The notes under the pieces are model-generated. The model made no database searches. It saw nothing but the letters and a program-made list of their open reading frames with translations, and was not told the origin of the DNA. Below, in pieces: positions 1 to 64,000 of a stretch of 64,000 bases of DNA. The position numbers were made by a program, and so were the translations under genes. This stretch comes from Candidatus Staskawiczbacteria bacterium (GTDB lineage Bacteria; Patescibacteriota; Minisyncoccia; Minisyncoccales; Staskawiczbacteraceae). Where the stretch lies: assembly GCA_903845295.1 (NCBI GenBank), contig CAIMWV010000035.1, forward strand, positions 924 through 64,923, given 5' to 3'. How positions within the stretch are numbered: position 1 is the first letter of the stretch; each line of letters begins with the position of its first letter.

Positions 1-329
1 TCTTTTGAAAGAAAATCTGAAAGCTGGTTTTTAATCTGGTTAAATCCTTCTATCCACTTGTGGTCCTTCAATTCGGCTGGTACGTGCGATTCGGCCAAAT
101 AAATATTATCTAAAATCGGAATTATTTTTAAAATTAATTCTTCGTTGGCATATTTTGCAAGCTGGCCGAATTTTTCCATTTCATCTTTTTTGTAGTTCAA
201 AAAATCAGCTCGTTCCCTTTTCCAGCCGTTTAAATACTCCTCGCACTTTGCCTTCGCTTCCTGCAGCTGTTTTTGCAGTTCTTCAACTTCACCAATTCCC
301 TCTTTTTTATTTTTTGTATCTTCTTCCAT
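1..329 (-). CDS. grpE: GrpE nucleotide exchange factor (partial; start codon at 329, 3' end beyond window)
   Basis: Manual translation of minus strand 329->1 gives MEEDTKNKKEGIGEVEELQKQLQEAKAKCEEYLNGWKRERADFLNYKKDEMEKFGQ..., matching the GrpE N-terminal coiled-coil and RERADFxNYKKR signature. It is immediately downstream of hrcA, the classical hrcA-grpE order. Not in the ORF track because it is truncated by the window edge. Confidence 0.8.
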   Translation of the reverse strand, partial: MEEDTKNKKEGIGEVEELQKQLQEAKAKCEEYLNGWKRERADFLNYKKDEMEKFGQLAKYANEELILKIIPILDNIYLAESHVPAELKDHKWIEGFNQIKNQLSDFLSK

Positions 330-337
330 ATTAAAAA

Positions 338-811
338 TTAAAAATTCTCGAGCTCTCGCAAGAGTTTAGTTATGATATCCTCGTTATCCTCGCAGATTTC
401 ACGTGCCGGCCCTAAAATCGTCAAAGCCCTGAATATTGTGTCTTTTTCCGGCGTGTGGGAAATTTCAAGCATTTCGGATATTTCCATTAAGGATTTCATT
501 TCACGCTCTATTTGTTGGTGGGCCGTCCTAATTTGTCGCACAATAAAATCTGATAAATTTTGTTCCCCTTGTGAAACAAATTTATCGGCAAAATATCTGT
601 AAGCTTTTTTAGTTGGAATCCTGCCGGCTGATGTGTGCGGCTGTTCTATAAACCCTTCCTTGGTCAAAACTTGCAGATCGTTTCTTATTGTTGCCCCGCA
701 AACATCCAAATCCGTAACTTTTTTCAAAGCCTTAGAACTCACAGGTTCGTCTGTGCTTATATATTCCTTAATCAGAAAGTCTAATAGTTTCTCTTGTCTC
801 TGAGTAATCAT
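338..811 (-). CDS. hrcA: HrcA heat-inducible repressor, short form (157 aa; winged-helix N-terminal region only)
   Basis: The N-terminus MITQRQEKLLDFLIKEYISTDEPVSSKAL...GATIRNDLQVLTKEGFIEQPHTSAGRIPTKKAYRYF matches the HrcA wHTH domain. It ends 8 bp before the grpE start, so it is complete but about half the usual ~340 aa. Confidence 0.75.
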   Translation of the reverse strand: MITQRQEKLLDFLIKEYISTDEPVSSKALKKVTDLDVCGATIRNDLQVLTKEGFIEQPHTSAGRIPTKKAYRYFADKFVSQGEQNLSDFIVRQIRTAHQQIEREMKSLMEISEMLEISHTPEKDTIFRALTILGPAREICEDNEDIITKLLRELENF

Positions 812-853
812 TTATTGAATACGTTGGTATAAATTTTATTGAGCTTGCACCCT

Positions 854-922
854 TCATTGAAAAAATATATAGAAGGCCGTAATCAGAAAGTCTAATAATT
901 TTTCTTGACGTTCCGTAATCAT
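854..922 (-). repeat. Duplicated 5' end of hrcA (44 bp including the start codon), forming a 22-codon mini-ORF MITERQEKLLDFLITAFYIFFQ
   Basis: Positions 879-922 are near-identical to 768-811 (gtaatcagaaagtctaata...gtaatcat). Translation of the copy reproduces MIT(E/Q)RQEKLLDFLI. Confidence 0.6.
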
Positions 923-933
923 GTTTAGATAAT
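905..933 (+). promoter_or_regulatory. Sigma70-like promoter candidate TTGACG-N17-GATAAT reading toward the GC-rich island
   Basis: TTGACG at 905-910, a 17-nt spacer, GATAAT at 928-933 on the plus strand. It lies inside the hrcA 5' duplicate. Confidence 0.35.
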
Positions 934-948
934 AATTATATTTTACTC

Positions 949-975
949 TTGTCACTCTTGCCTGTCAAGTGCCAA
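949..975. promoter_or_regulatory. Weak CIRCE-like inverted repeat (TTGTCACTC-N9-AAGTGCCAA) upstream of hrcA
   Basis: Each half matches the CIRCE consensus TTAGCACTC-N9-GAGTGCTAA at 7 of 9 positions with the correct 9-nt spacer. About 140 bp upstream of the hrcA start. Confidence 0.3.
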
Positions 976-1662
976 AAATGAATTTGTACAAAAAAAGAGA
1001 GGCAACCCATTTCGTGCTGTGTAGCTCGATTTGAGTTGCCCCTTTACTGCATACCCGGACGTGTTTGACGCGCTTGCGCCGACAGAAATGGCCTAATGGC
1101 CAAGTTGGCTGCCAGAACATAAGCGGTCCGCTTTTCACGTCAATGGGATTTGTCTTTTCTTGACGGTGTTAAAGAACTTGTCAGTTGTGCGCGTGTTGGT
1201 CCGGCCCTAACCACAGATCTTAGCCGTGTGGGCTGGCGCGCACCCATGATGAGCGTTCACCTATCCCTCCTCCTTTCTGTTCCGGTGAAGTTCCGATGTG
1301 TTGTCGCGTGTGTGAGGGCAGCCGCTGTGCCTAAAGACCCACAATGAGCCCGACAACGGTTATGCCCAGATACTACACCAAAACGCCTAGAAGACAGCAC
1401 CCTTACGATCGTGAACCACGATCATTCCTCCTTGTCTAGCATCACCTTACCAGCCAATAGACCCGCTTCGGGTTACTGACAAGATGATGCGTGACAGTGG
1501 TCGCGCCGGCGCGTCATTCGGACAAAATGAACAAACTCGCGCAGACAGCCATAGGCGCTTTCCTCCCTTCTTTGCAGAATGTACAACAGTCTGCCAGCCT
1601 CTCCGGCTGCAAACCTCCAAGGCGTACCTTACGCCTTTATGTTACATATAGTATCACATAAT

Positions 1663-1696
1663 AAAAGCCCTGTCAAGCATGACGGGGCTTTTATTA
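1663..1696. terminator. Bidirectional rho-independent terminator (GCCCTGTCA-AGCA-TGACGGGGC flanked by A and T tracts)
   Basis: 9-bp stem with one G-U pair. TTTTATT follows on the plus strand and an A-run precedes it, giving a U-tract on the minus strand. Confidence 0.7.
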
Positions 1697-1711
1697 ATCT
1701 TATCAAATTTC

Positions 1712-2890
1712 TTAGCTTAATCGGCGAGACATTATAATAAATAATATTAAGCCAATCAAGGAAAGCGCTGCTGCATAAAATAGTGCAGCACTATCGCTTA
1801 TTGTCGTCCACAAAAGCCCGCCGATGATTCCGGCGCCTAACGAAGAAAAACCAATTGCCATGTTTAAGAATCCCTGGCCGGTTGCGAGTAGCTCTCCATG
1901 GAGCGATTTTGCAGCCAGCATTCTTTGCATGCCGTCAGTGGCGGCTGAATAAATTCCCAGAATAATAAAAAAAAGAGTAATTGCCAATAAATGAGACGTT
2001 AAAGCCAGCCCAATATAGGAAATAGCAGCCAATAAAAAACCGAGCGCAATAACAGCCCTCTCCCCTATTTTATCGGCTAATTTGCCTAAAGGAATTGCGA
2101 CGATAACAAAAGTCAAACTGTATACAAAATACATTAAGGGCACATCGGCGATAGAGCCGGCATCTTTGGCTTTCAGCAAAACCAATCCAATGGGCAGAGT
2201 CCCCAGCCCAAAGACAAAAAGCGCGCTGACAATAAAAATAAATTTTTTATGGGTTTTAAAAAGGCTCCAGTCAAGCTTAATTCTTTTTGCCTGCTTTTCC
2301 AATTTTTCAACTTTAACGTCTTTTACAAAAACAAAACTTCCTATTGCCAAAAGCCCCAGAAAAAATGCTATCAAAAACAGTGCTTTATATCCGTCTTTTA
2401 TCCAGAAGATAATCAAAAAACCCAATAACGGCCCGAAAGTAGCTCCCAATGTGTCCATGGCCCTGTGGAAGCCATAAGATAGGCCTAATTCCGTTTCTGG
2501 AGCTGATTCGGCAATTAGTGCATCTCTGGGACTATCCCGAAAGCCCTTGCCTATCCTGTCAATTACGCGAAGCGCAAAAACCTGCCAGAAATTATTAACA
2601 ATGACTAGAAATAATCTTGTTAAGGTTGAAAGTGAGTATCCTAAAACAGCCGGCCTTTTCCTTTCGCCTATTTTATCTGACATCCAGCCGGAAATTAACC
2701 GGAAAACGCTTGCCAGTGCATCTGCGGTGCCTTCAATCAGGCCCACAAAAAAAACCGGTGCTCCAAGCACGGTTGTTATGAACACGGGCATCACAGATTG
2801 CACCATTTCACCGGAAAAATCATTAAAAAAACTCACCAGCCCCAAAAAGAAAACATTGCGTTTTATCCCAAAAATTTTATCTTTTAACAT
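1712..2890 (-). CDS. MFS transporter
   Basis: 392 aa, about 12 predicted TM helices, MFS-type motifs (GxLSDKIGRR-like sequence GWMSDKIGERKRP). Confidence 0.8.
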   Translation of the reverse strand: MLKDKIFGIKRNVFFLGLVSFFNDFSGEMVQSVMPVFITTVLGAPVFFVGLIEGTADALASVFRLISGWMSDKIGERKRPAVLGYSLSTLTRLFLVIVNNFWQVFALRVIDRIGKGFRDSPRDALIAESAPETELGLSYGFHRAMDTLGATFGPLLGFLIIFWIKDGYKALFLIAFFLGLLAIGSFVFVKDVKVEKLEKQAKRIKLDWSLFKTHKKFIFIVSALFVFGLGTLPIGLVLLKAKDAGSIADVPLMYFVYSLTFVIVAIPLGKLADKIGERAVIALGFLLAAISYIGLALTSHLLAITLFFIILGIYSAATDGMQRMLAAKSLHGELLATGQGFLNMAIGFSSLGAGIIGGLLWTTISDSAALFYAAALSLIGLILFIIMSRRLS

Positions 2891-2976
2891 GTAAATTTTT
2901 TATTATATTCCATTATTTTATCATTTCTGGAGCCCATTTGTAAATAAAAAGCTGCCTCTCGGCAACTTTTTTATCT

Positions 2977-3225
2977 TTATTGTTTGTTTTCTTGATGCTC
3001 GTGGTCGTGATCACAGCAGTGTCCATGCATTTTTTCCTGGATTTTTCCTGTCCACCAATAGCCTGAGCATATCGGGCACCTTCCCTGGCGCATAAGCATC
3101 TTTATGCCGATTGCTAAAAAGATTATTGCCCAGAACAATCCCCAAAAATTTGTGCCGACAATAATGCCCATTGCGTTTAATAATAAAAACAACCCTAAAA
3201 TTATGAAAACGATTGCTAAAAACAT
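2977..3225 (-). CDS. Small membrane protein with a His/Cys-rich C-terminal tail (HGHCCDHDHEHQ)
   Basis: Two hydrophobic helices followed by a CxxC and a His-rich tail, suggesting a possible metal-binding protein. Confidence 0.45.
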   Translation of the reverse strand: MFLAIVFIILGLFLLLNAMGIIVGTNFWGLFWAIIFLAIGIKMLMRQGRCPICSGYWWTGKIQEKMHGHCCDHDHEHQENKQ

Positions 3226-3335
3226 GAATTTTCGAACGAACGAGGAAATTCATCCTGCGTCCTCAAGGGACGAAGGATATCCTTTGCGACGTTCGCTGTA
3301 AGTTAGCTAAATTGATTTATTATAACACCTGCAGC

Positions 3336-4838
3336 TTAAACTTCAACAAAAGCCTCTTCTCCTTTGTGCCCTTCGCGCATTTTTTCTTTAGAAACTTTTA
3401 TAAGCAAAGACAGCGCACTTCCGACAAGTAATAAAATAGAAGCCCAAATAAAAACTGGTTTGTATGCGTCTATTTGCGCTTTTAATATAATCAATTCCAC
3501 TGCCTGTTTATAAATTGCCGGGTTCGTAATTTTTATAACACTACGATAAGCGGTGTTCAAAACATTGCTGTTGGTTGTATTGGTTAAAATTGTGCCGAAA
3601 ACCGCAATTCCAAAAGCTCCGGCGATATTTCTGCCAAGAGCCAATATAGATGAGGCGATTCCCATTTCTTCGGTTGGAACGATAGCGGCGATTACCGACG
3701 TACGCTGGGCCATGCCAAAACCCATGCCAAAGGCCATTATTGAGAGAGGGATAATAACTGTTAAGGCACTTGATCTTGGGTCTAAATATGAAAATAAATA
3801 TATCCCTACGGCAGCCACAAGCGTACTGGCAAAAATTACATATCTTGGTTCTACTTTTCCAGTTAAACTTCCTCCTATTGGAGAAGCAATCATCATGAAA
3901 ATTGCCATTGGTATAAATAAATATCCCGTTTGTGTGGCATTATATCCCAAATAGGTTTGACAAAATACCGGAATCAAAAATACAGCCCCCATCATTGCCA
4001 TAAAAACAACAAAGTTATTTAAAAGAGTATTCACAAAAACGCTATTTTTGAAGAATTTAAGGTCAACAATCGGCTCTTGCGCTTTTGATTCTACAAATAA
4101 AAATATAATAGTAAATAAAATCGTAGAAATATAACAAATTATGCTCTGATATGCAAACCAGCCCCAGGCGTTGCCCTGGTCAAGAACTAAAACCAATGAT
4201 GAAAGAGCGACGCCAAGAGTAATTGCGCCCCACCAGTCAAAATGTATAGTTTTATGTTCTGACACAGATTCTCTTACAAAAATAAAAGCCATTATAAGCC
4301 CGGCAATTCCAACTGGGATATTCAACAAAAATATTGATCTCCAGCCAAAGGCGTCAATCATCGGCCCGCCTATCAACGGCCCAAAAACAACAGCCGCAGC
4401 AAAGGAAGCTGACCATAATCCCAGTGCCTGCGCCCTTTCTTTTCCTTGCTGAAAAGTTACAGCCAAAATTGCCATGGCTGTGGGATAGTCAGCAGAACCT
4501 GCGATTGCCTGGATAATTCTGAAAACAATCATTGAGCTTAAATTCCATGCAAATCCGGCCAAAGCTGACCCAAAAATAAAAATTGTAAAACCTAAAATAT
4601 AAACTTTTTTTCTGCCAACTGTGTCTCCTAGTTTTCCCCAGATAGGAACAAAAACCGCGTTAGCTAATATGTACGCGGTTGCAATCCAGCCGGCTGATAA
4701 AACCGTGATTTTAAAATCAATTATTATTTTTGGCAGGGCCAAGTTCACAATTGTCGAGTCCAATCTGCCCAAAAAAGTTCCGATAATTACTGTCAGCAAT
4801 ACAAGCCATTTAAAATTTTTGTGGTTTTCGTCAATCAT
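3336..4838 (-). CDS. DHA2-family MFS drug:H+ antiporter (EmrB/QacA-like, 14 TMS)
   Basis: 500 aa. N-terminus LDSTIVNLALPKI...GKLGDTVGRKKVYILG is typical of EmrB/QacA. Confidence 0.85.
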   Translation of the reverse strand: MIDENHKNFKWLVLLTVIIGTFLGRLDSTIVNLALPKIIIDFKITVLSAGWIATAYILANAVFVPIWGKLGDTVGRKKVYILGFTIFIFGSALAGFAWNLSSMIVFRIIQAIAGSADYPTAMAILAVTFQQGKERAQALGLWSASFAAAVVFGPLIGGPMIDAFGWRSIFLLNIPVGIAGLIMAFIFVRESVSEHKTIHFDWWGAITLGVALSSLVLVLDQGNAWGWFAYQSIICYISTILFTIIFLFVESKAQEPIVDLKFFKNSVFVNTLLNNFVVFMAMMGAVFLIPVFCQTYLGYNATQTGYLFIPMAIFMMIASPIGGSLTGKVEPRYVIFASTLVAAVGIYLFSYLDPRSSALTVIIPLSIMAFGMGFGMAQRTSVIAAIVPTEEMGIASSILALGRNIAGAFGIAVFGTILTNTTNSNVLNTAYRSVIKITNPAIYKQAVELIILKAQIDAYKPVFIWASILLLVGSALSLLIKVSKEKMREGHKGEEAFVEV

Positions 4839-5519
4839 TTATTTATATATCCACAGTTTGGCCGACATCCCATTTTTCAGTTCCGGATATTGCGCTATAT
4901 TGAATCTTACTTTAACATCAAAATCCATTTCTTGCCTTGTACCCGATATATTGAAAACAATATCTCCCGCGTTTGAGGTCGGGCTTATTTCATCTACAAT
5001 TCCGGAATATTCTTTTGAGCCGAAAGTATCAACAGTGAAAATAGCTTCTTGCCCGATTTTTATATCCTTTAACCCCTTATCTTCTTGGACTTGCCCGACA
5101 ACTCTTAAATCATTTGGATTTATCATTGTGGCTACTGCCTGGGCTGGCGCGAAAGAAGCTCCTATATTTGTGTTTATAGATAGAATTTGGCCGTCTGAGC
5201 TGGCTTTTATCAATTCGTTGCCGATTCTGGCGATAGGTGCTGACATTTTAACTAAATCTCCGACATTAACATATACTTCCTGCAGGGTTCCGCCGACTGT
5301 CGGAGCTAAATTAGTCACAGGAGCTGATACAGAAGCATTTTCTATATAAACCCTTGCAGAAACAATGTTCCAATATATAAGCCCTCCAATGCCGGCTAAA
5401 ATTATTAAGCCAAATGCAATTACTATGATTATTCTATTGCGGGTGCCTTTTATTATTTTTTCTTCCTTGGCTTCCAAAACTCCGACAACAGAAGATATTT
5501 TTTCTAAATTAGTTTCCAT
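4839..5519 (-). CDS. HlyD-family membrane fusion protein (EmrA-like, short)
   Basis: N-terminal TM helix followed by a beta-barrel/lipoyl-like region with GDLVKMSAPIARI motifs. Start abuts the stop of the MFS pump gene. Confidence 0.7.
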   Translation of the reverse strand: METNLEKISSVVGVLEAKEEKIIKGTRNRIIIVIAFGLIILAGIGGLIYWNIVSARVYIENASVSAPVTNLAPTVGGTLQEVYVNVGDLVKMSAPIARIGNELIKASSDGQILSINTNIGASFAPAQAVATMINPNDLRVVGQVQEDKGLKDIKIGQEAIFTVDTFGSKEYSGIVDEISPTSNAGDIVFNISGTRQEMDFDVKVRFNIAQYPELKNGMSAKLWIYK

Positions 5520-5550
5520 GCTATTTAAGTTTATTTAAATAAAAATTTTA

Positions 5551-6996
5551 TTAATAAGCAAAGACTTTTTCTCCTGATTTTAATCCGGAGGTTATCTCAA
5601 TATTTTTACCATCCCTTAATCCCACGGTAACCTCTTCGGGGTCTTTCTGGGAGTTTCCCTTATCCACTATCACAAAATATTTTCCGTTTTGCTGTATGAC
5701 AGCTGATATGGGAATCATCAGCACATTTGAATGCTTATCGGAAATTACAGTTATATTTGCTGTCATTCCGGGTTTTATCCTGTCATCTGAATTCTTGAAT
5801 TTTAGTTTCGCCCCATAGGCAGCTATCCCGTTTACAAACGAGGGGGCTGAATCTACTGAAATAATTGTTGCCGGAAAATTAACATTATTTCCATAAGCAT
5901 CCAATGATATATTGGCCTCATTTCCAACCTTTGCTTCAGACAAGTCAACTTCCGGAATATTGGTGTCTATTTCTAAATTATTGTTTGAGATTGTTATAAC
6001 CGGCACATTTGAAGACATTATTTGTCCTACAACAGCGTTATCTTTATCAACCTGGCCGTCAAACAATGCCCTTATTACTGTTTTTGAAATTTGCGTTTTA
6101 ATTGCATTGATGTTTGCCTGGGCACCTTCAATTTGGGCGTTTGTCGTTGTTATAGTGGCCGAATTGTTGACTTTCAATGATGTTATTGCCTGTATATTTG
6201 CTGATGTTGTTATGATTTCTGCATTAATGCTTGCGTTAGAAGCGCTTATGATATTTCTTTCTGCAGAAGATAATGTATCTATGATGGGAATAGCATTAAT
6301 TAAATCATTCATATCTTGTAGGGCGATTTTTGCAGCCGAAAGCGCCCCATCAGTATTGGTTTGAGTTGGATTTTGTATTGCGTTTTGTATTGATCCGAAG
6401 GCTCCTCCATTTAACGCGGCTAATTCCTCAGATGTATATAAAATAGCATTTGGTTGCCCCAATAAAGATAAAACTCCTTTGTCCTTTGCGTTAAAGAGAG
6501 GAATATTTTGGCTGTTTTCTGTTTTAAAATGATTATTCTGAAGATCAGTAATAGTTAGCAAAATGTCTTTTGCCGTTGATACAGATTTTTGCGCCGCGCT
6601 CAAACTGGTTGCGTAGACAGACTGCAATCCCGCATCTGTTTTGCTTTTTACCGTATCAATATTCAATGCGTCCAACTGGGCTTGCGCCTGTTTTAATTGC
6701 GCCTGCAACAGGGAGCTGTCAATCGCTAAAAGCGCCTGTCCGGCATAAATTTTATCGCCGACTTTAACATAATTTGCCACAATTTTACCCTGTGTTTCAA
6801 AAGCTAAATCAACGCCCTGAGACGCCTTTACCTGTCCCGCTAAATTTATCTCCTCTGTAATATCGCCATTCTTTGCCTCTACTGAAGGTAATTTTAGCGG
6901 CGTGCCCATACCAAATAAAAAATATAGCAATGCGGCAATTATAATTGCTAATATTACGATTGCAGTTATCAATAATTTTTTAGACATTTTATACAT
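5551..6996 (-). CDS. HlyD-family periplasmic adaptor with a long coiled coil
   Basis: N-terminal TM helix, lipoyl-like hairpin (VKVGDKIYAGQALLAID), long alpha-helical Q/A-rich segment, C-terminal beta domain. Confidence 0.75.
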   Translation of the reverse strand: MYKMSKKLLITAIVILAIIIAALLYFLFGMGTPLKLPSVEAKNGDITEEINLAGQVKASQGVDLAFETQGKIVANYVKVGDKIYAGQALLAIDSSLLQAQLKQAQAQLDALNIDTVKSKTDAGLQSVYATSLSAAQKSVSTAKDILLTITDLQNNHFKTENSQNIPLFNAKDKGVLSLLGQPNAILYTSEELAALNGGAFGSIQNAIQNPTQTNTDGALSAAKIALQDMNDLINAIPIIDTLSSAERNIISASNASINAEIITTSANIQAITSLKVNNSATITTTNAQIEGAQANINAIKTQISKTVIRALFDGQVDKDNAVVGQIMSSNVPVITISNNNLEIDTNIPEVDLSEAKVGNEANISLDAYGNNVNFPATIISVDSAPSFVNGIAAYGAKLKFKNSDDRIKPGMTANITVISDKHSNVLMIPISAVIQQNGKYFVIVDKGNSQKDPEEVTVGLRDGKNIEITSGLKSGEKVFAY

Positions 6997-7399
6997 GAAT
7001 TTTACTGAATATTTTTATTAATGTTTTTTTATCTTTATCGCTCAATTTGCTGAAAACTTTTCTGATAGTATTGCGTATTTTTTTATACTTTTTCTGCAAC
7101 GTTATGTGCCCCTCTTTAGTCAATGCTATGTATACCAACCTTCTGTCATCTTTGGTTTTGACCCTTTTTAGATTACCTTTTTTCACCAGGTTATCAATTA
7201 TAGGGGTAACTGACGGCGGCTTTATGTGCAAATGTCCGGCTATAGATTTCATTGTTGTAGTTTCCTTGTCCCGGACAAACTTCAAGGTTTCGAATTCCGA
7301 ATCTGTAAAATCCGTCAAACATTTGCTTGTATGTATTTCTTCCCTTATTAATCTGCCGACATTGAATATGACAGATAATAGCTTTTCATTGGTTTCCAT
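6989..7399 (-). CDS. MarR-family transcriptional regulator
   Basis: 136 aa. Winged HTH region TLKFVRDKETTTMKSIAGHLHIKPPSVTPIIDNLVKKGNLKRVKTKDDRRLVYIALTKEG. Confidence 0.85.
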   Translation of the reverse strand: METNEKLLSVIFNVGRLIREEIHTSKCLTDFTDSEFETLKFVRDKETTTMKSIAGHLHIKPPSVTPIIDNLVKKGNLKRVKTKDDRRLVYIALTKEGHITLQKKYKKIRNTIRKVFSKLSDKDKKTLIKIFSKIHV

Positions 7400-7405
7400 T
7401 TTTGT

Positions 7406-7418
7406 TATCTAACAGATA
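7406..7418. promoter_or_regulatory. Palindrome TATCT-AAC-AGATA 7 bp upstream of the MarR start; candidate MarR operator
   Basis: Perfect 5+3+5 palindrome overlapping the ribosome-binding region of the marR-like gene. Confidence 0.35.
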
Positions 7419-7535
7419 GTTTGATTACCTAACTATTAGATTTTAAGTATATTATAAATTTGGATCCATGTCAAGTCTTTACCGCAAATTTGCTAAAATT
7501 TTAGGTGAAGACGCAAGCCTCAAACGAAAAACCAG

Positions 7536-7564
7536 GCTACGGCCCGGTTTTTCGAAATTTATTG
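7536..7564 (-). terminator. Terminator hairpin (AACCAGGC-TAC-GGCCCGGTT) after the secreted-protein gene
   Basis: Stem with A/T tracts on both sides. Confidence 0.5.
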
Positions 7565-7604
7565 GTTAATCGCTGTTTTAGTCACGATACTTTTCAGTTT
7601 GCCT

Positions 7605-8045
7605 TTACTGAGGTGTTTGTGTAGGGGGAAAACCCGGAGATGTTGATGTTGGCCTGTTTTGTCCTGCGGGCATTATTTGGATTAATCGCGCAGTCTCGCT
7701 ACCGTCAGAATTATTTGTACCCGTCACGCCTACTAATGTTCCTGCTGACAAATCATTTGTTGTTCCTGAAACGGTTTTACTGATTTGAGTCGCATCAGAA
7801 TAAAAAATTATTTTTGAACCGCTACTAGGTAAACTAATAGTAATGCTTTGGCTATCCTTGGATAAAATAGTTCCCGAAGTAAACCCGCTTTGGGAGGCCC
7901 CTGGACCCGCGCTACGTAATGCTCGAGAAGCACGGGTAGCGTACGGAGATTGGCTTTTTCCATAACTCATTCCAATATAAAAAGCTCCTCCGCCCACGAC
8001 TAGCAATACAATTATTGCTATAACTATTAACGATATCTTTTTCAT
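7605..8045 (-). CDS. Hypothetical secreted or membrane-anchored low-complexity protein (S/T/G-rich)
   Basis: N-terminal TM or signal helix followed by S/T/G-rich sequence. Confidence 0.45.
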   Translation of the reverse strand: MKKISLIVIAIIVLLVVGGGAFYIGMSYGKSQSPYATRASRALRSAGPGASQSGFTSGTILSKDSQSITISLPSSGSKIIFYSDATQISKTVSGTTNDLSAGTLVGVTGTNNSDGSETARLIQIMPAGQNRPTSTSPGFPPTQTPQ

Positions 8046-8101
8046 ATTTTAAAAATGTTATTTTATATTATTTTTTTCAACTTTTAATTATTATTCGTAT
8101 A

Positions 8102-9334
8102 TTATTCGTATCTTAATGCCTCTATGGGGTTGAGTTTAGCGGCTCTTTTAGCCGGATAATAGCCGAAGATAATTCCGATACCGGCTGAAACAGCAACCGC
8201 TAAAAGTACTGAGAATAATGAAACTTTTGTCTGGTAGAAATTAAAATATTTGACGCCCCAGGAAATTATCCATCCCAAAAAAACTCCCACTATTCCGCCG
8301 GAAAATGTCAGGACGACCGCCTCTGTCAAAAATTGGAATGTGATATCTTTAGCTTTTGCTCCAATTGCTTTGCGCAGGCCTATTTCTCTTGTCCTTTCTG
8401 TAACTGTGGTAAGCATCATATTCATAATGCCGATTCCGCCCACAAGCAAGGAAATCCCGGCAATGGCTCCAAGCAAAATTGTAAGAGTCTGGCTTACGCT
8501 TGAGATGCTCGACAGTATGTCTGCCTGGTTTTGCACGGTAAAGTCTGCAATCGTCGGGTCTGAAATGTTGTGACGGCTTAATAATAAGCTTGTAACATCA
8601 TTCTGGGCGTTTGTCATCAGATTCGGGCTGCTTATCTGAAGATCAATTTCTGATAGATATTTATTGCCGGAAAAATATCTTTGCGAAACAGTATATGGAA
8701 TATAAATTCTGTCATCTTGGTTTTGAAACCCGCTTCCGCCTTTTGTGTTCGTAACTCCCACAACTTTAAATTCCATTTTATTAATTTTTATTGTCTGCCC
8801 GATTGCATCACTGGCTACAGCGTCAGCTCCAAACAAATCTGTTATGACAGTAGGGCCGAGCACCGCAACTTTTGAAACATTATTTACATCTTGGGAAGAA
8901 ATAAAGGATCCCTGATCAATGCTCAAATTCCTTACTGCAGTATAAGTGTCGCTGGTTCCCATTACTGATGTGTTTGTATTGTTCCCTTTGTAAACCACCT
9001 GGTAGCGTCCCGTAACTTCCGGAGTCATATATTGCACAGAAGAAACTTCGCTTGCAACCGCATCAGCATCATCAATAGTAAGCGACTGGGCTGTTCCTCC
9101 TGCAGAACGAACCGAATAACCAATATTCCTTGCGGCTCCGGGCATTATCATCAGAAGATTAGACCCGGTTGATTCGATGCTGGCTTGAATTGATAGCGTC
9201 GCTCCCTGACCTACAGATACCATAATAATCACAGAGCTTATTCCAATAACAATACCCAAAATAGTGAGACTTGTTCTGGCTTTGTTCGACGATAGCGCTA
9301 AAAATGTTTCTTCTAATGTGTCTGTGAGTTTCAC
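8102..9334 (-). CDS. ABC transporter permease, MacB/FtsX family (GTG start)
   Basis: 410 aa. N-terminal TM helix, large periplasmic domain, C-terminal FtsX-like 3-TM bundle. Confidence 0.85.
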   Translation of the reverse strand: MKLTDTLEETFLALSSNKARTSLTILGIVIGISSVIIMVSVGQGATLSIQASIESTGSNLLMIMPGAARNIGYSVRSAGGTAQSLTIDDADAVASEVSSVQYMTPEVTGRYQVVYKGNNTNTSVMGTSDTYTAVRNLSIDQGSFISSQDVNNVSKVAVLGPTVITDLFGADAVASDAIGQTIKINKMEFKVVGVTNTKGGSGFQNQDDRIYIPYTVSQRYFSGNKYLSEIDLQISSPNLMTNAQNDVTSLLLSRHNISDPTIADFTVQNQADILSSISSVSQTLTILLGAIAGISLLVGGIGIMNMMLTTVTERTREIGLRKAIGAKAKDITFQFLTEAVVLTFSGGIVGVFLGWIISWGVKYFNFYQTKVSLFSVLLAVAVSAGIGIIFGYYPAKRAAKLNPIEALRYE

Positions 9335-9460
9335 CCGTTAGAGGTCTGTCTTTATATGGCTAAATAGTCAATTTTAGACAAACTTTTATATTTAATAAAT
9401 CCCGCCGGTCAGCTAAAAAAATTTTATTAAAAATTTTTCCGCCAAAGACCCCTAACGGGT
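9333..9460. repeat. Inverted-repeat element E1: 15-bp arms ACCCGTTAGAGGTCT / AGACCCCTAACGGGT enclosing about 100 bp of AT-rich DNA. It fills the whole spacer between the ABC ATPase stop and the permease start.
   Basis: The arms are reverse complements with one mismatch. Core CCCGTTAGA / TCTAACGGG is shared with elements at 24912-25046 and 62847-62953. Confidence 0.55.
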
Positions 9461-9461
9461 T

Positions 9462-10184
9462 TCATCGTTTTTTGTGATCTTTGGTGTCGCTTACTATCAG
9501 GCCGTCTTTAAGAGATATAATTCTGTCTGCATGCAGAGCCACATCATGTTCGTGAGTGATGAGAATAATCGTTCTGCCATGTTCTTTGTTAAGTTTTTCA
9601 AAGGTTCCCAAAACGATTTCACCGGTTTTTGAGTCTAGGTTTCCCGTTGGTTCGTCGGCTAAAATTAAAGTCGGGTCATTGACTAATGCTCTGGCGATTG
9701 CAACCCTTTGAATTTGTCCGCCGGAAAGCTGATTAGACAGGTGGTTAAAATATTCTTCATCCAGTCCGGCTGCTTTCAAGGATTTTTTTGCTCTTTTTTC
9801 GCGTTCTTCTCTGGCAACGCCGGTATAAACCAAAGGCAAAGATACGTTTCTTATAGCAGTGGCTCTCGGCAAAAGATTAAACGCCTGAAAAACAAATCCG
9901 ATTTTATTTTTTCTTATATCAGCCAATTCGTCTTCGTTCAATGTTGAGACATCTTTGCCGTCTAAAAAATAAGTTCCGGATGTAGGCGTATCCAGCGCTC
10001 CCAAAATATGCATGAGCGTTGATTTGCCGGAGCCAGAAGGCCCCATAATCGCGACAAATTCTCCGTCTCTTATCGTAAAGCTCACTCCAGAAAGAGCTTT
10101 AAAGCCAACACTTCCTGTCTGATATATTTTTACTATATTTTTGACCTCAATCATGGTATTATGGCGGTCCGCCTGGCCCTCCAA
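9462..10184 (-). CDS. ABC transporter ATP-binding protein (MacB/LolD-type)
   Basis: Walker A GPSGSGKST, signature LSGGQIQRVAIARAL, Walker B ILADEPTGNLD. Confidence 0.9.
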   Translation of the reverse strand: MEGQADRHNTMIEVKNIVKIYQTGSVGFKALSGVSFTIRDGEFVAIMGPSGSGKSTLMHILGALDTPTSGTYFLDGKDVSTLNEDELADIRKNKIGFVFQAFNLLPRATAIRNVSLPLVYTGVAREEREKRAKKSLKAAGLDEEYFNHLSNQLSGGQIQRVAIARALVNDPTLILADEPTGNLDSKTGEIVLGTFEKLNKEHGRTIILITHEHDVALHADRIISLKDGLIVSDTKDHKKR

Positions 10185-11862
10185 TTAGAGTTTGAGTTGC
10201 CTGTCTTGTTGTTCTGCTTGTGCTAGAAGTAGTGCTGGTGGCGGATTTCACGCTGGAAATTGTCCTGGCAACAACCTGATCGCCTTCAGACAACCCGCTG
10301 GTTATTTCTGTATTTGTATTGTCGGCAACGCCTATTTGCACTGTCTTTTGGGTTGGCGCAACTTCAGAAATAAATCCTTGGCTGGCCGCCGGGCTGGTTA
10401 AATCTTGTTTCTGGCTAAGAACTAAAACGTAAGAACTATTATTTTTTGATTTAACTGCGCTGTTGGGCACCGTTAAAACATTTTGTCTTGTATCTGTAAT
10501 AACATTGGCGCTTCCGCTCATGCCCGGTTTTATCTGGCTGTCTATAATATCCAAAGCAATTTTTGCTCCGTAGCTTACTACGCCCTGGCTCACAGTTCCG
10601 ACCGTATCAACATCTATGACAGATCCTGTAGTAGTCAAGTCTGGCAGGGCGTCAAAAGTTATGGTTACTTTCTGGCCTAATTTTATTTTTACAATATCAA
10701 CTTCATTAAAAGAAGTTTCAATAATTTCCTGTTTGGTAACAATCGACCCTAAAACAGCTCCTGAAGAAACCGTGTCCCCAGCTTTAACCGTAGAATCTGA
10801 CGCAGAAATAATGCCATCTATGGGTGCGTATATATAATATTTTGCCAGATTATCTTTGGCATCAGCAAGCGCATTTTCATATTGCTGTATGCTAAGATTT
10901 TGTGATTGTGTATCTACACCAACCTTGGAAAAAGATTCTTCTTTTGTAGCTATATCCGACTTCGCGCTTGAAAGTGCGGCTGCGTCTTTGATAAGTAATG
11001 AAAGAGAATCGCTCAATTGAGTATCCTGTGTTGTGGTTGTTGCTGCCGTTATAGGTGTTGTTAAACTTTTTGAAACAATAATTTTTTGATACATTTGTAC
11101 AAGGTTAGAGGTTTGCCTGATTAAGTCCAGGAATGTTTCAGTAGAATCATAACTTCCACTAATTGCATTTTCAATTTGAGAAGGCTGAGAATTTTTGCTG
11201 AGCGGCCATGTTGTCTCTTCAAGCGCATCTAATTGTGTTTGTATATTTTTGTATTTTTGTTTAGCATCAGTCGTCCAAAAAGTCAGGTCGCTTGGATTAT
11301 TGTCATAAAAACGAACAAAATCGAGGTAATAATTAATATCGCTGTCGCCACCCCTATAACTGCTTTCCAAAAACATACTGTCTAAATTGGCTCTCATGGA
11401 TGTCAAATCATTAAAGGCGGTTGTTAAAGCGTCTAGTCCATTACTATATGACGTGTCAAGTGCATCTTTAGCGGTACCATTGATGTCCTGCGATGATAAT
11501 TGGGCGTTTGTTAAATCATTTTCTGCGCCTTGCACTGCTTTCTGAGCATCTCGCGAGTCAATTTGCGCCATAAGCGTTCCGGCCTTAACTTCCGTATCTT
11601 TTGGGATATTAATATATACAATTTTTCCCGAAACTTCCGGCGCGATGTCTACTTGGTCGGAAGCTGAAACTTGCCCGGTTCCGGAAACAGAGGAAATTAT
11701 TGTTCCTTTTGTGACAGCAGCCAAAACATAACGGGTCACTCCGCTGGTGTTGGTTGATGACCGGTGCCACCAGTATCCTCCGCCTAATAAACATAAAATT
11801 ACTATTACGCTTATTATTTTGTGCTTGAATATAATCTCCTTTATTTTGCCAAAAAAATTCAT
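10159..11862 (-). CDS. MacA/HlyD-like periplasmic adaptor with S/T-rich low-complexity insert and tail
   Basis: N-terminal TM helix, lipoyl-like motifs, C-terminal beta domain (VKPGMSGSANVITD), long S/T-rich tail. Confidence 0.65.
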   Translation of the reverse strand: MNFFGKIKEIIFKHKIISVIVILCLLGGGYWWHRSSTNTSGVTRYVLAAVTKGTIISSVSGTGQVSASDQVDIAPEVSGKIVYINIPKDTEVKAGTLMAQIDSRDAQKAVQGAENDLTNAQLSSQDINGTAKDALDTSYSNGLDALTTAFNDLTSMRANLDSMFLESSYRGGDSDINYYLDFVRFYDNNPSDLTFWTTDAKQKYKNIQTQLDALEETTWPLSKNSQPSQIENAISGSYDSTETFLDLIRQTSNLVQMYQKIIVSKSLTTPITAATTTTQDTQLSDSLSLLIKDAAALSSAKSDIATKEESFSKVGVDTQSQNLSIQQYENALADAKDNLAKYYIYAPIDGIISASDSTVKAGDTVSSGAVLGSIVTKQEIIETSFNEVDIVKIKLGQKVTITFDALPDLTTTGSVIDVDTVGTVSQGVVSYGAKIALDIIDSQIKPGMSGSANVITDTRQNVLTVPNSAVKSKNNSSYVLVLSQKQDLTSPAASQGFISEVAPTQKTVQIGVADNTNTEITSGLSEGDQVVARTISSVKSATSTTSSTSRTTRQATQTLIGGPGGPP

Positions 11863-11881
11863 TTTAAAAAAATCTATGATA

Positions 11882-12400
11882 TTAATTAGATTGAGTATTA
11901 AGTGTTCCTGCTGGCGGATTATTTGTTGGTGGGGTCTTGCTTGAAGGCGCCGGTGGCGCAGGTATAACTCTTATAAGTTCTGCCTGTATTTGGCCTGAAT
12001 TGTCCGGTTCGCCTATAACAACAACGTTGTCATCTATTTTAAGATCGGATAATTTTATATTTTTTCTCTGGTATATGATTGTTGTTTTGTCGCTTACTAA
12101 AATATTCTTTTCAACATTATCCCTGCCTTTTATGGTAAGAACCTGGCCGTTAATCGTAATTATCTGCCCATATATTCCGTTGCCGTTAGTAAATTCATTG
12201 CCCATGAAATCTCCAAAAAATCCGCCCTGGGGCCCGCCGAAATTTCGGTGATATTCGTCCGCCCACCTGAAGGAAAAGTCAGCTTTTTTTGTTCCGACAA
12301 AAACACCCAGACCAAAAACAAAAGCTAAAATAATTAACCCCGCTATGCTTAAAATAACTGTTTTGAATACCTTTGATTCGAAAATATTATTTTTTTCCAT
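11882..12400 (-). CDS. Hypothetical membrane-anchored protein with a Pro-rich C-terminus
   Basis: One TM helix. Directly downstream of the anti-sigma-like gene. Confidence 0.45.
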   Translation of the reverse strand: MEKNNIFESKVFKTVILSIAGLIILAFVFGLGVFVGTKKADFSFRWADEYHRNFGGPQGGFFGDFMGNEFTNGNGIYGQIITINGQVLTIKGRDNVEKNILVSDKTTIIYQRKNIKLSDLKIDDNVVVIGEPDNSGQIQAELIRVIPAPPAPSSKTPPTNNPPAGTLNTQSN

Positions 12401-12783
12401 TAGTTTATCGCTAAGCGACCATTATTTTTAATAATTTTTATATTTTTTATCAGAGACTTAGCCGATTGCAGAAATATCAGCAAAACAGCTAAAAACAATG
12501 CCGCGCTCGCAGCAGGCAAAGTTTCTAAAAGAATCATCGCAAAGCTTTGCCAGTATGTTGCCACTGAAGAAAAATCAGAGAAAATCAAATAAAAGAAATT
12601 AATGAATCCGGATTGGCCGAAATCAGCTAAAAGTATTTTGAGAACCGGCACAAACGCCAATAAAGATCCTGTCAGCATGACAGAAAAAATGATTATCCTT
12701 CTTAAAACCAAAAGACGCTCTTCTTTATGAATGCGCTTTAATATTTTTTCCAGTAATCCTTTTGGCGGGTTTATGGTGGTCAT
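12400..12783 (-). CDS. Membrane protein, putative anti-sigma factor partner of the ECF sigma
   Basis: 127 aa with several TM helices. Follows the ECF sigma gene in the same operon. Assigned by position only. Confidence 0.35.
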   Translation of the reverse strand: MTTINPPKGLLEKILKRIHKEERLLVLRRIIIFSVMLTGSLLAFVPVLKILLADFGQSGFINFFYLIFSDFSSVATYWQSFAMILLETLPAASAALFLAVLLIFLQSAKSLIKNIKIIKNNGRLAIN

Positions 12784-12839
12784 AATGCTAGTAAAATACT
12801 ATCCATAAATTAATACGCTGCACCGGTGAGTTTCGGTTC

Positions 12840-13397
12840 TTAATTTTCTTTTATATTCTTTCTTAAATTTATAAGGCTTCTTCGATACCTGCTTTTGACG
12901 GTATTGACCGATTCCTGGAACGTTTCGGCAATTTCCTTGAAACTCAAGCCGTCGGTGTGCCGCATATTTATAATCTTCTGTTCTTTTTCAGTCAGCCCTT
13001 CAAAGGCCACTAATAAGGTTTTTTTATCGCTAAGTTTTTCTATTAAGTTCAAAGGGGTCGCAACAATATTATCAACCAAAGGATTCTGCCCTTTTTCATT
13101 TTCGAACTTTGAGAATGGTATGCTCTTTTTCTTCCTCAGAAAATCAATTGATGTATTTTTGGCTATCTGGAAAATCCACGGCTTGAAGCTTTTCTCTTGT
13201 TTAAATTTTCTGATATTTTTCCACACTTTGACGAAAACCTCCTGGGTTATATCTTCGGCATCGGCTTCAGTCCCCACATTTTTGTAGACAAAACCATAAA
13301 TTGACTTTAAATACCTGGCAATCAAAATCTCTAGCGACTTTTCTTCGCCCTTCAGATATTGCCGTATTAATTCTTTATCTTCTGATTTTATAGGCAT
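12840..13397 (-). CDS. ECF-subfamily RNA polymerase sigma-70 factor (start taken at MPIKSEDKELIRQ; ORF track extends to 13457)
   Basis: Region 2 (DAEDITQEVFVKVWKNIRKF) and region 4 (LTEKEQKIINMRHTDGLSFKEIAETFQESVNTVKSRYRRS). Confidence 0.8.
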   Translation of the reverse strand: MPIKSEDKELIRQYLKGEEKSLEILIARYLKSIYGFVYKNVGTEADAEDITQEVFVKVWKNIRKFKQEKSFKPWIFQIAKNTSIDFLRKKKSIPFSKFENEKGQNPLVDNIVATPLNLIEKLSDKKTLLVAFEGLTEKEQKIINMRHTDGLSFKEIAETFQESVNTVKSRYRRSLINLRKNIKEN

Positions 13398-13445
13398 TCT
13401 TACATATGCTACCCTTATATACTGCCACAAAAACCGCTTTTTTAA

Positions 13446-13458
13446 AATGTCGCACAAT
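13446..13458. repeat. Copy a of the 13-bp palindromic motif (AATGTCGCACAAT; consensus ATTGT-CGC-ACAAT)
   Basis: Intergenic, between GDH and the ECF sigma gene. Confidence 0.7.
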
Positions 13459-13494
13459 AAATATTTCGCAACATTTTATTAAAATAATGTTTAA

Positions 13495-14625
13495 TTAATA
13501 CCTCGCCTGTTTCTTCGTAATTCTGTTTACAGCTATTTCCATTCCCACGTCCCGCGGGTTTTTGTTTTCACTGACGCTTTTCTTCAATATAATCCTGACA
13601 TTTTTCGTAATTTTTTTATCTATTGTATCCATCATTCTTTTAGGATTATAACCGCGGTATTCAGCATAAGAAGAAATCACTCCTCCGGCATTAGCAATGA
13701 AATCTGGAACGACCCAGACTCCCTTCTTGAAAAATTCTTTTTCTATTTCTTCTGACATCGGAATATTACCTGCTTCAACAATCATCTTAGTTTTAATTTT
13801 GTCCTTGTTGCTATTGTTAATGACGTTTGTGACAGACGCTGGGATTAAAATATCTGTTGGAACCTCCCAAAATTTTTCAGCTGAAATTTTTTGGCCGTAG
13901 GGATAATCTTTCAAAGTTTTTTTATCTTTTATGATTTTTTCCAGTACTTCGTGATCAAATCCGCTTTCCTGGAAAATTGTGGTTTCCGCGTCAGCTAATG
14001 CAATAACTTTAGCCCCCATTTGTGTTAAAAATTTATAGGCGAATGTCCCTACGTTTCCAAAGCCATGGATGGCTACTCTGGCTCCGTTCATGTTTATTCC
14101 AAGAATTTCTGCCGCAGTTTCTGCGGTTTTTGCAACTCCAAATCCGGTGCTTCCATATTCATGCGGAATTCCGCATTTTTCGCCCGTCTTGCCGAATGCC
14201 TTCATACAGTAATTAGCCGGCTTGCCGGTAGCCGACCTCCAATCCCCTGTTGCCTCTACAAACCATTGCATTTCCTGCTCGCCTGTCTGGACGTCGGGAG
14301 CTGCAATATATTTTTTAGGGGTTAGCAATTTAACAGCCTTTGCAAAGCTTTGGACAAACTTCTTTTTCAGTTCAGGAGTTCCGCCTTTCCATATTATCCC
14401 GGCCTTAGCTCCGCCGAAAGGCAGATCAGCCAAAGCATTTTTAAATGTCATTGTCCTGGCCAGCCTGAAAACCTCCTCGGCCGTCACATTGGGAGTCATT
14501 CTGATCCCCCCTTTCCCGGGTCCTAAAACAGTATTGTCTATAACTAAAAAACCCTCCATTTTTAATTCGGGGTCATAAATATTTATTACATATTCGGGAC
14601 CAAACTCGTCTTTTAGGATTTCCAT
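13495..14625 (-). CDS. Glu/Leu/Phe/Val dehydrogenase family (glutamate dehydrogenase-like)
   Basis: 376 aa. Motif KGGIRMTP...GGAKAGI and NAD(P) Rossmann GFGNVG. Confidence 0.85.
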   Translation of the reverse strand: MEILKDEFGPEYVINIYDPELKMEGFLVIDNTVLGPGKGGIRMTPNVTAEEVFRLARTMTFKNALADLPFGGAKAGIIWKGGTPELKKKFVQSFAKAVKLLTPKKYIAAPDVQTGEQEMQWFVEATGDWRSATGKPANYCMKAFGKTGEKCGIPHEYGSTGFGVAKTAETAAEILGINMNGARVAIHGFGNVGTFAYKFLTQMGAKVIALADAETTIFQESGFDHEVLEKIIKDKKTLKDYPYGQKISAEKFWEVPTDILIPASVTNVINNSNKDKIKTKMIVEAGNIPMSEEIEKEFFKKGVWVVPDFIANAGGVISSYAEYRGYNPKRMMDTIDKKITKNVRIILKKSVSENKNPRDVGMEIAVNRITKKQARY

Positions 14626-14700
14626 ATTTGTTTTATATTTCTCATTTTTTAATTATTCATCAAGTTAATTATATCAGTACGTATTTTTTCTGCAAAAGTG

Positions 14701-15093
14701 TCACTTTATTATGCTTCCGGGCGGAATTTCCTTGTCCGGATGTAATAAAACCGGGTTGCCGTTATCTGACGGGCATAAAATCATTCCTTGCGATTCCAGG
14801 CCCTTCAGCATACGCGGAGCCAAATTATAGGCAAAAGGGCACTCTTTACCAATTAACGCCTCTGGGGCGTAAAATTGCGCTATTCCAGCGATAATCTGGC
14901 GCTTTATGCGTCCTTCAGTCTTATCCTCTTTCACTTCTATCCACTCGCCTGCAGGCTCCGGAACAATAGGTGCGGCGCCAAAATCAACAACAAGTTTCAT
15001 TAATTTTTCCGAACCTTCAACTTTCTCGGCGCTTAAAATTTTTCCGATTCTTATATCTAATTTTTTGAAATCTTCGAATGAAATTATATCCAT
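14701..15093 (-). CDS. tRNA-binding domain protein (CsaA/Trbp111/EMAP-like)
   Basis: MDIISFEDFKKLDIRIGKILSAEKVEGSEKLMKLVVDFG matches the OB-fold tRNA-binding domain. ORF track start 15138 is probably an N-terminal over-extension. Confidence 0.7.
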   Translation of the reverse strand: MDIISFEDFKKLDIRIGKILSAEKVEGSEKLMKLVVDFGAAPIVPEPAGEWIEVKEDKTEGRIKRQIIAGIAQFYAPEALIGKECPFAYNLAPRMLKGLESQGMILCPSDNGNPVLLHPDKEIPPGSIIK

Positions 15094-15120
15094 GTTTTTA
15101 AAATTTAATTTTATTCTAAA

Positions 15121-15133
15121 ATTGTCGCACAAT
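15121..15133. repeat. Copy b of the 13-bp palindromic motif (ATTGTCGCACAAT, perfect)
   Basis: 7 bp downstream of the helicase-nuclease stop and 27 bp upstream of the tRNA-binding protein ATG. Confidence 0.7.
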
Positions 15134-15138
15134 AACAA

Positions 15139-18084
15139 TTACTTTTGCGCAAAATCGCAGATTTCCTTGAAGTCGCAGTATTGGCACTGCCAGCCGGGCG
15201 TGGCCGTAAATTCGCTGTTTTTTATTTTTTCTATTTCTTGAACTATTTTTGACTTTTGGTTATGCAAATCATTTTCTGAACCTAAAAATGAGGCAAATTT
15301 TCCGTCGTCTAAATAATAATACGCAAGATGCTCGGGTTTTAAATGCAAAACTTCCTGAGCCGCTATCTGATAAATCAAAAGCTGTTCTTTTGCTTCGAAG
15401 TCCAGCTTGTCTTTTGATTGCCCTGTTTTGTAATCAATAATTACAACTCCATTTTTCCCCTGGTCAATTCTGTCGATTACTCCAAACAATGTGTGTTCGC
15501 CTACTTTCAGGTTAAAAGGCATTTCCAGGGCCAAGGAATCGTTTATTTTCAGAATTTTCGGAGGATTTTTGGAAAACTGGCCATAAAACTCTTTTATTAT
15601 CTCTTTTCCCTTTTTATAATATTCTTCTTTTTGCTTTTTTGATTCATACCATTCGTCAATCCAATTCTTTTCATATAGTTTTGCTAATTCATTGAAAACA
15701 TCTTCTTTCTTCTTTGTTTTCTTCGCCGGTTTTTCTCCAAACAAGGTTTCTTGTGCAACTTTTTTTTCTTCGTTAACCGATTTCAAAAATTCATGCAAGG
15801 TATTGTGCATTGTTTTGCCGAAAGAAAAAAATGCTTTGCCCCGGGTCGGCACCTTTAAGATAAATGCAAACTTGTACTGTAACGGACATTTTTCAAATGC
15901 AGCAAGCTGAGAATACGAAAAATGCTCCGGCAAATATTGCGGTTGGACTTTATTTTTTAGCCTATCTATTGGTTTTGGTTTTTCAGCTAAAATTCCCCCT
16001 TTCTCCATTTCTTTCTTATTGTCACTGCCTGCTTTATAATTCATTTCCGATAAAAATCTTGATATTTTCTTTTTTCTTTGGCCGCCGTAATCGTCAGCTG
16101 ATGTAAAATACAATCCTTTTTTAGCCCTTGTCATTGCCACATAGCAAAGGCGCCTTTCTTCCTGTAAATGCACATCTCCTTTTGGTTTTATGTCTTTTAT
16201 CAGGGCGTCAGGAAGCTCAATCGGGTCTTTTCTTTGGTCTGTCGGGAATCTTCTATCCACCATATTTACCAAAAACACGTATTTGAATTCCAAACCCTTT
16301 GCCCCATGGATTGTCATAACTTTTATCATGTCCGGTCCCCTTTCCGGATCAAATTCCAGCTTGCCTTCTTCTCCGGATTCTAACTCCAAATTCATTTCTT
16401 CCATGAAGTTTTTCAAGTTTGGCTCAACCGTCGTTTCCTCAAAGGTTTTTATTTTTTTATAAAACTGATTCAACAAATCAATTTTTTCTTCTTCATTTTT
16501 GTTTATTAAATATTTTAGATAGCCGGAATCCTCTAAAAACGAAACCAAGACTTCAGAGACTCCTTTTTCCCGCGCTTGACTGCTGTGTTTTTTTATTAAG
16601 CTTAAAATAAAAACTACTTTTTCCTGCGTTTTTGCTGAAATTCCCGGTATCAACGGCAATTGGTTCAAGGCTTCAAAAAGAGACAATGTTTTCCTGCGGC
16701 AAAACTGTGTGATTGTTGCTATATCTGCTTCCGGAATTTCTAAAAACGGCAAATTTAAAATTCTATAGACAGCCGTTCCTTCATGATAGTTGTCCAGCAA
16801 TTTAAAATAAGATACCACGTCCAAAATTATCGGTTTTGAATATAATCCCCTGGATGCCAAAAACTGGTAAGGCAGGTTAGCTCTTTCCAAGGCTCTTATA
16901 AATGGAGCGGCAGAATCGTTTGCGCGCACCAAAATGGCAAAATCGTTATATGTCGCCTCCTTATCCTTTTTTAAAATTTCTAAAATCTTTTTTAAGGTTT
17001 CACCCACTTCCTGATCCAAATTTTTAGTATGTATGTTTTCTATAGTTCCCTTCTCCTTTGTATCAGCGATGAGTTTTTTGTTTATTTTAGTTTGGAACTC
17101 TAGTCTATCCGGATCATTTTGTTTTATGAAATTATATGACTGGTCCAGAATATTCTGGGTTGACCTGTAGTTCCTGATAAGCGAAATCTGCTTTGCCTTG
17201 GGAAAATCTTTGCTGAATTGTACAATATTTGAAAAAGAAGCTCCCCGCCAGCGGTAGATTGCCTGGTCGTCATCAGCGCATACGGTTAAATTATTTTTGG
17301 GAGCGGCTAAAAGTTTGATTAATTCGTACTGCGCCCAGTTTGTATCCTGGAATTCATCAACTAAAATATATTTAAATTTCTCCCTGTATTTTTTCAAAAT
17401 CAACGGGCGCTTTTTAAAAAGCTTCAGGCAATAATTTATCAGGTCGCCAAAATCCAGCGCGCTGTTTTGCAGCAAAATCTGCTGGTAGGTATGATAAGCT
17501 TCAGCAATCTCTTTGATTCTCTCTACCTCTTGCGATTCCGGACCCTCGTCTCTTGTTTTCAGGCTGTCGGCGTATTCTAAATAATTTTCGGGATAAAGTG
17601 CCTCGTCTTTGCAATGGGAAAAATGGGAAATCAATGCCTGTATGAATTTTGTAGGATTTCCCAACGCCCTGTAATAATTCAAGTCAAACTTGTCTAAATT
17701 ATGGCGCGCCAAAAGCCAGCCGGAAGTGCCATCCAAAATTTTAAAATCCGGGCTGAGCCCGATATCTAAGGCATTATCGCGCAAAACCCTCTCGCAAAAA
17801 GAATGAAAAGTTGAAATCCACAAATCAACATATCCGTATTCTAAAAGCCTGTCTACCCTTTCCTCCATTTCAAAAGCTGCTTTCTCTGTAAAAGTAACAG
17901 CCAGAATTTCTTCGGGCGGAGCTAGTTTTTTTTCAATCAAACTTACGATTCTCTGGGTTATTACGGTCGTTTTACCGGTTCCTGCCCCGGCCACAATCAA
18001 AAGCGGGCCTTTATTATGAAGCATCGCTTCTTTTTGCTCTTTATTAAGTTTTAACAAATCTGACGGCATAAAATTATAATTCAT
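15139..18084 (-). CDS. UvrD/PcrA-family helicase fused to a C-terminal PD-(D/E)XK (RecB/Cas4-like) nuclease with a Cys cluster
   Basis: Walker A GAGTGKTTV near the N-terminus and UvrD helicase motifs. C-terminus carries CPLQYKF...IIDYKTG...ELLIYQIA...CQYCDFKEIC. Confidence 0.85.
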   Translation of the reverse strand: MNYNFMPSDLLKLNKEQKEAMLHNKGPLLIVAGAGTGKTTVITQRIVSLIEKKLAPPEEILAVTFTEKAAFEMEERVDRLLEYGYVDLWISTFHSFCERVLRDNALDIGLSPDFKILDGTSGWLLARHNLDKFDLNYYRALGNPTKFIQALISHFSHCKDEALYPENYLEYADSLKTRDEGPESQEVERIKEIAEAYHTYQQILLQNSALDFGDLINYCLKLFKKRPLILKKYREKFKYILVDEFQDTNWAQYELIKLLAAPKNNLTVCADDDQAIYRWRGASFSNIVQFSKDFPKAKQISLIRNYRSTQNILDQSYNFIKQNDPDRLEFQTKINKKLIADTKEKGTIENIHTKNLDQEVGETLKKILEILKKDKEATYNDFAILVRANDSAAPFIRALERANLPYQFLASRGLYSKPIILDVVSYFKLLDNYHEGTAVYRILNLPFLEIPEADIATITQFCRRKTLSLFEALNQLPLIPGISAKTQEKVVFILSLIKKHSSQAREKGVSEVLVSFLEDSGYLKYLINKNEEEKIDLLNQFYKKIKTFEETTVEPNLKNFMEEMNLELESGEEGKLEFDPERGPDMIKVMTIHGAKGLEFKYVFLVNMVDRRFPTDQRKDPIELPDALIKDIKPKGDVHLQEERRLCYVAMTRAKKGLYFTSADDYGGQRKKKISRFLSEMNYKAGSDNKKEMEKGGILAEKPKPIDRLKNKVQPQYLPEHFSYSQLAAFEKCPLQYKFAFILKVPTRGKAFFSFGKTMHNTLHEFLKSVNEEKKVAQETLFGEKPAKKTKKKEDVFNELAKLYEKNWIDEWYESKKQKEEYYKKGKEIIKEFYGQFSKNPPKILKINDSLALEMPFNLKVGEHTLFGVIDRIDQGKNGVVIIDYKTGQSKDKLDFEAKEQLLIYQIAAQEVLHLKPEHLAYYYLDDGKFASFLGSENDLHNQKSKIVQEIEKIKNSEFTATPGWQCQYCDFKEICDFAQK

Positions 18085-18100
18085 TTTACACCGACCGCGG

Positions 18101-18129
18101 AAAATTTACAAAAAAAGCCCGCAATGTCT
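18101..18129 (-). terminator. Rho-independent terminator (GCCCGCA-loop-TGCGGGC with a T7 tract on the minus strand)
   Basis: 7-bp GC-rich stem preceded on the plus strand by A7. Confidence 0.7.
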
Positions 18130-18184
18130 CATGCGGGCCTGCAAAACTCGAATCACTCGAATACGGCCTAGGATTTCGGGCCGT

Positions 18185-18370
18185 TTACCAAAATGAACTT
18201 AGCCGCCTGACTGGGGCCTGTTGGGGTGTTTCAATGGCGGGTGTATCTTCTTCGCCCTTCATCCTCCTTCTCATCCAAGGCGAAATATCGGGTGCTTTAT
18301 TCGCGTAAATATCAACGTGCGGTCCGTGTCTTTTCTCTTTCTTTTTTGATCTCGATGCTTTTCTGCTCAT
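18185..18370 (-). CDS. Small, highly basic 61-aa protein (hypothetical)
   Basis: Good SD (GAAAGGAGACTACG-ATG), flanked by terminators on both sides, K/R-rich. No family recognised. Confidence 0.45.
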   Translation of the reverse strand: MSRKASRSKKKEKRHGPHVDIYANKAPDISPWMRRRMKGEEDTPAIETPQQAPVRRLSSFW

Positions 18371-18451
18371 CGTAGTCTCCTTTCGCCTAGGAAAAACCGC
18401 TTAAAACATATTTTTATATAACATAATAATTGATTTGCTGCAAATATCAAT

Positions 18452-18478
18452 CAAAAACCGCCTTTCGGCGGTTTTTGA
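18452..18478 (-). terminator. Terminator (AACCGCC-TTTC-GGCGGTT with T-tract) after the surface protein gene
   Basis: 7-bp stem, UUCG-like loop, flanking A/T tracts. Confidence 0.65.
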
Positions 18479-18489
18479 TCGTTTGGATT

Positions 18490-20043
18490 TTATATTTTTC
18501 CTTTCAGCCAATCTGCGAAGACATAGACTTCACCTGAAAAGTAAAACCATAAGCCTGCGGCAATAATTAATAATGGCAGAAAGAATGAGTCTGTAAAAAA
18601 GTCATTGGTTAGTCCGGTTGATACGGTCGAAGCGCCGTATACTAAGGTTTTATTCACAACAACTGTAGCACTGCTGGTTTGTGTGCCTGCTTCAGTGCTG
18701 GTTACAGTTGCATTACTGGCTATAGTAGTGGCTCCGTAGCTGAAATTTCCCGCGGACGCCACTTGTACCTGATATGCCACCACAGTTGCCTGGCCGGCAT
18801 AAACTGTGCCGATATTTACTCCGGAGGTTATATCGCCGCCGTAGTTGGAATTTGTATTTACCATCAGATTCCCTCTATAGATAAGATCTGCGGGTAAAAT
18901 ATCCCTGACCGTCACGTTATGCACATCCTGGCCGTTAGCCTGCAAGGTTATGGCAAAAGTCAAAATGTCAGACGGACTGGCGCTAACCGATGAAGACCAA
19001 TTTAAGTTTCTTGAAGTAAGATTTATCACCTGTTTAGTTATTGTAAGGGAACCATTGCCATAATAATAGCCGTTTCCGGATCCCAAGGTGGTAAAAGTCA
19101 TGTCCTGGCCATAAACAGTTCCATAATTGCCTTGCGCAACCGCCCTGAAGTGGTATGTGGTACCAGAATTCAAATTTTCAATGTTTTGCATAAATGTCCC
19201 TGAATAACCTATAAACTGTTGGGACGTTGTATTGTTATAGTTAGATGTTGTCCCCCATTGGAAATAGACATAATTTGTTGCGGATGAATTAGCGCTGGAT
19301 AATGAGCCATTCAAGGTTACCTGAAAATTAGAAACGTACGTTGCATAATTTGTCTGAACATAGCTATTATTGCCGTTATTGTTTGAATTCATATAAACTA
19401 TCATGCTGTCCGAATTTGAACTTCCATAATTGTTGGTAACAGTAAGCGTGCAGGTATAAGTTATTTGATTATTATAATTGCTTACATATGGAGCCGTATA
19501 AACCGGCTGGGCAATATTATAACTTAATAATGTGCCGCCATTGCATGACCAGGAATAATTCAACGCATATCCGTTCGGATCATACCCGGAACCTTGCAAG
19601 GTTACAGTTTGTCCGGAGGTCAAATATAAATCCGGCCCGGCATTTGCTGTCAAAATATTGCCGTTTGACTGCCCTGTGACAAAAGTCATGTCCTGGCCGT
19701 AAACTGTTCCGTAGTTGTTTTGGGATACAGCTATAAAATGATAGGTTGTGTTTGGGGCCAATCCGGATATTGTTTGGCTGGACAACCCTGTGTAACTCTG
19801 CGTTGTGCCGGAAGTTTGATAGCCGTACGAGGTGCTGGTCCCCCACTGGAAATAAACTGTTGTGCTGCCATAACTGCCAAGGTACGTCACTGAAGCGTTA
19901 AGAGTGGCTGAATTATTTTGAATGTTTGTCGCGGAATTTGTCTGTATCTGGGGTGCAAATTGGGCTGAAACTCCCTCACCAAAAGAAAAACAAAGAACGG
20001 CAGTTACTCCGACCAAAAATATTAGTTTTGCTGTTTTTTTCAT
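18490..20043 (-). CDS. Large surface protein: signal peptide, two FN3/PKD-like repeats, DUF11-like domain, C-terminal TM anchor (paralog of 42281-44410)
   Basis: Repeated TTYHF(I/R)AV(S/A)QxNYGTVYGQDMTF blocks. DUF11-like LTITKQV...PSDILTFAITLQANGQDVHNVTVRD. C-terminal GASTVSTGLTNDFFTDSFFLPLLIIAAGLW hydrophobic anchor. Confidence 0.6.
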   Translation of the reverse strand: MKKTAKLIFLVGVTAVLCFSFGEGVSAQFAPQIQTNSATNIQNNSATLNASVTYLGSYGSTTVYFQWGTSTSYGYQTSGTTQSYTGLSSQTISGLAPNTTYHFIAVSQNNYGTVYGQDMTFVTGQSNGNILTANAGPDLYLTSGQTVTLQGSGYDPNGYALNYSWSCNGGTLLSYNIAQPVYTAPYVSNYNNQITYTCTLTVTNNYGSSNSDSMIVYMNSNNNGNNSYVQTNYATYVSNFQVTLNGSLSSANSSATNYVYFQWGTTSNYNNTTSQQFIGYSGTFMQNIENLNSGTTYHFRAVAQGNYGTVYGQDMTFTTLGSGNGYYYGNGSLTITKQVINLTSRNLNWSSSVSASPSDILTFAITLQANGQDVHNVTVRDILPADLIYRGNLMVNTNSNYGGDITSGVNIGTVYAGQATVVAYQVQVASAGNFSYGATTIASNATVTSTEAGTQTSSATVVVNKTLVYGASTVSTGLTNDFFTDSFFLPLLIIAAGLWFYFSGEVYVFADWLKGKI

Positions 20044-20136
20044 AGATTTTCAGGACTATATATCATAGTATATAGCGCATAGTCCTCACCTCCACACTCT
20101 AATCTTATTTAAATTTTTGTCAACATTTTTTATTTT

Positions 20137-22143
20137 TTAGCGCTTGAGGTTTGCAAGGAAAAAATCGGGCAGATTTCCTCTTACTATAATATTCGATGCT
20201 TTGATTGTACTCGATTGCTCGTTATAAATATTTTGGCATTCAGCAATTGGTAAAGATTTAGGTGCACCCTTCGGGTCGGTCAGAGATTCGCAGAAACCAT
20301 GCGTAAAAATGCCATCATCGTCTGCCTGATATACCAAATTTTGGGTTAAAATGGCGTCTATTCCTCCGGAAACAAGCTTAAAGTGCGTTTCAACCGGAGT
20401 CTTTGTATTTAATAAATCCTGCCCCAATATGGTTTTTGGCGCAACAATTCCTAAAAGATTTGTTATTGTCGGATATATGTCCAAATGGCTGCCGGGAATA
20501 TCGCTTATCCCTTTTAACTTTGTTCCGGGAGCTAGAATAATCATCGGCACTTGGCTGTTTGCCAATGCCGGCAAAACATTGCTTTGCCCCAAAGCCTGCG
20601 ATATATTCGTAAAACTTCCGTGGTCGCCCCAGATAAGTATCAATGAATTATTATACAAGCCATCTTTTTTCAACTCGCCGATAAATTCCCCGATTGCCTT
20701 ATCTGTATAGTGTATGCTTTGTAAATACCCTTGCTGCATCCAGTCAAGCTTTGAGTCGGTTGGAATTTTTAGTGTTTGTAAATCGTCAGGTAAAATAAAC
20801 GGGGTATGAGAACTCATTGTAATCAGGGTTGCCATAAACGGCTGTCTCGCACCCTTTATTTGAGAATTAGATAAAAGGCTGTTGAAACTCTCCAATCTTG
20901 GCAGTGATTGAGAAAATAAATCTTCATCTCCCAGATCAGAAGGTCCTTTACCGACAGATCTGGTCACAACATAATCGTCTAAATCATAAGCTTTATGATA
21001 TCCTAATCCGGGATAAATATTTGACCTGTTCCAGAAAGTCGGCACGTCTCCGTGCAGAGAATAAGTTTTATATCCGTTGTTTACAAGGAGTTGGGGCAAT
21101 GCCGTGTATGTATTTTTGGCGTAATCTATAAAAACCACATCGTCGGGCAAGGGATACAATGAATCCATTGTAGAAAATTCCGCATCAGCAGTATTGCCAG
21201 GGCCGACTTGCGTATAATAATTATCAAAATACAAACCGTCTTTGGATAACTGATTTAAATTTGGAGTAATTTCCTGCCCGCCCATTGTTTGGTTGATGAC
21301 AGCGTTTTCCAGCGATTCCACCTGGATAATTATAAGATTTTTCCCTTTTTCAACGCCAAAATATTTTTTAGCGCCTATAGGCTGCACCCTGCTTTCTGCA
21401 AATGCCTTTAAAAAATTTTCATCACTGGCTGAAATTAAATTGCTTCTTAAAATAGTTTTAAAAGTGTCTTCGAGGAAAAAATTCATAATGCCCATTTTGC
21501 CCACCAGTGATTTTAAATCGTACACATCGGTATAAAGCCTGCTCGTGCTCCCCCACTCTTTTTTTTCTGTATATAAAAGATATTTATATCCGAAAAATAC
21601 TATAGCTATCATCGCCGAGGCAATGATTATTTTTTCCCATTTTGGCAAAACAAATTCTGTAGGTGGTTTTTGAGCATTTTTTTTAAAGGAAAAAAGAAAT
21701 ACAAACAAGACTATTGCAAAATTACTGAAAAACAGCAGCAATTCAGGAGTAAGTAAGATTCTTATGGTGCCCGAAACGCTATCTGCTTCACCTATATATT
21801 TTATTGCGGAGAATTGCAAAAAACTCTGCGAATACCTGTAATATAAAAATTGCGCAGTAAAAATCAAAGATACTAAAAAAGAAACTAAAAAAAGATATAT
21901 ATATTTATATCTTTTTTTGAAAAGCAAAGCCGGGCCGTAAAAAACAATCCCCAGAGCAAAAGCAACCCAAAAAAGCCGTGCAAAATACGCTTTTGAATAA
22001 ATGTTGAGCCATTCATTAAACGCGAAGTTTTGTATTGTAAATAAAACTGCTAGCAGCAGCGGTAAAGATAAAACCTTTGTATAACCAACTATTCTTCCTT
22101 TGTATTTTTCAAAAGATGATTTTATAAATTCTATATATTGCAT
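20137..22143 (-). CDS. LTA synthase family protein / sulfatase-like phosphoglycerol transferase
   Basis: N-terminal multi-TM region followed by an alkaline-phosphatase-superfamily domain (SHTPF, WGDHGS motifs). Confidence 0.8.
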   Translation of the reverse strand: MQYIEFIKSSFEKYKGRIVGYTKVLSLPLLLAVLFTIQNFAFNEWLNIYSKAYFARLFWVAFALGIVFYGPALLFKKRYKYIYLFLVSFLVSLIFTAQFLYYRYSQSFLQFSAIKYIGEADSVSGTIRILLTPELLLFFSNFAIVLFVFLFSFKKNAQKPPTEFVLPKWEKIIIASAMIAIVFFGYKYLLYTEKKEWGSTSRLYTDVYDLKSLVGKMGIMNFFLEDTFKTILRSNLISASDENFLKAFAESRVQPIGAKKYFGVEKGKNLIIIQVESLENAVINQTMGGQEITPNLNQLSKDGLYFDNYYTQVGPGNTADAEFSTMDSLYPLPDDVVFIDYAKNTYTALPQLLVNNGYKTYSLHGDVPTFWNRSNIYPGLGYHKAYDLDDYVVTRSVGKGPSDLGDEDLFSQSLPRLESFNSLLSNSQIKGARQPFMATLITMSSHTPFILPDDLQTLKIPTDSKLDWMQQGYLQSIHYTDKAIGEFIGELKKDGLYNNSLILIWGDHGSFTNISQALGQSNVLPALANSQVPMIILAPGTKLKGISDIPGSHLDIYPTITNLLGIVAPKTILGQDLLNTKTPVETHFKLVSGGIDAILTQNLVYQADDDGIFTHGFCESLTDPKGAPKSLPIAECQNIYNEQSSTIKASNIIVRGNLPDFFLANLKR

Positions 22144-22591
22144 TTTCGCCGTTTTTATAATAAGCCTGAAGAAATTCTTCTTTAATAATTTTAGCGTCCA
22201 TTTTTGCCAAATCTTCTTCGTGCTTTTTAAAAAGCTTCTGCGAAGCTTCTCTCAGGTGCATGCTTAATAATGCGGGTTTCCCTTGCTTTTTGGCTTTATT
22301 TTGCATTTTTTTTATGAGCTTCTGAGCCATTTTCCAACCTATGCCTTGCCTCTGGGCTTCCGGCATAACTGCTATATCCTCTAAATATACAGTGGAATCT
22401 TCCTTGTCAACAGCTATTAAATATGCAATACCGGGAATAATAATCGAATATTCTAAGCCGTTTCCTTTTTTAATGTCTTCCAAAAGAGCCTGTCCCTGCC
22501 GAAGTGCTTTAGGATAAATCCTTTTTTCCATTTCCAATATTTCAAGAAAATCCTTTTCCGATAAAGATTTTATTTCAAACTTTTCCGCCAT
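22109..22591 (-). CDS. GNAT-family N-acetyltransferase
   Basis: Motif A region YLEDIAVMPEAQRQGIGWKMAQKLI. Confidence 0.75.
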   Translation of the reverse strand: MAEKFEIKSLSEKDFLEILEMEKRIYPKALRQGQALLEDIKKGNGLEYSIIIPGIAYLIAVDKEDSTVYLEDIAVMPEAQRQGIGWKMAQKLIKKMQNKAKKQGKPALLSMHLREASQKLFKKHEEDLAKMDAKIIKEEFLQAYYKNGENAIYRIYKIIF

Positions 22592-22611
22592 AATTTTTTT
22601 ATCACAGATAA

Positions 22612-23304
22612 TTAAATTGAAATAGAAAGTTTGCGCGTTTCTCCGGGCTTAAGGCTTCCTATTTTAATATCGCCTATGCGTACACGCTTTAGAGAAGAAA
22701 TTGTGTAGTTAAGTTCATTAAGCATAATCCTGATCTGGTGGCGCTTTCCCTCGTTTAGGATTATCTGGATTTTTGAATTATTTATGATTCTTGCTTTTGC
22801 CGGGAGCAGTTTGCCGAGAGCCTGTGTTTCCATGCCTGCCTGAAAAATTTTCACAATTCCTGGACGCAAAGGTTCTTTTACCGTAACCAGATATTCTTTT
22901 TCATATTTTTTGCTGTCAGATAAAACTTCTCTCGCAAAACGGCCGTCATTTGTCAGCAACAGCAAACCTTCAGAACTTTTATCCAACCTTCCGATTGGAT
23001 AAAGCCCTTTCTCCTTCCATTCAGTAATTACGCTTTGTTTCCCGGGTAAATCCTGTGTAGGCAGGTTTCTCGGCTTATAGTAAGCTAAATATTGATATTC
23101 TTTTGTTTTTCCCTTTACCAAAACTTTATCCTTTTCATTTACCATTGCTCCATTGTCAATGCGTTTTCCGTTAACAAAAACAAGCCCGCTTTCAACGAGC
23201 TTATCGGCTTCCCTTCTTGAAGCCAAACCCTTATCTCTCAAATATTTGTTAATCCTTATAGGATAATCCATTTTAGTAATTCGGCGCCTTCTTAACCTGG
23301 TCAA
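22612..23304 (-). CDS. Pseudouridine synthase (RsuA/RluB family) with an S4 domain
   Basis: S4-like N-terminus (RINKYLRDKGLASRREADKLVESGLVFVNG) and catalytic GRLDKSSEGLLLLTNDG. Confidence 0.85.
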   Translation of the reverse strand: MTRLRRRRITKMDYPIRINKYLRDKGLASRREADKLVESGLVFVNGKRIDNGAMVNEKDKVLVKGKTKEYQYLAYYKPRNLPTQDLPGKQSVITEWKEKGLYPIGRLDKSSEGLLLLTNDGRFAREVLSDSKKYEKEYLVTVKEPLRPGIVKIFQAGMETQALGKLLPAKARIINNSKIQIILNEGKRHQIRIMLNELNYTISSLKRVRIGDIKIGSLKPGETRKLSISI

Positions 23305-24820
23305 GGCCGTGAGGATGGGATTCTTTCAAGCCGGCGAGGGTAATCCTGCGGAAATCAGCAGTTTTTTGCAAGTCGGCTATATTTTTTGCTCCGCAATATC
23401 CCATTCCACTCCTTAATCCTCCCAATAGTTGGTGAACAATGTTTGAAACGTCTCCTTTAAAATCTATTTCGCTTTCAATGCCTTCCGGAATCAGTTTGTC
23501 CTCAGGGCTTGAAGCTTGGCCGTAACGCTCCCTGGAGGCTTTATTATCCCTCATCGCTCCTAAGGATCCCATACCCCTGTAAACCTTTACCTGTTTTTTA
23601 TCCTGGCGGAAAATCACTTCTCCGGGAGATTCTGTAGTTCCGGCCAGAAGCTTGCCCAGCATAACTGTATTTGCGCCGGCTGCCAGAGCAATTGTGATGT
23701 CGCCGGAATATTCAATTCCGCCATCAGCGCAGACAGGCACGCCCGAACCCCTCAAGGCCTTAGAACAGTTGTAAACCGCTGTAACCTGCGGACAGCCTAC
23801 TCCGGCAATGATTCTCGTGGTACAGATAGAACCTGGTCCTTGGCCGACTTTTATGCCGTCTGCTCCGGCCTCTGTTAAGCGTTTGGCTGATTCTGGCTCT
23901 GAAATGTTTCCGGCTACAACATCTATATTAGGATGGTGTCTCTTGCAATGTTTAACCATATCTATAACCCCGGCTGAATCGCCGTGGGCCGTGTCAATTA
24001 CCACAACATCTGTTTTTGCATTTGCTAAAAGCTCCATTCTTTGCTTTGCTTGCTCTCCCACACCTATAGCTGCCCCAACCCGCAGCGTCCCGTCCGGCGC
24101 CAAATTATAATCGGGAGAAAGGCCCGCAACAATACGTTTAACATCGGCCAGTGTAAAGATGCCTGTCAGTTTTTTTTGCCGATTGAATACCGGCAGAATC
24201 TTTATCCGGTTGGTCATCATAGTTTTATATGCCGCTGATATGTCCGTTCCAATCGGGGCGCTGATCATTTTTTTTGCCATTATGTCAGATATTTTTTTGG
24301 TTCCATCCATACAGAATTTAAAATCGCTGCTTGAAACAATACCGACAACATTGTCTGAATTATCAAGAACGGGAAAGCTTAAAAATGTATATTTTTTCAT
24401 CTTCACAAACTCCAAAACTTCTTTTACTGTTTGGCTGGCATGTATGCAAATGGGATCGGGAATAAAAGCGTTTAACTTGTGCTTTACCTTCCGCACAGCT
24501 GAAGCTTGATTTTCGGGCGACAAATTTTTATGGATAATCCCCAATCCGCCAAGCTGGGCCATAGCAATGGCCATTTCGGCCTCTGTAACCGTGTCCATCG
24601 GGGCTGATATAATCGGCATATTTAAGCTGACGTTCCGGGAAAACTGTGCGGCAAGATCAGCATCTTTTGGAAGGATTGAGGAGTAATTGGTTTTCAGCCG
24701 GACATCGTTGTAACCTAAAGCCAATCCGGATTCCGCCATTTTATCAAAAAATCCGTAACAATTTCTTTGTGTGTCTTTAACCTTTCTTTTGGGGTTTTCT
24801 TTTTGTGGCAATTGTGGCAT
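23273..24820 (-). CDS. guaB: IMP dehydrogenase (true start probably internal, near MAESGL)
   Basis: IMPDH catalytic loop [14 protein letters not shown] pair, GGxGxxxD motifs. Confidence 0.9.
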
Positions 24821-24911
24821 ATAATTAATTACCTAAATATATCAAAAAAGGCCTTTTCAGGCAACATCTGGCTGTTTTTTATATAGATTGTTAAAAATTT
24901 GTTAAAGATGC

Positions 24912-25046
24912 ATAACCCCGTTAGAAGTTTGCCCCCGCAAAATTATTATTTTGTATTCCAGGATTTTAATAGCAATCTATGGCGACAAAAGTTTAGAAAA
25001 ACTTTTGTCGCGTCGGCATTTGATTATAAACTTCTAACGGGGTATA
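24912..25046. repeat. Inverted-repeat element E2: 16-bp perfect arms ACCCCGTTAGAAGTTT / AAACTTCTAACGGGGT enclosing about 100 bp, including a perfect 13-bp inner hairpin (GCGACAAAAGTTT / AAACTTTTGTCGC at 24961-24992). It sits in the divergent guaB / pgi intergenic region.
   Basis: Perfect terminal inverted repeats. Core CCCGTTAGA shared with E1 and E3. Confidence 0.55.
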
Positions 25047-25208
25047 ATATTAAAATACAATTGATAAGTAAATTAAATAAATTATAGAAATTACTTCTTA
25101 ATTTATATAATTAATCGTTCGGTCGGATAACAATATTTTAGCTCGCACGAATAAAATAAATTTTATTCGCGTCTCGCTCAATATTCTTCTCCTCCCTCCC
25201 TCATATTT

Positions 25209-26195
25209 ATGGAAATTGAAATGGAAAAAGCGATTAAAGGTTTTCCTGAACAGCTAAAATTCAAGCCAATAATTAAAAACAAAGAAAATCTGGCTAAGGC
25301 AGAAAGGTTTATAGTATCCGGAATGGGAGGCTCTCACCTTGCGGCTGATCTGATAAAAACCTGGAATCCGGCTTTTGATTTAATTGTCCACCATAATTAC
25401 GGATTGCCGGAAGTGCCCGATTTGGAGAATTATCTGATAATTTTCAGTTCTTATTCCGGCAACACAGAAGAAGTAATAGACGGTTTTAATATGGCAATTG
25501 AAAAGAAACTTCCTGTTGCCTGTATTTCTATCGGAGGGAAATTACTGGAATTGGCTGAAAAATATAAAAAGCCTTACATCCAAATGCCCGATACGGGCAT
25601 ACAACCCCGATCAGCTTTAGGATTTAATCTGGTTTCATTATTAAAATTGCTCGGAGAGGATAAAGCTCTTTCAGATATCGCAAAAGCCGCCGATTCAATT
25701 GACATGGAAAAATTAAGGCAGGATGGCGAGTCTTTAGCTAAAAGGCTTAATAATTTTATTCCTATAATTTATGCTTCCGGCATAAACGAGCCCGTTGTTT
25801 ACAATTGGAAAATAAGATTCAATGAAACCGGAAAAATTCCTGCTTTTTGCAACACTATTCCAGAACTTTGCCATAATGAAATGGTGGGATTTGACGGCGG
25901 AGATAAAACAAAGGATCTTTTAAAGCATTTCTATTTTATATTTTTGAAAGACAAGGCAGACCATCCGCGTAATTCTCTCAGAATGGACATCTTGAAAGAT
26001 ATTTTCAAGGAAAAAGGGTTCCCCGTAGAAATTCAAGAACTTGAGGGAAAAAATATATGGGAAAAAGTATTTTCATCATTATCGCTGGCTGACTGGGCAT
26101 CTTATTTTACTTCGCAACGATATGACTTAGAATCTGAGGCGGTAAAAATTGTAACCAAATTTAAAGAGTTAATAAAGGAAAGAGGCGGTAAATAA
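25209..26195 (+). CDS. Bifunctional phosphoglucose/phosphomannose isomerase (SIS-domain, archaeal-type PGI/PMI)
   Basis: SIS motif FIVSGMGGSHLAADL and a C-terminal PGI/PMI-like domain. Confidence 0.7.
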   Translation: MEIEMEKAIKGFPEQLKFKPIIKNKENLAKAERFIVSGMGGSHLAADLIKTWNPAFDLIVHHNYGLPEVPDLENYLIIFSSYSGNTEEVIDGFNMAIEKKLPVACISIGGKLLELAEKYKKPYIQMPDTGIQPRSALGFNLVSLLKLLGEDKALSDIAKAADSIDMEKLRQDGESLAKRLNNFIPIIYASGINEPVVYNWKIRFNETGKIPAFCNTIPELCHNEMVGFDGGDKTKDLLKHFYFIFLKDKADHPRNSLRMDILKDIFKEKGFPVEIQELEGKNIWEKVFSSLSLADWASYFTSQRYDLESEAVKIVTKFKELIKERGGK

Positions 26196-26206
26196 TATAA
26201 GCGACC

Positions 26207-26788
26207 ATGAAAAAAACAGCATTAGTAATTGTTGCCCACCCCGACGATGAAACAATATGGATGGGCGGAATGATCCTTAATTCCAAAGATATAGATTGGA
26301 CTATTTTTTGCCTTTGCAGAGGAAACGACCCTGTAAGGGGTCCTCGTTTTAAAAAAGCATGCGAATATTACGGCGTGCGCAGCCTGATGTCTGATTTGGA
26401 AGATGAGGGGATATTAAATATTGAAAAAAGCCTGCCGGAAATTAAAAAAAGGGTTATAGATAATTTCGCCAATAAAAAATTCACATATATTTTTACCCAT
26501 GGCTATAACGGAGAATACGGCCACGAACGCCATTTAGCAGTCCACCTCGCGGTAAAAGAATTGGTAAAAGAAAAAGTATTAATTTGCGAGAAACTTTACT
26601 TTTTCTCTTATCAGTTAGAACAAACAGACATTAGCAATTCCCTGCCCTCTGATATTGTCGTGGAATTAGATGAGCAGATATTGGCAAAAAAAAGGAACGT
26701 CCTTGAAAAAATATATGATTTGGGCGGAGATTACTTTGAAAAAAACAAGTTTTTACGCGAAGAGACATTTAATTTGTCGGACGTTTGA
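26207..26788 (+). CDS. PIG-L/LmbE-family N-acetylglucosaminyl deacetylase
   Basis: AHPDDE motif (VIVAHPDDETIWMGG) and HxxH region. Confidence 0.8.
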   Translation: MKKTALVIVAHPDDETIWMGGMILNSKDIDWTIFCLCRGNDPVRGPRFKKACEYYGVRSLMSDLEDEGILNIEKSLPEIKKRVIDNFANKKFTYIFTHGYNGEYGHERHLAVHLAVKELVKEKVLICEKLYFFSYQLEQTDISNSLPSDIVVELDEQILAKKRNVLEKIYDLGGDYFEKNKFLREETFNLSDV

Positions 26789-26860
26789 GTGTTCAGGCAT
26801 TTTTATAAAAGAATCCCAGCCTTTTGGCTGGGATTCTTTGTTTATACGGCCAACTGAATC

Positions 26861-28102
26861 CTAGTTTTCCGTCTTGGATTCTTGGTTTACACGGGCGGCT
26901 ATTTTTTCTAAAGATTTGAATAGGAGCCTGAACTGACGTTCAGTGGAAAATCTTACCCTGACCGTTTTCAACGCATTTTTAACGAATTTTTTCCTATTTT
27001 CCTCGTCATAGAGAAGATTCTCAATTTTTTGCATCAATAAACTGGAGTTATCCGGCTCGATCAAAAAACCGTCTTGGTTGTCTGTGATTATTTCGGGAAC
27101 GCCGCCTAAATTTGTGCCTATCACGGGCGTTCCGCAAGCCATAGCCTCGAGGTAAACCTGGCCAAAAGTCTCGCTTTCCGAAGCAAGGACAAATACGTCG
27201 GCTCCATTATAAACACAGGGCATTTCATCAAGACTAAATTCTTTGCAAATAACCCTTCCTGTTAAATTATTCAGCTGTATATAGCCGTTTAATTTATCCA
27301 TCGCCTGGCGGTATTCTTCCCTGAATGTTTTAGGCGCCTTAGCTATTGCGATAAGAAGCACCAAGTCTTCATTTTTGGGGGCCAACTGGGAAAAAGCCTC
27401 CAAAAGGGTAATTATCCCTTTCTCTTTTAAAATATCTTTTTTGCCGTCTGTGATACGGGAAGCGTGCAATATAACCTTTGAATTCTTGGAAAGCTTCAGC
27501 TTGTTTGCCAACTGGCAGTTGTTAGCATCCGGCCTGAATTCCTTTGTATTCACCCCTAAATAGTGTGTTTCAAGCTTATTTATATTAACCTTTTTGTCAA
27601 AAAAATCTCCTGCGACGCTTTTACTGACGCAAAAAATCCTTTCCCAGAATAAACCATTAACGATAGACTCCTGCATTTTCGTCACGGCAAAAGAATGCGC
27701 CCTTAAAACCAACGGTATATTTTTTGTAAAGCACACCATATTCAAAATCAAGCTATAATTAGTAGGCAAGTCTGCATAAAAATTCTCGGCAACAACAATA
27801 TCTATTTTTTGTTCATTTAATAAATTTTCAAGAAAAAGAAAGAATTTTTTTGATTTTTCTTTTAATTCGCTATCCGGTATTTGCTTTTTATCAGATATCC
27901 TCTTATAACTTAGCTCTAAAAAATTACTTTTGTAAATTGAGACATTGCCTATCGTATCCAAACTGTCTTCCTTATTTGTGGGCACCAAAAAAACCGCTTC
28001 AATATTTTTTTGGCAGCAATAATCAATTAAATTTTTCACATAACGTTCCACTCCGCCAAGGCTTAGTTCAGAATAATCTGGACTTATAATAAGAGTTTTC
28101 AT
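26861..28102 (-). CDS. Glycosyltransferase family 4 (GT-B fold)
   Basis: E-x7-E region ETFGQVYLEAMACGTPVIGTNLGGVPEII. Confidence 0.8.
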   Translation of the reverse strand: MKTLIISPDYSELSLGGVERYVKNLIDYCCQKNIEAVFLVPTNKEDSLDTIGNVSIYKSNFLELSYKRISDKKQIPDSELKEKSKKFFLFLENLLNEQKIDIVVAENFYADLPTNYSLILNMVCFTKNIPLVLRAHSFAVTKMQESIVNGLFWERIFCVSKSVAGDFFDKKVNINKLETHYLGVNTKEFRPDANNCQLANKLKLSKNSKVILHASRITDGKKDILKEKGIITLLEAFSQLAPKNEDLVLLIAIAKAPKTFREEYRQAMDKLNGYIQLNNLTGRVICKEFSLDEMPCVYNGADVFVLASESETFGQVYLEAMACGTPVIGTNLGGVPEIITDNQDGFLIEPDNSSLLMQKIENLLYDEENRKKFVKNALKTVRVRFSTERQFRLLFKSLEKIAARVNQESKTEN

Positions 28103-28273
28103 GGTGTTTTAAAACTACCTTAATACTCCCTAATACTGTACATAATAGCACGAAATTGCCCAAAAGAACAGTCAATAGCTGCTCTGTCAAACCGAGCACA
28201 TTTAACGCCATCTGCCGGCTTAATTTAAGCCCGTAAACAAAAGTCTAGATATTATTGCTATTTTTAACGGCGA

Positions 28274-29440
28274 TTGATAGTATTAAATAATAAAGTTTTA
28301 AAATTTATGGCAAATAATTCTGAAAACTGGATTCAAAAAATATTGGAGCCTGCCGGCATTAAAATAAATGGGAAAAATCCATGGGATATAAGAATAGCCA
28401 ATCCAGATTTTTACAACCGCGTAAAAGCACAGGGGTCTTTGGGCCTGGGAGAATCATATATGGATGGCTGGTGGGAATGCGACAAATTGGATGATTTTTT
28501 TTACAGAATTTTATCCAGCGATATCACCAGCCGGATCGGCCTATCTCTGCCTGTTTTGCTGGATTTTATACGGGCCAAATTTTTTAATCTTCAGGCAATC
28601 GGACGGGCATTTCAGATTGGAGAACGGCATTATGACATTGATAATAATCTTTTCAGGTCAATGCTTGGAAAAACTATGGCTTACAGCTGCGGCTATTGGA
28701 AAAACGCCAGGAATCTGGACGAAGCTCAGGAATCAAAGCTAGATTTAATCTGTAAAAAATTAAATCTGAAAAAAGGCGACCATGTTCTGGACATCGGGTG
28801 CGGCTGGGGAAGTTTTGCTTATCATGCGGCAAAAAATTATGGGGTTGAAGTGCTTGGAATCACCGTCTCAAGAGAACAAATTAAAATGGCAGAAAAAATA
28901 TGCAAAGGCCTGCCGGTAGAATTCAGGCTGCAGGATTACCGAGAATTAAATAAACCTTCAATACAAAGGAAATTCAGCCACATTGTTTCAATCGGGATGT
29001 TTGAGCATGTCGGACCGAAAAATTATAAAACATTTTTTGAAATAGCAAAAAATTGCCTGAAAAAAGACGGGCTTTTTTTGCTTCACACAATCGGAAGCCA
29101 AAAAACCAGCGCTGGTACAGACCCGTGGGTAAACAAATATATATTTCCAAACGGCAAGCTCCCCTCTTTAAAACAAATTGCCTCAGACGTTGAAAATTTG
29201 TTTATGATAGAAGATGTCCATAATTTTGGCGCCGACTACAATAAAACTTTAATGTCTTGGCATGAAAACTTTGAGAAAGCCTGGCCGAAATTAAAAAGTA
29301 AATATGACCAACGGTTTTACCGGATGTGGAATTATTATCTTTTGTCTTACGCCGGAGCTTTCCGGGCGAGAGATCTCCAGTTATGGCAGATTGTTTTATC
29401 TCCGCATGGATTTCCCGGAGGGTACAAATCAATAAGGTAA
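28274..29440 (+). CDS. cfa: Cyclopropane-fatty-acyl-phospholipid synthase family SAM-dependent methyltransferase
   Basis: SAM-binding motif VLDIGCGWGSFAYHAA and a CMAS-family C-terminus. Confidence 0.8.
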   Translation: MIVLNNKVLKFMANNSENWIQKILEPAGIKINGKNPWDIRIANPDFYNRVKAQGSLGLGESYMDGWWECDKLDDFFYRILSSDITSRIGLSLPVLLDFIRAKFFNLQAIGRAFQIGERHYDIDNNLFRSMLGKTMAYSCGYWKNARNLDEAQESKLDLICKKLNLKKGDHVLDIGCGWGSFAYHAAKNYGVEVLGITVSREQIKMAEKICKGLPVEFRLQDYRELNKPSIQRKFSHIVSIGMFEHVGPKNYKTFFEIAKNCLKKDGLFLLHTIGSQKTSAGTDPWVNKYIFPNGKLPSLKQIASDVENLFMIEDVHNFGADYNKTLMSWHENFEKAWPKLKSKYDQRFYRMWNYYLLSYAGAFRARDLQLWQIVLSPHGFPGGYKSIR

Positions 29441-29450
29441 ATTTTATACA

Positions 29451-29483
29451 AAAAACACCCTTAAAGGGGTGTTTCTCTTTATT
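29451..29483 (+). terminator. Terminator (ACACCC-TTAAAG-GGGTGT followed by a T-tract)
   Basis: Hairpin plus TTTCTCTTTATTT after the cfa stop. Confidence 0.6.
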
Positions 29484-29530
29484 TAAATATGCAAGGTCTA
29501 GCTAAGAGGCATTAATGCCTAGCTATGGCA

Positions 29531-30286
29531 CTATTTTTGCATAGTCTCAGTTTTTTCCCTTTTACTGCTTGATTCGGAATAGGATCTTGGCACCTTCCCC
29601 GGGATCTTTAAAAACTTACGTATGCTATCGCGTATACTAATTCTCATTTTATCAAAAATATTGGGTTCTTGAACCTTCTGTTCCTTCAATGGGATATATA
29701 GTGGTTCTCCCGGGCCCATTTTTGAAACATCCTCATTTAAATTGATTCCGCTTGCAATATCCCCCTCGGGGAGGTCTTCTGTGGTTTCGTTTTTCGGATT
29801 TTTTATTTCCGGCGCAGCATTTTGCGGAGTTTCTGTTACCCAGTCTACATTGGCAAGTTTTTCATAAAGTTCTTCAGTTTCCTTACGATGGGGTTTTAGT
29901 CTCATTTTACTGCTTGATTTAGATCCGGGTTTGATTCTTTTTGTTTCATTTTTTGCCTGCTGTCCGGACTGTTCTGGACTTTCTGCCACACCGGTTGGCT
30001 CGCCGGATTCGCCGGCTGTCCCACCTTCTTCTAATGTTGCTATCTCTCCCCCCGGCTCTGTATTAAATTTTCCTGATTCGATTGACATAAAATATATGAA
30101 ATTATTTTTTATGAGTTTTATTATACCACATATTTCAAAAATACAAAAGTTTTGTAAAGGTTTGATTAAAATTGCAAAAAAAAGAAGCAGAAAATCCTGC
30201 TCCATACTGCTGAACACGTCTCTGTTCCAGCTTTGAATTCTCGGAGAAACCGCTATTTCGGGCTGCCTGAAACGCAATCCGGGCAA
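29531..30286 (-). CDS. Hypothetical charged low-complexity protein (real start probably internal, MSIESGKF)
   Basis: E/K/P-rich sequence with no recognisable domain. Confidence 0.35.
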   Translation of the reverse strand: MPGLRFRQPEIAVSPRIQSWNRDVFSSMEQDFLLLFFAILIKPLQNFCIFEICGIIKLIKNNFIYFMSIESGKFNTEPGGEIATLEEGGTAGESGEPTGVAESPEQSGQQAKNETKRIKPGSKSSSKMRLKPHRKETEELYEKLANVDWVTETPQNAAPEIKNPKNETTEDLPEGDIASGINLNEDVSKMGPGEPLYIPLKEQKVQEPNIFDKMRISIRDSIRKFLKIPGKVPRSYSESSSKREKTETMQK

Positions 30287-30546
30287 ACCTCAATGTTTGG
30301 GGTCAACTGGATGAAACCGCTCCCGCAATTTCTGCAAGGAATGATTTTTTCGCGCCTTTCACGCCGGTGGCAGGTGGCGGCAATCAGATAAAGCACTGCA
30401 GCCATAAAGGCGATGCACCCAATGCCGGCGTACAAAAGGCCGACTGCTATTTCTTTCCTTACCAGCGCAAAAAGCGCCAGCACCAAAAAAAACAACAACA
30501 TGGCCACTCCTGCACAGAGACCTAAAAGCGGTTTATTCATCAGCAC
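30253..30546 (-). CDS. Small membrane protein with a C-terminal zinc-ribbon (CRNCG...CPDC)
   Basis: Two TM helices followed by CxxC-x15-CxxC. Confidence 0.45.
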   Translation of the reverse strand: MLMNKPLLGLCAGVAMLLFFLVLALFALVRKEIAVGLLYAGIGCIAFMAAVLYLIAATCHRRERREKIIPCRNCGSGFIQLTPNIEVCPDCVSGSPK

Positions 30547-30690
30547 CCTCCTTCAACGAACCATACTCTACGCACAATGCGCAAAGTTACTGGTTTTTGC
30601 CAGTCCCCAGTCCTTATATAATAATCTTATTTTTGACCATTGTCAATTGTGTATTACATAAATATCTTGACAATTATCCCTTTATCTATC

Positions 30691-30720
30691 AAAAAAGCCA
30701 CCTTAATCAAAGGTGGCTTT
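30691..30720 (-). terminator. Terminator (GCCACC-TTAATCAAA-GGTGGC with T6 on the minus strand)
   Basis: Stem preceded by A6 on the plus strand. Downstream of the tRNA-Gln copies on the minus strand. Confidence 0.65.
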
Positions 30721-30730
30721 GTCGCACAAT
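30718..30730. repeat. Copy c of the 13-bp palindromic motif (TTTGTCGCACAAT)
   Basis: Between the degenerate tRNA-Gln copy and the terminator hairpin. Confidence 0.7.
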
Positions 30731-30744
30731 GGAATTTGCTGCGG

Positions 30745-30820
30745 GACCTGCCTGCCGGCAGGCTTTGATTCTAACCAAGGTACTAGCCTTCAAAGGGCCA
30801 TGTCTACTTCACCCCGCCAA
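30745..30820 (-). pseudogene. Degenerate tandem copy of tRNA-Gln (retains the anticodon arm CCTTCAAAGGGCC and a T-arm-like segment; D-arm replaced; contains an inserted GCCTGCCGGCAGGC palindrome)
   Basis: About 45 nt are near-identical to the intact tRNA-Gln 80 bp away, but the acceptor and D-arm pairing is lost. Confidence 0.5.
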
Positions 30821-30845
30821 ATTTATCTTTACTTTTGAGCAAAGC

Positions 30846-30916
30846 TGCGGGACTTGGATTCGAACCAAGATACTAGCCTTCAAAGGGCCATGTCCTACCA
30901 TTAGACGATCCCGCAG
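30846..30916 (-). tRNA. tRNA-Gln (anticodon TTG)
   Basis: Manual fold: acceptor TGCGGGA/TCCCGCA, D-arm GTCT/GGAC, anticodon stem TGGCC/GGCTA with loop CTTTGAA, T-arm CTTGG-TTCGAAT-CCAAG, discriminator G. Confidence 0.9.
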
Positions 30917-31160
30917 CTTTGCTCAAAAACCTTTTTAATGTGGCACCGCCATGCCAACTTTTGATTTGCTTTTCTCTTTGCCTAGCTTTCCCGTAATCTT
31001 TATATTCTTGAAAATAAATTATGCTCCATAGAGTGCCAAGTTTAGTCGAATATACTTCCCCGCGATTGTGTTTCAACAAACGCTTTTTCGGGTCTAACTT
31101 TGTAATCCCTACATAATGTTTTCCTTTGTCATTTTCAAGAATATAAAGATTACAATTCAT
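30873..31160 (-). CDS. GIY-YIG nuclease superfamily protein (COG2827/YhbQ-like). Start taken at MNCNLYIL. The C-terminal ~15 codons overlap tRNA-Gln on the same strand.
   Basis: GIY-YIG core LYILENDKGKHYVGITKLDPKKRLLKHN...YSTKLGTLWSIIYFQEYKDYGKARQREKQIKSW. Confidence 0.65.
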   Translation of the reverse strand: MNCNLYILENDKGKHYVGITKLDPKKRLLKHNRGEVYSTKLGTLWSIIYFQEYKDYGKARQREKQIKSWHGGATLKRFLSKAAGSSNGRTWPFEG

Positions 31161-31174
31161 CAATTTAAATTTGG

Positions 31175-31201
31175 CGGGGCAAGTTAGACGATCCCGCAAT
31201 A
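31175..31201 (-). repeat. Duplicate of the first 15 nt of tRNA-Gln (TGCGGGATCGTCTAA) lying upstream of the GIY-YIG gene
   Basis: Exact 15-nt match to the tRNA-Gln 5' end followed by divergence. It falls inside the over-extended N-terminus of the ORF-track GIY-YIG ORF. Confidence 0.45.
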
Positions 31202-31236
31202 ATAGATTCACTACTGAAAGATTCTTTTTTATAATA

Positions 31237-33042
31237 TCATTTTTTTCCAGATTTTTCAATTGTTTGGCCGCCAGATTGCAGATAAAAATTTTCTTCTGAA
31301 AAATCTAGTTGCTTGGTTGTTTTATCAATTTTTACCGTCAACCCGAGCCCGTTACGTACATTTTCATTAAAGTATTGGTCAAAAATAAAGTTTCCAAGAG
31401 AATAATAAATTCTCTTGCCGTTATAAACCTCCGGGACACCCCCCGGGCCTTCTATCACATGCGGATGGGCGCCAACAACCAAATCTGATCCCGCGTCTAT
31501 AAATTGGCGGGCCAGCTCCTCTTGTCCATCTGTAGGCGTTAAAGAGTATTCTACTCCCCAGTGGCTGAACACAACCACAATATCTGACTCAGATTTTATT
31601 TTCTTTATCTCGTTGATCGTAGCTTTTTGTTCATCGCCAATATCGTTGCCTGAAAATTCGTTATAACTTACAAATGCAATTTTAATGCCTCCTATATCTT
31701 CAACCGCGCTCTTTTCCCCGCCTGGTTCGCCAAAATAATCAACGTTGGCGCCGCTCAAATATTTTTCCGTAGAATTCAAGCCTTCTTGGCCAAAATTTAA
31801 AATATGATTATTTCCCAGATCAACTAATCTGATATTTTCCATAAAAAGGGTTCCGGCTAGGCTAGGGTCAAAGGTAAAAAAATAATTGTCTATACTGCCC
31901 GGAATTGTTCCGGAGCTAATTGATTTATTATCTGTGATGGGGCCCTCAAGGTTTGCAACGACTAAATCATTATCTGAAAGCAATGGAGATATTTTATCAA
32001 AAATAAATTCATTGCCGCCGTTATTTTTTGCATAATATCTTATTCCGCGGTCAAACATCAAATCACCAACGAATAAAATTTGCGCATAATCTTTTTTTGC
32101 ATAATAGCCGGACACATAGCTTGTCACTGAATTTTCATCTTCGCCGGATACGTCAAAAGAATTTTTATTATCAACAATGGTAAAATTATCTTGGTTCCCC
32201 GTTAAAAATCCTCTCAATGTTGCAAGGCATTGTTTGCAATCATTCGTAACTTGATTGATGTCATCTGCGTTTAAATTATCCAATGCATCTGTGCTTTTTT
32301 TGTCATTTGCTTTTGCCTCCTCTACAGACGAATCATGGGAAAAATCACTGCTGACTATTAAAATAGAGCTGTTATGCGATATTTTTTTGATTTCCCTCCC
32401 TAAATCTAAAAAATCAGCATAGGGCAAATTATTCCTTAATACTAGCGGCACAATTTTTGCATTTGGAAAAAACTTTTTAACAAATGGTATCTCTACATAA
32501 ATCCCGTGTTCAAGGCCCAAAACAGAATCTTTTGTTTCGACTCCTCCGTTATCTAACAAAGATTTAACTGAATTGCAGTCTGTCTGTAGTTGGCCGAATG
32601 GCGTAGTCCAATCAAGATAACTTGTGTAAGCAATTGTTTCCGGCTTGAAATAATTATTGTAATGGTCAGGGGAAACTAAAAAAACAGTTAAAATTTTATC
32701 GCTGCCAATCCTATTATAAAAATCGGCGATTAATTGTTTTGCCAGAAAATGATGTGAAATTATTCCGGCATCGGCATTGGCCTCCTGCGCCGGATTTTTC
32801 AATTTCGAAAAGACATCTTTATATTCCTCGGGATTATTGAAAACACTGGCTAAAAAGGTCTGCTTCTTAATTTGAAACACACTCCTTGGGTTGCCTTGAT
32901 AATTCTTAACAAAAAAAACACCAGCCGTTGTTATTAAAATAACAACGGCCAGAGTTATTAATGCTGATATTAAGGTTATTTCACCAAATCTTTGTTCCAC
33001 CATGGCATTTGCAATTTTTGCGGCGCGCTGGAATATTCCCAC
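31237..33042 (-). CDS. Fusion protein: N-terminal MEMO1/AmmeMemoRadiSam-system-protein-B-like domain plus C-terminal CapA-family (PGA_cap) metallophosphatase
   Basis: The C-terminus has CapA motifs (FVGDLMFDR, DLVVANLEGPIT, GNNHILNFG, FSHWGVEYS, VVGAHPHVIEG, YSLGNFIFDQ). The N-terminal ~280 aa resembles the MEMO/LigB fold (SHHF...SPDHY), assigned with lower confidence. Confidence 0.6.
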   Translation of the reverse strand: MGIFQRAAKIANAMVEQRFGEITLISALITLAVVILITTAGVFFVKNYQGNPRSVFQIKKQTFLASVFNNPEEYKDVFSKLKNPAQEANADAGIISHHFLAKQLIADFYNRIGSDKILTVFLVSPDHYNNYFKPETIAYTSYLDWTTPFGQLQTDCNSVKSLLDNGGVETKDSVLGLEHGIYVEIPFVKKFFPNAKIVPLVLRNNLPYADFLDLGREIKKISHNSSILIVSSDFSHDSSVEEAKANDKKSTDALDNLNADDINQVTNDCKQCLATLRGFLTGNQDNFTIVDNKNSFDVSGEDENSVTSYVSGYYAKKDYAQILFVGDLMFDRGIRYYAKNNGGNEFIFDKISPLLSDNDLVVANLEGPITDNKSISSGTIPGSIDNYFFTFDPSLAGTLFMENIRLVDLGNNHILNFGQEGLNSTEKYLSGANVDYFGEPGGEKSAVEDIGGIKIAFVSYNEFSGNDIGDEQKATINEIKKIKSESDIVVVFSHWGVEYSLTPTDGQEELARQFIDAGSDLVVGAHPHVIEGPGGVPEVYNGKRIYYSLGNFIFDQYFNENVRNGLGLTVKIDKTTKQLDFSEENFYLQSGGQTIEKSGKK

Positions 33043-35717
33043 CCTTGCCAGGTCTGGTCCGTATATCTCTTTGCCAGAGGCCCCGTGAACTCATAATATG
33101 AATAAACAAGTCCTTTGGTCAAGCGCGTGCCGTTGGCATCTTTAACTGCAACATAGATATAATTTGGAATGCCGTCCGCCTCGTAAAGTATCTGGCCCTT
33201 TTTTGCATCAGTATGTACATCAGCAATTACAGCGGACCTGGCGTTACTTTCCAGTGAAACCTGCGAGTCCGGCGCCTGCAAAATTTGGTCTAATTGGCCT
33301 GCGCTTAATCTTAGTTTTTCAAAATCGTCATCGCTTATTTTTGTATTTTGCAATTCTGAAACTGCAATTGTCCTGTAAAACTTCAAAGAATCCAAAAATG
33401 TAGTATTGCGCGATTCAAAATTGCTCGGCAATATTCCAAATTGCTTTAAACCATCGTCCGTTAAATTTACCAGCGATATCAACCGATCAAAAAATACCAC
33501 ATTCGGTTCAACATATCCTTTTGGAACAGGATTTGGCGGCGGAGTTTGGCCAGGCCCTCCGGCGCCCAGCTCAGCATAACTTTGTTTTGCATAAAGCAGA
33601 GTATCGTGTTTTAGCTCAGTCCACGAGCCCAAAAATGTCTGCAAGGTTTTTTTGTCCCAATCTTCAGATTTTACAAACATCGGGTATCCTGTTTTAGTGA
33701 TGCTGTCCGTAAATAATGATTTTATCGTATAAAGCCATGACCAGTATATATTTTGAGTCCATTGCTGCTGGGTTGTTTTATTAAAATAATCCTGCAGAGT
33801 TGCCATTCTGTTTGCTAAAACCTTATCGGAATTCGGCGCGTTATCTTTTATCCAGGCGTCTAAGAGCGCAGCCGATTCTTTGCTGCCCATCAAGGTAGAA
33901 ACCATTAAAGCGGTAGGCATACTCGGCAATTTTTGGCCTGTCGCCGGGTCAGGAGTTTCATCACCTTGCGTCAAGGTCGAAAATATGAAAGCATCTGGCG
34001 TAAATCTCTGGCCCATAAATCTGAATCCCTTTGTTGTTTTTTGCAAATCCTCTTTTGTTGTGCTGGTCACACTGTTTGAAACGATTACAGAAGACATTAT
34101 CTGCGGATTCGGGTAGGTCAGCAATTCATCCTGCAATTTATTAACGGCAGAATCACTTTCATCAGAGATTGTAAATCCTGTTTTTGTTTCTGCCTGATTA
34201 TATTCGTAAACCGTCAGGTCATCTGATTTGCCGACAAAGAATGTTGTCGGCTGGTAAATTGATTCCCATTGTTTCAGTTCATCCGTAGAAAGAAGCTGGG
34301 TGATATTTGCCGCATCTCGGGTTAATTCCGGGCTCTTCAGTAAAAAATTCATCCTGCCATAAAACATCATTGCCCTGAAATAATCTCTGAGTATCACATT
34401 TTTTGTATAGTGGCTCCGCGGGCCAAATTGGGTATAATCTTCCGACATATCGGGCTGATATTTGCCCATTAAAGGCGACGGGGCCGGTTGATTTGCATCA
34501 AAAATTAATGTGATTTCCTGCTTTGCAATATTTTTGGCGTTGTCTGAAACATTATTTGATTTTGCCAAGGAATCTGTTAATGCCAAAACAGCGGCTTTTG
34601 TGTCTGATTTTGAATCATCCACAAAATTTGCCTGTTTAAATTTATTGTAATCAGCCGTTGCATTCTCTAAAATTGATGAAGTCACCAAAAAGTATGAAGA
34701 CAAGCGTTCATAACTGTCTTTTTGATTTTGATCCGTTGTGCCTGAATAAGCGCCGGCGGATTGTTTCAATAAATTTTTGCTTAATTCGTCGAGCGTCGGA
34801 TAAAAATTGTTTTCTTCAATATATGAAAATTCTTCATCGATTAATTTATGGTAGGTATGTGTTAAAAAGTCAGTGGTGACAAAAACAGAATTTTGCGGCT
34901 GTCGCTCATAATCGGCGTATCCCCCGCCTATCGCACCGTATAAAGTTGTCCAATCGTCATTTCTTCTGGCATTTTGGCTGCTTGTATCGCTTGAATAAAA
35001 TTTATCATTATTTCTTGTGATAAAAAAATTATCTGTTGTTAAGGAATTCGTTTCTGCCGTTGAAAAATTTCCGCTGGTCTTTTGGAAATTATTAAGGTTA
35101 GTTAATTCGCTTAAAGACAACTGGTAATTTGGAATTGCCGGGGTATACTTTGTGCTTTCTAGGCTATATTTAGCGAAAGCTGGCTCTACAAAATTATTGG
35201 CAGTTGCAGCGGGACTTGTATTCTCGTTACTCTTTGTTTGCGTCGGAATGATTTTATTAAGCAGATCTGTCTGGGTCACAACCAAATATCCCGCCCCGCA
35301 CAAGAAAACAACAACAATCAAAACCAATAAAAGTTTTAAAACTAAATGAGATTTTCTTGTCCCTGGAATATTAGCTTGCGGTGATTGCTGGATTTGCGGT
35401 TGCGGCTGAGGTTGTGGTTGAGCTTGTGTTTGTTGCTGTGGTTGCTGTGGTCGCGGTTGCACCTGTGGCTGAGATTGTGTCGGCTGAGGCTGAGGTTTGG
35501 GCTGATATTGGGGCTGTTGCTGCGCTTGGGGCTGGATTTGCGGTTGCGGCTGAGGTTGTGGTTGAGGTTGGGTTAAAGATGCAAGGGCATCATTGACCTC
35601 TGCTTCCGTCCATCCGTTTTTGTATAACAAAGTACGGGTCTGATCTTCGCTTTGACCGGCCTGCCTTGCTTTTTTTATATAATCTACTAATTGTTGTTCC
35701 AACATATTTTTTTGCAC
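32976..35717 (-). CDS. Large membrane-anchored protein: cytoplasmic N-terminal domain, PQ-repeat linker, one TM helix, ~700-aa extracytoplasmic domain of unknown function (GTG start)
   Basis: (PQ)n / QPQ repeat region, hydrophobic helix LLLVLIVVVFLCGAGYLVV. No catalytic motifs recognised. Confidence 0.5.
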   Translation of the reverse strand: MQKNMLEQQLVDYIKKARQAGQSEDQTRTLLYKNGWTEAEVNDALASLTQPQPQPQPQPQIQPQAQQQPQYQPKPQPQPTQSQPQVQPRPQQPQQQTQAQPQPQPQPQIQQSPQANIPGTRKSHLVLKLLLVLIVVVFLCGAGYLVVTQTDLLNKIIPTQTKSNENTSPAATANNFVEPAFAKYSLESTKYTPAIPNYQLSLSELTNLNNFQKTSGNFSTAETNSLTTDNFFITRNNDKFYSSDTSSQNARRNDDWTTLYGAIGGGYADYERQPQNSVFVTTDFLTHTYHKLIDEEFSYIEENNFYPTLDELSKNLLKQSAGAYSGTTDQNQKDSYERLSSYFLVTSSILENATADYNKFKQANFVDDSKSDTKAAVLALTDSLAKSNNVSDNAKNIAKQEITLIFDANQPAPSPLMGKYQPDMSEDYTQFGPRSHYTKNVILRDYFRAMMFYGRMNFLLKSPELTRDAANITQLLSTDELKQWESIYQPTTFFVGKSDDLTVYEYNQAETKTGFTISDESDSAVNKLQDELLTYPNPQIMSSVIVSNSVTSTTKEDLQKTTKGFRFMGQRFTPDAFIFSTLTQGDETPDPATGQKLPSMPTALMVSTLMGSKESAALLDAWIKDNAPNSDKVLANRMATLQDYFNKTTQQQWTQNIYWSWLYTIKSLFTDSITKTGYPMFVKSEDWDKKTLQTFLGSWTELKHDTLLYAKQSYAELGAGGPGQTPPPNPVPKGYVEPNVVFFDRLISLVNLTDDGLKQFGILPSNFESRNTTFLDSLKFYRTIAVSELQNTKISDDDFEKLRLSAGQLDQILQAPDSQVSLESNARSAVIADVHTDAKKGQILYEADGIPNYIYVAVKDANGTRLTKGLVYSYYEFTGPLAKRYTDQTWQGWEYSSAPQKLQMPWWNKDLVK
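35388..35566. repeat. 33-bp direct DNA repeat (GGATTTGCGGTTGCGGCTGAGGTTGTGGTTGAG) present twice 146 bp apart within the PQ-repeat-coding region
   Basis: Exact repeat at about 35388-35420 and 35534-35566. Degenerate GGTTGNGG(C/T)TG periodicity lies between the copies. Confidence 0.7.
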
Positions 35718-35834
35718 CCTTCATATAGAAAATATATAAGGGGCTGTTAAAAATAAATATTATTCTATCATTATACCACAATGTCAATAATGCAACCTGT
35801 GTATAAAAAAATCGTGATATGTATCACGAAAAGA

Positions 35835-35847
35835 ATTGTCGCACAAT
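35835..35847. repeat. Copy d of the 13-bp palindromic motif (ATTGTCGCACAAT, perfect)
   Basis: 36 bp downstream of the dnaX stop and about 120 bp upstream of the 913-aa gene. Confidence 0.7.
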
Positions 35848-35882
35848 GGATATTAAGCAACATTTTAAAATGTCGATTAATA

Positions 35883-36980
35883 TCAGGTAATATGAGTGAT
35901 GTTTATTACTGCCAATTCAAGCGGCAATTGAGGAACAGCCGAATATTTAATCTTATTTTCTGCATCAATGAAGAACTCCAGCATATTCTGCAGGTCTTTT
36001 TGGGCCAGACTGGATGTTTGCCCTTTCATTTTCTCAAGCTCCTGATGTGACAGTCCTGAACTCTGCAGATTCAGGAAATTTGGATTTATTTTCAAAAGCA
36101 GCTCCTGGCGGAGATAAAAAACCAATGTTTTGGTAAATTCCTGCAAATCAACGCCGTTATCCACTATTGAATTTAAAAACATAATCGCATCTTTCGTGTT
36201 TTTAGAAATGAGACAATCAACGAAGCGGGAAATTTCTCCAACCTCAACAATTCCCAGCAGCTCTTTTATGTCCTCGGTTTTTATCAAACCCCGCTCTCCA
36301 AAACTCAGGCACTCATCTAACAAAGATTCCGCATCCCTAAAAGATCCGCGCGAATTCAGGGCAATTAAGGACAATGCCGAGTCGTCAAATTTTACATTTT
36401 CTTTTTTAGATATAAATTCCAATTTTTTTATGATTTCCGGCACCTGCAGGCGCTTAAAATCAAACTTCTGGCATCTTGATAAAATAGTCGGCAAAACTTT
36501 ATGCAATTCCGTTGTAGCCAAAATAAAAATTGCATGGGCCGGCGGCTCTTCAAGGGTTTTTAAAAGCGCATTAAAGGCAGGCTTGCTTAACTGATGGCAT
36601 TCGTCAATTATGAATATTTTGTATTTTGATTTTATCGGCGTAAATTTTATTCCCTCAATCAATTCCCTGACGTCATCTACTCCGGTGTGCGAAGCTGCAT
36701 CAATTTCAATCAAATCCATTGATTTTCCGGCCATAATTTCCAAACAAGAAGAACATTTATTGCACGGCTCCGCGGAAGCCGGGCTTTCGCAATTTATAGT
36801 TTTAGCAAAAATTCTGGCAATTGTTGTCTTCCCGCTCCCCCTCGGGCCGGAAAACAAATAAGCATGGGAAATATTGTTTCCTTTTATAGAGTTAGTCAGT
36901 GTCTTGACCACATGCTCTTGCCCGATAACTTCGCCAAACGTCTGCGGCCGATATTTTCTGTATAATACTAGATTGTTCAT
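35883..36980 (-). CDS. dnaX: DNA polymerase III subunit gamma/tau (short form)
   Basis: YRPQTFGEVIGQEHVVKTL...YLFSGPRGSGKTTIARIFAK, zinc module CNKCSSC, DEAR-like DECHQLS. Confidence 0.9.
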   Translation of the reverse strand: MNNLVLYRKYRPQTFGEVIGQEHVVKTLTNSIKGNNISHAYLFSGPRGSGKTTIARIFAKTINCESPASAEPCNKCSSCLEIMAGKSMDLIEIDAASHTGVDDVRELIEGIKFTPIKSKYKIFIIDECHQLSKPAFNALLKTLEEPPAHAIFILATTELHKVLPTILSRCQKFDFKRLQVPEIIKKLEFISKKENVKFDDSALSLIALNSRGSFRDAESLLDECLSFGERGLIKTEDIKELLGIVEVGEISRFVDCLISKNTKDAIMFLNSIVDNGVDLQEFTKTLVFYLRQELLLKINPNFLNLQSSGLSHQELEKMKGQTSSLAQKDLQNMLEFFIDAENKIKYSAVPQLPLELAVINITHIT

Positions 36981-37089
36981 ATTATTTTTTAAATACTATA
37001 AATTTACAGCCTTCTATATTTTTTTATATGAAGGGTGCGAGCAGTTTATGATGTTTATAGTTATCATCCATTTTGTCTATTTGTTATTT

Positions 37090-37641
37090 CTATTTCTTGA
37101 AAACTATGAACTTATATCCTAAAAAATTCCATGTTCCGGCTCCTATGGCTGCGAGTATTATACTTAATTCTACCCAAAGTTTTGCCGGAATTCCAATTTT
37201 TATCTTGCCTAAAAAATAGAATAAAATGACATTTATAAATAAACCGACCATTGCAACCATAAAAAATTTCGCCATTTCTTTATGCATGTCCTCTCTTTCG
37301 TGCTTTTCAAATGTCCAGTGCTTGTCGGAAAAATATTTTACAAAAGTTGCGACTATAAATGAAACTGCTTTTAAAGGGAGCGGAAATGGAATAAATAAAA
37401 ATAAAAATTGAAAAACTTTTATATCAACAACATCAGCAAACGCTCCGGCTAAAACAAATTTTCCGACCTGATGCACAAATAAATATTTTCTTCCTATCAA
37501 ATCAACCAGCCACAAGCCGATTACCGAAAGCACCGGCAAAACAATAAAAAAAATCAACCAATATTTTTTAAAAAAATCTGCTGCTATCCATGAAACTGCC
37601 AATCCGCAAATAATAGCTAAAATTATATCTAATTTTTTCAT
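37090..37641 (-). CDS. GtrA-family membrane protein
   Basis: 183 aa, 4 TM helices, C-terminal GTWNFLGYKFIVFKK characteristic of the GtrA family. Confidence 0.65.
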   Translation of the reverse strand: MKKLDIILAIICGLAVSWIAADFFKKYWLIFFIVLPVLSVIGLWLVDLIGRKYLFVHQVGKFVLAGAFADVVDIKVFQFLFLFIPFPLPLKAVSFIVATFVKYFSDKHWTFEKHEREDMHKEMAKFFMVAMVGLFINVILFYFLGKIKIGIPAKLWVELSIILAAIGAGTWNFLGYKFIVFKK

Positions 37642-37701
37642 CTTTATTAAAATAAGTTTACCACAAATAAACCACTATTAACAAATATAGGAAAATTTGT
37701 T

Positions 37702-38358
37702 ATGATTTGCTATACTGAGCGTATGAAAAATTTATTAAATGATTTTAAAGATTTCCTGGAAAAAATCGACCATTATAGGGACGAGTTGCTTTTTCTTTTT
37801 ATAAAACCATGCTGGCCTAAAAAAATCTCTCCAAACCATTTAACATATGCAAGGGTTGTCATAGGCTTATCGTTGTTTATCTTGCTGTTCTTTTTTGGCA
37901 TAGAAAATAAGCTCCTAATAATTTCTTTATTTTGTGCGGGGGCCTTAACAGATCTTTTCGACGGTTCTGTTGCAAGGGGCCTGAATAAGATAACTGAGCT
38001 TGGCACCATGCTAGATCCGATAGCTGACAGGGTTTTAATTGTTCCTATAGCGGTTTACAGCTTGTATGGAGATCAAAAATGGCTGCTTTTACTCCTGCTT
38101 TTAGCAGAAGTGGCTGGCGCGCTTGTTTCTGTATTTTATAAATCAAAAGAGGCGCGTGTAAACATAAACATTTTTGGCAAGACTAAAATGGTTTTATTGT
38201 CGATCGTGTTCGTTGCGCTTTTAATAGTTTGGCCGAACACACCGTCTGTCTTTTTTATTGATATTTTATGGATTTCTCTGATTTTTTCTCTTTTGAGCAT
38301 TTTTACAAGAATATTAGAATTAAAAAATAAAGGATATGTCAAATTTAAAAATATATAA
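37702..38358 (+). CDS. CDP-alcohol phosphatidyltransferase family protein
   Basis: Motif DLFDGSVARGLNKITELGTMLDPIADR (D-G-x2-A-R-x8-G-x3-D-x3-D). Confidence 0.8.
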   Translation: MICYTERMKNLLNDFKDFLEKIDHYRDELLFLFIKPCWPKKISPNHLTYARVVIGLSLFILLFFFGIENKLLIISLFCAGALTDLFDGSVARGLNKITELGTMLDPIADRVLIVPIAVYSLYGDQKWLLLLLLLAEVAGALVSVFYKSKEARVNINIFGKTKMVLLSIVFVALLIVWPNTPSVFFIDILWISLIFSLLSIFTRILELKNKGYVKFKNI

Positions 38359-39739
38359 TACGCTTTCCGGCAAAAAAGACTTATTCAAACCCATCAAGGG
38401 CAAGAAAGTTAACCTTTTTGTCTGCGGACCCACCGTCTATGATTATTCCCATTTGGGACACGCCAGAAATTATATTATTTTTGATTCATTCGTAAAATAT
38501 CTGAGGCACATCGGCTTTAATGTTTTTTATTTGCAGAATATAACCGATTTAGATGACAAAATTATAGCCCGCGCAAGGGAAAAGGATGTTTCGCCTAAAG
38601 ATCTGGCAGTGGCCTTTGAAAAAGAGTATTTGAAGGATATGAAGCTTCTGGGAGTAGACAGCGTTTCAAAATATGCCGAGGCTACGAGCTATATAAAAGA
38701 AATAATCAGCCAGGTGCAAAGACTCCAGGATAAAGGTTATGCCTATAAAATTGAAGGCGACGGAATCTATTACAATATTGCTAAATTTAAAAACTACGGC
38801 AAACTCGCCGGCAGGACAGCCCTTGAAGCAGAGGATGCTGTTACCAGGATAGACTACAGTAAAGACAAAAAAAACAGAGGCGATTTTTGCCTGTGGAAAT
38901 TCACTGAAGAATCAGGACTGTCTTGGCCCGCTCCTTTCGGCAAAGGGAGACCAGGCTGGCACATAGAAGATACCGCAATTACAGAAAAGTTTTTTGGGCC
39001 GCAATATGACATACACGGAGCGGCCAGAGATTTGATATTCCCCCACCATGAGGCGGAAATAGCGCAAATGGAAGCTGTCTCAGGCAAATCGCCACTGGTA
39101 AAATACTGGATGCATGTAGGATTTTTAACTGTCAGCGGCCAAAAAATGTCCAAATCCCTGGGAAATTTTATTACGATAAGCGATTTATTGAAAAGATGCC
39201 CGGCCAACTATTTAAGGTTTTTTGTTGTTAAAAATTTATGGCGCGCGCCGATCGACTATTCTGAGTCCCTGATGATAGAAGTGAAATCGGCAGTTGAGAA
39301 AATTGAAGAATTTTTAAGAAAGATAAAATCCGTAAAATCAGCCAAACCGTCAAAAGAAGTAACTTCAGAAATTAAAAAGTTAAAGGAAAACTTCTATAAA
39401 GAATTAGACGATGATTTCAACACTCCAAGGGCATTCGCCGTAATGTTTGAATTTATCAACAAGACAAATGCACATTTAGACAAGGATCTGATCTCAAAAA
39501 AACAAGCCGGCGATATTTACAAATTTTTCCGGGAGATTGATAAAATTTTCGGAATTATTAATTTCGAAAAAGTAAATAAAGCCATCCCTGCTGAAATAAA
39601 AAAACTGGTCAAAGAAAGAGAACTTCACCGAAAAAACAAGGAATGGCAAAAAGCCGACCAAACACGATTACAGATTGAAAAGCAAGGATTTACCGTAGAA
39701 GACACAAAAGACGGCCCCGCCATTAAATCTATTGCATAA
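38336..39739 (+). CDS. cysS: Cysteine--tRNA ligase
   Basis: HIGH motif (HLGHARN), KMSKS, zinc-binding Cys, class I Rossmann fold order. Confidence 0.95.
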   Translation: MSNLKIYNTLSGKKDLFKPIKGKKVNLFVCGPTVYDYSHLGHARNYIIFDSFVKYLRHIGFNVFYLQNITDLDDKIIARAREKDVSPKDLAVAFEKEYLKDMKLLGVDSVSKYAEATSYIKEIISQVQRLQDKGYAYKIEGDGIYYNIAKFKNYGKLAGRTALEAEDAVTRIDYSKDKKNRGDFCLWKFTEESGLSWPAPFGKGRPGWHIEDTAITEKFFGPQYDIHGAARDLIFPHHEAEIAQMEAVSGKSPLVKYWMHVGFLTVSGQKMSKSLGNFITISDLLKRCPANYLRFFVVKNLWRAPIDYSESLMIEVKSAVEKIEEFLRKIKSVKSAKPSKEVTSEIKKLKENFYKELDDDFNTPRAFAVMFEFINKTNAHLDKDLISKKQAGDIYKFFREIDKIFGIINFEKVNKAIPAEIKKLVKERELHRKNKEWQKADQTRLQIEKQGFTVEDTKDGPAIKSIA

Positions 39740-39784
39740 TTTACTTGCTTTTGCTATGCAAGATGTATAAGATATAGTATTATC

Positions 39785-41146
39785 ATGGCTAAAGAATTAA
39801 CGGAAAAACTTCCTCCGCAGAATAATGAAGCAGAAGAATGCCTGCTGGGGTGCTTGATGTTGGACAAAGACGCAATTGTCAAAGTAATCGATTTTATAAA
39901 AGCCGAGGATTTTTATAAAGGCATCCACCAGGATATTTACCAGGCAATGGCTGACCTTTATGAAAGGTCAAACCCAATCGACATACTTTCGGTTTCAGCC
40001 AGATTGAAAGAAAGAAATAAATTAGAAAGCATCGGAGGGTCGGCATATTTAACCTCTTTAATAAATACAGTTCCAACCGCAACCCATGTTTCCAATTACG
40101 CAAAAATTGTAAGAGAAAAAAAGATTTTAAGGGACTTGATTTCAGCTTCACAGGAAATCGGCTTGTCTGCTTTTGATGAATCAGAAGAAGTTGATGTTTT
40201 ATTGGACAAGGCCGAAAAAACTGTTTTTGGAATCGGACAAAGATCATTAACCCAGACCTTTTTGCCGATAAAAGATATACTCTCGGACACTTTTGAAAGA
40301 TTAGACGATCTTTCTAAAAATCAGGGGAAAATGCGCGGAGTTGCCACCGGCTTTACTGACTTAGATAAAATTTTAGGAGGCCTCCAGAAATCTGATTTAG
40401 TAATTTTGGCAGCCAGGCCTTCAATGGGAAAAACTTCACTGGCTTTAGATATTGCCAGAAATGTGGCAGTTCTTAAAAACGAACCAGTCGGACTTTTCAG
40501 CCTTGAAATGTCTAAAGACCAGCTGGCTGACAGACTTTTGGCCTCTACGGCAAACATTAATTTATGGAATTTAAGAAACGGCCGGCTTACGTCAGACGAT
40601 TATTCAAGACTACAACACGCAATGGGAAGCTTATCTGAGGCGCCTTTGTATATTGACGACGCAGGATCCGTAAATATTCTGCAAATAAGAGCTATGGCAC
40701 GCAGATTGCAGGCGAATAAAGGTTTGTCATTGATTGTTATAGATTATCTGCAATTAATGGAGCCAATGAATAGATTTCAGTCAGCCGTGCAACAGGTAAC
40801 AGAAAACTCCAGGGCCTTAAAAATGCTGGCTAAAGAATTAAATGTGCCGGTTCTTGTGCTTAGCCAGCTATCCCGCGCAGTTGAGGCTCGTGTTCCGCAA
40901 ATCCCAAGATTAGCTGATTTGAGAGAATCAGGAGCTATTGAACAGGACGCTGACGTTGTACTAATGATTTACAGAGAAGACAAATATAACGAAAACTCAT
41001 TGAGTAAAAACATCGCGAAAGTGTTTATTGAAAAACACAGAAACGGACCGACTGGAGGCATAGAATTATATTTCGACGAACACAGAGTAAGTTTTAGAAA
41101 CTTAGATAAAAACGAATATTCGCCGGAAACCGGCGAAGTTGGATAA
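39785..41146 (+). CDS. dnaB: Replicative DNA helicase DnaB
   Basis: N-terminal helical domain (PPQNNEAEECLLGCLM) and RecA-like domain with Walker A ARPSMGKTSLAL. Confidence 0.95.
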   Translation: MAKELTEKLPPQNNEAEECLLGCLMLDKDAIVKVIDFIKAEDFYKGIHQDIYQAMADLYERSNPIDILSVSARLKERNKLESIGGSAYLTSLINTVPTATHVSNYAKIVREKKILRDLISASQEIGLSAFDESEEVDVLLDKAEKTVFGIGQRSLTQTFLPIKDILSDTFERLDDLSKNQGKMRGVATGFTDLDKILGGLQKSDLVILAARPSMGKTSLALDIARNVAVLKNEPVGLFSLEMSKDQLADRLLASTANINLWNLRNGRLTSDDYSRLQHAMGSLSEAPLYIDDAGSVNILQIRAMARRLQANKGLSLIVIDYLQLMEPMNRFQSAVQQVTENSRALKMLAKELNVPVLVLSQLSRAVEARVPQIPRLADLRESGAIEQDADVVLMIYREDKYNENSLSKNIAKVFIEKHRNGPTGGIELYFDEHRVSFRNLDKNEYSPETGEVG

Positions 41147-41171
41147 ATATTGCTAAGCGAACAGTCATAAA

Positions 41172-41795
41172 ATGGATTCAATTGATAAACTAATAAATAT
41201 TTTTAAAAAATTTCCGACGGTTGGCTCAAGGACAGCCGGCCGTTTTGTTTACTATCTGATGAAACTGCCCAAAGAAAGAATAGACGAACTTACCAGCGCG
41301 ATTATTGAATTAAAAAACAAAATAAAACTATGCCAACTTTGTTTTAATCCATTTGAGCCCTTCGACACGGCTCAGGGTAAAGGTAACGGCCTGCTATGCC
41401 CGATTTGCCAGAATCCATCAAGAAATAAAAATTTGCTTTGCATAGTTGAAAAAGAAACCGACTTGCTGTCAATTGAAAGCACTAAAAAATATAACGGGCT
41501 GTATTTTATTCTGGGCGGAACAGTGGCAACGATGAGAAAGGAAGATATGAGCCAATTAAGGATTGAAGAATTAAAAAAAAGAATCAGGGGTAATAATTTT
41601 TCAGAAATAATAGTTGCCCTAAACCCAACGCCGGAAGGAAGAACGACATCTGTTTTAGTCGAATCCACAATAAAAGAAGTAAACCCTTCGCCTGCCTTTA
41701 AGATAACTCATTTGGCAAAAGGAATTCCTGTCGGAGGTGAACTCGAATACGCTGACGAAGAGACTCTTGAATCCGCCCTCGAAGGAAGAAAATAA
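41172..41795 (+). CDS. recR: Recombination protein RecR
   Basis: HhH motif, C4 zinc finger CQLC...CPIC, Toprim domain. Confidence 0.9.
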   Translation: MDSIDKLINIFKKFPTVGSRTAGRFVYYLMKLPKERIDELTSAIIELKNKIKLCQLCFNPFEPFDTAQGKGNGLLCPICQNPSRNKNLLCIVEKETDLLSIESTKKYNGLYFILGGTVATMRKEDMSQLRIEELKKRIRGNNFSEIIVALNPTPEGRTTSVLVESTIKEVNPSPAFKITHLAKGIPVGGELEYADEETLESALEGRK

Positions 41796-41832
41796 AAAAT
41801 CACGTTTTTTACCGTATTTTTTTATTTCTTAA

Positions 41833-41845
41833 TTTGTCGCACAAT
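41833..41845. repeat. Copy e of the 13-bp palindromic motif (TTTGTCGCACAAT)
   Basis: Convergent intergenic region between recR (+) and the metallopeptidase gene (-), 11 bp after the latter's stop. Confidence 0.7.
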
Positions 41846-41850
41846 AGAAA

Positions 41851-42237
41851 TTACTTTCTTTTCTTCTTTTCTGCTTGGCGGACCCTATGCTCGTCCATGC
41901 CGAAGTGATGGGCTATTTCATGCCAGACCGTGTCTTTAACGGCTTTTTTTATATCATCTCTGCTGGAAAAAACTTTCTCAATCGGATTTTTAAAGATTGT
42001 TATTTTATCAGGCAAAACCTGGCCATACTGTTCCCTTTTTGTTTGCGGAACTCCTTCATATAATCCAAAAAGTAACGCTCCGCGGAGTTTCAATTTTTCT
42101 GTTTGGAAAGGAGTTGGATCATCTTCCACAACTATTTCCACGTTCTTTAGTTTCTCCAGGAATTTTTCATCAATAGCATCTATCCCCTCTTTTACTAATT
42201 GTTCGAATTCTTCGTGTATCATGAATTTACTATACAA
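41851..42237 (-). CDS. Zincin-like metallopeptidase family protein (HExxH; DUF1025-like)
   Basis: 128 aa with WHEIAHHFG motif near the C-terminus. Confidence 0.55.
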   Translation of the reverse strand: MYSKFMIHEEFEQLVKEGIDAIDEKFLEKLKNVEIVVEDDPTPFQTEKLKLRGALLFGLYEGVPQTKREQYGQVLPDKITIFKNPIEKVFSSRDDIKKAVKDTVWHEIAHHFGMDEHRVRQAEKKKRK

Positions 42238-42280
42238 GCAAAAAGGCGTTTTAACAACGCCCTTTTGCTTTTTATTTCAT

Positions 42281-44410
42281 CTAGTTTCCTAACTTTTGTA
42301 TTTGGGCTATTCTGGCCGAAAGCTCTTTCTCTGCTTTATAACCTCTGCGAATTTTTTTCTTATTGTCCAGCCATTTTTCAATTCCGTAAAACATTCCGGA
42401 TCTCCACATCCAAAGGCCGATTAAAGTTATCAGCAATGGCAAGAAGAATGAATCCACCCAGAAGTTATTGGTTAAACCGGTTGAAACTGTGCTGGCTCCG
42501 AGTACCGCTCCGAGTACCGTTGATCTTGTGACAAAAACTGTTGCGCTGGCTGTAGGAGTATATCCATATGTAGAACTTGTCACGGAAACATTATTATTTA
42601 CGGTAGTGGTTCCGTATGAAAAGTTTTGAGCTGAAGCTACCTGCGCCTGATATGTTATTGTCACTGTCTGGCCGGCATATATTGTATTCAAGCTTATGCC
42701 TGATGTGATGCTTCCTGAATAATTGTAATTATTGTTATTGCAATTGCTGTTATTGCCCGTGCAAGCGACAATCAGCTGATTATTGTAGATAAGGTCTGAC
42801 GGAAGCGTATCCCTGACGAACACATTTTGTACGTCCTGGTTTCCGGTTGCCCGCAAAGTTATCATAAACATCAGCATATCTGAAGGACTGGCGTAGGTTG
42901 AAGTTGAAAATCCTGAACCGGTAGTAAGATTTTTGACTGTTTTAGCCACAGTCAAAGGGTCTGTGATATTACTATTCTGGCACGCATTGTTGTAGCATCC
43001 GTTTGCACAGTATTGGATAAGATTCTGTTGGTTTCCGCATGAATCATACCAGTAGAGACTGTTGCCTGAACACCTCTGTTGGTAGTTTGAAGTACAGTTG
43101 TTGTTTATACAAGCGCCGTTTGAGCATCCGTTTGCACAGTACTGGATTAGATTACCTTGGTTTCCGCATGAGTCATACCAATAAAGGCTATTGCCTGAAC
43201 ATCTCTGTTGGGCATTCGGGGTGCAGTTGTTATTTAAACAAGCGCCGTTTGAACATCCGTTTGCACAGTATTGGATAAAGTTTCCCTGATTGCCGCATGA
43301 GTCATACCAATAAAGGTTGCTACCGAAGCATCTTTGCTGGTAGTTTGGAGTGCAATTATTTGTACAGCTGCCATTAGTACATACCTGATTTCCGGTACAG
43401 GTTGTTTGCAATTGAGATGTTGTTGAGTTTGAACAAAAACTAGATACTGTTCCGGGATAATGACAGGTATAATTAATATAATTCTGATAAACACTGTTTC
43501 CCTGGCAAAATAACCCGCCTACAAGTCCATTGGTTCCGCACTGAGAATCAGAGCTGCATATAATATTACCATTGTTTACGCAAGCGCCGTTTTGGCAAGT
43601 TTGGTTTCCGTTACAGGTTGTTTGCAATTGAGATGTCGTTGAATTTGAACAAAAGCTGGATACTGTTCCGGGATTATTACAGGTATAAGTGATATAATTT
43701 TGATAAACACTGTTTCCCTGGCAAAATAATCCGCCTACAACTCCGTTGGTTCCGCATTGAGAACTGGAACTGCATACAATATTGCCTCCTCCATTGACCG
43801 TAACTGATCTTGTGCCTGTTACGGCTTGTCCGGCAGATGATACTAAAACCGAGGCGGTATAGTTTCCTGCGCTCTGGTATGAAGTCTGGCAGGTTGAAGA
43901 ACCTGTATCAGGACAGCCTGACCAAGTGTAGGTGTAAAAACCTGAACCGCCGGTCGGAGAAGCACTGAATGTCACTGTCTGGCCGACATTAGCCGGGTTG
44001 GGAGAAACGCTTACAGTGACTCCTAAAGGGTTAGCTTGCTGTCCGTTGACTGTGACTAATCTTGTGCCTGTTACGGCTTGTCCGGCAGATGATACTAAAA
44101 CCGAAGCGGTATAGTTTCCTGCGCTCTGGTATGAAGTCTGGCAGGTTGAAGAACCTGTATCAGGACAGCCTGACCAAGTGTAGGTATATGAACCAGAACC
44201 TCCGCTTGGAGAGGCAGTGAATGTCACTGTCTGGCCGACATTGGCAGGGTTAGGAGAGACAGAAACTGTGACCCCTAGACTATCTGCTTTTACCGCTAAT
44301 GGCAAGGCTGCAGAGATTATTAAAACGCTTAAAATAAGGACAGTTGTAAAACCTCCTTTTAAAATTTTGTTTTTCATGATGCTTTTTGTCATATTATTTA
44401 AAACTAACAA
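42281..44410 (-). CDS. Large repetitive surface protein: signal peptide, 2 PKD-like repeats, 2+3 Cys-rich repeats, DUF11-like domain, C-terminal TM anchor with cytoplasmic basic tail (paralog of 18490-20043)
   Basis: Repeats GVTVSVSPNPANVGQTVTF(T/S)ASP(S/T)GGSG(S/F)YTYTWSGCPDTGSSTCQTSYQSAGNYTASVLVSSAGQAVTGTR x2 and NNCT(P/S)N(Y/A)QQRC(F/S)G(S/N)(N/S)LYWYDSCGNQ(G/Q)N(F/L)IQYCANGC x3. C-terminal GASTVSTGLTNNFWVDSFFLPLLITLIGLW. Confidence 0.6.
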   Translation of the reverse strand: MLVLNNMTKSIMKNKILKGGFTTVLILSVLIISAALPLAVKADSLGVTVSVSPNPANVGQTVTFTASPSGGSGSYTYTWSGCPDTGSSTCQTSYQSAGNYTASVLVSSAGQAVTGTRLVTVNGQQANPLGVTVSVSPNPANVGQTVTFSASPTGGSGFYTYTWSGCPDTGSSTCQTSYQSAGNYTASVLVSSAGQAVTGTRSVTVNGGGNIVCSSSSQCGTNGVVGGLFCQGNSVYQNYITYTCNNPGTVSSFCSNSTTSQLQTTCNGNQTCQNGACVNNGNIICSSDSQCGTNGLVGGLFCQGNSVYQNYINYTCHYPGTVSSFCSNSTTSQLQTTCTGNQVCTNGSCTNNCTPNYQQRCFGSNLYWYDSCGNQGNFIQYCANGCSNGACLNNNCTPNAQQRCSGNSLYWYDSCGNQGNLIQYCANGCSNGACINNNCTSNYQQRCSGNSLYWYDSCGNQQNLIQYCANGCYNNACQNSNITDPLTVAKTVKNLTTGSGFSTSTYASPSDMLMFMITLRATGNQDVQNVFVRDTLPSDLIYNNQLIVACTGNNSNCNNNNYNYSGSITSGISLNTIYAGQTVTITYQAQVASAQNFSYGTTTVNNNVSVTSSTYGYTPTASATVFVTRSTVLGAVLGASTVSTGLTNNFWVDSFFLPLLITLIGLWMWRSGMFYGIEKWLDNKKKIRRGYKAEKELSARIAQIQKLGN
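42900..43800. repeat. Tandem, near-identical coding repeats (about 240-bp PKD-like units and about 130-bp Cys-rich units) within the surface protein gene
   Basis: Visible reiteration of GCATCCGTTTGCACAGTA(C/T)TGGAT and TGTTTGCAATTGAGATGT blocks. Confidence 0.6.
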
Positions 44411-44570
44411 AATATTGCTAGTTATTTGTTAAATTTTAATGATATTCGATTATACCAAATTAAATTAAACTTGTCAATAGCTAGAGCCTTCATCCTGCTC
44501 CAGATACTATACCACGATAGATATCAAGCAATGTTTAAAAAAACGCCGCTTATTGTCAAGCAACGTAACT

Positions 44571-44594
44571 AAAAACCCGTTTTTACGGGCTTTT
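44571..44594 (-). terminator. Weak terminator (CCCGT-TTTT-ACGGG with flanking A/T tracts) after rplU
   Basis: Short 5-bp stem flanked by A5 and T4. Confidence 0.45.
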
Positions 44595-44596
44595 AA

Positions 44597-44905
44597 CTAT
44601 TTAATTCCTGTAATTTCTATTTCTGTATATGGCTGTCTATGGCCGATCTTCCTGCTTTCCCTTTTTTTAGGCTTATATTTGTAGATGATTATTTTATCTC
44701 CTTTTCCATGGCTCAAAACTTTCGCTTCAACTTTTGCATCCTTTACTAAGGGGTTTCCAATCTCAATTTTCCTATTTTTTTCAACCAACAAAACATCTGA
44801 AAAAGAAAATTCTTCCCCTTCTTTTTTATCTAATTTTTCCACCTTTATTTTGTCTCCCGGCTGGACAAGATATTGCTTGCCGCCTGTTTTTATTACTGCA
44901 ATCAT
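44597..44905 (-). CDS. rplU: 50S ribosomal protein L21
   Basis: MIAVIKTGGKQYLVQPGDKIKVEKL...KIIIYKYKPKKRESRKIGHRQPYTEIEI. Confidence 0.9.
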   Translation of the reverse strand: MIAVIKTGGKQYLVQPGDKIKVEKLDKKEGEEFSFSDVLLVEKNRKIEIGNPLVKDAKVEAKVLSHGKGDKIIIYKYKPKKRESRKIGHRQPYTEIEITGIK

Positions 44906-44949
44906 TTTAGTTTAAATTTTAATATAATAATATCCTATCAAAAAAATGC

Positions 44950-46008
44950 CTAATCGTCAAGCGTCGGACGGTTAACGTCGTCTATTTCTATGTTTGCTTC
45001 GCCCGATGTAAGCCTGGCCACGTCTTTATCAATTTTTTCAAATTCGCCGCCGGCACTATTATATGAACCAACTGTATTGCTGAGATGGACCCCCAATTTT
45101 TTCATGTAATCTGCATGGCTTAATACGTGGCGTTTTAGCATTGCAACCCTTTTTATGATCTCTTTTGTTGATTCTTCAATTTTAAGGGAATTCAATCCTT
45201 GGAGGATGGTTTGCAAATAAGCTAAAAAGGTTGTCGGCGAAACAATCACAACGTGTTTTTCTTTAAATGCATACTGGACTAAATCCTGCGTATTAACCTT
45301 TACGGCCCCAACCTCATTTATCAGCAAATCATAGTATATCGCCTCATGAGGGATAAACATTAAAGCAAAATCCATAGTTCCCATTGACGGTTTCACATAT
45401 TTTGCCGTTTCGTCAATTCTCATTTTTAAATCTGCCTTAAAAATTTTCTCTAATTTTTCTTTTTCGGCAGGATTTTTTTCCTCCACTATCCTATTGTAAT
45501 TTTCCAAGCTGAATTTTGAATCAACAGGAATAATCCTATCTTTTATAAAAACAGCCGCGTCAACGATCAAGTCTTTGCCTGTTTTGTCATCCACGCCAAG
45601 CGCATACTGCATTTTGTAAGTACCTGGCGGTAAAACATTCTTTAAAAGGGTTTCCAAATAATATTCTCCCAAAATTCCCCTTTGTTTCGGGTTCTTTAAA
45701 ATATCTTGTAAATTTTGGAGCTGGCCGGCAAACCCTACCACTTGCCGATTTGTTTCATCAAGTTTCGTAAGTCTCTCCATAACATCCCCTATAATCTTTG
45801 TAGATTGGCTGAACTGAAATTGCACACTCTTGCTCGATTCGGACAGCTTGGAGTCTAAAACCTGGGAAATTTGATTTAACTGCTGCTGCAACATGAGCAA
45901 AGATCCTTCTTCTTTCTTCTCTACCTCCGGCTTATTTTTAAGCAATAAAAAAATAGCGACCACCACCCCAGCTGTAATTATAAATAATAAAATAGTCGAT
46001 ATATCCAT
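44950..46008 (-). CDS. rmuC: DNA recombination protein RmuC
   Basis: N-terminal TM helix, coiled coils, conserved C-terminal RmuC region (DFALMFIPHEAIYYDL...VVIVSPTTFLAYL). Confidence 0.8.
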   Translation of the reverse strand: MDISTILLFIITAGVVVAIFLLLKNKPEVEKKEEGSLLMLQQQLNQISQVLDSKLSESSKSVQFQFSQSTKIIGDVMERLTKLDETNRQVVGFAGQLQNLQDILKNPKQRGILGEYYLETLLKNVLPPGTYKMQYALGVDDKTGKDLIVDAAVFIKDRIIPVDSKFSLENYNRIVEEKNPAEKEKLEKIFKADLKMRIDETAKYVKPSMGTMDFALMFIPHEAIYYDLLINEVGAVKVNTQDLVQYAFKEKHVVIVSPTTFLAYLQTILQGLNSLKIEESTKEIIKRVAMLKRHVLSHADYMKKLGVHLSNTVGSYNSAGGEFEKIDKDVARLTSGEANIEIDDVNRPTLDD

Positions 46009-46012
46009 GTTT

Positions 46013-48541
46013 CTAAGATACCACAGAATCGCTTGGTTTCCAATAATGGAAATAAATAAGCTTTGTAGTTTCGCTTAATACAGAATAAGCTATCAATAAT
46101 CCAAAAACTATCAATAAAGGTATAAATGGAGGTGTAACAAAGTGGAATATTCTCTGGCCAATAGTGAAAAATGGTAGAAGTGTTATAAAAACCCCATCTA
46201 TCACCGAAAGCATCACTAGAGCCGCACCTGGTTTTTTTGCTTTCCAAAATTTGCGCCTTGTTCTAATTATAAATATTAAAATTAGTTCAGACAAAATACT
46301 CTCGATGAACCATAAGGTCTGTATATTTGCTGGTGACTGTTTGTAAAAAATTGCAAAGAAAATAAAATCGAAAATAGTACTGATCAAAGCTAAAATCATT
46401 ATTAAGGGTAAAACAGAACTTAGCTGATACATTTTTGGTTTTTTCAACTCTTCTATGTCAACCGAATCTGTAGCAACGGATATTAACGGGAAATCTGATA
46501 GAAGATTTCCTAACAAAATCTGGACTGGTAGCATTGGCAGATAATTTATGAATAAAGATATTACTGCTACAGAATAAAAATTACCGAAATTACTGGCCAA
46601 CATACATTTTATATATTTATTAATATTGGAATAGATTTGTCTGCCAAATCTAATACCATCTATGATAACCTTTAAATCTTTTTTTAATAACACAACGTCT
46701 GAAACTTCTCTTGAAACATCAGAAGCAGATTGAACAACGATTGCCACATTAGCAATTTTTAATGCCGGTGCATCGTTAATCCCTTCACCCAAAAATCCGA
46801 CATCATATTTTTTCTGAAGAGATTTTACTATTTTATATTTTAATTGCGGAGATATTCTTGCAAAAACCTGTTTTTCGTTGCAGGTATCATCGAATTCTTC
46901 TGTTGTCATTTTTTGCAAGTCATCTGCTGATACAACATCCGTTGGTTTGCTGATTAACTTTATTTTGTGAGCAACGTAACCCGCCACCTCTTTTGAATCT
47001 CCAGTGATAACCTTTACCTTTACTCCCAATTGTTTGGCAAGTTTTATCGCTTCTTCGGTGCTCTTTTTCAGCGGATCCTCAAAAACAAAATACCCCAAGA
47101 AGCTCAGGCTCTTTTCATCTTCTGCAGTAACTTTATCTTTTGATATTTTTTTAAAAGCAACTGCTAAAACTCTTCTGCCCTCTTCACCCTCTCTTTGCGC
47201 GTCTTCTTTAATTTCTTTTTTTGATGATCTGTCGCTTAATTTTGTACACAAATCCAAAAGAATTTCCGGCGCGCCCTTTACTATCAAAAACCTGTTCCCT
47301 TTTTTATCTTTTATTACAAAACTAGATCTCATTCTATAAGAATCAAATGGAAGCTCGTAAAGCATTTCATATTTTTTATATTCATGCCAAAAATCCTCAG
47401 GAGATTTTTCAAAAAGCGCCAAGTCAAAAGGATTCAAAATTGACTCTTTGTGGTCATTTACATCGGAACTTAAAATCCCATACAATAAGCACTTCCTTCT
47501 ATCCGATGAAACAATTTTTTCTAAAGAAAGCTTATTTTCCGTTAAGGTCCCTGTTTTATCTGTGCACAACACCTCGATGTTTCCTAAATCTTCAACGGCA
47601 GTAAGCCGTCTTACAACAACATGTTGTTTCGCCATTTCCAGGCTTCCTTTTGATAAAGAAAGAGTAACAACTGCAGGCAGCGCCTCTGGCAGAATGCTTA
47701 TGATTAATGCGACCGAAAAAAGAAGCAGCTCAAAAAAATCGCTCAAACCTTTTATTAAAAGGTTTGCAGCAAATAAAAGTATTATGGTCACTAAAACTAT
47801 TTTTAGTACAAGCTTACAAAAATAAATTATATCTCTTTCATAAGCGGATTCTCTTGATCCAAAAGAAACCATTTGGGCAATTTGGCCAAATGCCGTACTT
47901 TGACCAATATCTATTACAACCGCATGAGCTTTGCCAGAAATAACGCACGTACCAGAAAAAAGTATATTTTTGGCTTTAAAAATTTCGTCCGTGCTTTGTT
48001 TTAATGCTTCAGAAATTTTAGCCACGGGGACAGACTCTCCTGTCAAAGATGATTCGTCTATTAAAAAGTTCTCTAAACTTATTACACGTAAATCAGCTGG
48101 CACCCTGTCGCCGGATTCCAATAAAACTACGTCCCCTGGTACGAGGTCTTTTTTATCTATTATTTGTTCCCTACCCTGTCTTAAAACCTTCACGTTTTGC
48201 GGTACAAATTTCCTTAAAAAATAAATGGCCCTTTCCGCTTTATACTCCTGAAAAAAACCAATCATGATATTTAAAATAACCACGATAACTATAACAAAAA
48301 AATCTGTTTTCTCACCTACAAAAAATGAGATTAAGGCGGCCCCAAAAAGCAGATAAGTAAAGGGTGATTTTAATTGCCGTACAAAAACTTCCCAAGTATT
48401 GATGTTTTTTGATTTTATCTCGTTTAAACCATATTTTTTCTGAGCCAAAACAACTTCTTTTTTTGAAAGCCCCTCTTCATGCGCCCCAAGCGATTCCATT
48501 GAATCCTCGATGCTTTTTGATGTATATTCAGAAAAAATCAT
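46013..48541 (-). CDS. Cation-transporting P-type ATPase (type II, Ca2+/Mg2+-like)
   Basis: DKTGTLT phosphorylation motif, TGES, GDGINDAPALK, 10 TM topology. Confidence 0.9.
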   Translation of the reverse strand: MIFSEYTSKSIEDSMESLGAHEEGLSKKEVVLAQKKYGLNEIKSKNINTWEVFVRQLKSPFTYLLFGAALISFFVGEKTDFFVIVIVVILNIMIGFFQEYKAERAIYFLRKFVPQNVKVLRQGREQIIDKKDLVPGDVVLLESGDRVPADLRVISLENFLIDESSLTGESVPVAKISEALKQSTDEIFKAKNILFSGTCVISGKAHAVVIDIGQSTAFGQIAQMVSFGSRESAYERDIIYFCKLVLKIVLVTIILLFAANLLIKGLSDFFELLLFSVALIISILPEALPAVVTLSLSKGSLEMAKQHVVVRRLTAVEDLGNIEVLCTDKTGTLTENKLSLEKIVSSDRRKCLLYGILSSDVNDHKESILNPFDLALFEKSPEDFWHEYKKYEMLYELPFDSYRMRSSFVIKDKKGNRFLIVKGAPEILLDLCTKLSDRSSKKEIKEDAQREGEEGRRVLAVAFKKISKDKVTAEDEKSLSFLGYFVFEDPLKKSTEEAIKLAKQLGVKVKVITGDSKEVAGYVAHKIKLISKPTDVVSADDLQKMTTEEFDDTCNEKQVFARISPQLKYKIVKSLQKKYDVGFLGEGINDAPALKIANVAIVVQSASDVSREVSDVVLLKKDLKVIIDGIRFGRQIYSNINKYIKCMLASNFGNFYSVAVISLFINYLPMLPVQILLGNLLSDFPLISVATDSVDIEELKKPKMYQLSSVLPLIMILALISTIFDFIFFAIFYKQSPANIQTLWFIESILSELILIFIIRTRRKFWKAKKPGAALVMLSVIDGVFITLLPFFTIGQRIFHFVTPPFIPLLIVFGLLIAYSVLSETTKLIYFHYWKPSDSVVS

Positions 48542-48551
48542 TGATAAATAT

Positions 48552-49514
48552 CTAAAATTTAATAAAAATCTCTGTTAATAAAAATACAATATACACAGAA
48601 AGCAGGGCTAATCCTTCTTTTTTAGTCAGTTTTTTTCCTGAAGCGATAAACAGGAGATAAAATATACAAGCTATTACCATAAAAATTCTGGCTATGAAAA
48701 ACGGAGAAAAATCTTTGATTTTAAATGGTGCTGCAAGAGCAACTATGCCCAAAACAAGAGTTCCGCAAACTATTACAGAGGCCATCATATCTCCGAGAAC
48801 TATCCAGTTTTCCTCTTTTCTGGCAGATATAACTGCAAAATATGTTTCGGGAAAACAGTTCCCTAAAGCAACAACCAAAAGACCTACCAGGCCCAAGGAA
48901 ACATTAAGGGCTTGGGCAAAATATTGGGCTGCATAAATTACTGCATAAGAGGCCGCTAAGAGTGTAATCAATATAATAATCAGCTTAAATAAAGCTAAAA
49001 CAAAAAGTGATTTTTTATCAATATTTTTTATTGATTTGTCATCATAAACTTTTTTAAATCTTGAGTCTTCAGAAAAAAGCCACCAAGCGTAAGCAAAAAA
49101 ACAAAAAATCAATATTACCCCGTCTATTCTATCTAACCCGCCTGTTCTTAATACTAGAATCCATGGCAAAACTGCTACAACGGATGTCATAACTGCGCTA
49201 CTCTGCACCATTTTGCTTTCAGTGGAAATAAATTTTTTAGACATCAGAACCGCTATTGCCATAGCAAGAGATAGGTCAACTAAATTACCACCCATAATAT
49301 CTCCGAAAGAAATCTGCTGCAATCCGCGCAAAGCGGCGTTCAAATCAACAAACAAATTGGGCAGAGAAGATGCAAAACCCAAAATGAAAAAAGCAATAAT
49401 AAATTCTCTCCATCGTAAATATTTAGCAATCTCTGTAAGAGTTTTTATCAGCTCAGCGCTAAGCCATGAAAGGATAAGGCATGCGGCAAAAAAAATGAGT
49501 ATTTCTATAATCAT
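48552..49514 (-). CDS. Ca2+:cation antiporter (CaCA/YrbG-like) membrane protein
   Basis: 320 aa, about 10 TM helices, duplicated alpha-repeat-like regions (GNLVDLSLAMAI / LGNCFPETYFAVI). Confidence 0.6.
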   Translation of the reverse strand: MIIEILIFFAACLILSWLSAELIKTLTEIAKYLRWREFIIAFFILGFASSLPNLFVDLNAALRGLQQISFGDIMGGNLVDLSLAMAIAVLMSKKFISTESKMVQSSAVMTSVVAVLPWILVLRTGGLDRIDGVILIFCFFAYAWWLFSEDSRFKKVYDDKSIKNIDKKSLFVLALFKLIIILITLLAASYAVIYAAQYFAQALNVSLGLVGLLVVALGNCFPETYFAVISARKEENWIVLGDMMASVIVCGTLVLGIVALAAPFKIKDFSPFFIARIFMVIACIFYLLFIASGKKLTKKEGLALLSVYIVFLLTEIFIKF

Positions 49515-49526
49515 AAAAAATTAAAA

Positions 49527-50660
49527 TTATTTAATGAAATATACTATCTCGTAAATTACTCCGAGTAAAAAAACCAGTGATAACGGATAAATTACAATAT
49601 TCTTGCCGCCAATTTTTTTATACATCAATAAAATTAAAATTCCGTCAATTCCAAGCAGGATGCCGCCTATGAAAGATACCAACGGCACAAAAGATCTTAA
49701 TCCGAGCAAGAAAAGTATTAATGGCGGGACACAAGTTATTACAAACGCCTGCCAATGCTTGATTTTTAAATCAAACATGAGGGTTTTTTTGAAAATAATT
49801 CCCTGCGTGATAAAGGCGGTAAAAGTTGCCAAAGCTCCGAGCAGAAGGGAAATTGAGATTAATACACCCGGCAAAAAACCTTTTAATCCGGTTAATGCCG
49901 TCTGGTCAGTCTGCTTTCCTGAAATTCCTAATACCAAAAGTATAAATAAAAGGTAAAAAACTGAAATTATTACAGTAGAAATTGTAATTATAGTTTTTAA
50001 CCTCTTTTTCGGGTGGCCTTTCGGGCCTATAAGCATTTCCTCCACTTCGGGTATCAACCCGATCCCCCAAAGCGCAAACAGCAGCGTACCATACGGCAGA
50101 AAAAAACTGCTGAGACCTGAATTGCCGGCAAAAAAAATATTGCTTAATTTTATTTGAGAAAACCCTTCTATAAATATAAAAAAAAGAGCGGTAAAAAGCA
50201 GGATTAGAACCCAAAACTCCACCCTTTCGATTACTTTTATGTCAAAATATATGATAATGCTGACTGCCAAAAAATAAATAAGTACATAAGTCAAAATATC
50301 TCCGGAAAATACCGGTGAAAGCGCAGTTGTCAGAAATTGCGCACCGACTATTAAATAAACCAGCAGTATTCCAAAAACTGCAAATATTGTAGAGACCATT
50401 GCATAAATCCCTCCCCATTTTCCTAAGTAATAACCCACAAATCCGGGAAATCTTTTGAAATCGGGCGTCTTTAAGCTTAGTTTGCAAAAAATCAAATTAA
50501 TCGCAACAATTAAGGCTGTTATAATCAAAAAATAGCACAGCATCAGCCAGATGCCGGTCTGAAGGGCTATATACGGCAAAGATAAGAAGCCGACCCCGAT
50601 CATTCCCCCGGAAAAAACAGCAATAGGATAAATATAGTTTTTAAATAAATCCTTAAACAT
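49527..50660 (-). CDS. Polytopic membrane permease (amino-acid transporter-like, Trp/Tyr permease or HAAAP-like)
   Basis: 377 aa, about 11 TM helices, N-terminus VFSGGMIGVGFLSLPY. Confidence 0.45.
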   Translation of the reverse strand: MFKDLFKNYIYPIAVFSGGMIGVGFLSLPYIALQTGIWLMLCYFLIITALIVAINLIFCKLSLKTPDFKRFPGFVGYYLGKWGGIYAMVSTIFAVFGILLVYLIVGAQFLTTALSPVFSGDILTYVLIYFLAVSIIIYFDIKVIERVEFWVLILLFTALFFIFIEGFSQIKLSNIFFAGNSGLSSFFLPYGTLLFALWGIGLIPEVEEMLIGPKGHPKKRLKTIITISTVIISVFYLLFILLVLGISGKQTDQTALTGLKGFLPGVLISISLLLGALATFTAFITQGIIFKKTLMFDLKIKHWQAFVITCVPPLILFLLGLRSFVPLVSFIGGILLGIDGILILLMYKKIGGKNIVIYPLSLVFLLGVIYEIVYFIK

Positions 50661-50760
50661 TATTACATTTTACTACAAAAATACCTCTGCCGGTATGGGG
50701 ATAACTATTTAAACAAAAATAGACAAAATAACGTTTTTGTTCTATAATAAAATAAATTTT

Positions 50761-50835
50761 GGCCCCATCGTCTAGCCTGGTCTAGGACATTTGCTTCTCA
50801 AGCAAGTAACACCAGTTCAAATCTGGTTGGGGCCA
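50761..50835 (+). tRNA. tRNA-Glu (anticodon CTC), CCA encoded at 50836-50838
   Basis: Acceptor GGCCCCA/TGGGGCC, anticodon stem TTTGC/GCAAG with loop TTCTCAA, T-arm ACCAG-TTCAAAT-CTGGT. Confidence 0.9.
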
Positions 50836-50862
50836 CCAATTATTTTATATTGAATACGGATT

Positions 50863-52707
50863 ATGGATTTTACATTTAAAAAAATCTTCCAGCCACCTGT
50901 CAGAGAATATACAACAGCAGTTTTTGTGCTGATTGGATTATTTTTAGATTACTTTTTTGGATTCAAAAATATCCTCTTGGTTATTGCCGTAATCGGATCA
51001 ATCGTTCCATTAATAAATGGCGTTTTACCATTGATAAGGGGTAAAATTACCATAGACACATTTAACGCGTTCGCATTGATAATCACGTTTATTACCAGAG
51101 AATTCCGTTCGTCGGCATTTATCATATTAATGTTATCATTTGCATATATCCTTGAATGGCACATGACAAACAGGAAAAACAGGGCAATAGACAGGCTTAT
51201 GAAATTAAAGCCGGTGAAAGCGTTTATAGAGAGGGGCGGGATGATTGAGGAAATTAAGACAGAAGATATTAAAAAGGGCGATATCCTTGTTGTGGAAGAA
51301 GGACTACAAATTCCAACAGACGGAGTGGTCGTTTTTGGCGAAGCATCAGTAAACGAAGCTATAATTACCGGAGAATCTATGCCAGTCAAAAAAAATGTAT
51401 CAGATAATGTTTTTGGCTCAACTGTTAATATAAACGGTACAATAAAAATAAAAGCAACCAGGGTTGGCAAAGATTCAACAATCGAACGCATCGCCGGACT
51501 TATCAACGAAGCATCAAAACATAAATCTCACTCTGAAAAAATAGCTGATCGTTTTGCTAAAGTATTCTTGCCGTTCGTACTTATCGTCGGAGCTATTACA
51601 TATCTGATAACTCATAACATTTTATATGTCGCTTCATTATTTTTAATAGCTTGCGCTGACGATATGGCTGTTGCAATACCACTGGCTATTACCGCTTCAA
51701 TCGGAAAAGCTGCAAAAAGAGGCATGATCATCAAGGGAGGAGAATGGTTGGATGTTCTTTCAAGAGTTAAAACAATTGTAATTGATAAAACCGGGACGCT
51801 TACTTACGGAGATTTGAATATAGCAAAAACCGTTATCAAGAATGGCATCTCGCCAAAAGATTTTTGGACTTTCGTCGGCATCGCAGAAAAATTATCCGCC
51901 CACCCGTCTGGGCGCGCAATTTATAAAGAGGCTATGAATTACACCAGTACTATTCCCGATCCCGAATCATTCGCTGTTATCAAAGGTACCGGCGCATCTG
52001 CAACATATAAATCTCACGAAATTATCATTGGGAATTCCGATGTCCTATCGGCTGCAAGAATTCCCAAAGATTCTATATTCTTTCAGGAAATAAAAGAGCT
52101 GACTGAAAAAGAGAATTTGCCGGTTGATGTGGTTGTTTTAGATTCAAAAGTCATCGGGTATATTTTAGTCCGCGACATACCTAGGGCTGAAGCGAAGGAA
52201 AGCATTAATAAATTAAGAAAAATCGGCATAGAAAAGATTACGATGTTTACCGGCGATGCAAAGAATATAGCTGATCAAATCGGAAAGGAACTGGGGATTT
52301 CCGATATAAAACCAGGAATGAAGCCGGAGGATAAGTTAGTTGAATTAGAGAAATTAATTGCCAAGGACGGTAAATTGGCTATGATTGGCGATGGAATCAA
52401 TGACACTCCTGCTTTAATGAGGGCTGATATAGGAATTGCAATGGGGGGAGCCGGAACTGAAGTGGTGATGGAAACAGCAGATGCGATAATTTTTACAGAC
52501 AAGCTTAATCTTTTGCCGGAGATGATTTTATTGGGACGCAAAACTATGTCGGTCATCCGGGGCGATATGTTAATATGGTTTTTAACAAACGTCATCGGTT
52601 TTGCCTTGGTCTTTCTGGGTTTTGTAAATCCGGCACTAGCGGCATTTTATAATTTCGCCACCGATTTCTTCCCCCTTATAAATTCAAGCCGGCTTTTCAG
52701 GGATTAA
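50863..52707 (+). CDS. P-type ATPase (HAD-like, no N-terminal metal-binding domain and no CPx motif; substrate unclear)
   Basis: DKTGTLTYGD, TGES-like TGESMPV, GDGINDTPAL, 6-8 TM helices. Confidence 0.8.
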   Translation: MDFTFKKIFQPPVREYTTAVFVLIGLFLDYFFGFKNILLVIAVIGSIVPLINGVLPLIRGKITIDTFNAFALIITFITREFRSSAFIILMLSFAYILEWHMTNRKNRAIDRLMKLKPVKAFIERGGMIEEIKTEDIKKGDILVVEEGLQIPTDGVVVFGEASVNEAIITGESMPVKKNVSDNVFGSTVNINGTIKIKATRVGKDSTIERIAGLINEASKHKSHSEKIADRFAKVFLPFVLIVGAITYLITHNILYVASLFLIACADDMAVAIPLAITASIGKAAKRGMIIKGGEWLDVLSRVKTIVIDKTGTLTYGDLNIAKTVIKNGISPKDFWTFVGIAEKLSAHPSGRAIYKEAMNYTSTIPDPESFAVIKGTGASATYKSHEIIIGNSDVLSAARIPKDSIFFQEIKELTEKENLPVDVVVLDSKVIGYILVRDIPRAEAKESINKLRKIGIEKITMFTGDAKNIADQIGKELGISDIKPGMKPEDKLVELEKLIAKDGKLAMIGDGINDTPALMRADIGIAMGGAGTEVVMETADAIIFTDKLNLLPEMILLGRKTMSVIRGDMLIWFLTNVIGFALVFLGFVNPALAAFYNFATDFFPLINSSRLFRD

Positions 52708-52767
52708 TTATACTGGCAAGTATAAAAGCTAAAAATTTTATTCGAAACGATTATCTGTAAGTATAAA

Positions 52768-52799
52768 TAAAAATCGATGCTTTCAGCGTCGATTTTTTA
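52768..52799. terminator. Bidirectional terminator (ATCGATGCT-TTC-AGCGTCGAT flanked by A5 / T6)
   Basis: 9-bp stem with one G-U pair. Convergent between the P-type ATPase (+) and ftsI (-). Confidence 0.7.
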
Positions 52800-52812
52800 T
52801 GAAAAATAATAT

Positions 52813-54534
52813 TTATTGCTTCGCATTCACATCATAATCCGGCGGAATCTGCCAATAGTTAATAATATACTGTGCTAATTGTTTAAAAATAGGAACTGCT
52901 GAAAGGGCTGACTTGGAAACTTTTGGATCATCTAATTTTACCAATATCAAAAACTGCGGATTGAAAGCCGGGCCATAGCCAACATAGCTCTGGATGGTTT
53001 TGTCCAAATCATATCCTTTTCCGTTTTTTAATGGAACCTGAGCCGTGCCTGTTTTACCGCCCAAATAATAACCTGGAATTTTTGCCACTCCATTAAAACC
53101 CTTATCAGCAACGTTAATTAACATTGAGTTCAGCTGGGAAATTGTCTGCTGAGAAACAATCGGCTGGGATATTTCCGGTTTTGTATCGGTCTCATCTCCC
53201 CCGTTAACAATTTTCTCAACTATATATGGCTTTACTAATTTTCCCCCATTAGCTATAGCACAAAAACCTCTGGCAATTTGTATAGGAGTCAGTCCAATTC
53301 CCTGTCCAAAAGAAGCCGTGGCAAAATTAAAATCTGGCCCATTTTTTAAATTATCATTTTTAGAATAAACCTCTCCCTGAAGGTCAATCCCTGTTTTTGA
53401 AGTAAACCCAAATTTATCGATATAACCAAAAAATGTTTTGTGCGGAATTTGTTGTTCTGCAAAAACCGCTCCGGTGTTGATTGAATTTTCCAAAACCTGA
53501 GTCATCGTCTGTTTGCCGTAAATTTCGTTAGCAAAGTTATGTATTGATTTTAACCCAAAAGTCAAAACGCCCATGTCTATATAAGTTGTGTCTGGAGTTA
53601 TTTTGCCCTCGTTTAGTGCGGCTGCCATTGTAAAAGGTTTCATTATGGATCCCGGCTCAAAAAGTTTTTGCACAGCGGAGTTTTGGAAAATACTCAAGTC
53701 TGTTTCTTTTGAGTATTGATTAGGATCAAAGTTGGGAAAATTCGCCAATGCCAAAATCTTTCCAGTATCAGGTTTCATGACTATTATCTGGCCAGAGTCT
53801 ATATCATCTTTTTTTTGTTCCTGCTTTAACAGGGCCTCCGCCTGAAATTGTATATTATAATCGATTGTTAAATATATATCTGAACCATCTAAAGATATCT
53901 GGTTGTCATTTGAAAAAATGGAATCCAATCCCGACCTTTCCTCTTGGACCCCGGATTTGCCTTTTAAAATATCTTCGTAGTAATCTTCGACGCCGTATTG
54001 GCCAGACCCAGAGCCCCCAAAAAAACCAATCGTCTCGGACGCCATCTCCCCTTGCGGGTAAAATCTTTGTGGCACATTTTGCCAGGACAAGCCATTGAGA
54101 TTTAATGCTTTGATTTTATCTAAATCTGCAGTTGATAAATTTTTTTTTAAGATAATATAAGAATCTTTGCTATTTAATTCTGAAAGTATCTGGTCTTGCG
54201 TCTCGCCAATGTTTTTACTTAGAGCCTCTGCAAAAGCTGCTTTATCTTTAATATCTTTCGGATTTGCAGAGATTGTCCAGCTGTCTTTATTTATAGCCAA
54301 GCTTTTTACTTCGCCTGATCCCCGGCTGCCTTTCGTTTCTTGGCTGTTTTCACAAAAAATCTGGCCGCGGGAACCTACAATATTGTTAAAAGCAACCTGC
54401 TGGCCAAGAGCTTGCGCCTCATAAAGTTTGCGGTCTAAAATCTGCAGAAAAAACAGGCGGCTAATAATAGCTGCCCCGAAAATAAAAATTAAGATTAAAA
54501 TTGTGTTTACGCGCCAATTGGTAAACTTTTTCAT
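52813..54534 (-). CDS. ftsI: Peptidoglycan D,D-transpeptidase FtsI / class B PBP
   Basis: N-terminal TM helix, dimerisation domain, transpeptidase motifs SIMKPF (SxxK), SxN, KTGTA. Confidence 0.9.
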   Translation of the reverse strand: MKKFTNWRVNTILILIFIFGAAIISRLFFLQILDRKLYEAQALGQQVAFNNIVGSRGQIFCENSQETKGSRGSGEVKSLAINKDSWTISANPKDIKDKAAFAEALSKNIGETQDQILSELNSKDSYIILKKNLSTADLDKIKALNLNGLSWQNVPQRFYPQGEMASETIGFFGGSGSGQYGVEDYYEDILKGKSGVQEERSGLDSIFSNDNQISLDGSDIYLTIDYNIQFQAEALLKQEQKKDDIDSGQIIVMKPDTGKILALANFPNFDPNQYSKETDLSIFQNSAVQKLFEPGSIMKPFTMAAALNEGKITPDTTYIDMGVLTFGLKSIHNFANEIYGKQTMTQVLENSINTGAVFAEQQIPHKTFFGYIDKFGFTSKTGIDLQGEVYSKNDNLKNGPDFNFATASFGQGIGLTPIQIARGFCAIANGGKLVKPYIVEKIVNGGDETDTKPEISQPIVSQQTISQLNSMLINVADKGFNGVAKIPGYYLGGKTGTAQVPLKNGKGYDLDKTIQSYVGYGPAFNPQFLILVKLDDPKVSKSALSAVPIFKQLAQYIINYWQIPPDYDVNAKQ

Positions 54535-54908
54535 CTAACGTTATTTTGTTGGACCGTAGCGACTGAACTGTCTGAAATCTGGATATATTTTACTGAAGTG
54601 GTTTTTTGAAAATTTAATGCTTGTATTTTTTCAAGAGCTTGGCCTAAAAAACTGCTCTCTGCAAAAGAAACCTCTAAGTTTTTATTTTCATCTGAAAGTT
54701 TGCTGATCTGCTTTTCATAACTGTTTATCTGATAAGATCCTCGCGTCAGGTCATTTATCTGCCAGACATAAAAAACCAATAAGGCTAAACTCATAAAAAA
54801 TCCTATAAAGCAAACTGCCTTCCAATTTATTTCCGGAAGACTTACAGAATTGATTTTAGCTTGTAAGTTTTTTTGTATTCTATGATAACTTATTGTTGCT
54901 GTTGTCAT
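54531..54908 (-). CDS. ftsL: Cell division protein FtsL-like (single TM + coiled coil)
   Basis: 125 aa. TM helix FIGFFMSLALLVFYVW followed by a heptad-like region. Position between rsmH and ftsI. Confidence 0.65.
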   Translation of the reverse strand: MTTATISYHRIQKNLQAKINSVSLPEINWKAVCFIGFFMSLALLVFYVWQINDLTRGSYQINSYEKQISKLSDENKNLEVSFAESSFLGQALEKIQALNFQKTTSVKYIQISDSSVATVQQNNVR

Positions 54909-55034
54909 AATTATGAAGGAGTGAGATATAAGAAATTCTGAGCGAGAGAAAATGAAAATTTATTTTTTATTTTCTCGAGTAAGTAGTTTGTTATATCGAC
55001 CGAGCGATTAATTATATAAATTGCGGAGCAATCT

Positions 55035-55922
55035 CTATAATTTAACCGCTACTCTCAGCTTCGCAGATCTCGCCCGAGGATTTTTTCCAAGCTCGTCTCT
55101 GCTTGCTGTTATTGGTTTTTTAGTTAATATTTTTATTATTCCTTTTTTTGATTCGTTTGCTAAAAAATTTTTAATGATCCTATCTTCTAAAGAATGGAAA
55201 GAGATTACTGCTAATCTTCCTTCCGGCGCTAAAATTGAAATAGCCTGAGGCAAGACTTTTTTAATGTTTTCTAATTCATCGTTGACCGCGATTCTTAATG
55301 CTTGAAAGGTTCTGGTCGCATAATGAATTTTCCCCCGCCAATATGCGCTTGGCGTTGCGTCTTTTATAATTTCTATTAACTGGAATGTACTTTTAATTCT
55401 TCCCAGTTTCCGATGCTCTACGATATTTTTTGCAATCTTTTTGGCGAACTTTTCTTCACCGTAATCCTTTAAAATTTCCTCAATTTTTTCTTCCGGCCAG
55501 TCATTCACAATTTTCTCTGCTGTTAGATAGCCTGTCTCGTCGTTATATCTCATGTCTAATCCCTGGTCTATTTGAAAAGAAAATCCCTTATGCGCGGCTG
55601 CCAGCTGCGCTGACGACATCCCTAAATCCAATAAAATTCCATTAACCGGGCCGAAATTCCTTCTTTCAATGATTTCCGTTAAATTTGTGTAAGAATCATT
55701 AACTAAAACTATCCTATCTTTAAAGATTGCCTCCAGCCATTGGCTTGCTGAAATTTGTTGCGGATCTAAATCAATCCCTAAAACTTTTCCTTCCGGTCCA
55801 TTTCTTTTGAGTATATCTTCTGTGTGTCCGCCCTCGCCTATCGTACAATCAACAAAATTTTCTTTCTGCTTAGGATCCAGATATTCTAAAACTTCTTTTT
55901 TAAGAACTGCTGTGTGTATCAT
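55035..55922 (-). CDS. rsmH: 16S rRNA (cytosine1402-N4)-methyltransferase RsmH
   Basis: HTAVLKKEVLEYL...DCTIGEGGHT...GILLDLGMSSAQL...RLAVISFHSLEDR. Confidence 0.95.
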   Translation of the reverse strand: MIHTAVLKKEVLEYLDPKQKENFVDCTIGEGGHTEDILKRNGPEGKVLGIDLDPQQISASQWLEAIFKDRIVLVNDSYTNLTEIIERRNFGPVNGILLDLGMSSAQLAAAHKGFSFQIDQGLDMRYNDETGYLTAEKIVNDWPEEKIEEILKDYGEEKFAKKIAKNIVEHRKLGRIKSTFQLIEIIKDATPSAYWRGKIHYATRTFQALRIAVNDELENIKKVLPQAISILAPEGRLAVISFHSLEDRIIKNFLANESKKGIIKILTKKPITASRDELGKNPRARSAKLRVAVKL

Positions 55923-56000
55923 AATTACAAATGAGGGAAAAATGAAAATTCATTTTCATTTTGACCGAATGCGGAATTATATAAATTACGGCTGCAATTT

Positions 56001-56432
56001 CTATATTCCTAAACCTCCTAATTTTGAAACAATTTCGTCAACTCCTTTTTCCGCTGCTTTTTTATAAGTTTCCCATTTTTCAGAGTCCCATATTTCTAAT
56101 CTGTTGGACAAGCCGCATATAACAACGTTTTTTTTCAGGCCGGCATAATCTTTCAGATAATCCGGTACAAGTATTCTTCCTAATTTATCTAAAGATACTT
56201 CCATGGCGCCGGCCAGAATCATTCTGGTAAAAGACCTTGCTTCCGCCTGGCTTATCGTCAGGCTTCCCAGCTTGTCTGACATTATTTTCCATTCAGCTTC
56301 CGTATAAACGGCAAGACAGCCCTCAATTCCCCTTGTGATTATTACTTTATCTCCTAGCTCGCCTCTGAATTTTGCAGGCAAAGCTAATCGCTTTTTATTA
56401 TCAATTGTATGTTCGTATTGGCCGATAAGCAT
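56001..56432 (-). CDS. mraZ: Transcriptional regulator MraZ
   Basis: Tandem MraZ/SpoVT-AbrB-like domains (MLIGQYEHTIDNKKRLALPAKFR... and RLEIWD). Confidence 0.9.
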   Translation of the reverse strand: MLIGQYEHTIDNKKRLALPAKFRGELGDKVIITRGIEGCLAVYTEAEWKIMSDKLGSLTISQAEARSFTRMILAGAMEVSLDKLGRILVPDYLKDYAGLKKNVVICGLSNRLEIWDSEKWETYKKAAEKGVDEIVSKLGGLGI

Positions 56433-56460
56433 ATATAAAGATATTCACTTGATTTGATAG

Positions 56461-56494
56461 TTCTCCCACATTTATCCACAGATTCCCACTTCAT
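56461..56494 (-). promoter_or_regulatory. Three direct repeats GTGGG-N5-GTGGA-N5-GTGGG (minus strand) with exact 10-bp spacing, just downstream of a TTGACT-N18-TATAAA promoter candidate (56499-56528); candidate MraZ operator
   Basis: CCCAC at 56465, TCCAC at 56475, CCCAC at 56485 on the plus strand. The arrangement resembles the GTGGN direct-repeat MraZ binding sites described in E. coli. Confidence 0.5.
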
Positions 56495-56605
56495 CTTATT
56501 TATAGTCCACTTTATGATACTTAGTCAACACCTTTGGCCAAAGACCTATTTTGTTCGTAAATAGGCCTATTTTTCCACCAGTTATCCACAGTTGAATTTT
56601 CGATA

Positions 56606-56618
56606 ATTGTCGCACAAT
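56606..56618. repeat. Copy f of the 13-bp palindromic motif (ATTGTCGCACAAT, perfect)
   Basis: Between two TTATCCACA boxes in the leuA / mraZ intergenic region. Confidence 0.7.
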
Positions 56619-56697
56619 GAGGGTTATCCACAAATTTGTAATAAAATAAGCTCCACCGAAGTGAAGCTTCAGCTGTTGAGGTTTTACACTCTAACAA

Positions 56698-58362
56698 CTA
56701 TGCTTTACTGCCCCTGTTAAGGGCACTTATAACCGCCTTGATCGAGGCCTGCTCGATGTTCGTATCTACTCCCGCTCCCCAACACATGCTTCCGTCAGGG
56801 AATTGAAGTTTGATATAAGAAATCGCGCTGGCCTCTTGGCCTGCTCCAAGCGCATGTTCAGCTTGATCAAGAACGCGTACATGGCAAATCTTTTCCAGTG
56901 AGCGGACGAATGCATCAATCGGCCCATTACCTTCTCCAGCCAACTGAAGATCCCTGTCTTCAAAAACAACGACTGACTGACAGTGGCATTTGCCAATTCC
57001 TGTGTCGGCCTCTGTATTGGACTGAAAGTGTTCGAGCCAGTAAGGAGCACCGCGCTCAACATATTCTGTCCAAAGCATTGCTTTCAATTCTGCGGATGTG
57101 ACTTCGCGGCCCAGAGCATCGATTTTCTTGCCCGCTATTGCACCGAATTCGCGCAGCATATCCTTAGGCAGATGGAGCCCGCACTCATTTTCCAGAAGCC
57201 ATGCTATGCCTCCCTTGCCAGATTGCCCGTTGACTCTTATCACTTCTTTATATTCCCGGCCGATGTCCCGAGGATCTATGGAAAGATAGGGCACATTCCA
57301 CGGAGCATTCCCGTCTTGGTCTCTTGCCCGCAATCCTTTGCGGATTGCGTCCTGGTGAGAACCGGAAAACGCAGTAAATACCAGCTCTCCGCTGTAAGGC
57401 TGGCGGGGAGGCACTTTCATCCCGGTACAGCGCTCATATATCTCGCGCAAAGAATCGATATCGGAAAAATCCAATTCCGGATCGATTCCCTGGCTGAACA
57501 AATTAAGCGCCACCGTCACAATGTCCAGATTTCCTGTCCGCTCCCCGTTTCCGAAAAGCGTGCCTTCCACGCGCTCTGCGCCTGCAAGCAGTCCAAGTTC
57601 TGTAGCAGCGACTCCTGTCCCGCGGTCATTGTGCGTATGAAGGCTTATGACTGCGCAATCGCGCCGGGACATGTTGCGGCAGAACCACTCGATCTGGTCT
57701 GCATGGACATTCGGAGTTGCCATCTGGACGGTATCGGGCAGATTGAGGATTATTTTATGTTGAGGCGTCGGCCCCCACACATCCATTACCGCCTCGCAAA
57801 CCTCGAGGGAGAAGTCTACCTCAGTCGCCGAAAAACTCTCTGGCGAATATTCAAAGGAAACTTCCGTTCCTTGAAGCCCTGCTGCATACTCCTTGACCCA
57901 CTTTGTCCCCTGCGCCGCCAGATCAACCACTTGCGGCTTCTCAAATCCAAAAACGATCTTGCGCTGAGCCGGCGAAGTAGAGTTGTATAAATGGATGGTC
58001 GCTTTATTTGCGCCAGCCAAAGACTCTGCTGTCCGCCTGATCAGGTCATCTCTAGCCTGCGTGAGAACCTGTATTGTCACGTCGCTCGGGATTAAGCGGC
58101 CTTCAATCAAGCGGCGGGTAAATCCGTATTCTGTGGGAGAAGCGGACGGAAATCCGATTTCAATTTCTTTGAATCCGCACTTGACCAGCATTAGAAACAT
58201 CTCTAGCTTCTGCTCGACGGTCATAGGTACCGCCAGTGCCTGGTTCCCATCGCGCAGATCAACGCTGCACCACCTTGGTGCTTTCGTGGTTGTCCGGCTC
58301 GGCCATTGGCGATCTTTGAGTTGAATGCCGTGAAACTGGATGTATTTGCCTGTCGGGTTCAT
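56698..58362 (-). CDS. leuA: 2-isopropylmalate synthase, long form with C-terminal LeuA allosteric/dimerisation domain
   Basis: HMGL-like TIM barrel (RDGNQAL...HTHNDRGTG) and C-terminal LeuA-dimer region. The gene is visibly more GC-rich than its neighbours and the GC-rich stretch contains many spurious overlapping ORFs on both strands in the ORF track. Confidence 0.9.
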   Translation of the reverse strand: MNPTGKYIQFHGIQLKDRQWPSRTTTKAPRWCSVDLRDGNQALAVPMTVEQKLEMFLMLVKCGFKEIEIGFPSASPTEYGFTRRLIEGRLIPSDVTIQVLTQARDDLIRRTAESLAGANKATIHLYNSTSPAQRKIVFGFEKPQVVDLAAQGTKWVKEYAAGLQGTEVSFEYSPESFSATEVDFSLEVCEAVMDVWGPTPQHKIILNLPDTVQMATPNVHADQIEWFCRNMSRRDCAVISLHTHNDRGTGVAATELGLLAGAERVEGTLFGNGERTGNLDIVTVALNLFSQGIDPELDFSDIDSLREIYERCTGMKVPPRQPYSGELVFTAFSGSHQDAIRKGLRARDQDGNAPWNVPYLSIDPRDIGREYKEVIRVNGQSGKGGIAWLLENECGLHLPKDMLREFGAIAGKKIDALGREVTSAELKAMLWTEYVERGAPYWLEHFQSNTEADTGIGKCHCQSVVVFEDRDLQLAGEGNGPIDAFVRSLEKICHVRVLDQAEHALGAGQEASAISYIKLQFPDGSMCWGAGVDTNIEQASIKAVISALNRGSKA

Positions 58363-58471
58363 GGCGAAATCCTTTCATTCGATCGGGTTGTTTGCCACAC
58401 TAAGATTGTAAAGGTGCTATCCCTTACACTCACGCCAAAATTTTCAAAAACTTTGGCGTGAGTGTAAAAAT

Positions 58472-58496
58472 CAAAAATCCTCCATCAGGAGGATTT
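58472..58496 (-). terminator. Attenuator terminator in the leuA leader (AATCCTCC-TGAT-GGAGGATT + UUUUUGAUUUUU on the minus strand)
   Basis: 8-bp stem followed by a U-tract on the leuA-sense strand. About 25 nt downstream of the leader peptide stop and 110 nt upstream of the leuA ATG. Confidence 0.5.
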
Positions 58497-58519
58497 TTGA
58501 TATAGAATTTATATTTGAT

Positions 58520-58621
58520 TTATATTCTTTTATCTTTATCAAAAACCTCCTGGCTTACCAAAAGCAGGCTTAACAACAAATTCAGCTGGAGGTTTAATTT
58601 TTTATCGCCTATATTTTGCAT
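58520..58621 (-). CDS. Leu-rich leader peptide (33 aa: MQNIGDKKLNLQLNLLLSLLLVSQEVFDKDKRI), probably leaderless or near-leaderless, upstream of leuA
   Basis: Manual translation of the minus strand. 9 Leu in a 14-residue stretch. The ATG lies about 7 nt after the -10 AATAAT of a TTGACA-N17-AATAAT promoter (58629-58657). Confidence 0.45.
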   Translation of the reverse strand: MQNIGDKKLNLQLNLLLSLLLVSQEVFDKDKRI

Positions 58622-58663
58622 ATGATGTATTATTGCAAAAACAAGTTATTCTGTCAACACCTT

Positions 58664-58676
58664 ATTGTCGCACAAT
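58664..58676. repeat. Copy g of the 13-bp palindromic motif (ATTGTCGCACAAT, perfect)
   Basis: 13 bp after the Clp-like gene stop and 7 bp upstream of the -35 box of the leuA-leader promoter. Confidence 0.7.
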
Positions 58677-58692
58677 AAAATAAAACACAATG

Positions 58693-61305
58693 CTAACCTT
58701 GCTTAGCCGGATTTACAATCAACTCAAAATTTTCCGGGTTGACTTCAATTTTATCCCCTTTTTTTATCTTATCGGATAAGAAAGCTTCTGCAACGGCATT
58801 TTCCACTTTATCCTGGATGACTCTTCTCATTTCTCTGGCGCCGAATTCCGGCTTGTAAGACAATTCAACGATCTTTTCTTTCAAAGGCTCGGTAATTTTT
58901 AAATCGATGTCTTTTTCTTTCAAATTTTTCTGGAGCGCCGATAAAGACAATTGAGCTATCTGCATTAAATTATCTTTTGTCAGGGGATGGAAAATTACAG
59001 TGGCATCAAAACGGTTTACAAATTCCGGCCTGAAAATATTTTTTTCGAAGATGGCATTCAATAATTTATCTTTTTCCAACGCCTGGTTGGATTCCACCTG
59101 TTTAAAAATCATGTCTGCGCCGGCATTTGATGTGCATATGATTATCGTGTTTGCAAAAACAACCTTCCTGCCCTGGCCGTCTGTTATGTGCCCCTCATCT
59201 AAAACTTGCAAAAAGAGATTTAAGATATTCGGATGGGCTTTTTCAATTTCATCCAGCAAAATGAGGGAAAACGGAGTTTCCCTGACAGGAGTCGTCAAAA
59301 GCCCTTGCATTTCTACGGGCGAAGTAGCTCCGATCAGCCTTGGGATATCTGAAATCGCCTGGAACTCTGACATATCGAGAGTTATCATTTTCTTTTCTGA
59401 ACCGAAATAAATTTGGGCCAGCGCTTTTGCGGTCTCGGTTTTTCCGACACCGGTAGGACCTAAAAATAAGAATGTCCCCATGGGCCTGGTTTTTGAGCTG
59501 ATTCCCATCCTTGCCCTCCTCATGGCGATTGATATTTCTTTTACTGCTTCTTCTTGGTTTACAATTCTGCTGTGAATCAGATTTTCTAAATTAAGCAAAA
59601 CTTCTTTTTCTTTAACTGCCATTTTACCGACTGGTATATTGGTTTTTTTAGAAACAATTTCAGCTATGTGGTGGGGCAAAACAACTTTTTCTTTTAACTT
59701 TTGCACATAAACAGCCGATTCGTCTAAAACATCCAGGGCTTTTTTAGGAAAAGGCAAAGAAGGCATATACCGCGCGGTCAAATTTACGATCTCGCGGATG
59801 GCCGGATACAACACCAAAATTTTGTGCGCATATTCTAATTCTAAAGCAGCTGATTGCAAAATATTTATTGTTTCCGCTTCGGTAACCTCCGAAACCTCAA
59901 CCTTTTCAAATAAATTTGCAAAGGAAGGATTCTCTTCTATATTTTTATGGAGTCCCTCATACGATGTTATGCCAATGAATTGGAAACTGGGTATCGGCAG
60001 GTACTTTGAAAGCATCCCGGATATGTCAAAAGCTCCTGCTTTTTGTACTTTTTGCCCGACAAAATTTTCAAGGTCATCAATGACTAAAATTACGTTCCCC
60101 GACGAAGCAACCTCCGCAAACATCTGGTCTAAAGCAGATTCCAATTTTTCAAAATCCGGTATTCGCGCGGCCAACAAAACAGCATCGAGCTCTACTACTC
60201 TTTTGTTATTTAATTGAGGCAAAGACATCCCTAAATAACATCTTTGGGCAAGAGCTTGGATTATACTTTTTCTGCCGGTTCCGGCATCTCCGACAATCAA
60301 AACATTGGCCAGACTGGATTTAGCCAAAATCACCTCGGTCTCCTCTATTTCTTTTTCATGGCCTATGATTTCCCTGAATTTCCATTTTGAAACAATTTTT
60401 TTCCAGTCAACAGAAAATTTGTCTAGAGTTATGGTATATCCGGATGAAAAATTTTTGCCCAAAGACCCTTTTCTCAATAAATTTTCGTATGTCCAAAATT
60501 TTCTGTTCTTTTCCATCAGATCTTCTGCGGAGTCTATCCATAAGGTTAAATCCTTGACATCTTCCGGCTTTAAATTAAAATCAACCAAAGTTTTTTTGAA
60601 AAAATCGTCTTCTGATGCTAGGGCAACTAAAATTTCCTTTTCCCCGATACTACAGTGCTGTCTGTCGGTTGAAACTTTAAGCGCAAGCTCTATTGTTTTT
60701 TGAAAGTCGTCTGAAAATGAATCCCCGGCAATATCCTGTTTTTGCATTTTTTCCAAATAATTTTTTATGTCAGCCTGCAACTTTTTAGGATTCAACCCCA
60801 ACCGTATGCAAATTAAGTTTATATCTTTGCTAAATTTTACAGCAGAATAAAAGAGCGAAGTTGAATTAATTGGAACTCTCTTCTTTTTACAAAAATCAAT
60901 TGAATCTAAAACAATTTTCGCTGCCTCAAAATTTAAAAATTCTGCCAGATTATAACTGGCTGGATGTGCGGCTGCATTCAAAATATCTATTTTATTTTCC
61001 GGCTTTTTAATTTTCAGTTCTGTAAACAAATCAATGTTCCAAAAAATAAGATAAAGAGACAGGAACAAAGCCAGCGTTTTTGCTGCAGAATATCCGGAAG
61101 TAAGATTTAAGAAAGAAAATCCTACAAGCAAAAATGCAATCAGAAACAGAATCAAAAAAACATTCTTTAAAATTTTGGCAAACTTAAATAAGGGAAAATT
61201 TTCCCTTCTTACTGCCTTAAAAATCTCTGTATTTTCTAAAGCAAAATTAAATGGCATACACTTAGTCCTATTGTTTAATAAAAAAATAAAATCCCGCTGT
61301 TGCAA
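58693..61305 (-). CDS. ClpA/ClpB/ClpC-family AAA+ ATPase with an N-terminal membrane anchor and a degenerate first Walker A
   Basis: Two N-terminal TM helices. Clp_N-like repeats. D1 GDAGTGRKS is non-canonical. D2 is canonical (GPTGVGKTETAKALA, sensor and Arg-finger regions, ClpB_D2-small). Confidence 0.7.
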   Translation of the reverse strand: MQQRDFIFLLNNRTKCMPFNFALENTEIFKAVRRENFPLFKFAKILKNVFLILFLIAFLLVGFSFLNLTSGYSAAKTLALFLSLYLIFWNIDLFTELKIKKPENKIDILNAAAHPASYNLAEFLNFEAAKIVLDSIDFCKKKRVPINSTSLFYSAVKFSKDINLICIRLGLNPKKLQADIKNYLEKMQKQDIAGDSFSDDFQKTIELALKVSTDRQHCSIGEKEILVALASEDDFFKKTLVDFNLKPEDVKDLTLWIDSAEDLMEKNRKFWTYENLLRKGSLGKNFSSGYTITLDKFSVDWKKIVSKWKFREIIGHEKEIEETEVILAKSSLANVLIVGDAGTGRKSIIQALAQRCYLGMSLPQLNNKRVVELDAVLLAARIPDFEKLESALDQMFAEVASSGNVILVIDDLENFVGQKVQKAGAFDISGMLSKYLPIPSFQFIGITSYEGLHKNIEENPSFANLFEKVEVSEVTEAETINILQSAALELEYAHKILVLYPAIREIVNLTARYMPSLPFPKKALDVLDESAVYVQKLKEKVVLPHHIAEIVSKKTNIPVGKMAVKEKEVLLNLENLIHSRIVNQEEAVKEISIAMRRARMGISSKTRPMGTFLFLGPTGVGKTETAKALAQIYFGSEKKMITLDMSEFQAISDIPRLIGATSPVEMQGLLTTPVRETPFSLILLDEIEKAHPNILNLFLQVLDEGHITDGQGRKVVFANTIIICTSNAGADMIFKQVESNQALEKDKLLNAIFEKNIFRPEFVNRFDATVIFHPLTKDNLMQIAQLSLSALQKNLKEKDIDLKITEPLKEKIVELSYKPEFGAREMRRVIQDKVENAVAEAFLSDKIKKGDKIEVNPENFELIVNPAKQG

Positions 61306-61678
61306 TAAATGGAATCAATATCCATAACAAAAAAAATATCAGCCCGGCAAAAATAACAAAAATTTGGAAAAAAATTCCGACTGCAATTAAGATAATCCTG
61401 ACTAAGGCTCCTAAAATTCTGGAAATTGCATTTGAAATAAGGGTGCTAAAAAATTCTCCAACATCAAATCCTTTAGGATAATTCCATTTATATTTGCGCC
61501 ACGGAGCAAAAAGCGATTTTAATAAGAGTGGAACTGAAAAATAATTTAGGGCAAATAAAATATAGTTTTTCCAAACTCCCAGTAAAAATTTCGGCATTTC
61601 ATAAAAATGCCAAAATAACCACACTACAAAAATATTTTTCTGCCCGCCGGCAGACATAGTTTTCTCTGCGATTTCCAT
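61268..61678 (-). CDS. Hypothetical polytopic small membrane protein
   Basis: 136 aa, 3-4 predicted TM helices, no motif recognised. Confidence 0.4.
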   Translation of the reverse strand: MEIAEKTMSAGGQKNIFVVWLFWHFYEMPKFLLGVWKNYILFALNYFSVPLLLKSLFAPWRKYKWNYPKGFDVGEFFSTLISNAISRILGALVRIILIAVGIFFQIFVIFAGLIFFLLWILIPFIATAGFYFFIKQ

Positions 61679-61679
61679 A

Positions 61680-62006
61680 TTATTTAATTAATTTTACACC
61701 AATTTCAGCAATCTTGCCACCGCCATAAATCAAAATCCATATTAAAAGCAGCCAAGTCACGAGGTTCAAAGTATTATCTATAAAATCAACTGGCAAAACT
61801 TTTATCAAAGCGTTTTGAATTTGCCCTTGGATATCAAGAGCGCTCACGTTTTGATTTACTTTTAGGGAAGTTGGCCTCACAAAAACCTGCGCTGGCATTG
61901 CCTTACCTGTAAAAATTCCATAAGTCTGCCATAACGGCAAAACTATTAACAAAACCCCGATAATTAACAAAATGTAACCTACAATTTTATTTGAACTCAT
62001 TGTCAT
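61680..62006 (-). CDS. Hypothetical small membrane protein (2 TM)
   Basis: 108 aa. Hydrophobic N- and C-terminal helices. Confidence 0.4.
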   Translation of the reverse strand: MTMSSNKIVGYILLIIGVLLIVLPLWQTYGIFTGKAMPAQVFVRPTSLKVNQNVSALDIQGQIQNALIKVLPVDFIDNTLNLVTWLLLIWILIYGGGKIAEIGVKLIK

Positions 62007-62385
62007 TTAATAACTCCTGGCGGATGTCTTCGGGGATTGGTATTTCCTCACCGGGTTTCGAAATCCCCGGATACCGCCAGGCGCTAATTATTTTTCGAAC
62101 CTGCCCTGAGCCGTGCCGAAGGGATTCTTTTACGTCTTTATACATTAACCAAATTTCTCCCGGGGCTTTTTTCGGCCTTTGCCAAGCCTTAGACAGGCTT
62201 ATTTGCTTTGTTTTGAAATAAACTTTGTTTGTTTTCATCGCGGCTAAGGTTCCAAGCACAATCCCCTTTTCTTTCCGTTCCGGCCTGTAAAGTATGCCCA
62301 GCAACTTTTGTTTCGAAAGCCCGTACTGTTTCATTTTTATTTTAGAATGTTCGGTCCAAAAAAGTTTTCTAAAATTACCGGCCAT
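61987..62385 (-). CDS. Hypothetical basic protein
   Basis: 132 aa, K/R-rich, no recognised domain. Confidence 0.35.
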   Translation of the reverse strand: MAGNFRKLFWTEHSKIKMKQYGLSKQKLLGILYRPERKEKGIVLGTLAAMKTNKVYFKTKQISLSKAWQRPKKAPGEIWLMYKDVKESLRHGSGQVRKIISAWRYPGISKPGEEIPIPEDIRQELLNDNEFK

Positions 62386-62735
62386 CAGTTCACTATTTTA
62401 ACTTTGTTTAAATCAAAGACCTCCTTTACTTCAATAACTACTGCATTTCTAACCTTATATTCTTTATTTTTCTGAACGCACATCTCAAAATATTTCCCCG
62501 AAGAAAAAATCTCAACATGACCTTTAATTCTAAAATACCCTCCAATAACGCAAATCCGGGGATTTTCTTTAAGGTTTTTAATCGCAGTCACCATTTGGCA
62601 ATCTGCAATCAATAATTTATCATGAAAAAAACCTAACGAAATTACAACATTCGCATTGGGATTTCCGCTCCGCGATGATGTGGCTAAAACTAATTCTTTG
62701 CCTTCTTTAAAATTATTTTTCCAGTTTATTGTCAT
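62385..62735 (-). CDS. Pyridoxamine 5'-phosphate oxidase-like FMN-binding split-barrel family protein
   Basis: 116 aa. Pattern VLATSSRSGNPNANVVISLGF...RICVIGGYFRIKGHVEI is typical of the PNPOx-like fold. Confidence 0.55.
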   Translation of the reverse strand: MTINWKNNFKEGKELVLATSSRSGNPNANVVISLGFFHDKLLIADCQMVTAIKNLKENPRICVIGGYFRIKGHVEIFSSGKYFEMCVQKNKEYKVRNAVVIEVKEVFDLNKVKIVN

Positions 62736-62846
62736 AAAAATTTGTGGGCGCGTGTGGACTCGAAAAGTTGCCCGAAGGCATCGCCTCCTCGCTTCGCTCG
62801 TCGCGATTCAGGGAGTCCCGCTTTGCGGGACGACCTCACCGACTTG

Positions 62847-62953
62847 CCCCGTTAGATATTTTTGTGGGCATTATAGGGGTCGAACCTATGGCCTTTCCGA
62901 TGTGAACGGAACGCTCTACCGCTGAGCTAAATGCCCATAGATATCTAACGGGG
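62847..62953. repeat. Inverted-repeat element E3: 13-bp perfect arms CCCCGTTAGATAT / ATATCTAACGGGG that enclose tRNA-Val
   Basis: Perfect inverted repeat. Same CCCGTTAGA core as E1 and E2. Confidence 0.55.
62865..62936 (-). tRNA. tRNA-Val (anticodon CAC)
   Basis: Acceptor GGGCATT/AATGCCC, D-arm GCTC-AGCGGTA-GAGC, anticodon stem TTCCG/CGGAA with loop TTCACAT, T-arm ATAGG-TTCGACC-CCTAT, discriminator A. Confidence 0.9.
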
Positions 62954-62961
62954 TGAATGAA

Positions 62962-62993
62962 CGGTGCGCTCTAACCAGCTGAGCTACGTGCCC
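62962..62993 (-). pseudogene. tRNA 5' half (acceptor + D-arm + 5' strand of anticodon stem: GGGCACGTAGCTCAGCTGGTTAGAGCGCACCG) with no contiguous 3' half
   Basis: Canonical acceptor and D-arm sequence. The complementary anticodon-stem strand CGGTG occurs only about 150 nt downstream, after the inverted-repeat-flanked tRNA-Val, at 62805-62809. Confidence 0.5.
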
Positions 62994-63069
62994 TTTATCC
63001 TATTAAAGAATTTTACCACTTTTGCAACAAAAAATCACGCTTTGCGCAGCGCGATTCTGGCTGTTTTCC

Positions 63070-63543
63070 CTATTCCTCGGGAAAACCAATAACTTGTATT
63101 TTCGGATATTTTTCTAATTCTTTCTGTTTTTCCGCAACGCGCTCAGAAAGAGTCAGGATGAAAATTTTGTCAAAACCAATGTAGGCAGTTAAGACAAAAA
63201 CATCTCCATTGATGTGGCAAAGCACTGATCCGATGTCTAGCACCGGAATAATTACCGTTGCCACAATTCCACGCGCCGCAAGTAAATCCTGAAGCAGCTC
63301 CTGATTCATTTCCAAGACATCTCTCGCCAATTGGCGCTCTTTAAGACTCTGAGTTTCTCTGCCGAGAGGACCGTGTTTTCCGGTCGGAAAACCTGCATTC
63401 TTGAATGCTTGGTTTATATTGACACCGCCGCCCACGAGAATGACAGTAAAATTGTGTGCAGCAACTTCTCTTAGCCACTCAATTACGTCTGCTCTGTCCA
63501 CCAAATCGCCTGAAATCTTCACCAGCGCTGTTGGTCTGGCCAT
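63070..63543 (-). CDS. Short amino-acid-kinase-fold protein (N-lobe-like; PyrH / isopentenyl-phosphate-kinase-like glycine-rich motifs)
   Basis: ALVKISGDLV...FTVILVGGGVNINQAFK resembles the KxSGE...GGG(N) amino-acid-kinase N-lobe. At 157 aa it is too short for a canonical kinase. Confidence 0.4.
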   Translation of the reverse strand: MARPTALVKISGDLVDRADVIEWLREVAAHNFTVILVGGGVNINQAFKNAGFPTGKHGPLGRETQSLKERQLARDVLEMNQELLQDLLAARGIVATVIIPVLDIGSVLCHINGDVFVLTAYIGFDKIFILTLSERVAEKQKELEKYPKIQVIGFPEE

Positions 63544-63612
63544 GTGCTGACCTCCGAAAGTTAGAAAAAAGGACTAAATATAAATTAACAAAAAATTATA
63601 AAAATGTCAACG

Positions 63613-63625
63613 ATTGTCGCACGAT
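63613..63625. repeat. Copy h of the 13-bp palindromic motif (ATTGTCGCACGAT)
   Basis: Directly after the rplL terminator and 3 bp before a TTGACA hexamer upstream of the amino-acid-kinase-like gene. Confidence 0.65.
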
Positions 63626-63655
63626 AAAACAGCCCCGCTAATGCGGGGCTGTTTT
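63626..63655 (-). terminator. Rho-independent terminator after rplL (CAGCCCCGC-TAAT-GCGGGGCTG with U-tract)
   Basis: 9-bp GC-rich stem flanked by AAAA / TTTT. Confidence 0.75.
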
Positions 63656-63664
63656 ATCGAATTG

Positions 63665-64000
63665 TTATTTAATCTCAACTTTTGCTCCTGCGGCTGCAAA
63701 TTTCTTTTGGATTTCAGCTGCTTCCTCTTTCTTAATTCCCTCTTTAACTATCTGGGCTGTGCCGGCTGCGGCTGCATCGACTAAATCTTTGGATTCCTTC
63801 AGTCCCTTTGCAGTCACATCCCTGACAACCTTAATAACCTCAATTTTTTGGGCTCCAACTTCTTTTAACTCAACATTAAAAGATGTCTTTTCCTCAACCG
63901 GAGCGGCTGCGGCTGCTGCCACTGCGACTGGAGCGGCTGCTGAAACGCCGAATTTATTCTCCAAAACTTTTACAAGTTCTGCCAGTTCTACAACTGGCAT
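63665..64000 (-). CDS. rplL: 50S ribosomal protein L7/L12 (N-terminus probably continues beyond the window edge)
   Basis: Ala-rich hinge [18 protein letters not shown] and C-terminal domain EFDVELKEVG-like ([35 protein letters not shown]). Confidence 0.9.

Follow-up and report, generated by a model that had tools for sequence, protein, structure and literature searches.

Three short segments bounded by inverted repeats, here called E1, E2, and E3, are mobile DNA insertions in the Candidatus Staskawiczbacteria window (the whole 64-kb stretch of DNA analysed), and are neither host processing stems nor chance hairpins. They are probably non-autonomous copies of a tiny mobile family, defined by 12-13-bp terminal inverted repeats (TIRs) beginning CCCCGTTAGA and moved in trans by a GIY-YIG protein. 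All three lack a protein gene, carry TIRs of 13-16 bp, and are located as follows:

9334..9459, no strand assigned: E1, a 126-nt non-coding element with ends CCCGTTAGA / CCTAACGGG
24916..25042, no strand assigned: E2, a 127-nt non-coding element with the canonical ends CCCCGTTAGA and TCTAACGGGG
62847..62953, no strand assigned: E3, a 107-nt element with canonical ends and a tRNA cargo, flanked on the + strand by CTTG and TGAA

The core CCCGTTAGA occurs exactly five times in the window where 0.18 occurrences are expected, a number reached in none of 100 shuffles, and the exact occurrences fall into three inverted pairs precisely where the original prediction had placed three segments with a shared terminal core. 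With one mismatch allowed, nine occurrences are found against 8.0 expected, which is not significant, and the signal is therefore the exact core together with its pairing. The interiors had been described as unrelated, which holds among the three elements themselves but not beyond them, as full-length relatives of E1 (19), E2 (3), and E3 (5) exist elsewhere at 63-78% identity, giving each element a conserved subfamily of its own. The sequences used for comparison are all metagenome assemblies.

E1 provides the clearest record of an insertion. It occupies the gap between the stop codon of an ABC ATPase gene (9462-9464) and the GTG start of a permease gene (9332-9334), both on the minus strand, in agreement with the predicted position, and it sits inside the operon and is certainly transcribed within it. 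Its CCCGTTAGA end (9334-9342) pairs with CCTAACGGG (9451-9459) within 15-bp arms that contain one mismatch, and these ends are decayed versions of CCCCGTTAGA/TCTAACGGGG. The element is flanked by two copies of its target:

9329..9333: target duplication, downstream copy, reading TTTCA (+ strand) or TGAAA (gene strand)
9460..9464: target duplication, upstream copy, with the original permease ATG (9463-9465, minus strand) inside it

The original ATG overlaps the TGA stop of the ATPase gene, and an empty site is present in four independent Candidatus Staskawiczbacteria relatives (L248/L249, L250, L251, and L253; L248 and L249 encode the same permease protein and are counted as one), in which the ATPase stop abuts or overlaps the permease ATG with no spacer. 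At the same site the window holds 126 nt more and a TGAA(A) duplication, reading ...cgATGAAA[126 nt]TGAAACTCAC where the relatives read ...ATGAAATTA... As judged from this comparison, E1 inserted into the ATGAAA that starts the MacB-type permease gene, which survived because the last G of E1 and the duplicated TG form a new GTG start, so that the permease ORF in the window now begins at 9334. The E1 subfamily is approximately 130 nt long and found across CPR bacteria, its 19 full-length relatives sharing 65-77% identity.

E2 lies between the divergent IMPDH (guaB) and bact-PGI (pgi) genes and contains a 13-bp inner hairpin, both as predicted; it is bounded by a perfect 16-bp inverted repeat (24915-24930 with 25028-25043) and flanked by ATAA and TATA. 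Relatives of E2 occur in L051 (two copies, 67% identity) and L225, and the strain contig L002 carries an identical E2. An empty E2 site was not found among the relatives, where the identity of guaB homologues reaches no more than 76% and gene order is not conserved. Strain-level contigs revealed no presence/absence polymorphism for E1, E2, or the tRNA-Gln element described below, apparent differences being a matter of gene calling only.

E3 encloses a tRNA-Val, as had been noticed, and in addition interrupts one. Its arms, 62847-62864 and 62936-62953, pair perfectly over their first 13 bp and surround the cargo, and the remains of the resident gene lie on either side:

62864..62936, - strand: intact cargo tRNA-Val(CAC) in E3 (ARAGORN and Rfam, 70 bits)
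62958..62993, - strand: 5' half of the resident tRNA-Val(CAC), positions 1-35, identical to the intact gene L254:4455-4529
62745..62846, - strand: 3' part of the resident tRNA-Val, from pairwise alignment to L254

At this locus three relatives (L254, L255, and L256) carry an intact tRNA-Val(CAC), matching the window exactly in the flanks and in both halves of the tRNA. E3 splits the resident gene at anticodon position 35/36, with 6 nt gained and flanks that are not identical; an extra TTCA (62954-62957) follows the 5' half, and the 3' part reads CA, an extra AG, T, the 3' strand of the anticodon stem, and the variable loop. A second, unrelated GC-rich insertion (62765-62831), unique in the 1.75 Mb of sequence compared, then interrupts the T-stem, leaving the T-loop and the acceptor 3' strand at 62745-62764, and after this second insertion the resident copy is dead. 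The cargo tRNA is identical to the resident tRNA at just 57 of 76 positions in the comparison with L254. By this alignment, E3 is a cargo variant that broke the resident tRNA-Val(CAC) and brought with it an intact, foreign tRNA-Val(CAC). Its relatives are found in L041, L120, L061, L074, and L142.

The window also contains a related element that joins a GIY-YIG gene to a tRNA cargo:

30812..31179, - strand: 368-bp element with TIRs CCCCGCCAAATTT / AAATTTGGCGGGG, which differ from those of E1-E3, and with CTTG/TGAA flanks as in E3
30873-31160: GIY-YIG ORF within the 368-bp element (Pfam GIY-YIG, E=9.5e-13, 48.7 bits; PF01541 according to the gene callers)
30844-30915: intact tRNA-Gln within the 368-bp element
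30739..31198, - strand: resident ("outer") tRNA-Gln, its D-loop split by the 368-bp element, as read directly and compared with the inner tRNA-Gln

Decay of the outer tRNA-Gln shows in its T-loop, which reads TTAGAAT, and in a 16-nt palindrome separating T-stem from acceptor stem; as with E2, a relative with an empty site was not found. AlphaFold, run on the single sequence, gave a poor model (pLDDT 55) for the GIY-YIG protein of this element. No full-length copy with CCCCGTTAGA ends is present within the 64-kb window.

Such copies are found elsewhere. A content-blind scan for these ends at a spacing of 250-280 nt returned copies of 270-300 bp, and among the matches listed 83 of 125 consist of a single end-to-end GIY-YIG ORF of approximately 90 aa. 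This full-length form of approximately 280 bp is almost wholly one stand-alone GIY-YIG gene, in which the C-terminus (..SLTG or ..YLTG) or the stop codon is encoded by the right TIR, in it or just after it. The ORF is under strong purifying selection (median dN/dS 0.13 over 245 pairs), and the residues Y, Y.G, R, H, TK, P, Y.E, DA, and RE.YLK are at least 90% identical across the 83 sequences. Matches to Pfam PF01541 range in E-value from 1e-13 to 2e-17, and two canonical proteins score 60-64 bits against a cut-off of 22.6, with a weak T5orf172 match besides; the group I intron endonuclease model TIGR01453 scores 28 bits, below its cut-off of 56. Among solved chains, 1ZG2 (E=4e-4) and 1YWL (E=0.11), both UPF0213 proteins, come nearest. 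By these matches, the protein of the full-length copies belongs to the GIY-YIG nuclease superfamily and is predicted to have nuclease activity. At 83-95 aa, it comprises the catalytic domain alone, with no obvious DNA-binding or strand-joining part. The TIR subtype tracks the protein subfamily, such that E1 and E2, of the AGAAGT type, go with the FFFAKDF subfamily (E1 over 25 nt at 88% identity) and E3, of the AGATAT type, with the KNYLTG subfamily. A known insertion sequence of an ISfinder family, which would encode a DDE, DEDD, HUH, serine, or tyrosine transposase, was considered and rejected, as the only ORF matches GIY-YIG (PF01541) and 1.75 Mb of sequence revealed no larger unit with these ends.

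Short copies also exist elsewhere: a scan for these ends separated by 85-115 nt identified at least 120 loci, of which approximately 17 are estimated to be chance matches, in metagenome-assembled genomes of many phyla, including Omnitrophota, many Patescibacteria lineages, Planctomycetota, Spirochaetia, Thermodesulfovibrionia, deltaproteobacteria such as the Syntrophobacter and Syntrophorhabdus lineages, and others. Together the short and long scans give more than 240 loci with the same ends, whereas 2.9 million viral contigs and, by tblastn, the plasmids of PLSDB gave no matches. Among the matches listed, identical 4-nt flanks border 75 of 135 short copies and just 31 of 125 long copies, and the flank consensus in short copies is T-N-N-A (T in 77-83%, A in 77-79%). 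Flanks of the form TTCA...TAAA or TTTA...TGAA occur in 27 of 83 GIY-YIG copies, and tRNA-borne copies have constant CTTG/TGAA flanks, with 6 nt added rather than 4. As read from these flanks, insertion takes place next to T-N-N-A and adds approximately 4 bp, usually as a direct duplication. In one case (L005), a copy is nested in a GIY-YIG gene, and the residue spacing of the family is restored only by removing the element together with 4 nt. The flank patterns, which include the TTCA...TAAA and CTTG...TGAA combinations, did not yield exact cut positions. The idea that every copy encloses a tRNA was discarded, ARAGORN having found only a few tRNA-bearing copies among 40 loci. In some lineages the same tRNA site has been entered repeatedly, and at one locus (L142) repeated nesting has placed a tRNA inside a tRNA inside a tRNA.

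The elements resemble the MITEs (miniature inverted-repeat transposable elements) of bacteria, which include the Correia elements of Neisseria and Nezha and Chunjie of cyanobacteria. They are small (105-135 bp), bounded by TIRs, non-coding, present in many copies, and matched by a coding element with the same ends; they insert in intergenic DNA and gene ends, form hairpin RNA when transcribed, and show short target duplications. E1 has both a target duplication and an empty site, and E3 has three empty sites but 6 nt added and non-identical flanks. The original prediction took the pattern to speak against MITE copies, a view reversed by the conserved subfamilies (19, 3, and 5 relatives), the empty sites of E1 and E3, and the 4-nt flank duplications. 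Unlike MITEs, the sole coding relative with the same ends encodes a GIY-YIG nuclease and no known transposase, the same 10-nt end is common to several phyla, and some copies carry a tRNA gene.

We infer from association only that the GIY-YIG protein moves the elements. A full-length copy of the matching TIR subtype would supply the protein in trans, which would recognise paired or hairpin ends and make staggered cuts at T-N-N-A, and the move would be completed by host repair or ligation. The earlier suggestion that a specific protein recognises the hairpin is still worth considering; the ends are TIRs belonging to GIY-YIG-encoding elements. The cargo tRNA would substitute for the broken resident gene, and insertion into a tRNA gene may be tolerated because of this replacement. 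The transcribed stems would be by-products only, though they may attract RNase III. There is an even chance that the family constitutes a novel class of transposable element in prokaryotes, with a stand-alone GIY-YIG nuclease of approximately 90 aa as its sole protein, a form of approximately 280 bp as the smallest autonomous DNA transposon, non-coding derivatives across several uncultivated phyla, and tRNA "replace-what-you-break" cassettes.

Alternatively, the elements could be ordinary MITEs moved by a conventional transposase that went unseen, such as a DDE enzyme producing 4-bp duplications, with the GIY-YIG gene as a frequent passenger like the tRNAs. TIRs with a 4-bp duplication are typical of DDE transposons such as IS5, IS1380, and piggyBac, the cargo clearly varies among copies (tRNA-Val, tRNA-Ala, tRNA-Gln, or none), and we know of no GIY-YIG enzyme that transposes or joins DNA. 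This reading is nevertheless unlikely, since two thirds of the 270-300-bp copies in the content-blind scan hold the GIY-YIG ORF alone. The ORF runs into the TIR, is under purifying selection, and is matched to TIR subtype; GIY-YIG ORFs with other TIRs exist too, and neither another protein nor a larger unit bounded by these ends turned up in the 1.75 Mb examined. Removal of the elements from RNA as introns or intervening sequences, leaving the interrupted tRNA and protein genes functional, is very improbable. Group I introns, too, occupy anticodon position 35/36 in tRNAs of Patescibacteria (PMC13011429). ARAGORN recovers a near-intact outer tRNA in L120 when the element is removed, and the two halves of interrupted RhuM-like ORFs are both open in five contigs; yet the same removal, with 0-8 nt per side, yields no tRNA for the two outer genes of the window, where the T-stem of tRNA-Val is destroyed and the T-loop of tRNA-Gln mutated, and the length to be removed to keep the RhuM frame differs among copies (+0/3, +1/4, and +2/5). 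No group I or group II signature is present, and Rfam matched nothing in 62600-63200 to Intron_gpI even at E-values up to 10. Moreover, the cargo tRNA always has the same identity as the tRNA broken by its insertion, which would be needless if splicing restored the tRNA. E3 was also considered specifically as a tRNA intron, of group I or of the archaeal bulge-helix-bulge type, and rejected, with Rfam blank, U1-A72 (a bacterial trait) in the tRNA-Gln, no bulge-helix-bulge geometry, and the gene uninterrupted in relatives.

A conserved host RNA-processing signal, in which an RNase III-type duplex would free a tRNA (E3) or small RNAs (E1 and E2), had been offered by the original prediction and is exceedingly improbable as the origin of the stems. 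All three elements have long, stable predicted RNA stems and fold far better than shuffles (z -3.9 to -8.4), E1 lies within an operon transcript, the E3 stem brackets a tRNA, and the removal of 23S rRNA intervening sequences by RNase III provides an analogy (PMC11270868). However, E1 and E3 are missing from the same loci in close relatives and are therefore not ancestral signals, flank duplications are present, and the constant paired part of full-length copies spans only 12-13 bp. Mismatch types, tested as a sign of selection at the RNA level, show no strand bias (77 G-U vs 67 A-C). The core is absent from the other tRNAs of the window and of relatives, and Rfam returned tRNAs only at the gathering threshold (window and 18 related loci) and nothing credible in E-value mode on E1, E2, and E3. 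That the three are coincidental local hairpins has the shortness of the shared core and nothing else in its favour, and given the excess of exact cores and the hundreds of copies with the same ends elsewhere, its probability is close to nil.

Neither Rfam nor the searched literature yielded a description of these elements, and several known systems share some of their features. REPIN/RAYT systems combine REP hairpin doublets with a Y1 HUH transposase and likewise feature a small nuclease gene between inverted repeats that are also scattered as non-coding hairpin copies, but the nuclease here is GIY-YIG, flank duplications are present, and the elements enter genes, tRNAs, and start codons and are not confined to intergenic DNA. 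Free-standing and intron-borne GIY-YIG homing endonucleases such as I-TevI and T4 SegB, the latter reportedly residing in a tRNA gene cluster, share the catalytic domain and a homing-like return to the same tRNA site. The I-TevI type joins its catalytic domain to a C-terminal DNA-binding domain and resides in group I introns or in phage intergenic regions. The present proteins differ from it in being approximately 90 aa without a DNA-binding domain, an intron, or viral matches, and from homing endonucleases in general in being TIR-bounded, with flank duplications at many unrelated sites and non-coding derivatives. DDE transposons of the piggyBac/IS1380 type produce a 4-bp T..A target duplication (TTAA for piggyBac); the duplication here has the same T..A form and the ends begin with a run of C, a resemblance that is a lead only, as the target T-N-N-A is looser and no DDE transposase is associated. 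Neither an integrase nor a cassette array was noticed among the ORFs of the window, and the empty sites and flank duplications point away from integron attC. Intervening sequences in Leptospira 23S rRNA, reportedly described by Ralph and McClelland in 1993, carry an ORF and inverted ends, and rRNA intervening sequences resemble the present elements in being small, having paired ends, interrupting structural RNA genes, and in some cases holding one small ORF; the insertions here instead occupy a start codon, one intergenic region, and tRNA genes, and the window contains no rRNA. Tsurumaki et al. recorded GIY-YIG ORFs in CPR rRNA insertions that are "not similar to either intron" and left them uncharacterised (PMC11270868).

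Should the GIY-YIG protein mobilise these elements, a nuclease class would be added to the short list of enzymes of DNA transposition, and an extremely compact mobile unit would be open to study or engineering. The family would explain the small, role-less GIY-YIG ORFs of CPR, Omnitrophota, and Planctomycetota, including those in non-intron rRNA insertions (PMC11270868), as well as split or seemingly missing tRNA genes in these genomes, odd GTG starts after approximately 130 nt of hairpin, and contig breaks at repeats. Copies that carry a tRNA would offer a clear natural case of a selfish element compensating its own damage, and bear on horizontal replacement of tRNA genes in reduced genomes with a single copy per tRNA. 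In the window itself, the permease start and the genes for tRNA-Val and tRNA-Gln need re-annotation.

Re-inspection of the window placed three paired-end elements where the original prediction had put them and upheld their shared core: 64 kb contain five exact copies of the 9-mer CCCGTTAGA where 0.18 would be expected, a count reached in 0 of 100 shuffles, which excludes three coincidental hairpins. Together with one single-mismatch copy, these five copies form three inverted pairs at a spacing of 87–108 nt.

9334-9459: E1, between ABC ATPase and MacB/FtsX permease genes on the minus strand; arms of 15 bp with one mismatch
24916-25042: E2, between divergent IMPDH and bact-PGI genes; a 16-bp perfect pair of arms in the inverted-repeat scan
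62847-62953: E3, enclosing tRNA-Val(CAC); an 18-nt pair of arms at 89% in the inverted-repeat scan

The neighboring genes named for E1 and E2 and the tRNA placed inside E3 also proved correct, as did stable folding, the RNA of all three elements lying far below shuffled controls (z -3.9 to -8.4).

The E1 site is empty in four independent related contigs (permease identity to the window of 87%, 84%, and 72% where measured), in which no spacer separates the ATPase stop from the permease ATG, the two adjoining or overlapping. Since an unoccupied relative reads ...AAAAAACGTGTATGAAATTAAAAG while the window reads ...AAAAAACGATGAAA[126 nt]TGAAACTCACAG, E1 is an insertion of 126 nt that duplicated TGAA(A) within the start codon region. 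The GTG start at 9332-9334 consists of E1's terminal G and the duplicated TG, and VKLTDTLEETFLA, at the N-terminus of the permease, corresponds from its first residue to the MKFEDILEETFL of the relatives. A host processing stem of the RNase III type, as originally proposed, fails on such empty sites. At the E3 locus, the same gene pair surrounds an intact tRNA-Val(CAC) in three relatives (ClpC identity 95% in one), and the flanks and both outer tRNA halves in the window match that gene base for base. The resident gene is broken twice, between positions 35 and 36 of the anticodon loop by TTCA + E3 + AG, where the sequence gained is 6 nt rather than 4 nt, and in the T-stem by an unrelated GC-rich segment of 63–67 nt.

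62765-62831: GC-rich segment, GTCCCGCAAAGCGGGAC...GCCTTCGGGCAACTT, with two small hairpins, replacing part of the T-stem relative to the intact tRNA-Val of comparison contig L254

This segment has no second copy in 1.75 Mb of collected sequence. Because only 57 of 76 positions of the tRNA within E3 are identical to the resident gene, this cargo tRNA arrived with the element. Across the family, identical 4-nt flanks (TGAA, TAAA, TTTA, TTCA, and TTGA, for example) border 75 of 135 non-nested short copies, and in these 135 the flanks follow the pattern T-N-N-A on both sides (T 77–83%, A 77–79%). A short copy on contig L005 is nested in a GIY-YIG gene, whose family spacing from ..YYEAC to DA.. is restored only by removing the element plus 4 nt. 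The elements therefore insert with a gain of about 4 nt and a preference for T-N-N-A flanks; E2 would be an insertion by virtue of its family membership. They are mobile DNA with terminal inverted repeats (TIRs), target duplication, and MITE derivatives, a finding that is real and more interesting than first stated.

A disrupted tRNA gene of the same identity surrounds every tRNA-bearing copy examined.

Inner (carried) and outer (broken) tRNA genes of tRNA-bearing copies in the window and in comparison contigs
E3 (the window): inner Val(CAC); outer Val(CAC)
L120: inner Val(CAC); outer Val, otherwise intact
L061: inner Val(TAC); outer Val(TAC)
L041: inner Val(GAC); outer reduced to a Val-like 3' half
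L111: inner Ala(UGC); outer Ala(UGC)
L074: inner Ala(CGC); outer a decayed Ala-like gene
The window, 30812-31179: inner Gln; outer Gln

The tRNA-Gln copy lies within a second tRNA-Gln gene, which it breaks in the D-loop, and has the same CTTG and TGAA flanks as E3, which are constant in the tRNA-carrying lineage.

30812-31179: element of 368 bp with TIRs CCCCGCCAAATTT and AAATTTGGCGGGG, holding an intact tRNA-Gln and a GIY-YIG ORF
30739-30811 and 31180-31198: remains of the outer tRNA-Gln, in which the T-loop is mutated and a 16-nt palindrome is inserted

Because CPR genomes usually have one gene per tRNA, we infer from this pattern that insertions would have survived only when they brought a matching tRNA, and that the tRNA-carrying lineage returns to tRNA loops. 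On another contig (L142:3540-3990), a 'Russian-doll' nest of CCCCGTTAGA-ended units and tRNA-Ala fragments surrounds one intact tRNA-Ala(cgc), suggesting that each tRNA, once delivered, in turn received an insertion.

Further copies were found when a 596-Gb collection with a single genome for each species was scanned for CCCCGTTAGA-N(85-115)-TCTAACGGGG; the scan yielded at least 120 loci, with chance matches estimated at about 17 for the whole collection if base frequencies are equal. Pattern scans demanded perfect 10-nt ends, and the comparison sequences are all metagenome assemblies. Among the matches listed, every short copy lies in a metagenome-assembled genome, and the hosts include Omnitrophota, many Patescibacteria lineages, Planctomycetota, deltaproteobacterial lineages, Spirochaetia, Thermodesulfovibrionia, Bdellovibrionales, and others; several single loci hold two to four copies. 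The pattern had no match among 2.9 million viral contigs, Rfam holds no family matching any of the elements, and no account of them was found in the literature, searched by sequence and by topic. At L129:6003-6400, left ends (GTCAACCCCGTTAGAA) repeat four times consecutively at a 113-nt spacing; these ends form a tandem array rather than separate insertions.

Longer end pairs of about 280 bp, few in the first data set, each consist of one GIY-YIG ORF. A content-blind scan of metagenome contigs for the same ends 250–280 nt apart gave at least 120 loci, and 83 of the 125 matches listed encode a protein of about 90 aa with the consensus ..YVYVLQS.KDGKWYTG.T.DLRKRF.EHN.GKV.STK.RGPF.LIYYEAC.N..DA..REKYLKSGMGKRYLKNRLKRFLSLTG. 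Proteins of full-length copies match the Pfam GIY-YIG family at E-values of 1e-13 to 2e-17, and the closest solved structures are UPF0213 proteins, whose function is unknown. The C-terminal residues SLTG or YLTG are encoded by the right TIR with the stop codon directly after it, and one subfamily has its TAA stop within the TIR (TTC TAA CGGGG); in 27 of the 83 coding copies the flanks are non-duplicated, TTCA...TAAA or TTTA...TGAA, and in part supply the TAA or TGA stop of the ORF just past the TIR. The dN/dS of these ORFs has a median of 0.13 over 245 pairs and is <1 in every pair, and the proteins are therefore maintained rather than decaying. Positions 11–12 of the 12–13-bp TIR differ among full-length subfamilies yet remain complementary. 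Short elements bear the TIR subtypes of particular GIY-YIG protein subfamilies, and a 25-nt stretch of E1 is 88% identical to the 3' end of a GIY-YIG gene in the FFFAKDF subfamily.

Full-length copies on five diverged contigs split a RhuM-like ORF at one shared codon, ..GYPDDWI / KKRMRGIAIREELTDEW.., both halves remaining open with frame offsets that differ among the contigs; these interruptions could be due either to homing that happened repeatedly or to an old insertion that left the gene split.

Full-length copies splitting RhuM-like ORFs
L128: 1910-2187
L137: 6027-6304
L167: 458-739
L185: 2156-2433
L237: 1166-1444

The ends are common to coding and non-coding copies, and the GIY-YIG protein is conserved. 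On the mechanism that we favor, this protein would cut element ends and targets, thereby moving both kinds of copy. The covarying TIR positions suggest either that the ends pair, forming a DNA hairpin or cruciform open to recognition by a structure-selective GIY-YIG enzyme, or that every subfamily of the protein is specific to ends of its own. The main alternative, a hidden conventional transposase that moves the elements with GIY-YIG as a passenger, is unlikely: other TIRs are also found around GIY-YIG ORFs, and no larger unit and no other enzyme with the family's ends occurs in the 1.75 Mb of collected sequence. An intron reading fails as well, on the lack of a ribozyme signature, on the decayed outer tRNAs, and on the inconsistent frame offsets in the RhuM-like genes. 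It is as likely as not that the elements constitute a new transposon class whose driver is a GIY-YIG nuclease. piggyBac carries donor-site flank bases, and by analogy one possibility is that these elements do likewise.

Short copies behave like MITEs, REPIN/RAYT systems likewise combine a small nuclease gene with hairpin copies that are dispersed, and the tRNA-carrying lineage shares the behavior of homing elements; small paired-end insertions with one ORF also recall 23S rRNA intervening sequences. Because they have no known transposase, the elements do not qualify as members of any IS family, nor, having neither a DNA-binding domain nor an intron, as classical GIY-YIG homing endonucleases. 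The GIY-YIG ORFs that Tsurumaki et al. (PMC11270868) noted in CPR rRNA gene insertions other than introns, and could not place, probably belong to the same family.

E1 has 19 full-length relatives at 65–77% identity in many CPR lineages, which have in common an outer stem, an A/T hairpin, and an internal TAACGGGG; compensatory changes are present in the A/T hairpin. Thirteen of the 19 lie on an ATGAA, ATGGA, or ATGAG start codon and two more on TATG, and these start-codon copies have one common orientation relative to the downstream gene. Each (L040:3739-3871, L075:39-168, and L118:1501-1633, for example) leaves a short ORF upstream, which begins at the former ATG and continues into the element. 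More broadly, 69 of 294 canonical copies adjoin an ORF (≥80 aa) whose start lies at the element's last G or a few bases from it, usually as that G plus TG. The start-codon bias probably reflects survivorship in the main, insertions that rebuild a start being tolerated in gene-dense genomes; the orientation bias lies outside this reading. Relatives of E2 occur in another Staskawiczbacteria MAG. A sigma-70-like consensus match toward pgi (25020-25048; TTGATT, 17 nt, TATAAT; 10/12) has its -35 box within E2 and its -10 box in the right flank, and may be a hybrid promoter made by the insertion.

The inner tRNA-Gln is flanked by a 12-bp inverted repeat extending the acceptor stem (30833-30852 / 30909-30928; 20 nt, 100% complementary), and tRNA-Glu(ctc) by a weaker, A/T-rich one (50747-50767 / 50828-50848; 21 nt, 86%); the CCCGTTAGA core is absent from both. 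The GIY-YIG coding sequence in the window contains a perfect 23-nt inverted repeat (30993-31015 / 31131-31153), far too long for chance, spanning the codons for ..CNLYILEN.. and ..IIYFQEYKDY... The outer tRNA-Gln holds a perfect GC-rich palindrome, CCTGCC(TGCC)GGCAGGCAGG, between T-stem and acceptor stem (30745-30765), which may be another tiny repeated element because it recurs in unrelated metagenome loci (L054:~2280-2305, L113:~2505-2530, and L124:~8493-8518).

Follow-up and report, generated by a model that had tools for sequence, protein, structure and literature searches.

The window, a 64-kb stretch of DNA from Candidatus Staskawiczbacteria (CPR/Patescibacteria), carries nine copies of a short motif, four perfect and five with one mismatch, where essentially none are expected:

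532..544, minus strand: motif with one mismatch (ATTGTGCGACAAA), in the HrcA-like ORF 338-811, on its sense strand, frame IVRQ
13446..13458, minus strand: motif with one mismatch (ATTGTGCGACATT), 36 nt behind a glutamate-dehydrogenase-like gene, counted from its stop, with an ECF sigma gene downstream
15121..15133, minus strand: perfect motif, between a UvrD/AddA-like helicase-nuclease gene, whose stop is 5 nt away, and a tRNA_bind-domain gene 27 nt further on
30718..30730, minus strand: motif with one mismatch (ATTGTGCGACAAA), past tRNA-Gln and a partial tRNA-Gln duplicate, with an intrinsic terminator directly next
35835..35847, minus strand: perfect motif, 35 nt past the dnaX stop, terminator next
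41833..41845, minus strand: motif with one mismatch (ATTGTGCGACAAA), between convergent recR (plus strand) and a Zincin_1 gene (minus strand)
56606..56618, minus strand: perfect motif, between leuA and mraZ, with GTGGATAA boxes on either side
58664..58676, minus strand: perfect motif; a ClpB-like gene has its stop 16 nt before it, and the TTGACA of the leuA leader promoter follows 6 nt downstream
63613..63625, minus strand: motif with one mismatch (ATCGTGCGACAAT), abutting the T-run of the rplL terminator, 2 nt upstream of TTGACA

An earlier note had listed eight of these copies, and the motif was confirmed on the plus strand at each of its coordinates. It had counted five perfect and three one-mismatch copies, which we correct to four (15121, 35835, 56606 and 58664) and five (13446, 30718, 41833, 63613 and the overlooked 532). 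Its description of all copies as intergenic holds for the eight it listed and breaks down at the ninth because copy 532 sits in an ORF (minus strand, 157 residues), where it is read in frame as ATT GTG CGA CAA. Eight of nine copies are thus intergenic, though non-coding DNA makes up only about 9% of the window. In 100 dinucleotide-preserving shuffles of the window no perfect copy arose; nine sites with at most two mismatches were seen against 2.2 expected, a number that none of the shuffles reached. The 7-nt core GTCGCAC is absent outside the nine copies on both window strands. The single orientation reported earlier extends to all nine (two-sided p = 0.004), and the strand that bears them also holds 49 of the 58 window genes and an excess of G.

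The settings of individual copies vary. Copy 13446 has a left-arm-like sequence, ATGTTGCGAAA, 6 nt upstream (7/11 match to the inverted arm). Copy 30718 does lie between a tRNA and its terminator, as had been proposed, the tRNA-Gln being followed by a degenerate partial copy of itself; the orthologous copy in L006 is 5 nt past tRNA-Gln. The unit of motif plus terminator behind dnaX occurs in the window genome and L003 only and is missing from seven relatives. Copy 41833 does fall in a convergent region, recR facing the Zincin_1 gene, and follows the majority (replication) direction. Copies 58664 and 63613 are both upstream of a minus-strand TTGACA, at 6 and 2 nt rather than the 3-7 nt given before, whereas the promoter said to overlap copy 15121 is not evident in its 45-nt intergenic stretch. 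The distance to a −35 box ranges from 2 to more than 70 nt, or a promoter is absent, bearing out the earlier remark that position relative to promoters is not fixed.

Among the window genes, 15139-18084 encodes the UvrD/AddA-like helicase, which ends in a Cas4-type nuclease domain, and the DNA-binding candidates are MarR, the ECF sigma factor, the HrcA-like protein and MraZ; Pfam and NCBIfam annotation of these genes offered no obvious reader of the motif. Rfam returned three tRNAs and nothing else from the window, leaving 780-1760 and the leuA leader blank, and related loci added nothing new.

Comparison across the clade revealed a true consensus that is asymmetric, TT-ATTGTGCGACAA-T/A on the gene-sense strand, with 13-15 conserved positions and 5+5 complementary arms. 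Positions 1-11 and the 5' TT are invariant and positions 12-13 vary, so that positions 1 and 2 are fixed while their dyad partners are not. Beyond TT and T/A the flanks of the copies are unrelated, which disposes of the suggestion that the motif is the end of a longer dispersed repeat. The core GTGCGAC appears 78 times in 476 kb of clade DNA, 77 times as part of the full motif, and free core on both strands is seen once against about ten expected. Close relatives carry about one copy per 7-14 kb. The motif is confined to one genus-level clade; relatives carry variants of it, and its sites turn over rapidly. In viral contigs, used as a negative control, the 36 single matches agree with chance and none is CPR-like. 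Full-text literature searches for the motif string returned only primers from unrelated work, and those pairing CPR with uptake sequences or KOPS nothing about this motif.

Roughly 60% of clade copies are intergenic, in about 9% of the DNA, and 40% coding. The coding copies are sense-oriented, occupy at least two reading frames and include essential genes, which is consistent with a signal that acts at the level of DNA and is present wherever the gene can tolerate it. Of the intergenic copies, about 43% are no more than 16 nt from the stop codon upstream and one quarter lie beyond a terminator T-run; convergent regions with the motif outnumber divergent ones by 9 to 2, and copies stand behind tRNA, ncRNA and protein genes without distinction. 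Positions behind stop codons and terminators are best read as the only room for a 15-bp word in a 91%-coding genome rather than as regulatory placement.

A dif-like sequence, TTCGCATAATTATAGTTAA, provides a reference point for the orientation of the motif. In 11 distinct genomes it lies some 30-100 nt upstream of the single xer gene, in one copy per locus and with zero or one mismatch; among 258 loci it was found nowhere else. Its left arm, AGTTCGCATAA, shares 9 of 11 bases with the XerC arm of E. coli (GGTGCGCATAA). Within about 1-3 kb to the right of the site, gene directions and both GC and AT skew converge. We infer that TTCGCATAATTATAGTTAA is a functional dif and marks the terminus. In one subclade (L116, L187, L128 and L127) xer is present and TTCGCATAATTATAGTTAA is not recognizable; an earlier guess at dif, the inverted repeat GGCCATTTTTAGCCCAAAATTGCC of L116 and L187, was discarded as confined to those two related loci.

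Motif orientation inverts across this site. Around the candidate dif, copies with at most two mismatches in the two orientations (M+ and M−) number 18 to 1 on its left and 4 to 26 on its right (Fisher p = 1e-8); at one mismatch or fewer the counts are 10 to 0 and 2 to 12 (p = 7e-5). On the expected, leading strand, as deduced from gene bias, skew and dif position rather than from a mapped origin, there are 22 of 24 copies at the stricter threshold and 44 of 49 at the looser. The copies in the 'wrong' orientation include two right of dif, both behind a LAGLIDADG homing-endonuclease gene, and one at L091 +4830. At 11 sites gene direction and dif side are in conflict, and 10 of these track dif side. 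They include a conserved copy 25-45 nt past the xer stop, amid plus-strand genes, in L247, L249, L255, L256 and L117; independent conflict events are therefore fewer than 11 because the sites near xer are partly orthologous. The earlier observation that the motif centre reads CGC on the plus strand and GCG on the coding strand of neighbouring genes is secondary to dif side, and arises because genes run with replication. Two other approaches proved unusable: GC3 skew as a marker of replication direction was too noisy on short loci, syntenic relatives being opposite in sign, and a junction test of the minority strand through glycosyltransferase homologues foundered on a lack of conserved synteny.

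Copies also cluster around the site. With at most one mismatch, their density falls from 0.33 per kb (<1.5 kb from dif) through 0.17 (1.5-3 kb) and 0.08 (3-5 kb) to 0.07 (5-10.5 kb), about a fivefold rise nearest dif. Motif doublets lie directly right of xer, and of about 48 CPR-like metagenome matches to the perfect 15-mer 11 adjoin xer, against about 0.5 expected. The motif is thus over-represented, skewed by strand, inverted and enriched at the dif-like site, and independent of local gene direction. Of the options raised in the earlier note, that of a chromosome-architecture or strand-biased element is the one supported, as orientation tracks the side of the dif-like site and copies cluster around it.

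Because the motif almost always points to the chromosome-resolution site, it most likely serves DNA-handling machinery as a direction sign and does not act as a gene switch. More specifically, we consider it somewhat more probable than the opposite that the motif is a replichore-polarity signal of KOPS/SRS-type function in this genus-level Staskawiczbacteria clade. Copies on the leading strand, about one per 7-14 kb, would point from the origin side towards the dif-like site; a directional translocase of the FtsK/SpoIIIE type would read them and be steered to dif, where Xer would resolve chromosome dimers. The reader would presumably be FtsK, for which the clade DNA covered here contains no gene; it has been reported in another CPR lineage, Saccharibacteria TM7x. 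The minus strand of the window would then be the leading strand, and dif would therefore lie beyond its low-coordinate end. Published prediction criteria for KOPS (PMC3384302) include at least one copy per 40 kb (ii) and a skew of at least 90% (iii), both in the dif region; the motif agrees with the full set, its density out to 10.5 kb from dif being 0.07-0.33 per kb.

A bolder version, which we regard as rather unlikely, is that this CPR lineage marks polarity not by classical 8-bp KOPS but by dispersed half-sites resembling Xer arms, read by Xer itself, by FtsK with a new DNA-reading domain or by a dimeric polar binder.

The same polarity could arise in other ways. A Chi-like role, in which a helicase-nuclease of the AddAB/RecBCD type entering at broken forks reads the motif as single strand, its leading-strand orientation protecting the chromosome and stimulating recombination, seems improbable. 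Chi too is over-represented, skewed to the leading strand and inverted at the terminus (PMC3384302), and the window has a UvrD/AddA-like helicase-nuclease gene at 15139-18084. This role does not, however, predict a fivefold rise in density near dif or the conserved copies that point inward from either side of it, and an AddB or RecC partner was not seen.

We give as little credence to a polar barrier, in which a dimeric protein on the quasi-palindrome, like Ter/RTP, lets replisomes or RNA polymerases pass one way only, so that sites would run co-directionally with replication and be opposed across the terminus. The 5-3-5 dyad with its asymmetric centre and flank, the opposed orientation across dif, the doublets just right of xer and the depletion of free core on both strands all agree with such a barrier. 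Known fork traps have about ten sites in the terminus half and a dedicated Tus or RTP protein. Here opposed sites do flank the terminus, but they number about 100 genome-wide and are spread along the entire 64-kb window, which is without dif; moreover, the half-sites are unequally conserved, and a candidate terminator protein was not found.

Less probable still is that Xer itself binds each copy as an accessory or guiding site, the copy being a half-dif made up of an 11-bp arm and half of the central region. A second lineage (L139, L158, L144 and L105) has a conserved 28-mer, ATGTCGCAAAA|GWATTA|TTGTGCGACAA, 50-830 nt upstream of xer, whose right arm plus TTA equals the motif, and 8 of 12 positions are shared between the reverse complement of the motif, TTGTCGCACAAT, and the left arm of dif, AGTTCGCATAAT. 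A partner arm at 6-nt spacing (at least 7/11) accompanies 8 of 106 copies against a null of 0.8%, but is missing at most copies, and the motif is only moderately similar to the dif found in the window's own clade. Isolated arms are weak binding sites for tyrosine recombinases. As two-arm copies are so few and the motif is not limited to one per chromosome, we also rejected the motif itself as a full dif.

Readings that tie the motif to genes or to DNA exchange fare worse. An element at gene 3' ends, acting in the transcript or on RNA polymerase (termination, processing or stability), could account for the proximity to stop codons, for copies that abut or precede terminators, for the excess of convergent regions and for the indifference to gene class; it is very unlikely and largely refuted, in that the conflict sites track dif side, about 40% of copies lie within genes, some essential, a quarter of intergenic copies fall beyond the T-run and the hairpin energy is about zero. 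Equally remote is a DNA uptake sequence, a clade tag favouring self-DNA for competence or type IV pilus machinery. High copy number, an invariant 12-15-mer with clade-restricted range and variants in relatives, coding-frame and terminator-side copies, rapid turnover and type IV pilus genes in relatives would suit it, but the polarity of the motif is at least 90% and reverses at dif, where copies are also enriched. Known uptake sequences lack a general genomic orientation bias (PMC2346458) and occur about once per kb, and the motif departs from them in both respects.

Least probable is an operator of a dimeric transcription factor, a generic nucleoid-protein site or an extended −10 promoter (TGTGcGACAAT). 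Dyad symmetry of this degree would arise by chance with a probability of about 1e-3, four copies have a −35 box 0-6 nt downstream and the clade has TGTGgTATAAT extended −10 promoters. Neither fixed promoter position nor symmetric half-sites are found, convergent regions exceed divergent ones and polarity is tied to dif; the extended −10 form fell away since canonical promoters lie downstream and several copies have a terminator 0-16 nt or a start codon 2 nt downstream. The symmetric dimeric regulator site preferred in the earlier note is not supported, given the asymmetric conservation, the variable promoter position and the coding copies. REP/RAYT elements are imperfect 20-40-nt palindromes with a stable hairpin and an associated Y1 transposase; this option, raised earlier as a REP-like repeat, and an RNA or ssDNA hairpin in general were rejected because the hairpin's folding energy is 0 to −0.4 kcal/mol and positions 3, 12 and 13 change without compensation. 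L242 and L247 contain IS200-like Y1_Tnp genes, whose own hairpins are unrelated to the motif.

To our knowledge, nothing is known of chromosome segregation or dimer resolution in Patescibacteria/CPR, a lineage that cannot grow alone. The analysis names candidate parts for Staskawiczbacteria: TTCGCATAATTATAGTTAA as the dif, and a Xer system with a single recombinase. If the motif is a polarity signal of KOPS/SRS type, one of twice the usual length, dyad-shaped and related to Xer arms would widen the range of such signals. Its orientation could mark replication direction and terminus on any contig of the clade, for use in checking metagenome assemblies, ordering contigs and finding inversions. 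The defined 15-mer makes binding by FtsK gamma or Xer directly testable. Half-sites read by Xer, by FtsK with a new domain or by a dimeric polar binder would be a new way to direct dimer resolution and segregation in ultra-small genomes.

Set against known systems, the clade resembles Lactococcus XerS/difSL in having a single Xer recombinase with dif adjoining its gene. The motif shares TCGCA(C)AA with the clade's dif-like arm (TCGCATAA) and the E. coli XerC arm (GCGCATAA), and in the sister lineage two motif-like arms, inverted and 6 bp apart, sit upstream of xer; the motif differs from dif in its ~100 solo copies per genome without a partner arm, the clade's dif candidate being a different, unique sequence. 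The sites of matS, Noc and SlmA are likewise palindromes, tens per genome, with positional meaning, and matS (13 bp) has the same 5-3-5 geometry, but they are symmetric and non-polar whereas the motif is asymmetric and polar. DUS/USS are also clade-specific invariant 10-12-mers found in terminator regions and coding frames and subject to turnover; they are unbiased in orientation, about tenfold denser and unrelated to dif. Chi sites are over-represented, leading-strand-skewed words whose orientation tracks replication, as here, but they are 5-8 nt long against 13-15 nt for the motif, mostly coding, and without reported concentration at dif or flanking copies. KOPS/SRS are short (7-8 bp), purine-rich and non-palindromic, without strong intergenic preference, and unlike the motif do not resemble a Xer-binding arm; the motif is 13-15 bp, quasi-palindromic and AT-rich with a GTGCGAC core, strongly enriched between genes and confined to a genus-level clade. 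It shares with them over-representation, at about one per 7-14 kb where known KOPS occur once per 12-22 kb (PMC3384302), at least 90% of copies on one strand per replichore, inversion at dif, and greater frequency and skew near dif.

The word ATTGTCGCACAAT occurs in the 64-kb window as four perfect copies and five copies with one mismatch, on the plus strand every time. The shuffled window sequence contained no perfect copy, and at ≤2 mismatches nine copies were seen in the window against 2.2 expected. The core GTCGCAC is found outside the motif copies on neither strand of the window. The earlier note placed eight copies correctly, at 13446, 15121, 30718, 35835, 41833, 56606, 58664 and 63613, but counted five of them as perfect where only four are. 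Its description of every copy as intergenic holds for these eight, despite a coding fraction of ~91%, and fails for a ninth that it missed, at 532, which lies in frame within a 157-aa HrcA-like ORF and is read IVRQ. Since the minus strand carries 49 of the 58 genes and GC skew of the plus strand is negative throughout, we read the motif in the gene sense, as ATTGTGCGACAAT.

The anatomy of the motif was taken from 77 distinct copies. Positions 1–11 never vary; 65 copies have A at position 12, and position 13 holds T in 55 copies and A in 18. The two bases 5' of the motif are T in 67 and 72 copies, respectively. The conserved upstream T's, invariant body and variable end make the motif an asymmetric 15-mer, TT-ATTGTGCGACAA-W, not a symmetric dyad. 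The arms ATTGT and ACAAT are complementary; the hairpin energy is 0 to −0.4 kcal/mol, and variants at positions 3, 12 and 13 are uncompensated. We rejected the motif as the end of a longer element because sequence beyond the 15-mer is unrelated among copies. The clade DNA, 476 kb in all, contains 78 GTGCGAC cores, of which 77 belong to a full motif; the median count for equally composed words is 22 and a fifth-order estimate predicts ~10 free cores, so that clade-wide, on both strands, one core was seen outside the full motif against ~10–22 expected. The contexts of GTGCGAC in more distant Parcubacteria are varied.

The window DnaB shares 84–98% identity with proteins from numerous Candidatus Staskawiczbacteria (CPR/Patescibacteria) assembled from metagenomes. 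Among 80 DnaB-centred loci of GTDB species, searched at ≤1 mismatch, the motif is confined to nine with DnaB at least 80% identical, always in the window's orientation, and was not found in 70 more distant Parcubacteria loci save for one probable chance match. The core is rare in more distant Staskawiczbacteria loci, where all four occurrences are ATTGTGCGAC; relatives carry variants such as ATTATGCGACAAA. Scanning public metagenome contigs with TTATTGTGCGACAAT yielded 120 loci, ~48 of them CPR-like by tetranucleotide composition, and viral contigs gave 36 single, unrelated matches as a chance control. Other Parcubacteria lineages have their own repeated perfect palindromes of 20–36 bp (for example GAGTTAGGCTTAGCCTAACTC and CACTACGAGAACWGTTCTCGTAGTG) and, in one, the HIP1-like TGCGATCGCA; lineage-specific short repeats seem common in Parcubacteria.

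Lineage-own repeats in compared loci
L016: 2946, 2991, 14237
L027: 19293-20068
L072: 5061-9097
L081/L017
L022: 8715-11054
L051

A Xer-type tyrosine recombinase gene is present in 11 of the ~48 CPR-like loci, against ~0.5 expected. We gathered Xer orthologues, with 20 kb around xer from eight further genomes. The region is syntenic, with murL/murD, ftsW, murG, gltX, a small ORF and then xer on one strand; beyond xer, endonuclease genes of the LAGLIDADG and HNH types or an IS200-like element precede uppS, pyrG, rplI and ctpA on the opposite strand. In every genome, TTCGCATAATTATAGTTAA stands immediately 5' of xer with 0–1 mismatch (11 distinct genomes), once per xer locus and with no further occurrence among 258 loci. 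Its extended form, TTCGCATAATTATAGTTAA(G)CGAA, is fully conserved and lies ~30–100 nt upstream of the single xer.

Dif-like sites at the xer loci
L247 (ERZ25039501:contig_30693): 9970-9988
L249: 9944
L251: 9961
L253: 9930
L255 (CAYRVC010000001.1): 9900
L256: 9968
L257: 9715
L258: 9956
L091: 3791
L117: 7446-7464, minus strand
L119: 470, minus strand

The left arm, AGTTCGCATAA, has 9 of 11 bases as in the Escherichia coli XerC arm, and an AT-rich centre of 6 bp is followed by the imperfect inverted arm TTAAGCGAA. This structure is typical of a dif site, and we regard TTCGCATAATTATAGTTAA as a candidate dif and terminus of Staskawiczbacteria. To its right, GC and AT skew change sign at 1–2 kb and gene orientations converge at 1–3 kb. 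Selfish genes gather just right of xer: LAGLIDADG homing endonucleases (one degenerate), an HNH endonuclease and an IS200-like Y1 transposase.

Selfish genes right of xer
L091: 4780-6404
L247: 11572-12006 and 15589-16098
L249: 11154-11648
L251: 10988-12651
L253: 10944-13828

The subclade of loci L116, L187 and L128 is devoid of the TTCGCATAATTATAG site. Immediately after the last plus-strand gene near xer, L116 and L187 (at 12705-12730 and 11959-11984, respectively) have a conserved inverted repeat, GGCCATTTT-TAGCCC-AAAATTGCC, which might be the dif of this subclade.

In ordinary loci, replication-linked and transcription-linked orientation are inseparable because genes run with replication, and GC3 skew is too noisy to separate them. 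Between dif and the switch in gene orientation, xer and up to three more plus-strand genes intervene, and the motif copies that flank them point back to dif, against gene direction. With loci turned so that xer lies on the plus strand, the ratio of the two motif orientations (M+ : M−) at ≤2 mismatches is 18 : 1 left of dif and 4 : 26 right of it (Fisher p = 1e-8); at ≤1 mismatch it is 10 : 0 and 2 : 12 (p = 7e-5). Where the dif-side and gene-direction models disagree, 10 of 11 sites follow the dif side. Two of the wrong-way copies lie behind a LAGLIDADG homing-endonuclease gene, with which they probably travelled. Two positions keep a copy from genome to genome, one 25–45 nt 3' of the xer stop (in many cases a doublet) and one 240–580 nt left of dif; the remaining intergenic copies in these genomes have a rapid turnover. 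Copies thin out with distance from dif, from 0.33 per kb in the nearest 1.5 kb to 0.07 per kb at 5–10 kb. An FtsK-type translocase would most likely be steered toward dif by the motif. Since the window copies point to low coordinates, dif would be expected beyond its left end; no dif-like site was found within the window.

By its length, its dyad shape and the depletion of free cores, the motif would suit a dimeric polar binder of the Ter/RTP-like kind about as much as FtsK gamma.

Placement near genes first suggested a transcript 3'-end element. Intergenic copies crowd just 3' of the preceding stop codon (15 of 34 at ≤16 nt), several adjoin a terminator T-run or come before a terminator, and motif-bearing regions are convergent in nine cases and divergent in two. 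This reading is countered by many copies in essential genes, by the quarter of intergenic copies beyond the terminator T-run and by copies antisense to their neighbours (loci L139 and L144/L158). Among 71 distinct copies, ~40% lie in ORFs, a share raised somewhat by the over-calling of small ORFs. The other ~60% are intergenic, a habit that the polarity reading would put down to the problem of accommodating 15 fixed bases within genes. Nearly all coding copies run in the sense direction, and at least two reading frames are represented: IVRQ and, in a Mur-ligase-like gene, LLCDN. The gene upstream may be tRNA-Gln, a presumed ncRNA or a protein gene alike. Sites turn over fast among relatives: a motif-plus-terminator unit trailing dnaX is shared by the window genome and L003 only, with seven relatives lacking it, and a copy trailing recR by the window genome and L011 only. 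Downstream of recR and convergent to it, L011 (~12050-12400), L004, L005 and L010 carry GC-rich, apparently structured non-coding sequence without an Rfam match, followed in L011 by a motif and terminator.

The motif resembles the clade's extended −10, TGTGgTATAAT, and a promoter reading is contradicted by directly following terminators or start codons and by canonical promoters farther downstream. Against an uptake sequence stands the general lack of orientation bias in such sequences (PMC2346458).

Other features of the window were recorded alongside.

Window features
58520-58657 (−): TTGACA-17-AATAAT promoter 7 nt 5' of a leaderless, leucine-rich 33-codon ORF, MQNIGDKKLNLQLNLLLSLLLVSQEVFDKDKRI, then terminator-like hairpins, upstream of leuA
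30737-30804 (−): degenerate copy of the tRNA-Gln 3' half with an inserted hairpin, between intact tRNA-Gln (30845-30915) and a motif copy
812-1711: 900 nt, ORF-free and GC-rich, behind a TTGACA promoter
854-955: duplicated N-terminus fragment of the HrcA-like gene, adjoining the ORF-free stretch
56433-56697: three to five GTGGATAA / TTATCCACA boxes (perfect DnaA-box sequence) upstream of mraZ

The leuA leader region, without an Rfam match, looks like a leucine leader-peptide attenuator, and the degenerate tRNA-Gln duplicate looks like the scar of integration at a tRNA; in L006 the motif directly follows intact tRNA-Gln. For the stretch at 812-1711, where Rfam gave nothing at E ≤ 0.1 either, a so far unrecognised structured RNA is possible. 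The boxes upstream of mraZ could be MraZ or DnaA sites; TTATCCACA is also conserved just upstream of the DUF3160 gene promoter in L003, L004, L008 and L011.

The motif itself resembles a Xer arm. In a lineage whose Xer is ~47–50% identical, a conserved 28-mer, ATGTCGCAAAA-GWATTA-TTGTGCGACAA (ATGTCGCAAAAGWATTATTGTGCGACAA; W, T/A), with two inverted motif-like arms, lies 50–830 nt upstream of xer and may be the dif of that lineage.

28-mer sites
L139: 1426-1471
L158: 5296-5325
L144: ~342-371
L105: ~2680-2709

The resemblance hints that the polarity word and Xer binding are connected, by evolution or by mechanism.

The published prediction of FtsK-orienting polar sequences (KOPS) asks for a word that is over-represented, skewed to one strand, inverted at dif and enriched near dif with ≥90% skew there (PMC3384302). 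The motif shows all of these properties and is about as frequent as known KOPS, which occur at 1 per 12–22 kb; we therefore interpret it as the polarity signal of the Staskawiczbacteria clade. The dif-like site adjoining the recombinase gene resembles the arrangement of XerS/difSL.

Follow-up and report, generated by a model that had tools for sequence, protein, structure and literature searches.

Non-canonical sortase motifs are typified by the (S/P)PXTG and NVQTG signals of Clostridioides difficile SrtB and the LAXTG signal of class E enzymes, and sortases are known to tolerate residues other than Pro, Val included, at position 2 of the motif while T-G is kept. We know of no conserved extension beyond T-G, and of no conserved cytoplasmic helix, in the SrtB or class E signals. 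A dedicated sortase-target gene pair is formed by the class GN 'marine' sortase (TIGR03784) and its adjacent target. To our knowledge, little is understood of envelope construction and adhesin display in candidate-phyla-radiation bacteria. Sortases are common in these bacteria (PMC6744442), and a literature search returned no description of candidate-phyla-radiation sortase substrates or signals.

The window, which is the whole 64-kb stretch of DNA analysed here and belongs to an uncultured Staskawiczbacteria genome of the candidate phyla radiation, encodes two surface proteins that end in an undescribed, lineage-wide C-terminal anchoring cassette. Like an LPXTG signal, this tail is tripartite and C-terminal, with a motif ending in T-G, a hydrophobic segment and basic residues; the proteins bear an N-terminal signal peptide and an isopeptide-type stalk domain directly upstream of the signal, and in related genomes a sortase with a His/Cys/Arg triad adjoins the putative substrate gene, with FemAB cross-bridge genes nearby. 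It lacks the Leu-Pro of LPXTG, its pentapeptide being x-[VI]-[SP]-T-G with x-[VI] at positions 1-2, and departs further from LPXTG signals in the 13 nearly invariant residues beyond T-G (L-T-N-N-x3-D-S-F-F-L-P) and in the sequence conservation of its transmembrane (TM) and cytoplasmic helices. The neighbouring sortase itself lies under the cutoffs of the named NCBIfam classes C, D, E, F and GN, the best scores being 54-61 against 165 bits for class D and 54-59 against 160 for class C, and the host is a Patescibacteria lineage with an uncharacterised envelope rather than a Gram-positive bacterium.

As with the class GN pair, one sortase gene stands directly beside one cognate gene across genomes, but the tail also occurs on unlinked genes of the same genome and the neighbouring sortase reaches only 20 bits against TIGR03784. 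The short motif on the outer boundary of a C-terminal TM helix, the basic residues that follow and the lineage-specific spread over many different surface proteins recall PEP-CTERM/exosortase and PGF-CTERM/archaeosortase systems, from which the tail is set apart by an invariant T-G that precedes the boundary motif by 8 residues and by the lack of a match to any NCBIfam sorting model.

Two surface proteins with a common C-terminal unit

As originally predicted, two minus-strand reading frames of the window, hereafter types A and B (517 and 709 aa; Table 1), share a DUF11/CLIPPER β-sandwich and the tail GASTVSTGLTN(D/N)F(F/W)xDSFFLPLLI..GLW, with 54% identity over the last ~200 aa (BLASTP, E = 2e-50). 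Similarity between the two proteins is restricted to this C-terminal domain and tail, and a six-frame motif scan of the window returned two tail copies only. The repeat content differs, with two PKD repeats and Cys-rich repeats of ~65 aa (two) and ~39 aa (three) in type B, the latter kinds also present in relatives, against one PKD and two FN3-like repeats in type A; at these lengths, the epithet 'giant' given to the proteins in the original prediction was too strong. Read by eye, both N-termini display a basic-hydrophobic-AxA-like leader. The TTG at 44410, listed as the start of type B, probably lies upstream of the true one, and Met12 (44377) is the likelier start, opening a signal-peptide-like N-terminus. 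Type A ends in ...YGASTVSTGLTNDFFTDSFFLPLLIIAAGLWFYFSGEVYVFADWLKGKI, in which the hydrophobic segment FFLPLLIIAAGLWFYF is followed by a basic end ..KGK, and type B ends in ...LGASTVSTGLTNNFWVDSFFLPLLITLIGLWMWRSGMFYGIEKWLDNKKKIRRGYKAEKELSARIAQIQKLGN, in which FFLPLLITLIGLWMW is followed by a basic R..KKKIRR. The ~22 kb that separate the two genes hold unrelated housekeeping genes.

Table 1. Features of the type A and type B genes and of the flanks of the type B gene
Feature	Position	Strand	Basis or remark
Type A (short-tail) surface protein gene, 517 aa: signal peptide, FN3-like repeat, PKD, FN3-like repeat, CLIPPER-like domain, tail	18490..20043	-	Orthologues adjoin UvrD/AddA and LtaS, as in the window
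Type A CLIPPER/DUF11-like β-sandwich, ~residues 333-463	18655..19047	-	54% identity to 709-aa DUF11 region; homologues carry PF01345
Type A tail, residues 470-517, GASTVSTG-LTNDFFT-DSFFLP-TM-SGEVYVFADWLKGKI	18493..18636	-	
Type A S475-T476-G477, proposed sortase site, cleavage predicted between T and G	18613..18621	-	T 99%, G 100% (271 unique tails)
Type A DSFFLP block and hydrophobic TM segment, residues 485-502	18538..18591	-	
Type B (long-tail) surface protein gene, 709 aa as listed: signal peptide, 2 PKD, 2+3 Cys-rich repeats, CLIPPER domain, tail	42281..44410	-	Syntenic with sortase-linked gene of relatives
Type B PKD repeats, residues 45-123 and 129-207	43790..44278	-	
Type B Cys-rich repeats, 2 x ~65 aa (residues 213-349) and 3 x ~39 aa (residues 353-477)	42980..43774	-	
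Type B CLIPPER/DUF11 CnaA-like β-sandwich, residues 486-629	42524..42955	-	Pfam, AF2, Foldseek
Type B tail, residues 638-709	42284..42499	-	
Type B S643-T644-G645, proposed sortase site in flexible linker	42476..42484	-	Linker pLDDT 51-69, T-G invariance
Type B DSFFLP block and predicted TM helix, residues 653-671	42398..42454	-	AF2 helix 178-193 of 231-aa model
Type B conserved basic amphipathic cytoplasmic helix, residues 673-708, long form only	42287..42394	-	AF2 helix 195-230, pLDDT ~90+
CysS, DnaB, RecR; Zincin_1	38336..42237	+; - (Zincin_1)	Syntenic flank marking 709-aa gene as orthologue of relatives' sortase-linked gene; context only
rplU, RmuC upstream flank	44411..46008	-	Site of CAP-sortase in relatives; marks synteny break

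The assignment of DUF11 (PF01345, now named CLIPPER in Pfam) to both proteins stands directly for type B, at 27.8 bits against a cutoff of 24.6 (TIGR04226 falls just under, 29.9 against 30), and by homology for type A, which has no direct match; PF01345 is matched in 43 of 79 tail representatives. The type B domain is modelled by AF2 with pLDDT >90 across most of its length, and its best PDB matches in Foldseek are sortase substrates, sortase-assembled pilins among them (S. sanguinis PilB/SSA1632/1633, EbpB, BcpA, Cna and ACE). DUF11/CLIPPER has been described as a CnaA-like isopeptide stalk domain of fibrillar adhesins (10.1101/2025.04.25.650565). In keeping with such stalks, the domain is membrane-proximal in both window proteins, has a CnaA-like fold and conserves the Lys and Asn of a candidate intramolecular isopeptide bond together with its putative catalytic Asp (K12/D56/N128 of the modelled segment, or K490/D534/N606 of the 709-aa ORF; of 75 sequences, 59, 72 and 60 keep the respective residue). 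Unlike the tandem CLIPPER stalks (10.1101/2025.04.25.650565), it is present in a single copy that serves as the base of the tail module. Between the confident β-sandwich and the TM helix of the AF2 model, the T-G motif lies in a linker of low confidence (pLDDT 51-69).

Distribution and conservation of the tail

Other proteins ending in the tail were found with a profile of 44 columns, which matches 234 cluster representatives of many architectures at E ≤ 1e-3 (144 at ≤ 1e-10), nearly all from Candidatus Staskawiczbacteria or related Patescibacteria. The match is C-terminal in every case and, among the matches listed, 150 of 150 end within ~80 residues of the C-terminus. These proteins span 43-2208 aa and have varied N-terminal domains, with PKD, fn3, Laminin_G_3, cupredoxin, DUF4114, SprB and CBM35 domains upstream of the tail. 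A CLIPPER-like domain directly precedes it in 111 of 124 representatives and a non-CLIPPER domain (FN3- or PKD-like) in 13. The tail is probably a portable C-terminal module, usually fused to a CLIPPER/DUF11 stalk domain.

Its consensus reads G-A-[ST]-x-[VI]-S-T-G-L-T-N-N-x3-D-S-F-F-L-P, followed by a TM helix and a basic tail. Over 271 unique tails, the T and G are conserved at 0.99 and 1.00 and are equalled by the DSFFLP block at the entry to the TM helix (D 0.97, S 0.98, F 0.99, P 0.99), while the helix itself holds W at +14 in 91% and S-G at +18/+19 in 77-85%; the linker motif is much better conserved than the folded domain that adjoins it. The cytoplasmic part exists in two stable subtypes, each tied to its own orthologous locus; the ~35-residue helix of the long form is conserved in sequence across clusters, and a few members carry a short basic end only, as in a classic sorting signal. 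With the TM helix and the 35-residue cytoplasmic helix included, the sequence after T-G is better conserved than in known sorting signals, a pattern that suits a functional anchor kept on the protein better than a peptide that is cut off and lost.

Scans with the tail alone at E ≤ 10 gave spurious matches only (Ecr small protein, PylS_Nterm); no LPXTG-anchor model was matched in NCBIfam, nor were PEP-CTERM, PGF-CTERM, GlyGly-CTERM or other named sorting domains, and searches of Pfam, NCBIfam and the literature returned no model or paper covering the tail.

A sortase clade linked to the tail in related genomes

The search for a candidate processing enzyme led to a sortase gene directly upstream of type B orthologues in related genomes. 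A CAP-protein gene and this sortase gene precede all RecR-flanked type B orthologues with at least 1 kb of upstream sequence (20 of 20 related loci), and the window is the sole exception. The sortase lies upstream of a tail gene on the same strand in 25 of the loci examined, with a gap of ≤ 160 nt in 15; seen from the sortase, a tail-bearing frame lies downstream in 28 of 42 loci with at least 1.5 kb of downstream sequence, opening ≤ 200 nt from the sortase end in 26 of the 28. The enzyme is recognised above cutoff by PF04203 and TIGR01076 (49-53 against 39.35 bits for the latter), classes A and B are absent among the NCBIfam matches of the clade, and its His/Cys/Arg triad (iLGHS, LxSCWPPG, qRI) is invariant in 25 sequences. 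From its sequence it looks active, and it carries an invariant juxtamembrane motif, NWxxVSWxFNY. The tail motif is kept while the sortase diverges down to 39% identity.

A Mur ligase-DegT-FemAB-FtsQ block lies upstream of the CAP-sortase pair in at least 17 loci, so that the sortase stands at the end of a cell-wall cluster and part of its linkage to the tail could reflect a shared envelope theme. Nor would it be a single-target enzyme, since the type A gene and further paralogues, unlinked to the sortase but in one genome with it, encode proteins with the same signal. No sortase was found within the 4-10 kb examined around tail genes L006-L008, L015, L017 and L021 and around all 12 type A loci; conversely, clade sortases L057, L062 and L102-L104 have no adjoining tail gene. 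Within the 64-kb window, tblastn gave no sortase match and the clade HMM reached a best E of 0.24 against the six frames. Relatives have the sortase gene either upstream of the type B gene or behind PBP2, and both places are without one in the window.

Proposed mechanism and alternative explanations

In related genomes the tail gene comes directly after a sortase gene, so that the tail most likely represents a new form of the Gram-positive cell-wall sorting signal. The original prediction of a dedicated signal outside any named class stands, given its presence on 234 clusters, the sortase upstream in relatives and the lack of a model match. Its further suggestion of a system analogous to LPXTG, PEP-CTERM or PGF-CTERM needs revision, as the invariant T-G, the tripartite layout and the sortase neighbour favour a variant inside the sortase/LPXTG class. 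We consider it probable that the tail is a lineage-specific form of the Gram-positive sortase signal, cleaved between T and G. From sequence features and gene linkage we infer each step of the mechanism as follows. The proteins would be exported by Sec through their signal peptides. The TM helix and basic cytoplasmic segment would then keep them in the membrane, with the flexible linker from G-A-[ST] to D-S-F-F-L-P on the outer face, where a membrane-anchored sortase of the unclassified clade would cut between the invariant T and G and transfer the protein to an amine of a peptidoglycan precursor. LTNN, DSFFLP, the TM-helix W, the S-G after the TM helix and the long-form cytoplasmic helix may be extra recognition or retention determinants, perhaps with NWxxVSWxFNY of the sortase as their partner. 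In the organism of the window, the sortase gene presumably stands at another genomic site, together with the essential cell-wall block, and not beside its substrate gene.

That the tail is more than a simple TM anchor, as had been claimed, is favoured by the invariant T-G and the sortase neighbour, but is not settled, because a disposable signal would not be expected to keep the sequence of its TM and cytoplasmic helices. Were the tail an uncleaved anchor module, these helices would stay on the protein, TGLTNN and DSFFLP would dock to a partner (for example the CAP membrane protein, the wall or some factor in the cytoplasm) and the sortase would have another substrate or be at work only part of the time. 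The confidence with which AF2 models both helices, the tie of each cytoplasmic subtype to one orthologous locus, and the window and several other loci without an adjacent sortase agree with such a module as well, and we regard it as possible, if doubtful: it would have no need for a T-G that is invariant, set in a flexible linker and ~10 residues away from the membrane on the outer side, finds the tight co-directional pairing of sortase and tail gene, from both sides, hard to accommodate, and sits poorly with members that have a short basic end only. More tentative still is a two-part sorting domain that would couple a sortase-type T-G site to a second, sequence-specific membrane element (DSFFLP, TM helix and cytoplasmic helix). 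This element would either remain after cleavage as a functional membrane peptide, one that reports on the processing of surface proteins for instance, or be recognised by a further partner, of which the co-conserved CAP membrane protein is an example.

The position of DSFFLP at the membrane boundary, where PEP and PGF motifs lie, and its conservation on a par with T-G, in a tail unmatched by any named model, might instead point to a different processing enzyme of exosortase/archaeosortase, rhombosortase or CPBP type. This is improbable, as the Pfam tables of four neighbourhoods hold no exosortase, archaeosortase, rhomboid or CPBP family, and a targeted search found the sortase, the CAP protein and cell-wall genes as the only recurrent neighbours. 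Plain paralogy, by which a duplicated CLIPPER-plus-TM gene would carry a tail with no sorting role beyond anchoring, would account for the 54% identity of the unit in the two window genes and for tail and domain mostly travelling together; already disfavoured, it is very improbable in view of the 13 representatives that carry the tail without CLIPPER, a linker motif far better conserved than the neighbouring folded domain, and sortase linkage from both directions.

Significance

A conserved and readily modelled tail, linked to a sortase clade and to a FemAB/Mur/FtsQ block, would allow the predicted wall-anchored proteome of the whole lineage to be listed from sequence alone. The sortase and the tail peptide make a concrete enzyme-peptide pair, open to in vitro work without cultivation, and x-V-S-T-G-L-T-N-N is a possible new specificity for sortase-based protein ligation. 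For the field, the odd feature is that part of the signal beyond the predicted cleavage site is conserved; if the two-part sorting domain is true, it would represent a Patescibacteria-specific anchoring pathway and offer, by means of one HMM, a handle on the set of surface proteins that these episymbiont-like bacteria carry.

Two surface proteins with a common C-terminus

The 517-aa protein is composed of a signal-peptide-like leader, an FN3-like repeat, a PKD domain, a further FN3-like repeat, a β-rich domain and the C-terminal cassette referred to here as the tail (GASTVSTGLTNDFFTDSFFLPLLIIAAGLWFYFSGEVYVFADWLKGKI). The 709-aa protein bears two PKD repeats, two ~65-aa and three ~39-aa Cys-rich repeats, a Pfam DUF11 domain (PF01345, now named CLIPPER) and its own copy of the tail (GASTVSTGLTNNFWVDSFFLPLLITLIGLWMWRSGMFYGIEKWLDNKKKIRRGYKAEKELSARIAQIQKLGN). 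Across their final 200 residues the two are 54% identical (E = 2e-50), with no relationship elsewhere. The ORFs, domain content and identity bear out the original prediction of two proteins with differing repeats and a common DUF11-like/tail C-terminus, but at only 517 and 709 aa neither merits the description "giant" that it gave them. The DUF11-like domain that it placed in both is matched directly by Pfam in the 709-aa protein and is assigned by homology, without a direct Pfam match, in the 517-aa protein. A six-frame scan of the window returned no third copy of the tail. Ordinary housekeeping genes occupy the ~22 kb separating the two genes and the remainder of the window, and the source genome is small, with a GC content of ~39%. 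A pilin identity, or polymerisation, was considered for both proteins and rejected, as no YPK-type pilin motif was seen on reading either sequence.

Coordinates of features in the window and in loci fetched from related genomes or metagenomes (L labels)
Feature	Location	Strand
517-aa secreted multi-domain protein (ORF), short tail	window 18490-20043	-
LtaS-type sulfatase/phosphoglycerol transferase gene	window 20137-22143	-
tRNA-Gln (30844-30915) and GIY-YIG nuclease ORF (30873-31259)	window 30844-31259	-
CapA/PGA_cap-like gene and 913-aa DUF3160-like protein gene	window 31237-35717	-
RecR/DnaB/CysS/Zincin_1 flank	window 38336-42237	
709-aa secreted multi-domain protein (ORF), long tail	window 42281-44410	-
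MraZ-RsmH-FtsL-like-PBP2 division/cell-wall cluster	window 52813-56432	-
LeuA/2-isopropylmalate-synthase-like gene	window 56698-58362	-
CAP/YkwD-like protein	L003:2931-3917	
CAP/YkwD-like protein	L004:8043-9002	
Sortase with aromatic juxtamembrane motif (example)	L004:9034-9759	
Long-tail gene broken across several reading frames	L003:4791-10864	
974-aa protein with divergent tail, downstream of a sortase	L093:6282-9203	

Distribution of the tail

A search with the CLIPPER domain and tail together yielded 108 metagenomic homologues; where an organism is named, which is seldom, it is Candidatus Staskawiczbacteria. The tails of these homologues take the same two forms as the window pair. The short form ends in ..SGxxYxFADWLKxKI, and the long form continues as a basic amphipathic segment, ..GIEKWLDxKKKxxxxYKAEKELxxRIAxIQK. 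Further proteins ending with the tail, for which the original prediction had proposed a search, were found in number and in varied architectures when a 44-column core-tail profile was scored against 1.84 billion cluster representatives: 234 proteins matched at E <= 1e-3, of which 144 reached E <= 1e-10. These range from 43 to 2208 aa, and the match is C-terminal in all those listed. A word-indexed protein search with a tail-only profile gave just four short fragments. Pfam scanning of 79 tail-bearing representatives placed DUF11 in 43, PKD-type domains in many, and Laminin_G_3, cupredoxin, DUF4114, SprB, CBM35 and F5/8-type C domains among the other passengers. With a clade-specific HMM, a CLIPPER-like domain immediately precedes the tail in 111 of 124 representatives, the tail being joined directly to FN3- or PKD-like domains in the other 13. 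These fusions show the tail to be a module that follows varied passenger domains and usually travels with one CLIPPER domain.

Within species-representative genomes, a locus search seeded with a 20-sequence tail alignment located the motif at 46 loci. Almost all of them belong to Staskawiczbacteria or to MAGs labelled simply as Patescibacteria, and several genomes carry more than one copy. The host lineage falls within the Parcubacteria group; the window's own genome is absent from the species representatives, the best nucleotide identity being ~74-82%. That the tail belongs to no recognised named sorting class is upheld by the lack of any Pfam-A or NCBIfam match, even at E <= 10, and by literature searches on the motif, on sortases in Patescibacteria/CPR and on Staskawiczbacteria, which found no description of the signal. 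The Ecr small-membrane-protein model (NF033861, below cutoff) and PylS_Nterm were each rejected as the tail's identity, because the matches reflect the composition of the TM or basic helix. Meheust et al. (PMC6744442) report on this point only that over half of CPR genomes carry a sortase family.

Anatomy of the signal and the adjoining fold

Alignment of 271 unique tails gives the consensus G(0.82)-A(0.85)-[TS]-x-[VI]-S(0.77)/P(0.10)-T(0.99)-G(1.00), followed by L(0.89)-T(0.98)-N(0.96)-N(0.90)-x3-D(0.97)-S(0.98)-F(0.99)-F-L-P(0.99), where the DSFFLP frequencies are somewhat inflated by the requirement for a DSFFLP-like block in choosing the tails. Downstream of this block lie a hydrophobic run carrying W(0.91) at +14, then S-G at +18/+19 and, last, basic residues. 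A few members stop soon after the TM helix with K/R residues only, the layout of a classic sorting signal. Unlike a standard sorting signal, the 13 residues after T-G are near-invariant, and the TM helix, together with the 35-residue cytoplasmic helix of the long form, is conserved in sequence. This conservation suggests extra recognition determinants; alternatively, the membrane part may serve a separate role.

For the final 231 residues of the 709-aa protein, AlphaFold2 predicts (mean pLDDT 88.6) a confident β-sandwich, an extended linker of low confidence (pLDDT 51-69) that includes STGLTNNFWVDSFF, a TM helix and a long cytoplasmic helix. These 231 residues had no match in a PDB sequence search. 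Upon fold comparison, the best matches of the sandwich were sortase-assembled pilins and MSCRAMM adhesins, namely Streptococcus sanguinis PilB/SSA1632/SSA1633 (E about 5e-7), EbpB, BcpA, Cna and ACE, and the solved CLIPPER domain 9IFR also matched. CLIPPER/DUF11 is described as a CnaA-like isopeptide stalk domain (10.1101/2025.04.25.650565), and candidate isopeptide Lys/Asp/Asn positions are kept in the tail-linked CLIPPER domains.

Sortase linkage in relatives

The gene order around homologues is a CAP-domain protein, a sortase, the long-tail gene and, in some, Zincin_1, with RecR, DnaB and CysS convergent; the RecR/DnaB/CysS/Zincin_1 flank is also that of the 709-aa gene in the window. Among the first 54 fetched loci, tblastn found a sortase in 26, upstream of the tail gene and on the same strand in 25 of them, with a gap of <=160 nt in 15. 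The search for a co-distributed processing enzyme that the original prediction had proposed led to a sortase as the candidate, encoded directly upstream in 20/20 RecR-flanked orthologues of the 709-aa gene whose available upstream sequence is 1 kb or longer; the window is the sole exception, and contig ends truncate the RecR-flanked loci that lack a sortase at the expected position. Mur ligase, DegT, FemAB and FtsQ precede the sortase/tail-gene pair in at least 17 loci.

The reverse search, from the sortase, fetched 80 metagenome loci, 42 of which had at least 1.5 kb downstream. A tail-bearing frame follows the sortase in 28 of these 42, opening <200 nt from the sortase end in 26. In the remaining 38 loci the short-read contig ends <1.5 kb past the sortase, probably because of the repetitive downstream gene, and repeat-rich long-tail genes would then be systematically under-assembled. 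On the long-read contig L003 the long-tail gene is broken, and its real product is probably ~2000 aa long and built of Cys-rich and PKD repeats. Exceptions to the pairing are L102-L104, which carry PBP2 then a sortase without a tail gene, and L057 and L062, with unrelated DNA after the sortase. A further exception is L093, where the gene after a same-clade sortase encodes a 974-aa protein whose tail is divergent (...VAGASTDSGFWNFLKKWYMWIISGLVLILLFIVVFKRLSSEV): S-G replaces T-G, and the LTNN and DSFFLP blocks are missing.

Short-tail genes never adjoin a sortase in the fetched flanks; there, just as in the window, their neighbours are LtaS and UvrD/AddA. Such separation is usual for extra substrates of one sortase. 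In the window, the LtaS-type gene is the immediate upstream neighbour of the short-tail gene, an adjacency that recurs in L040, L050 and L052 and may be envelope-related.

The clade sortases score above cutoff for PF04203 and TIGR01076 and far under the class C-F and GN cutoffs, and keep the His, Cys and Arg in 25/25 aligned sequences. Between their TM helix and catalytic domain is an invariant aromatic juxtamembrane motif, NWxxVSWxFNY..DFFNPY (L003-L049), a candidate docking site for the LTNN/DSFFLP blocks of the substrate. The CAP/YkwD-like protein, always upstream of the sortase (L003, L004 and 19 other loci), carries a single hydrophobic segment at its N-terminus, two at its C-terminus, and a conserved end, IPHQI(I/V)I. 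Besides the tail proteins, no canonical LPXTG-type signal was found among ~1500 ORFs from the first 54 loci and the window, which at ~10-20 kb per genome is weak evidence.

The sortase position in the window

In the window, rplU and RmuC occupy the CAP-sortase position of relatives. All seven genes that make up the Mur ligase-to-sortase block are missing from the window, and the clade sortase HMM run against all six frames gave a best E of 0.24. The MraZ-RsmH-FtsL-like-PBP2 cluster ends after PBP2; with no sortase here (compare L102-L104) or upstream of the 709-aa gene, both usual sortase positions are empty. Nor is a sortase listed on contigs bearing the 517-aa protein and window-edge genes, which end a few genes past the window. 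Because the block includes cell-division and wall genes, it presumably resides elsewhere in the window's genome.

Other features of the window include the LeuA-like gene (HMGL-like, IPMS_D2 and LeuA_dimer domains), which has a ClpB-like gene on one side and mraZ on the other. It lies in sequence of ~47% GC, where the background is ~38%, and may have been acquired horizontally. The tRNA-Gln overlaps the 3' end of the GIY-YIG nuclease ORF by ~43 nt; this may be a miscalled end or a homing-endonuclease-like gene abutting the tRNA. The CapA/PGA_cap-like gene overlaps by 67 nt that of the DUF3160-like protein, which has a long (PQ)n low-complexity N-terminus, and the pair also occurs in the relative L001.

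Interpretation

The most economical reading, and a reasonably probable one, makes the tail a sortase sorting signal in a variant form particular to this lineage. The analysis establishes a conserved motif, its modular use, the topology as predicted, an upstream fold like that of pilins and adhesins, and the two-way pairing of sortase and substrate genes. Under this reading, the tail protein would be exported by Sec, retained through the TM helix and basic segment, cleaved within the exposed linker, presumably at its invariant T|G, and transferred to an amine, presumably of peptidoglycan. Appreciably less probable, yet still in contention, is an uncleaved membrane anchor whose membrane part has its own function; the near-invariant 13 residues after T-G and the conserved TM and cytoplasmic helices, which misfit a standard signal, speak for it, and the sortase pairing counts against it. 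That a different enzyme processes the tail is quite unlikely; the four neighbourhoods covered by Pfam tables show no recurrent candidate. Plain paralogy of the two window genes would account for their common C-terminus but is disfavoured, given that some representatives fuse the tail to non-CLIPPER domains and that the motif is better conserved than the adjoining folded domain.

The original prediction of a dedicated sorting or anchoring signal passes the check that it set itself and is supported in part: the tail is a real, widespread signal without a name, and it looks like a variant within the sortase class and not a separate class. It would allow the wall-anchored proteins of an uncultured lineage to be picked out from sequence, and the tail, with GASTVSTGLTNNFWVDSFF as candidate substrate peptide, and the clade sortase form a directly testable enzyme-peptide pair.
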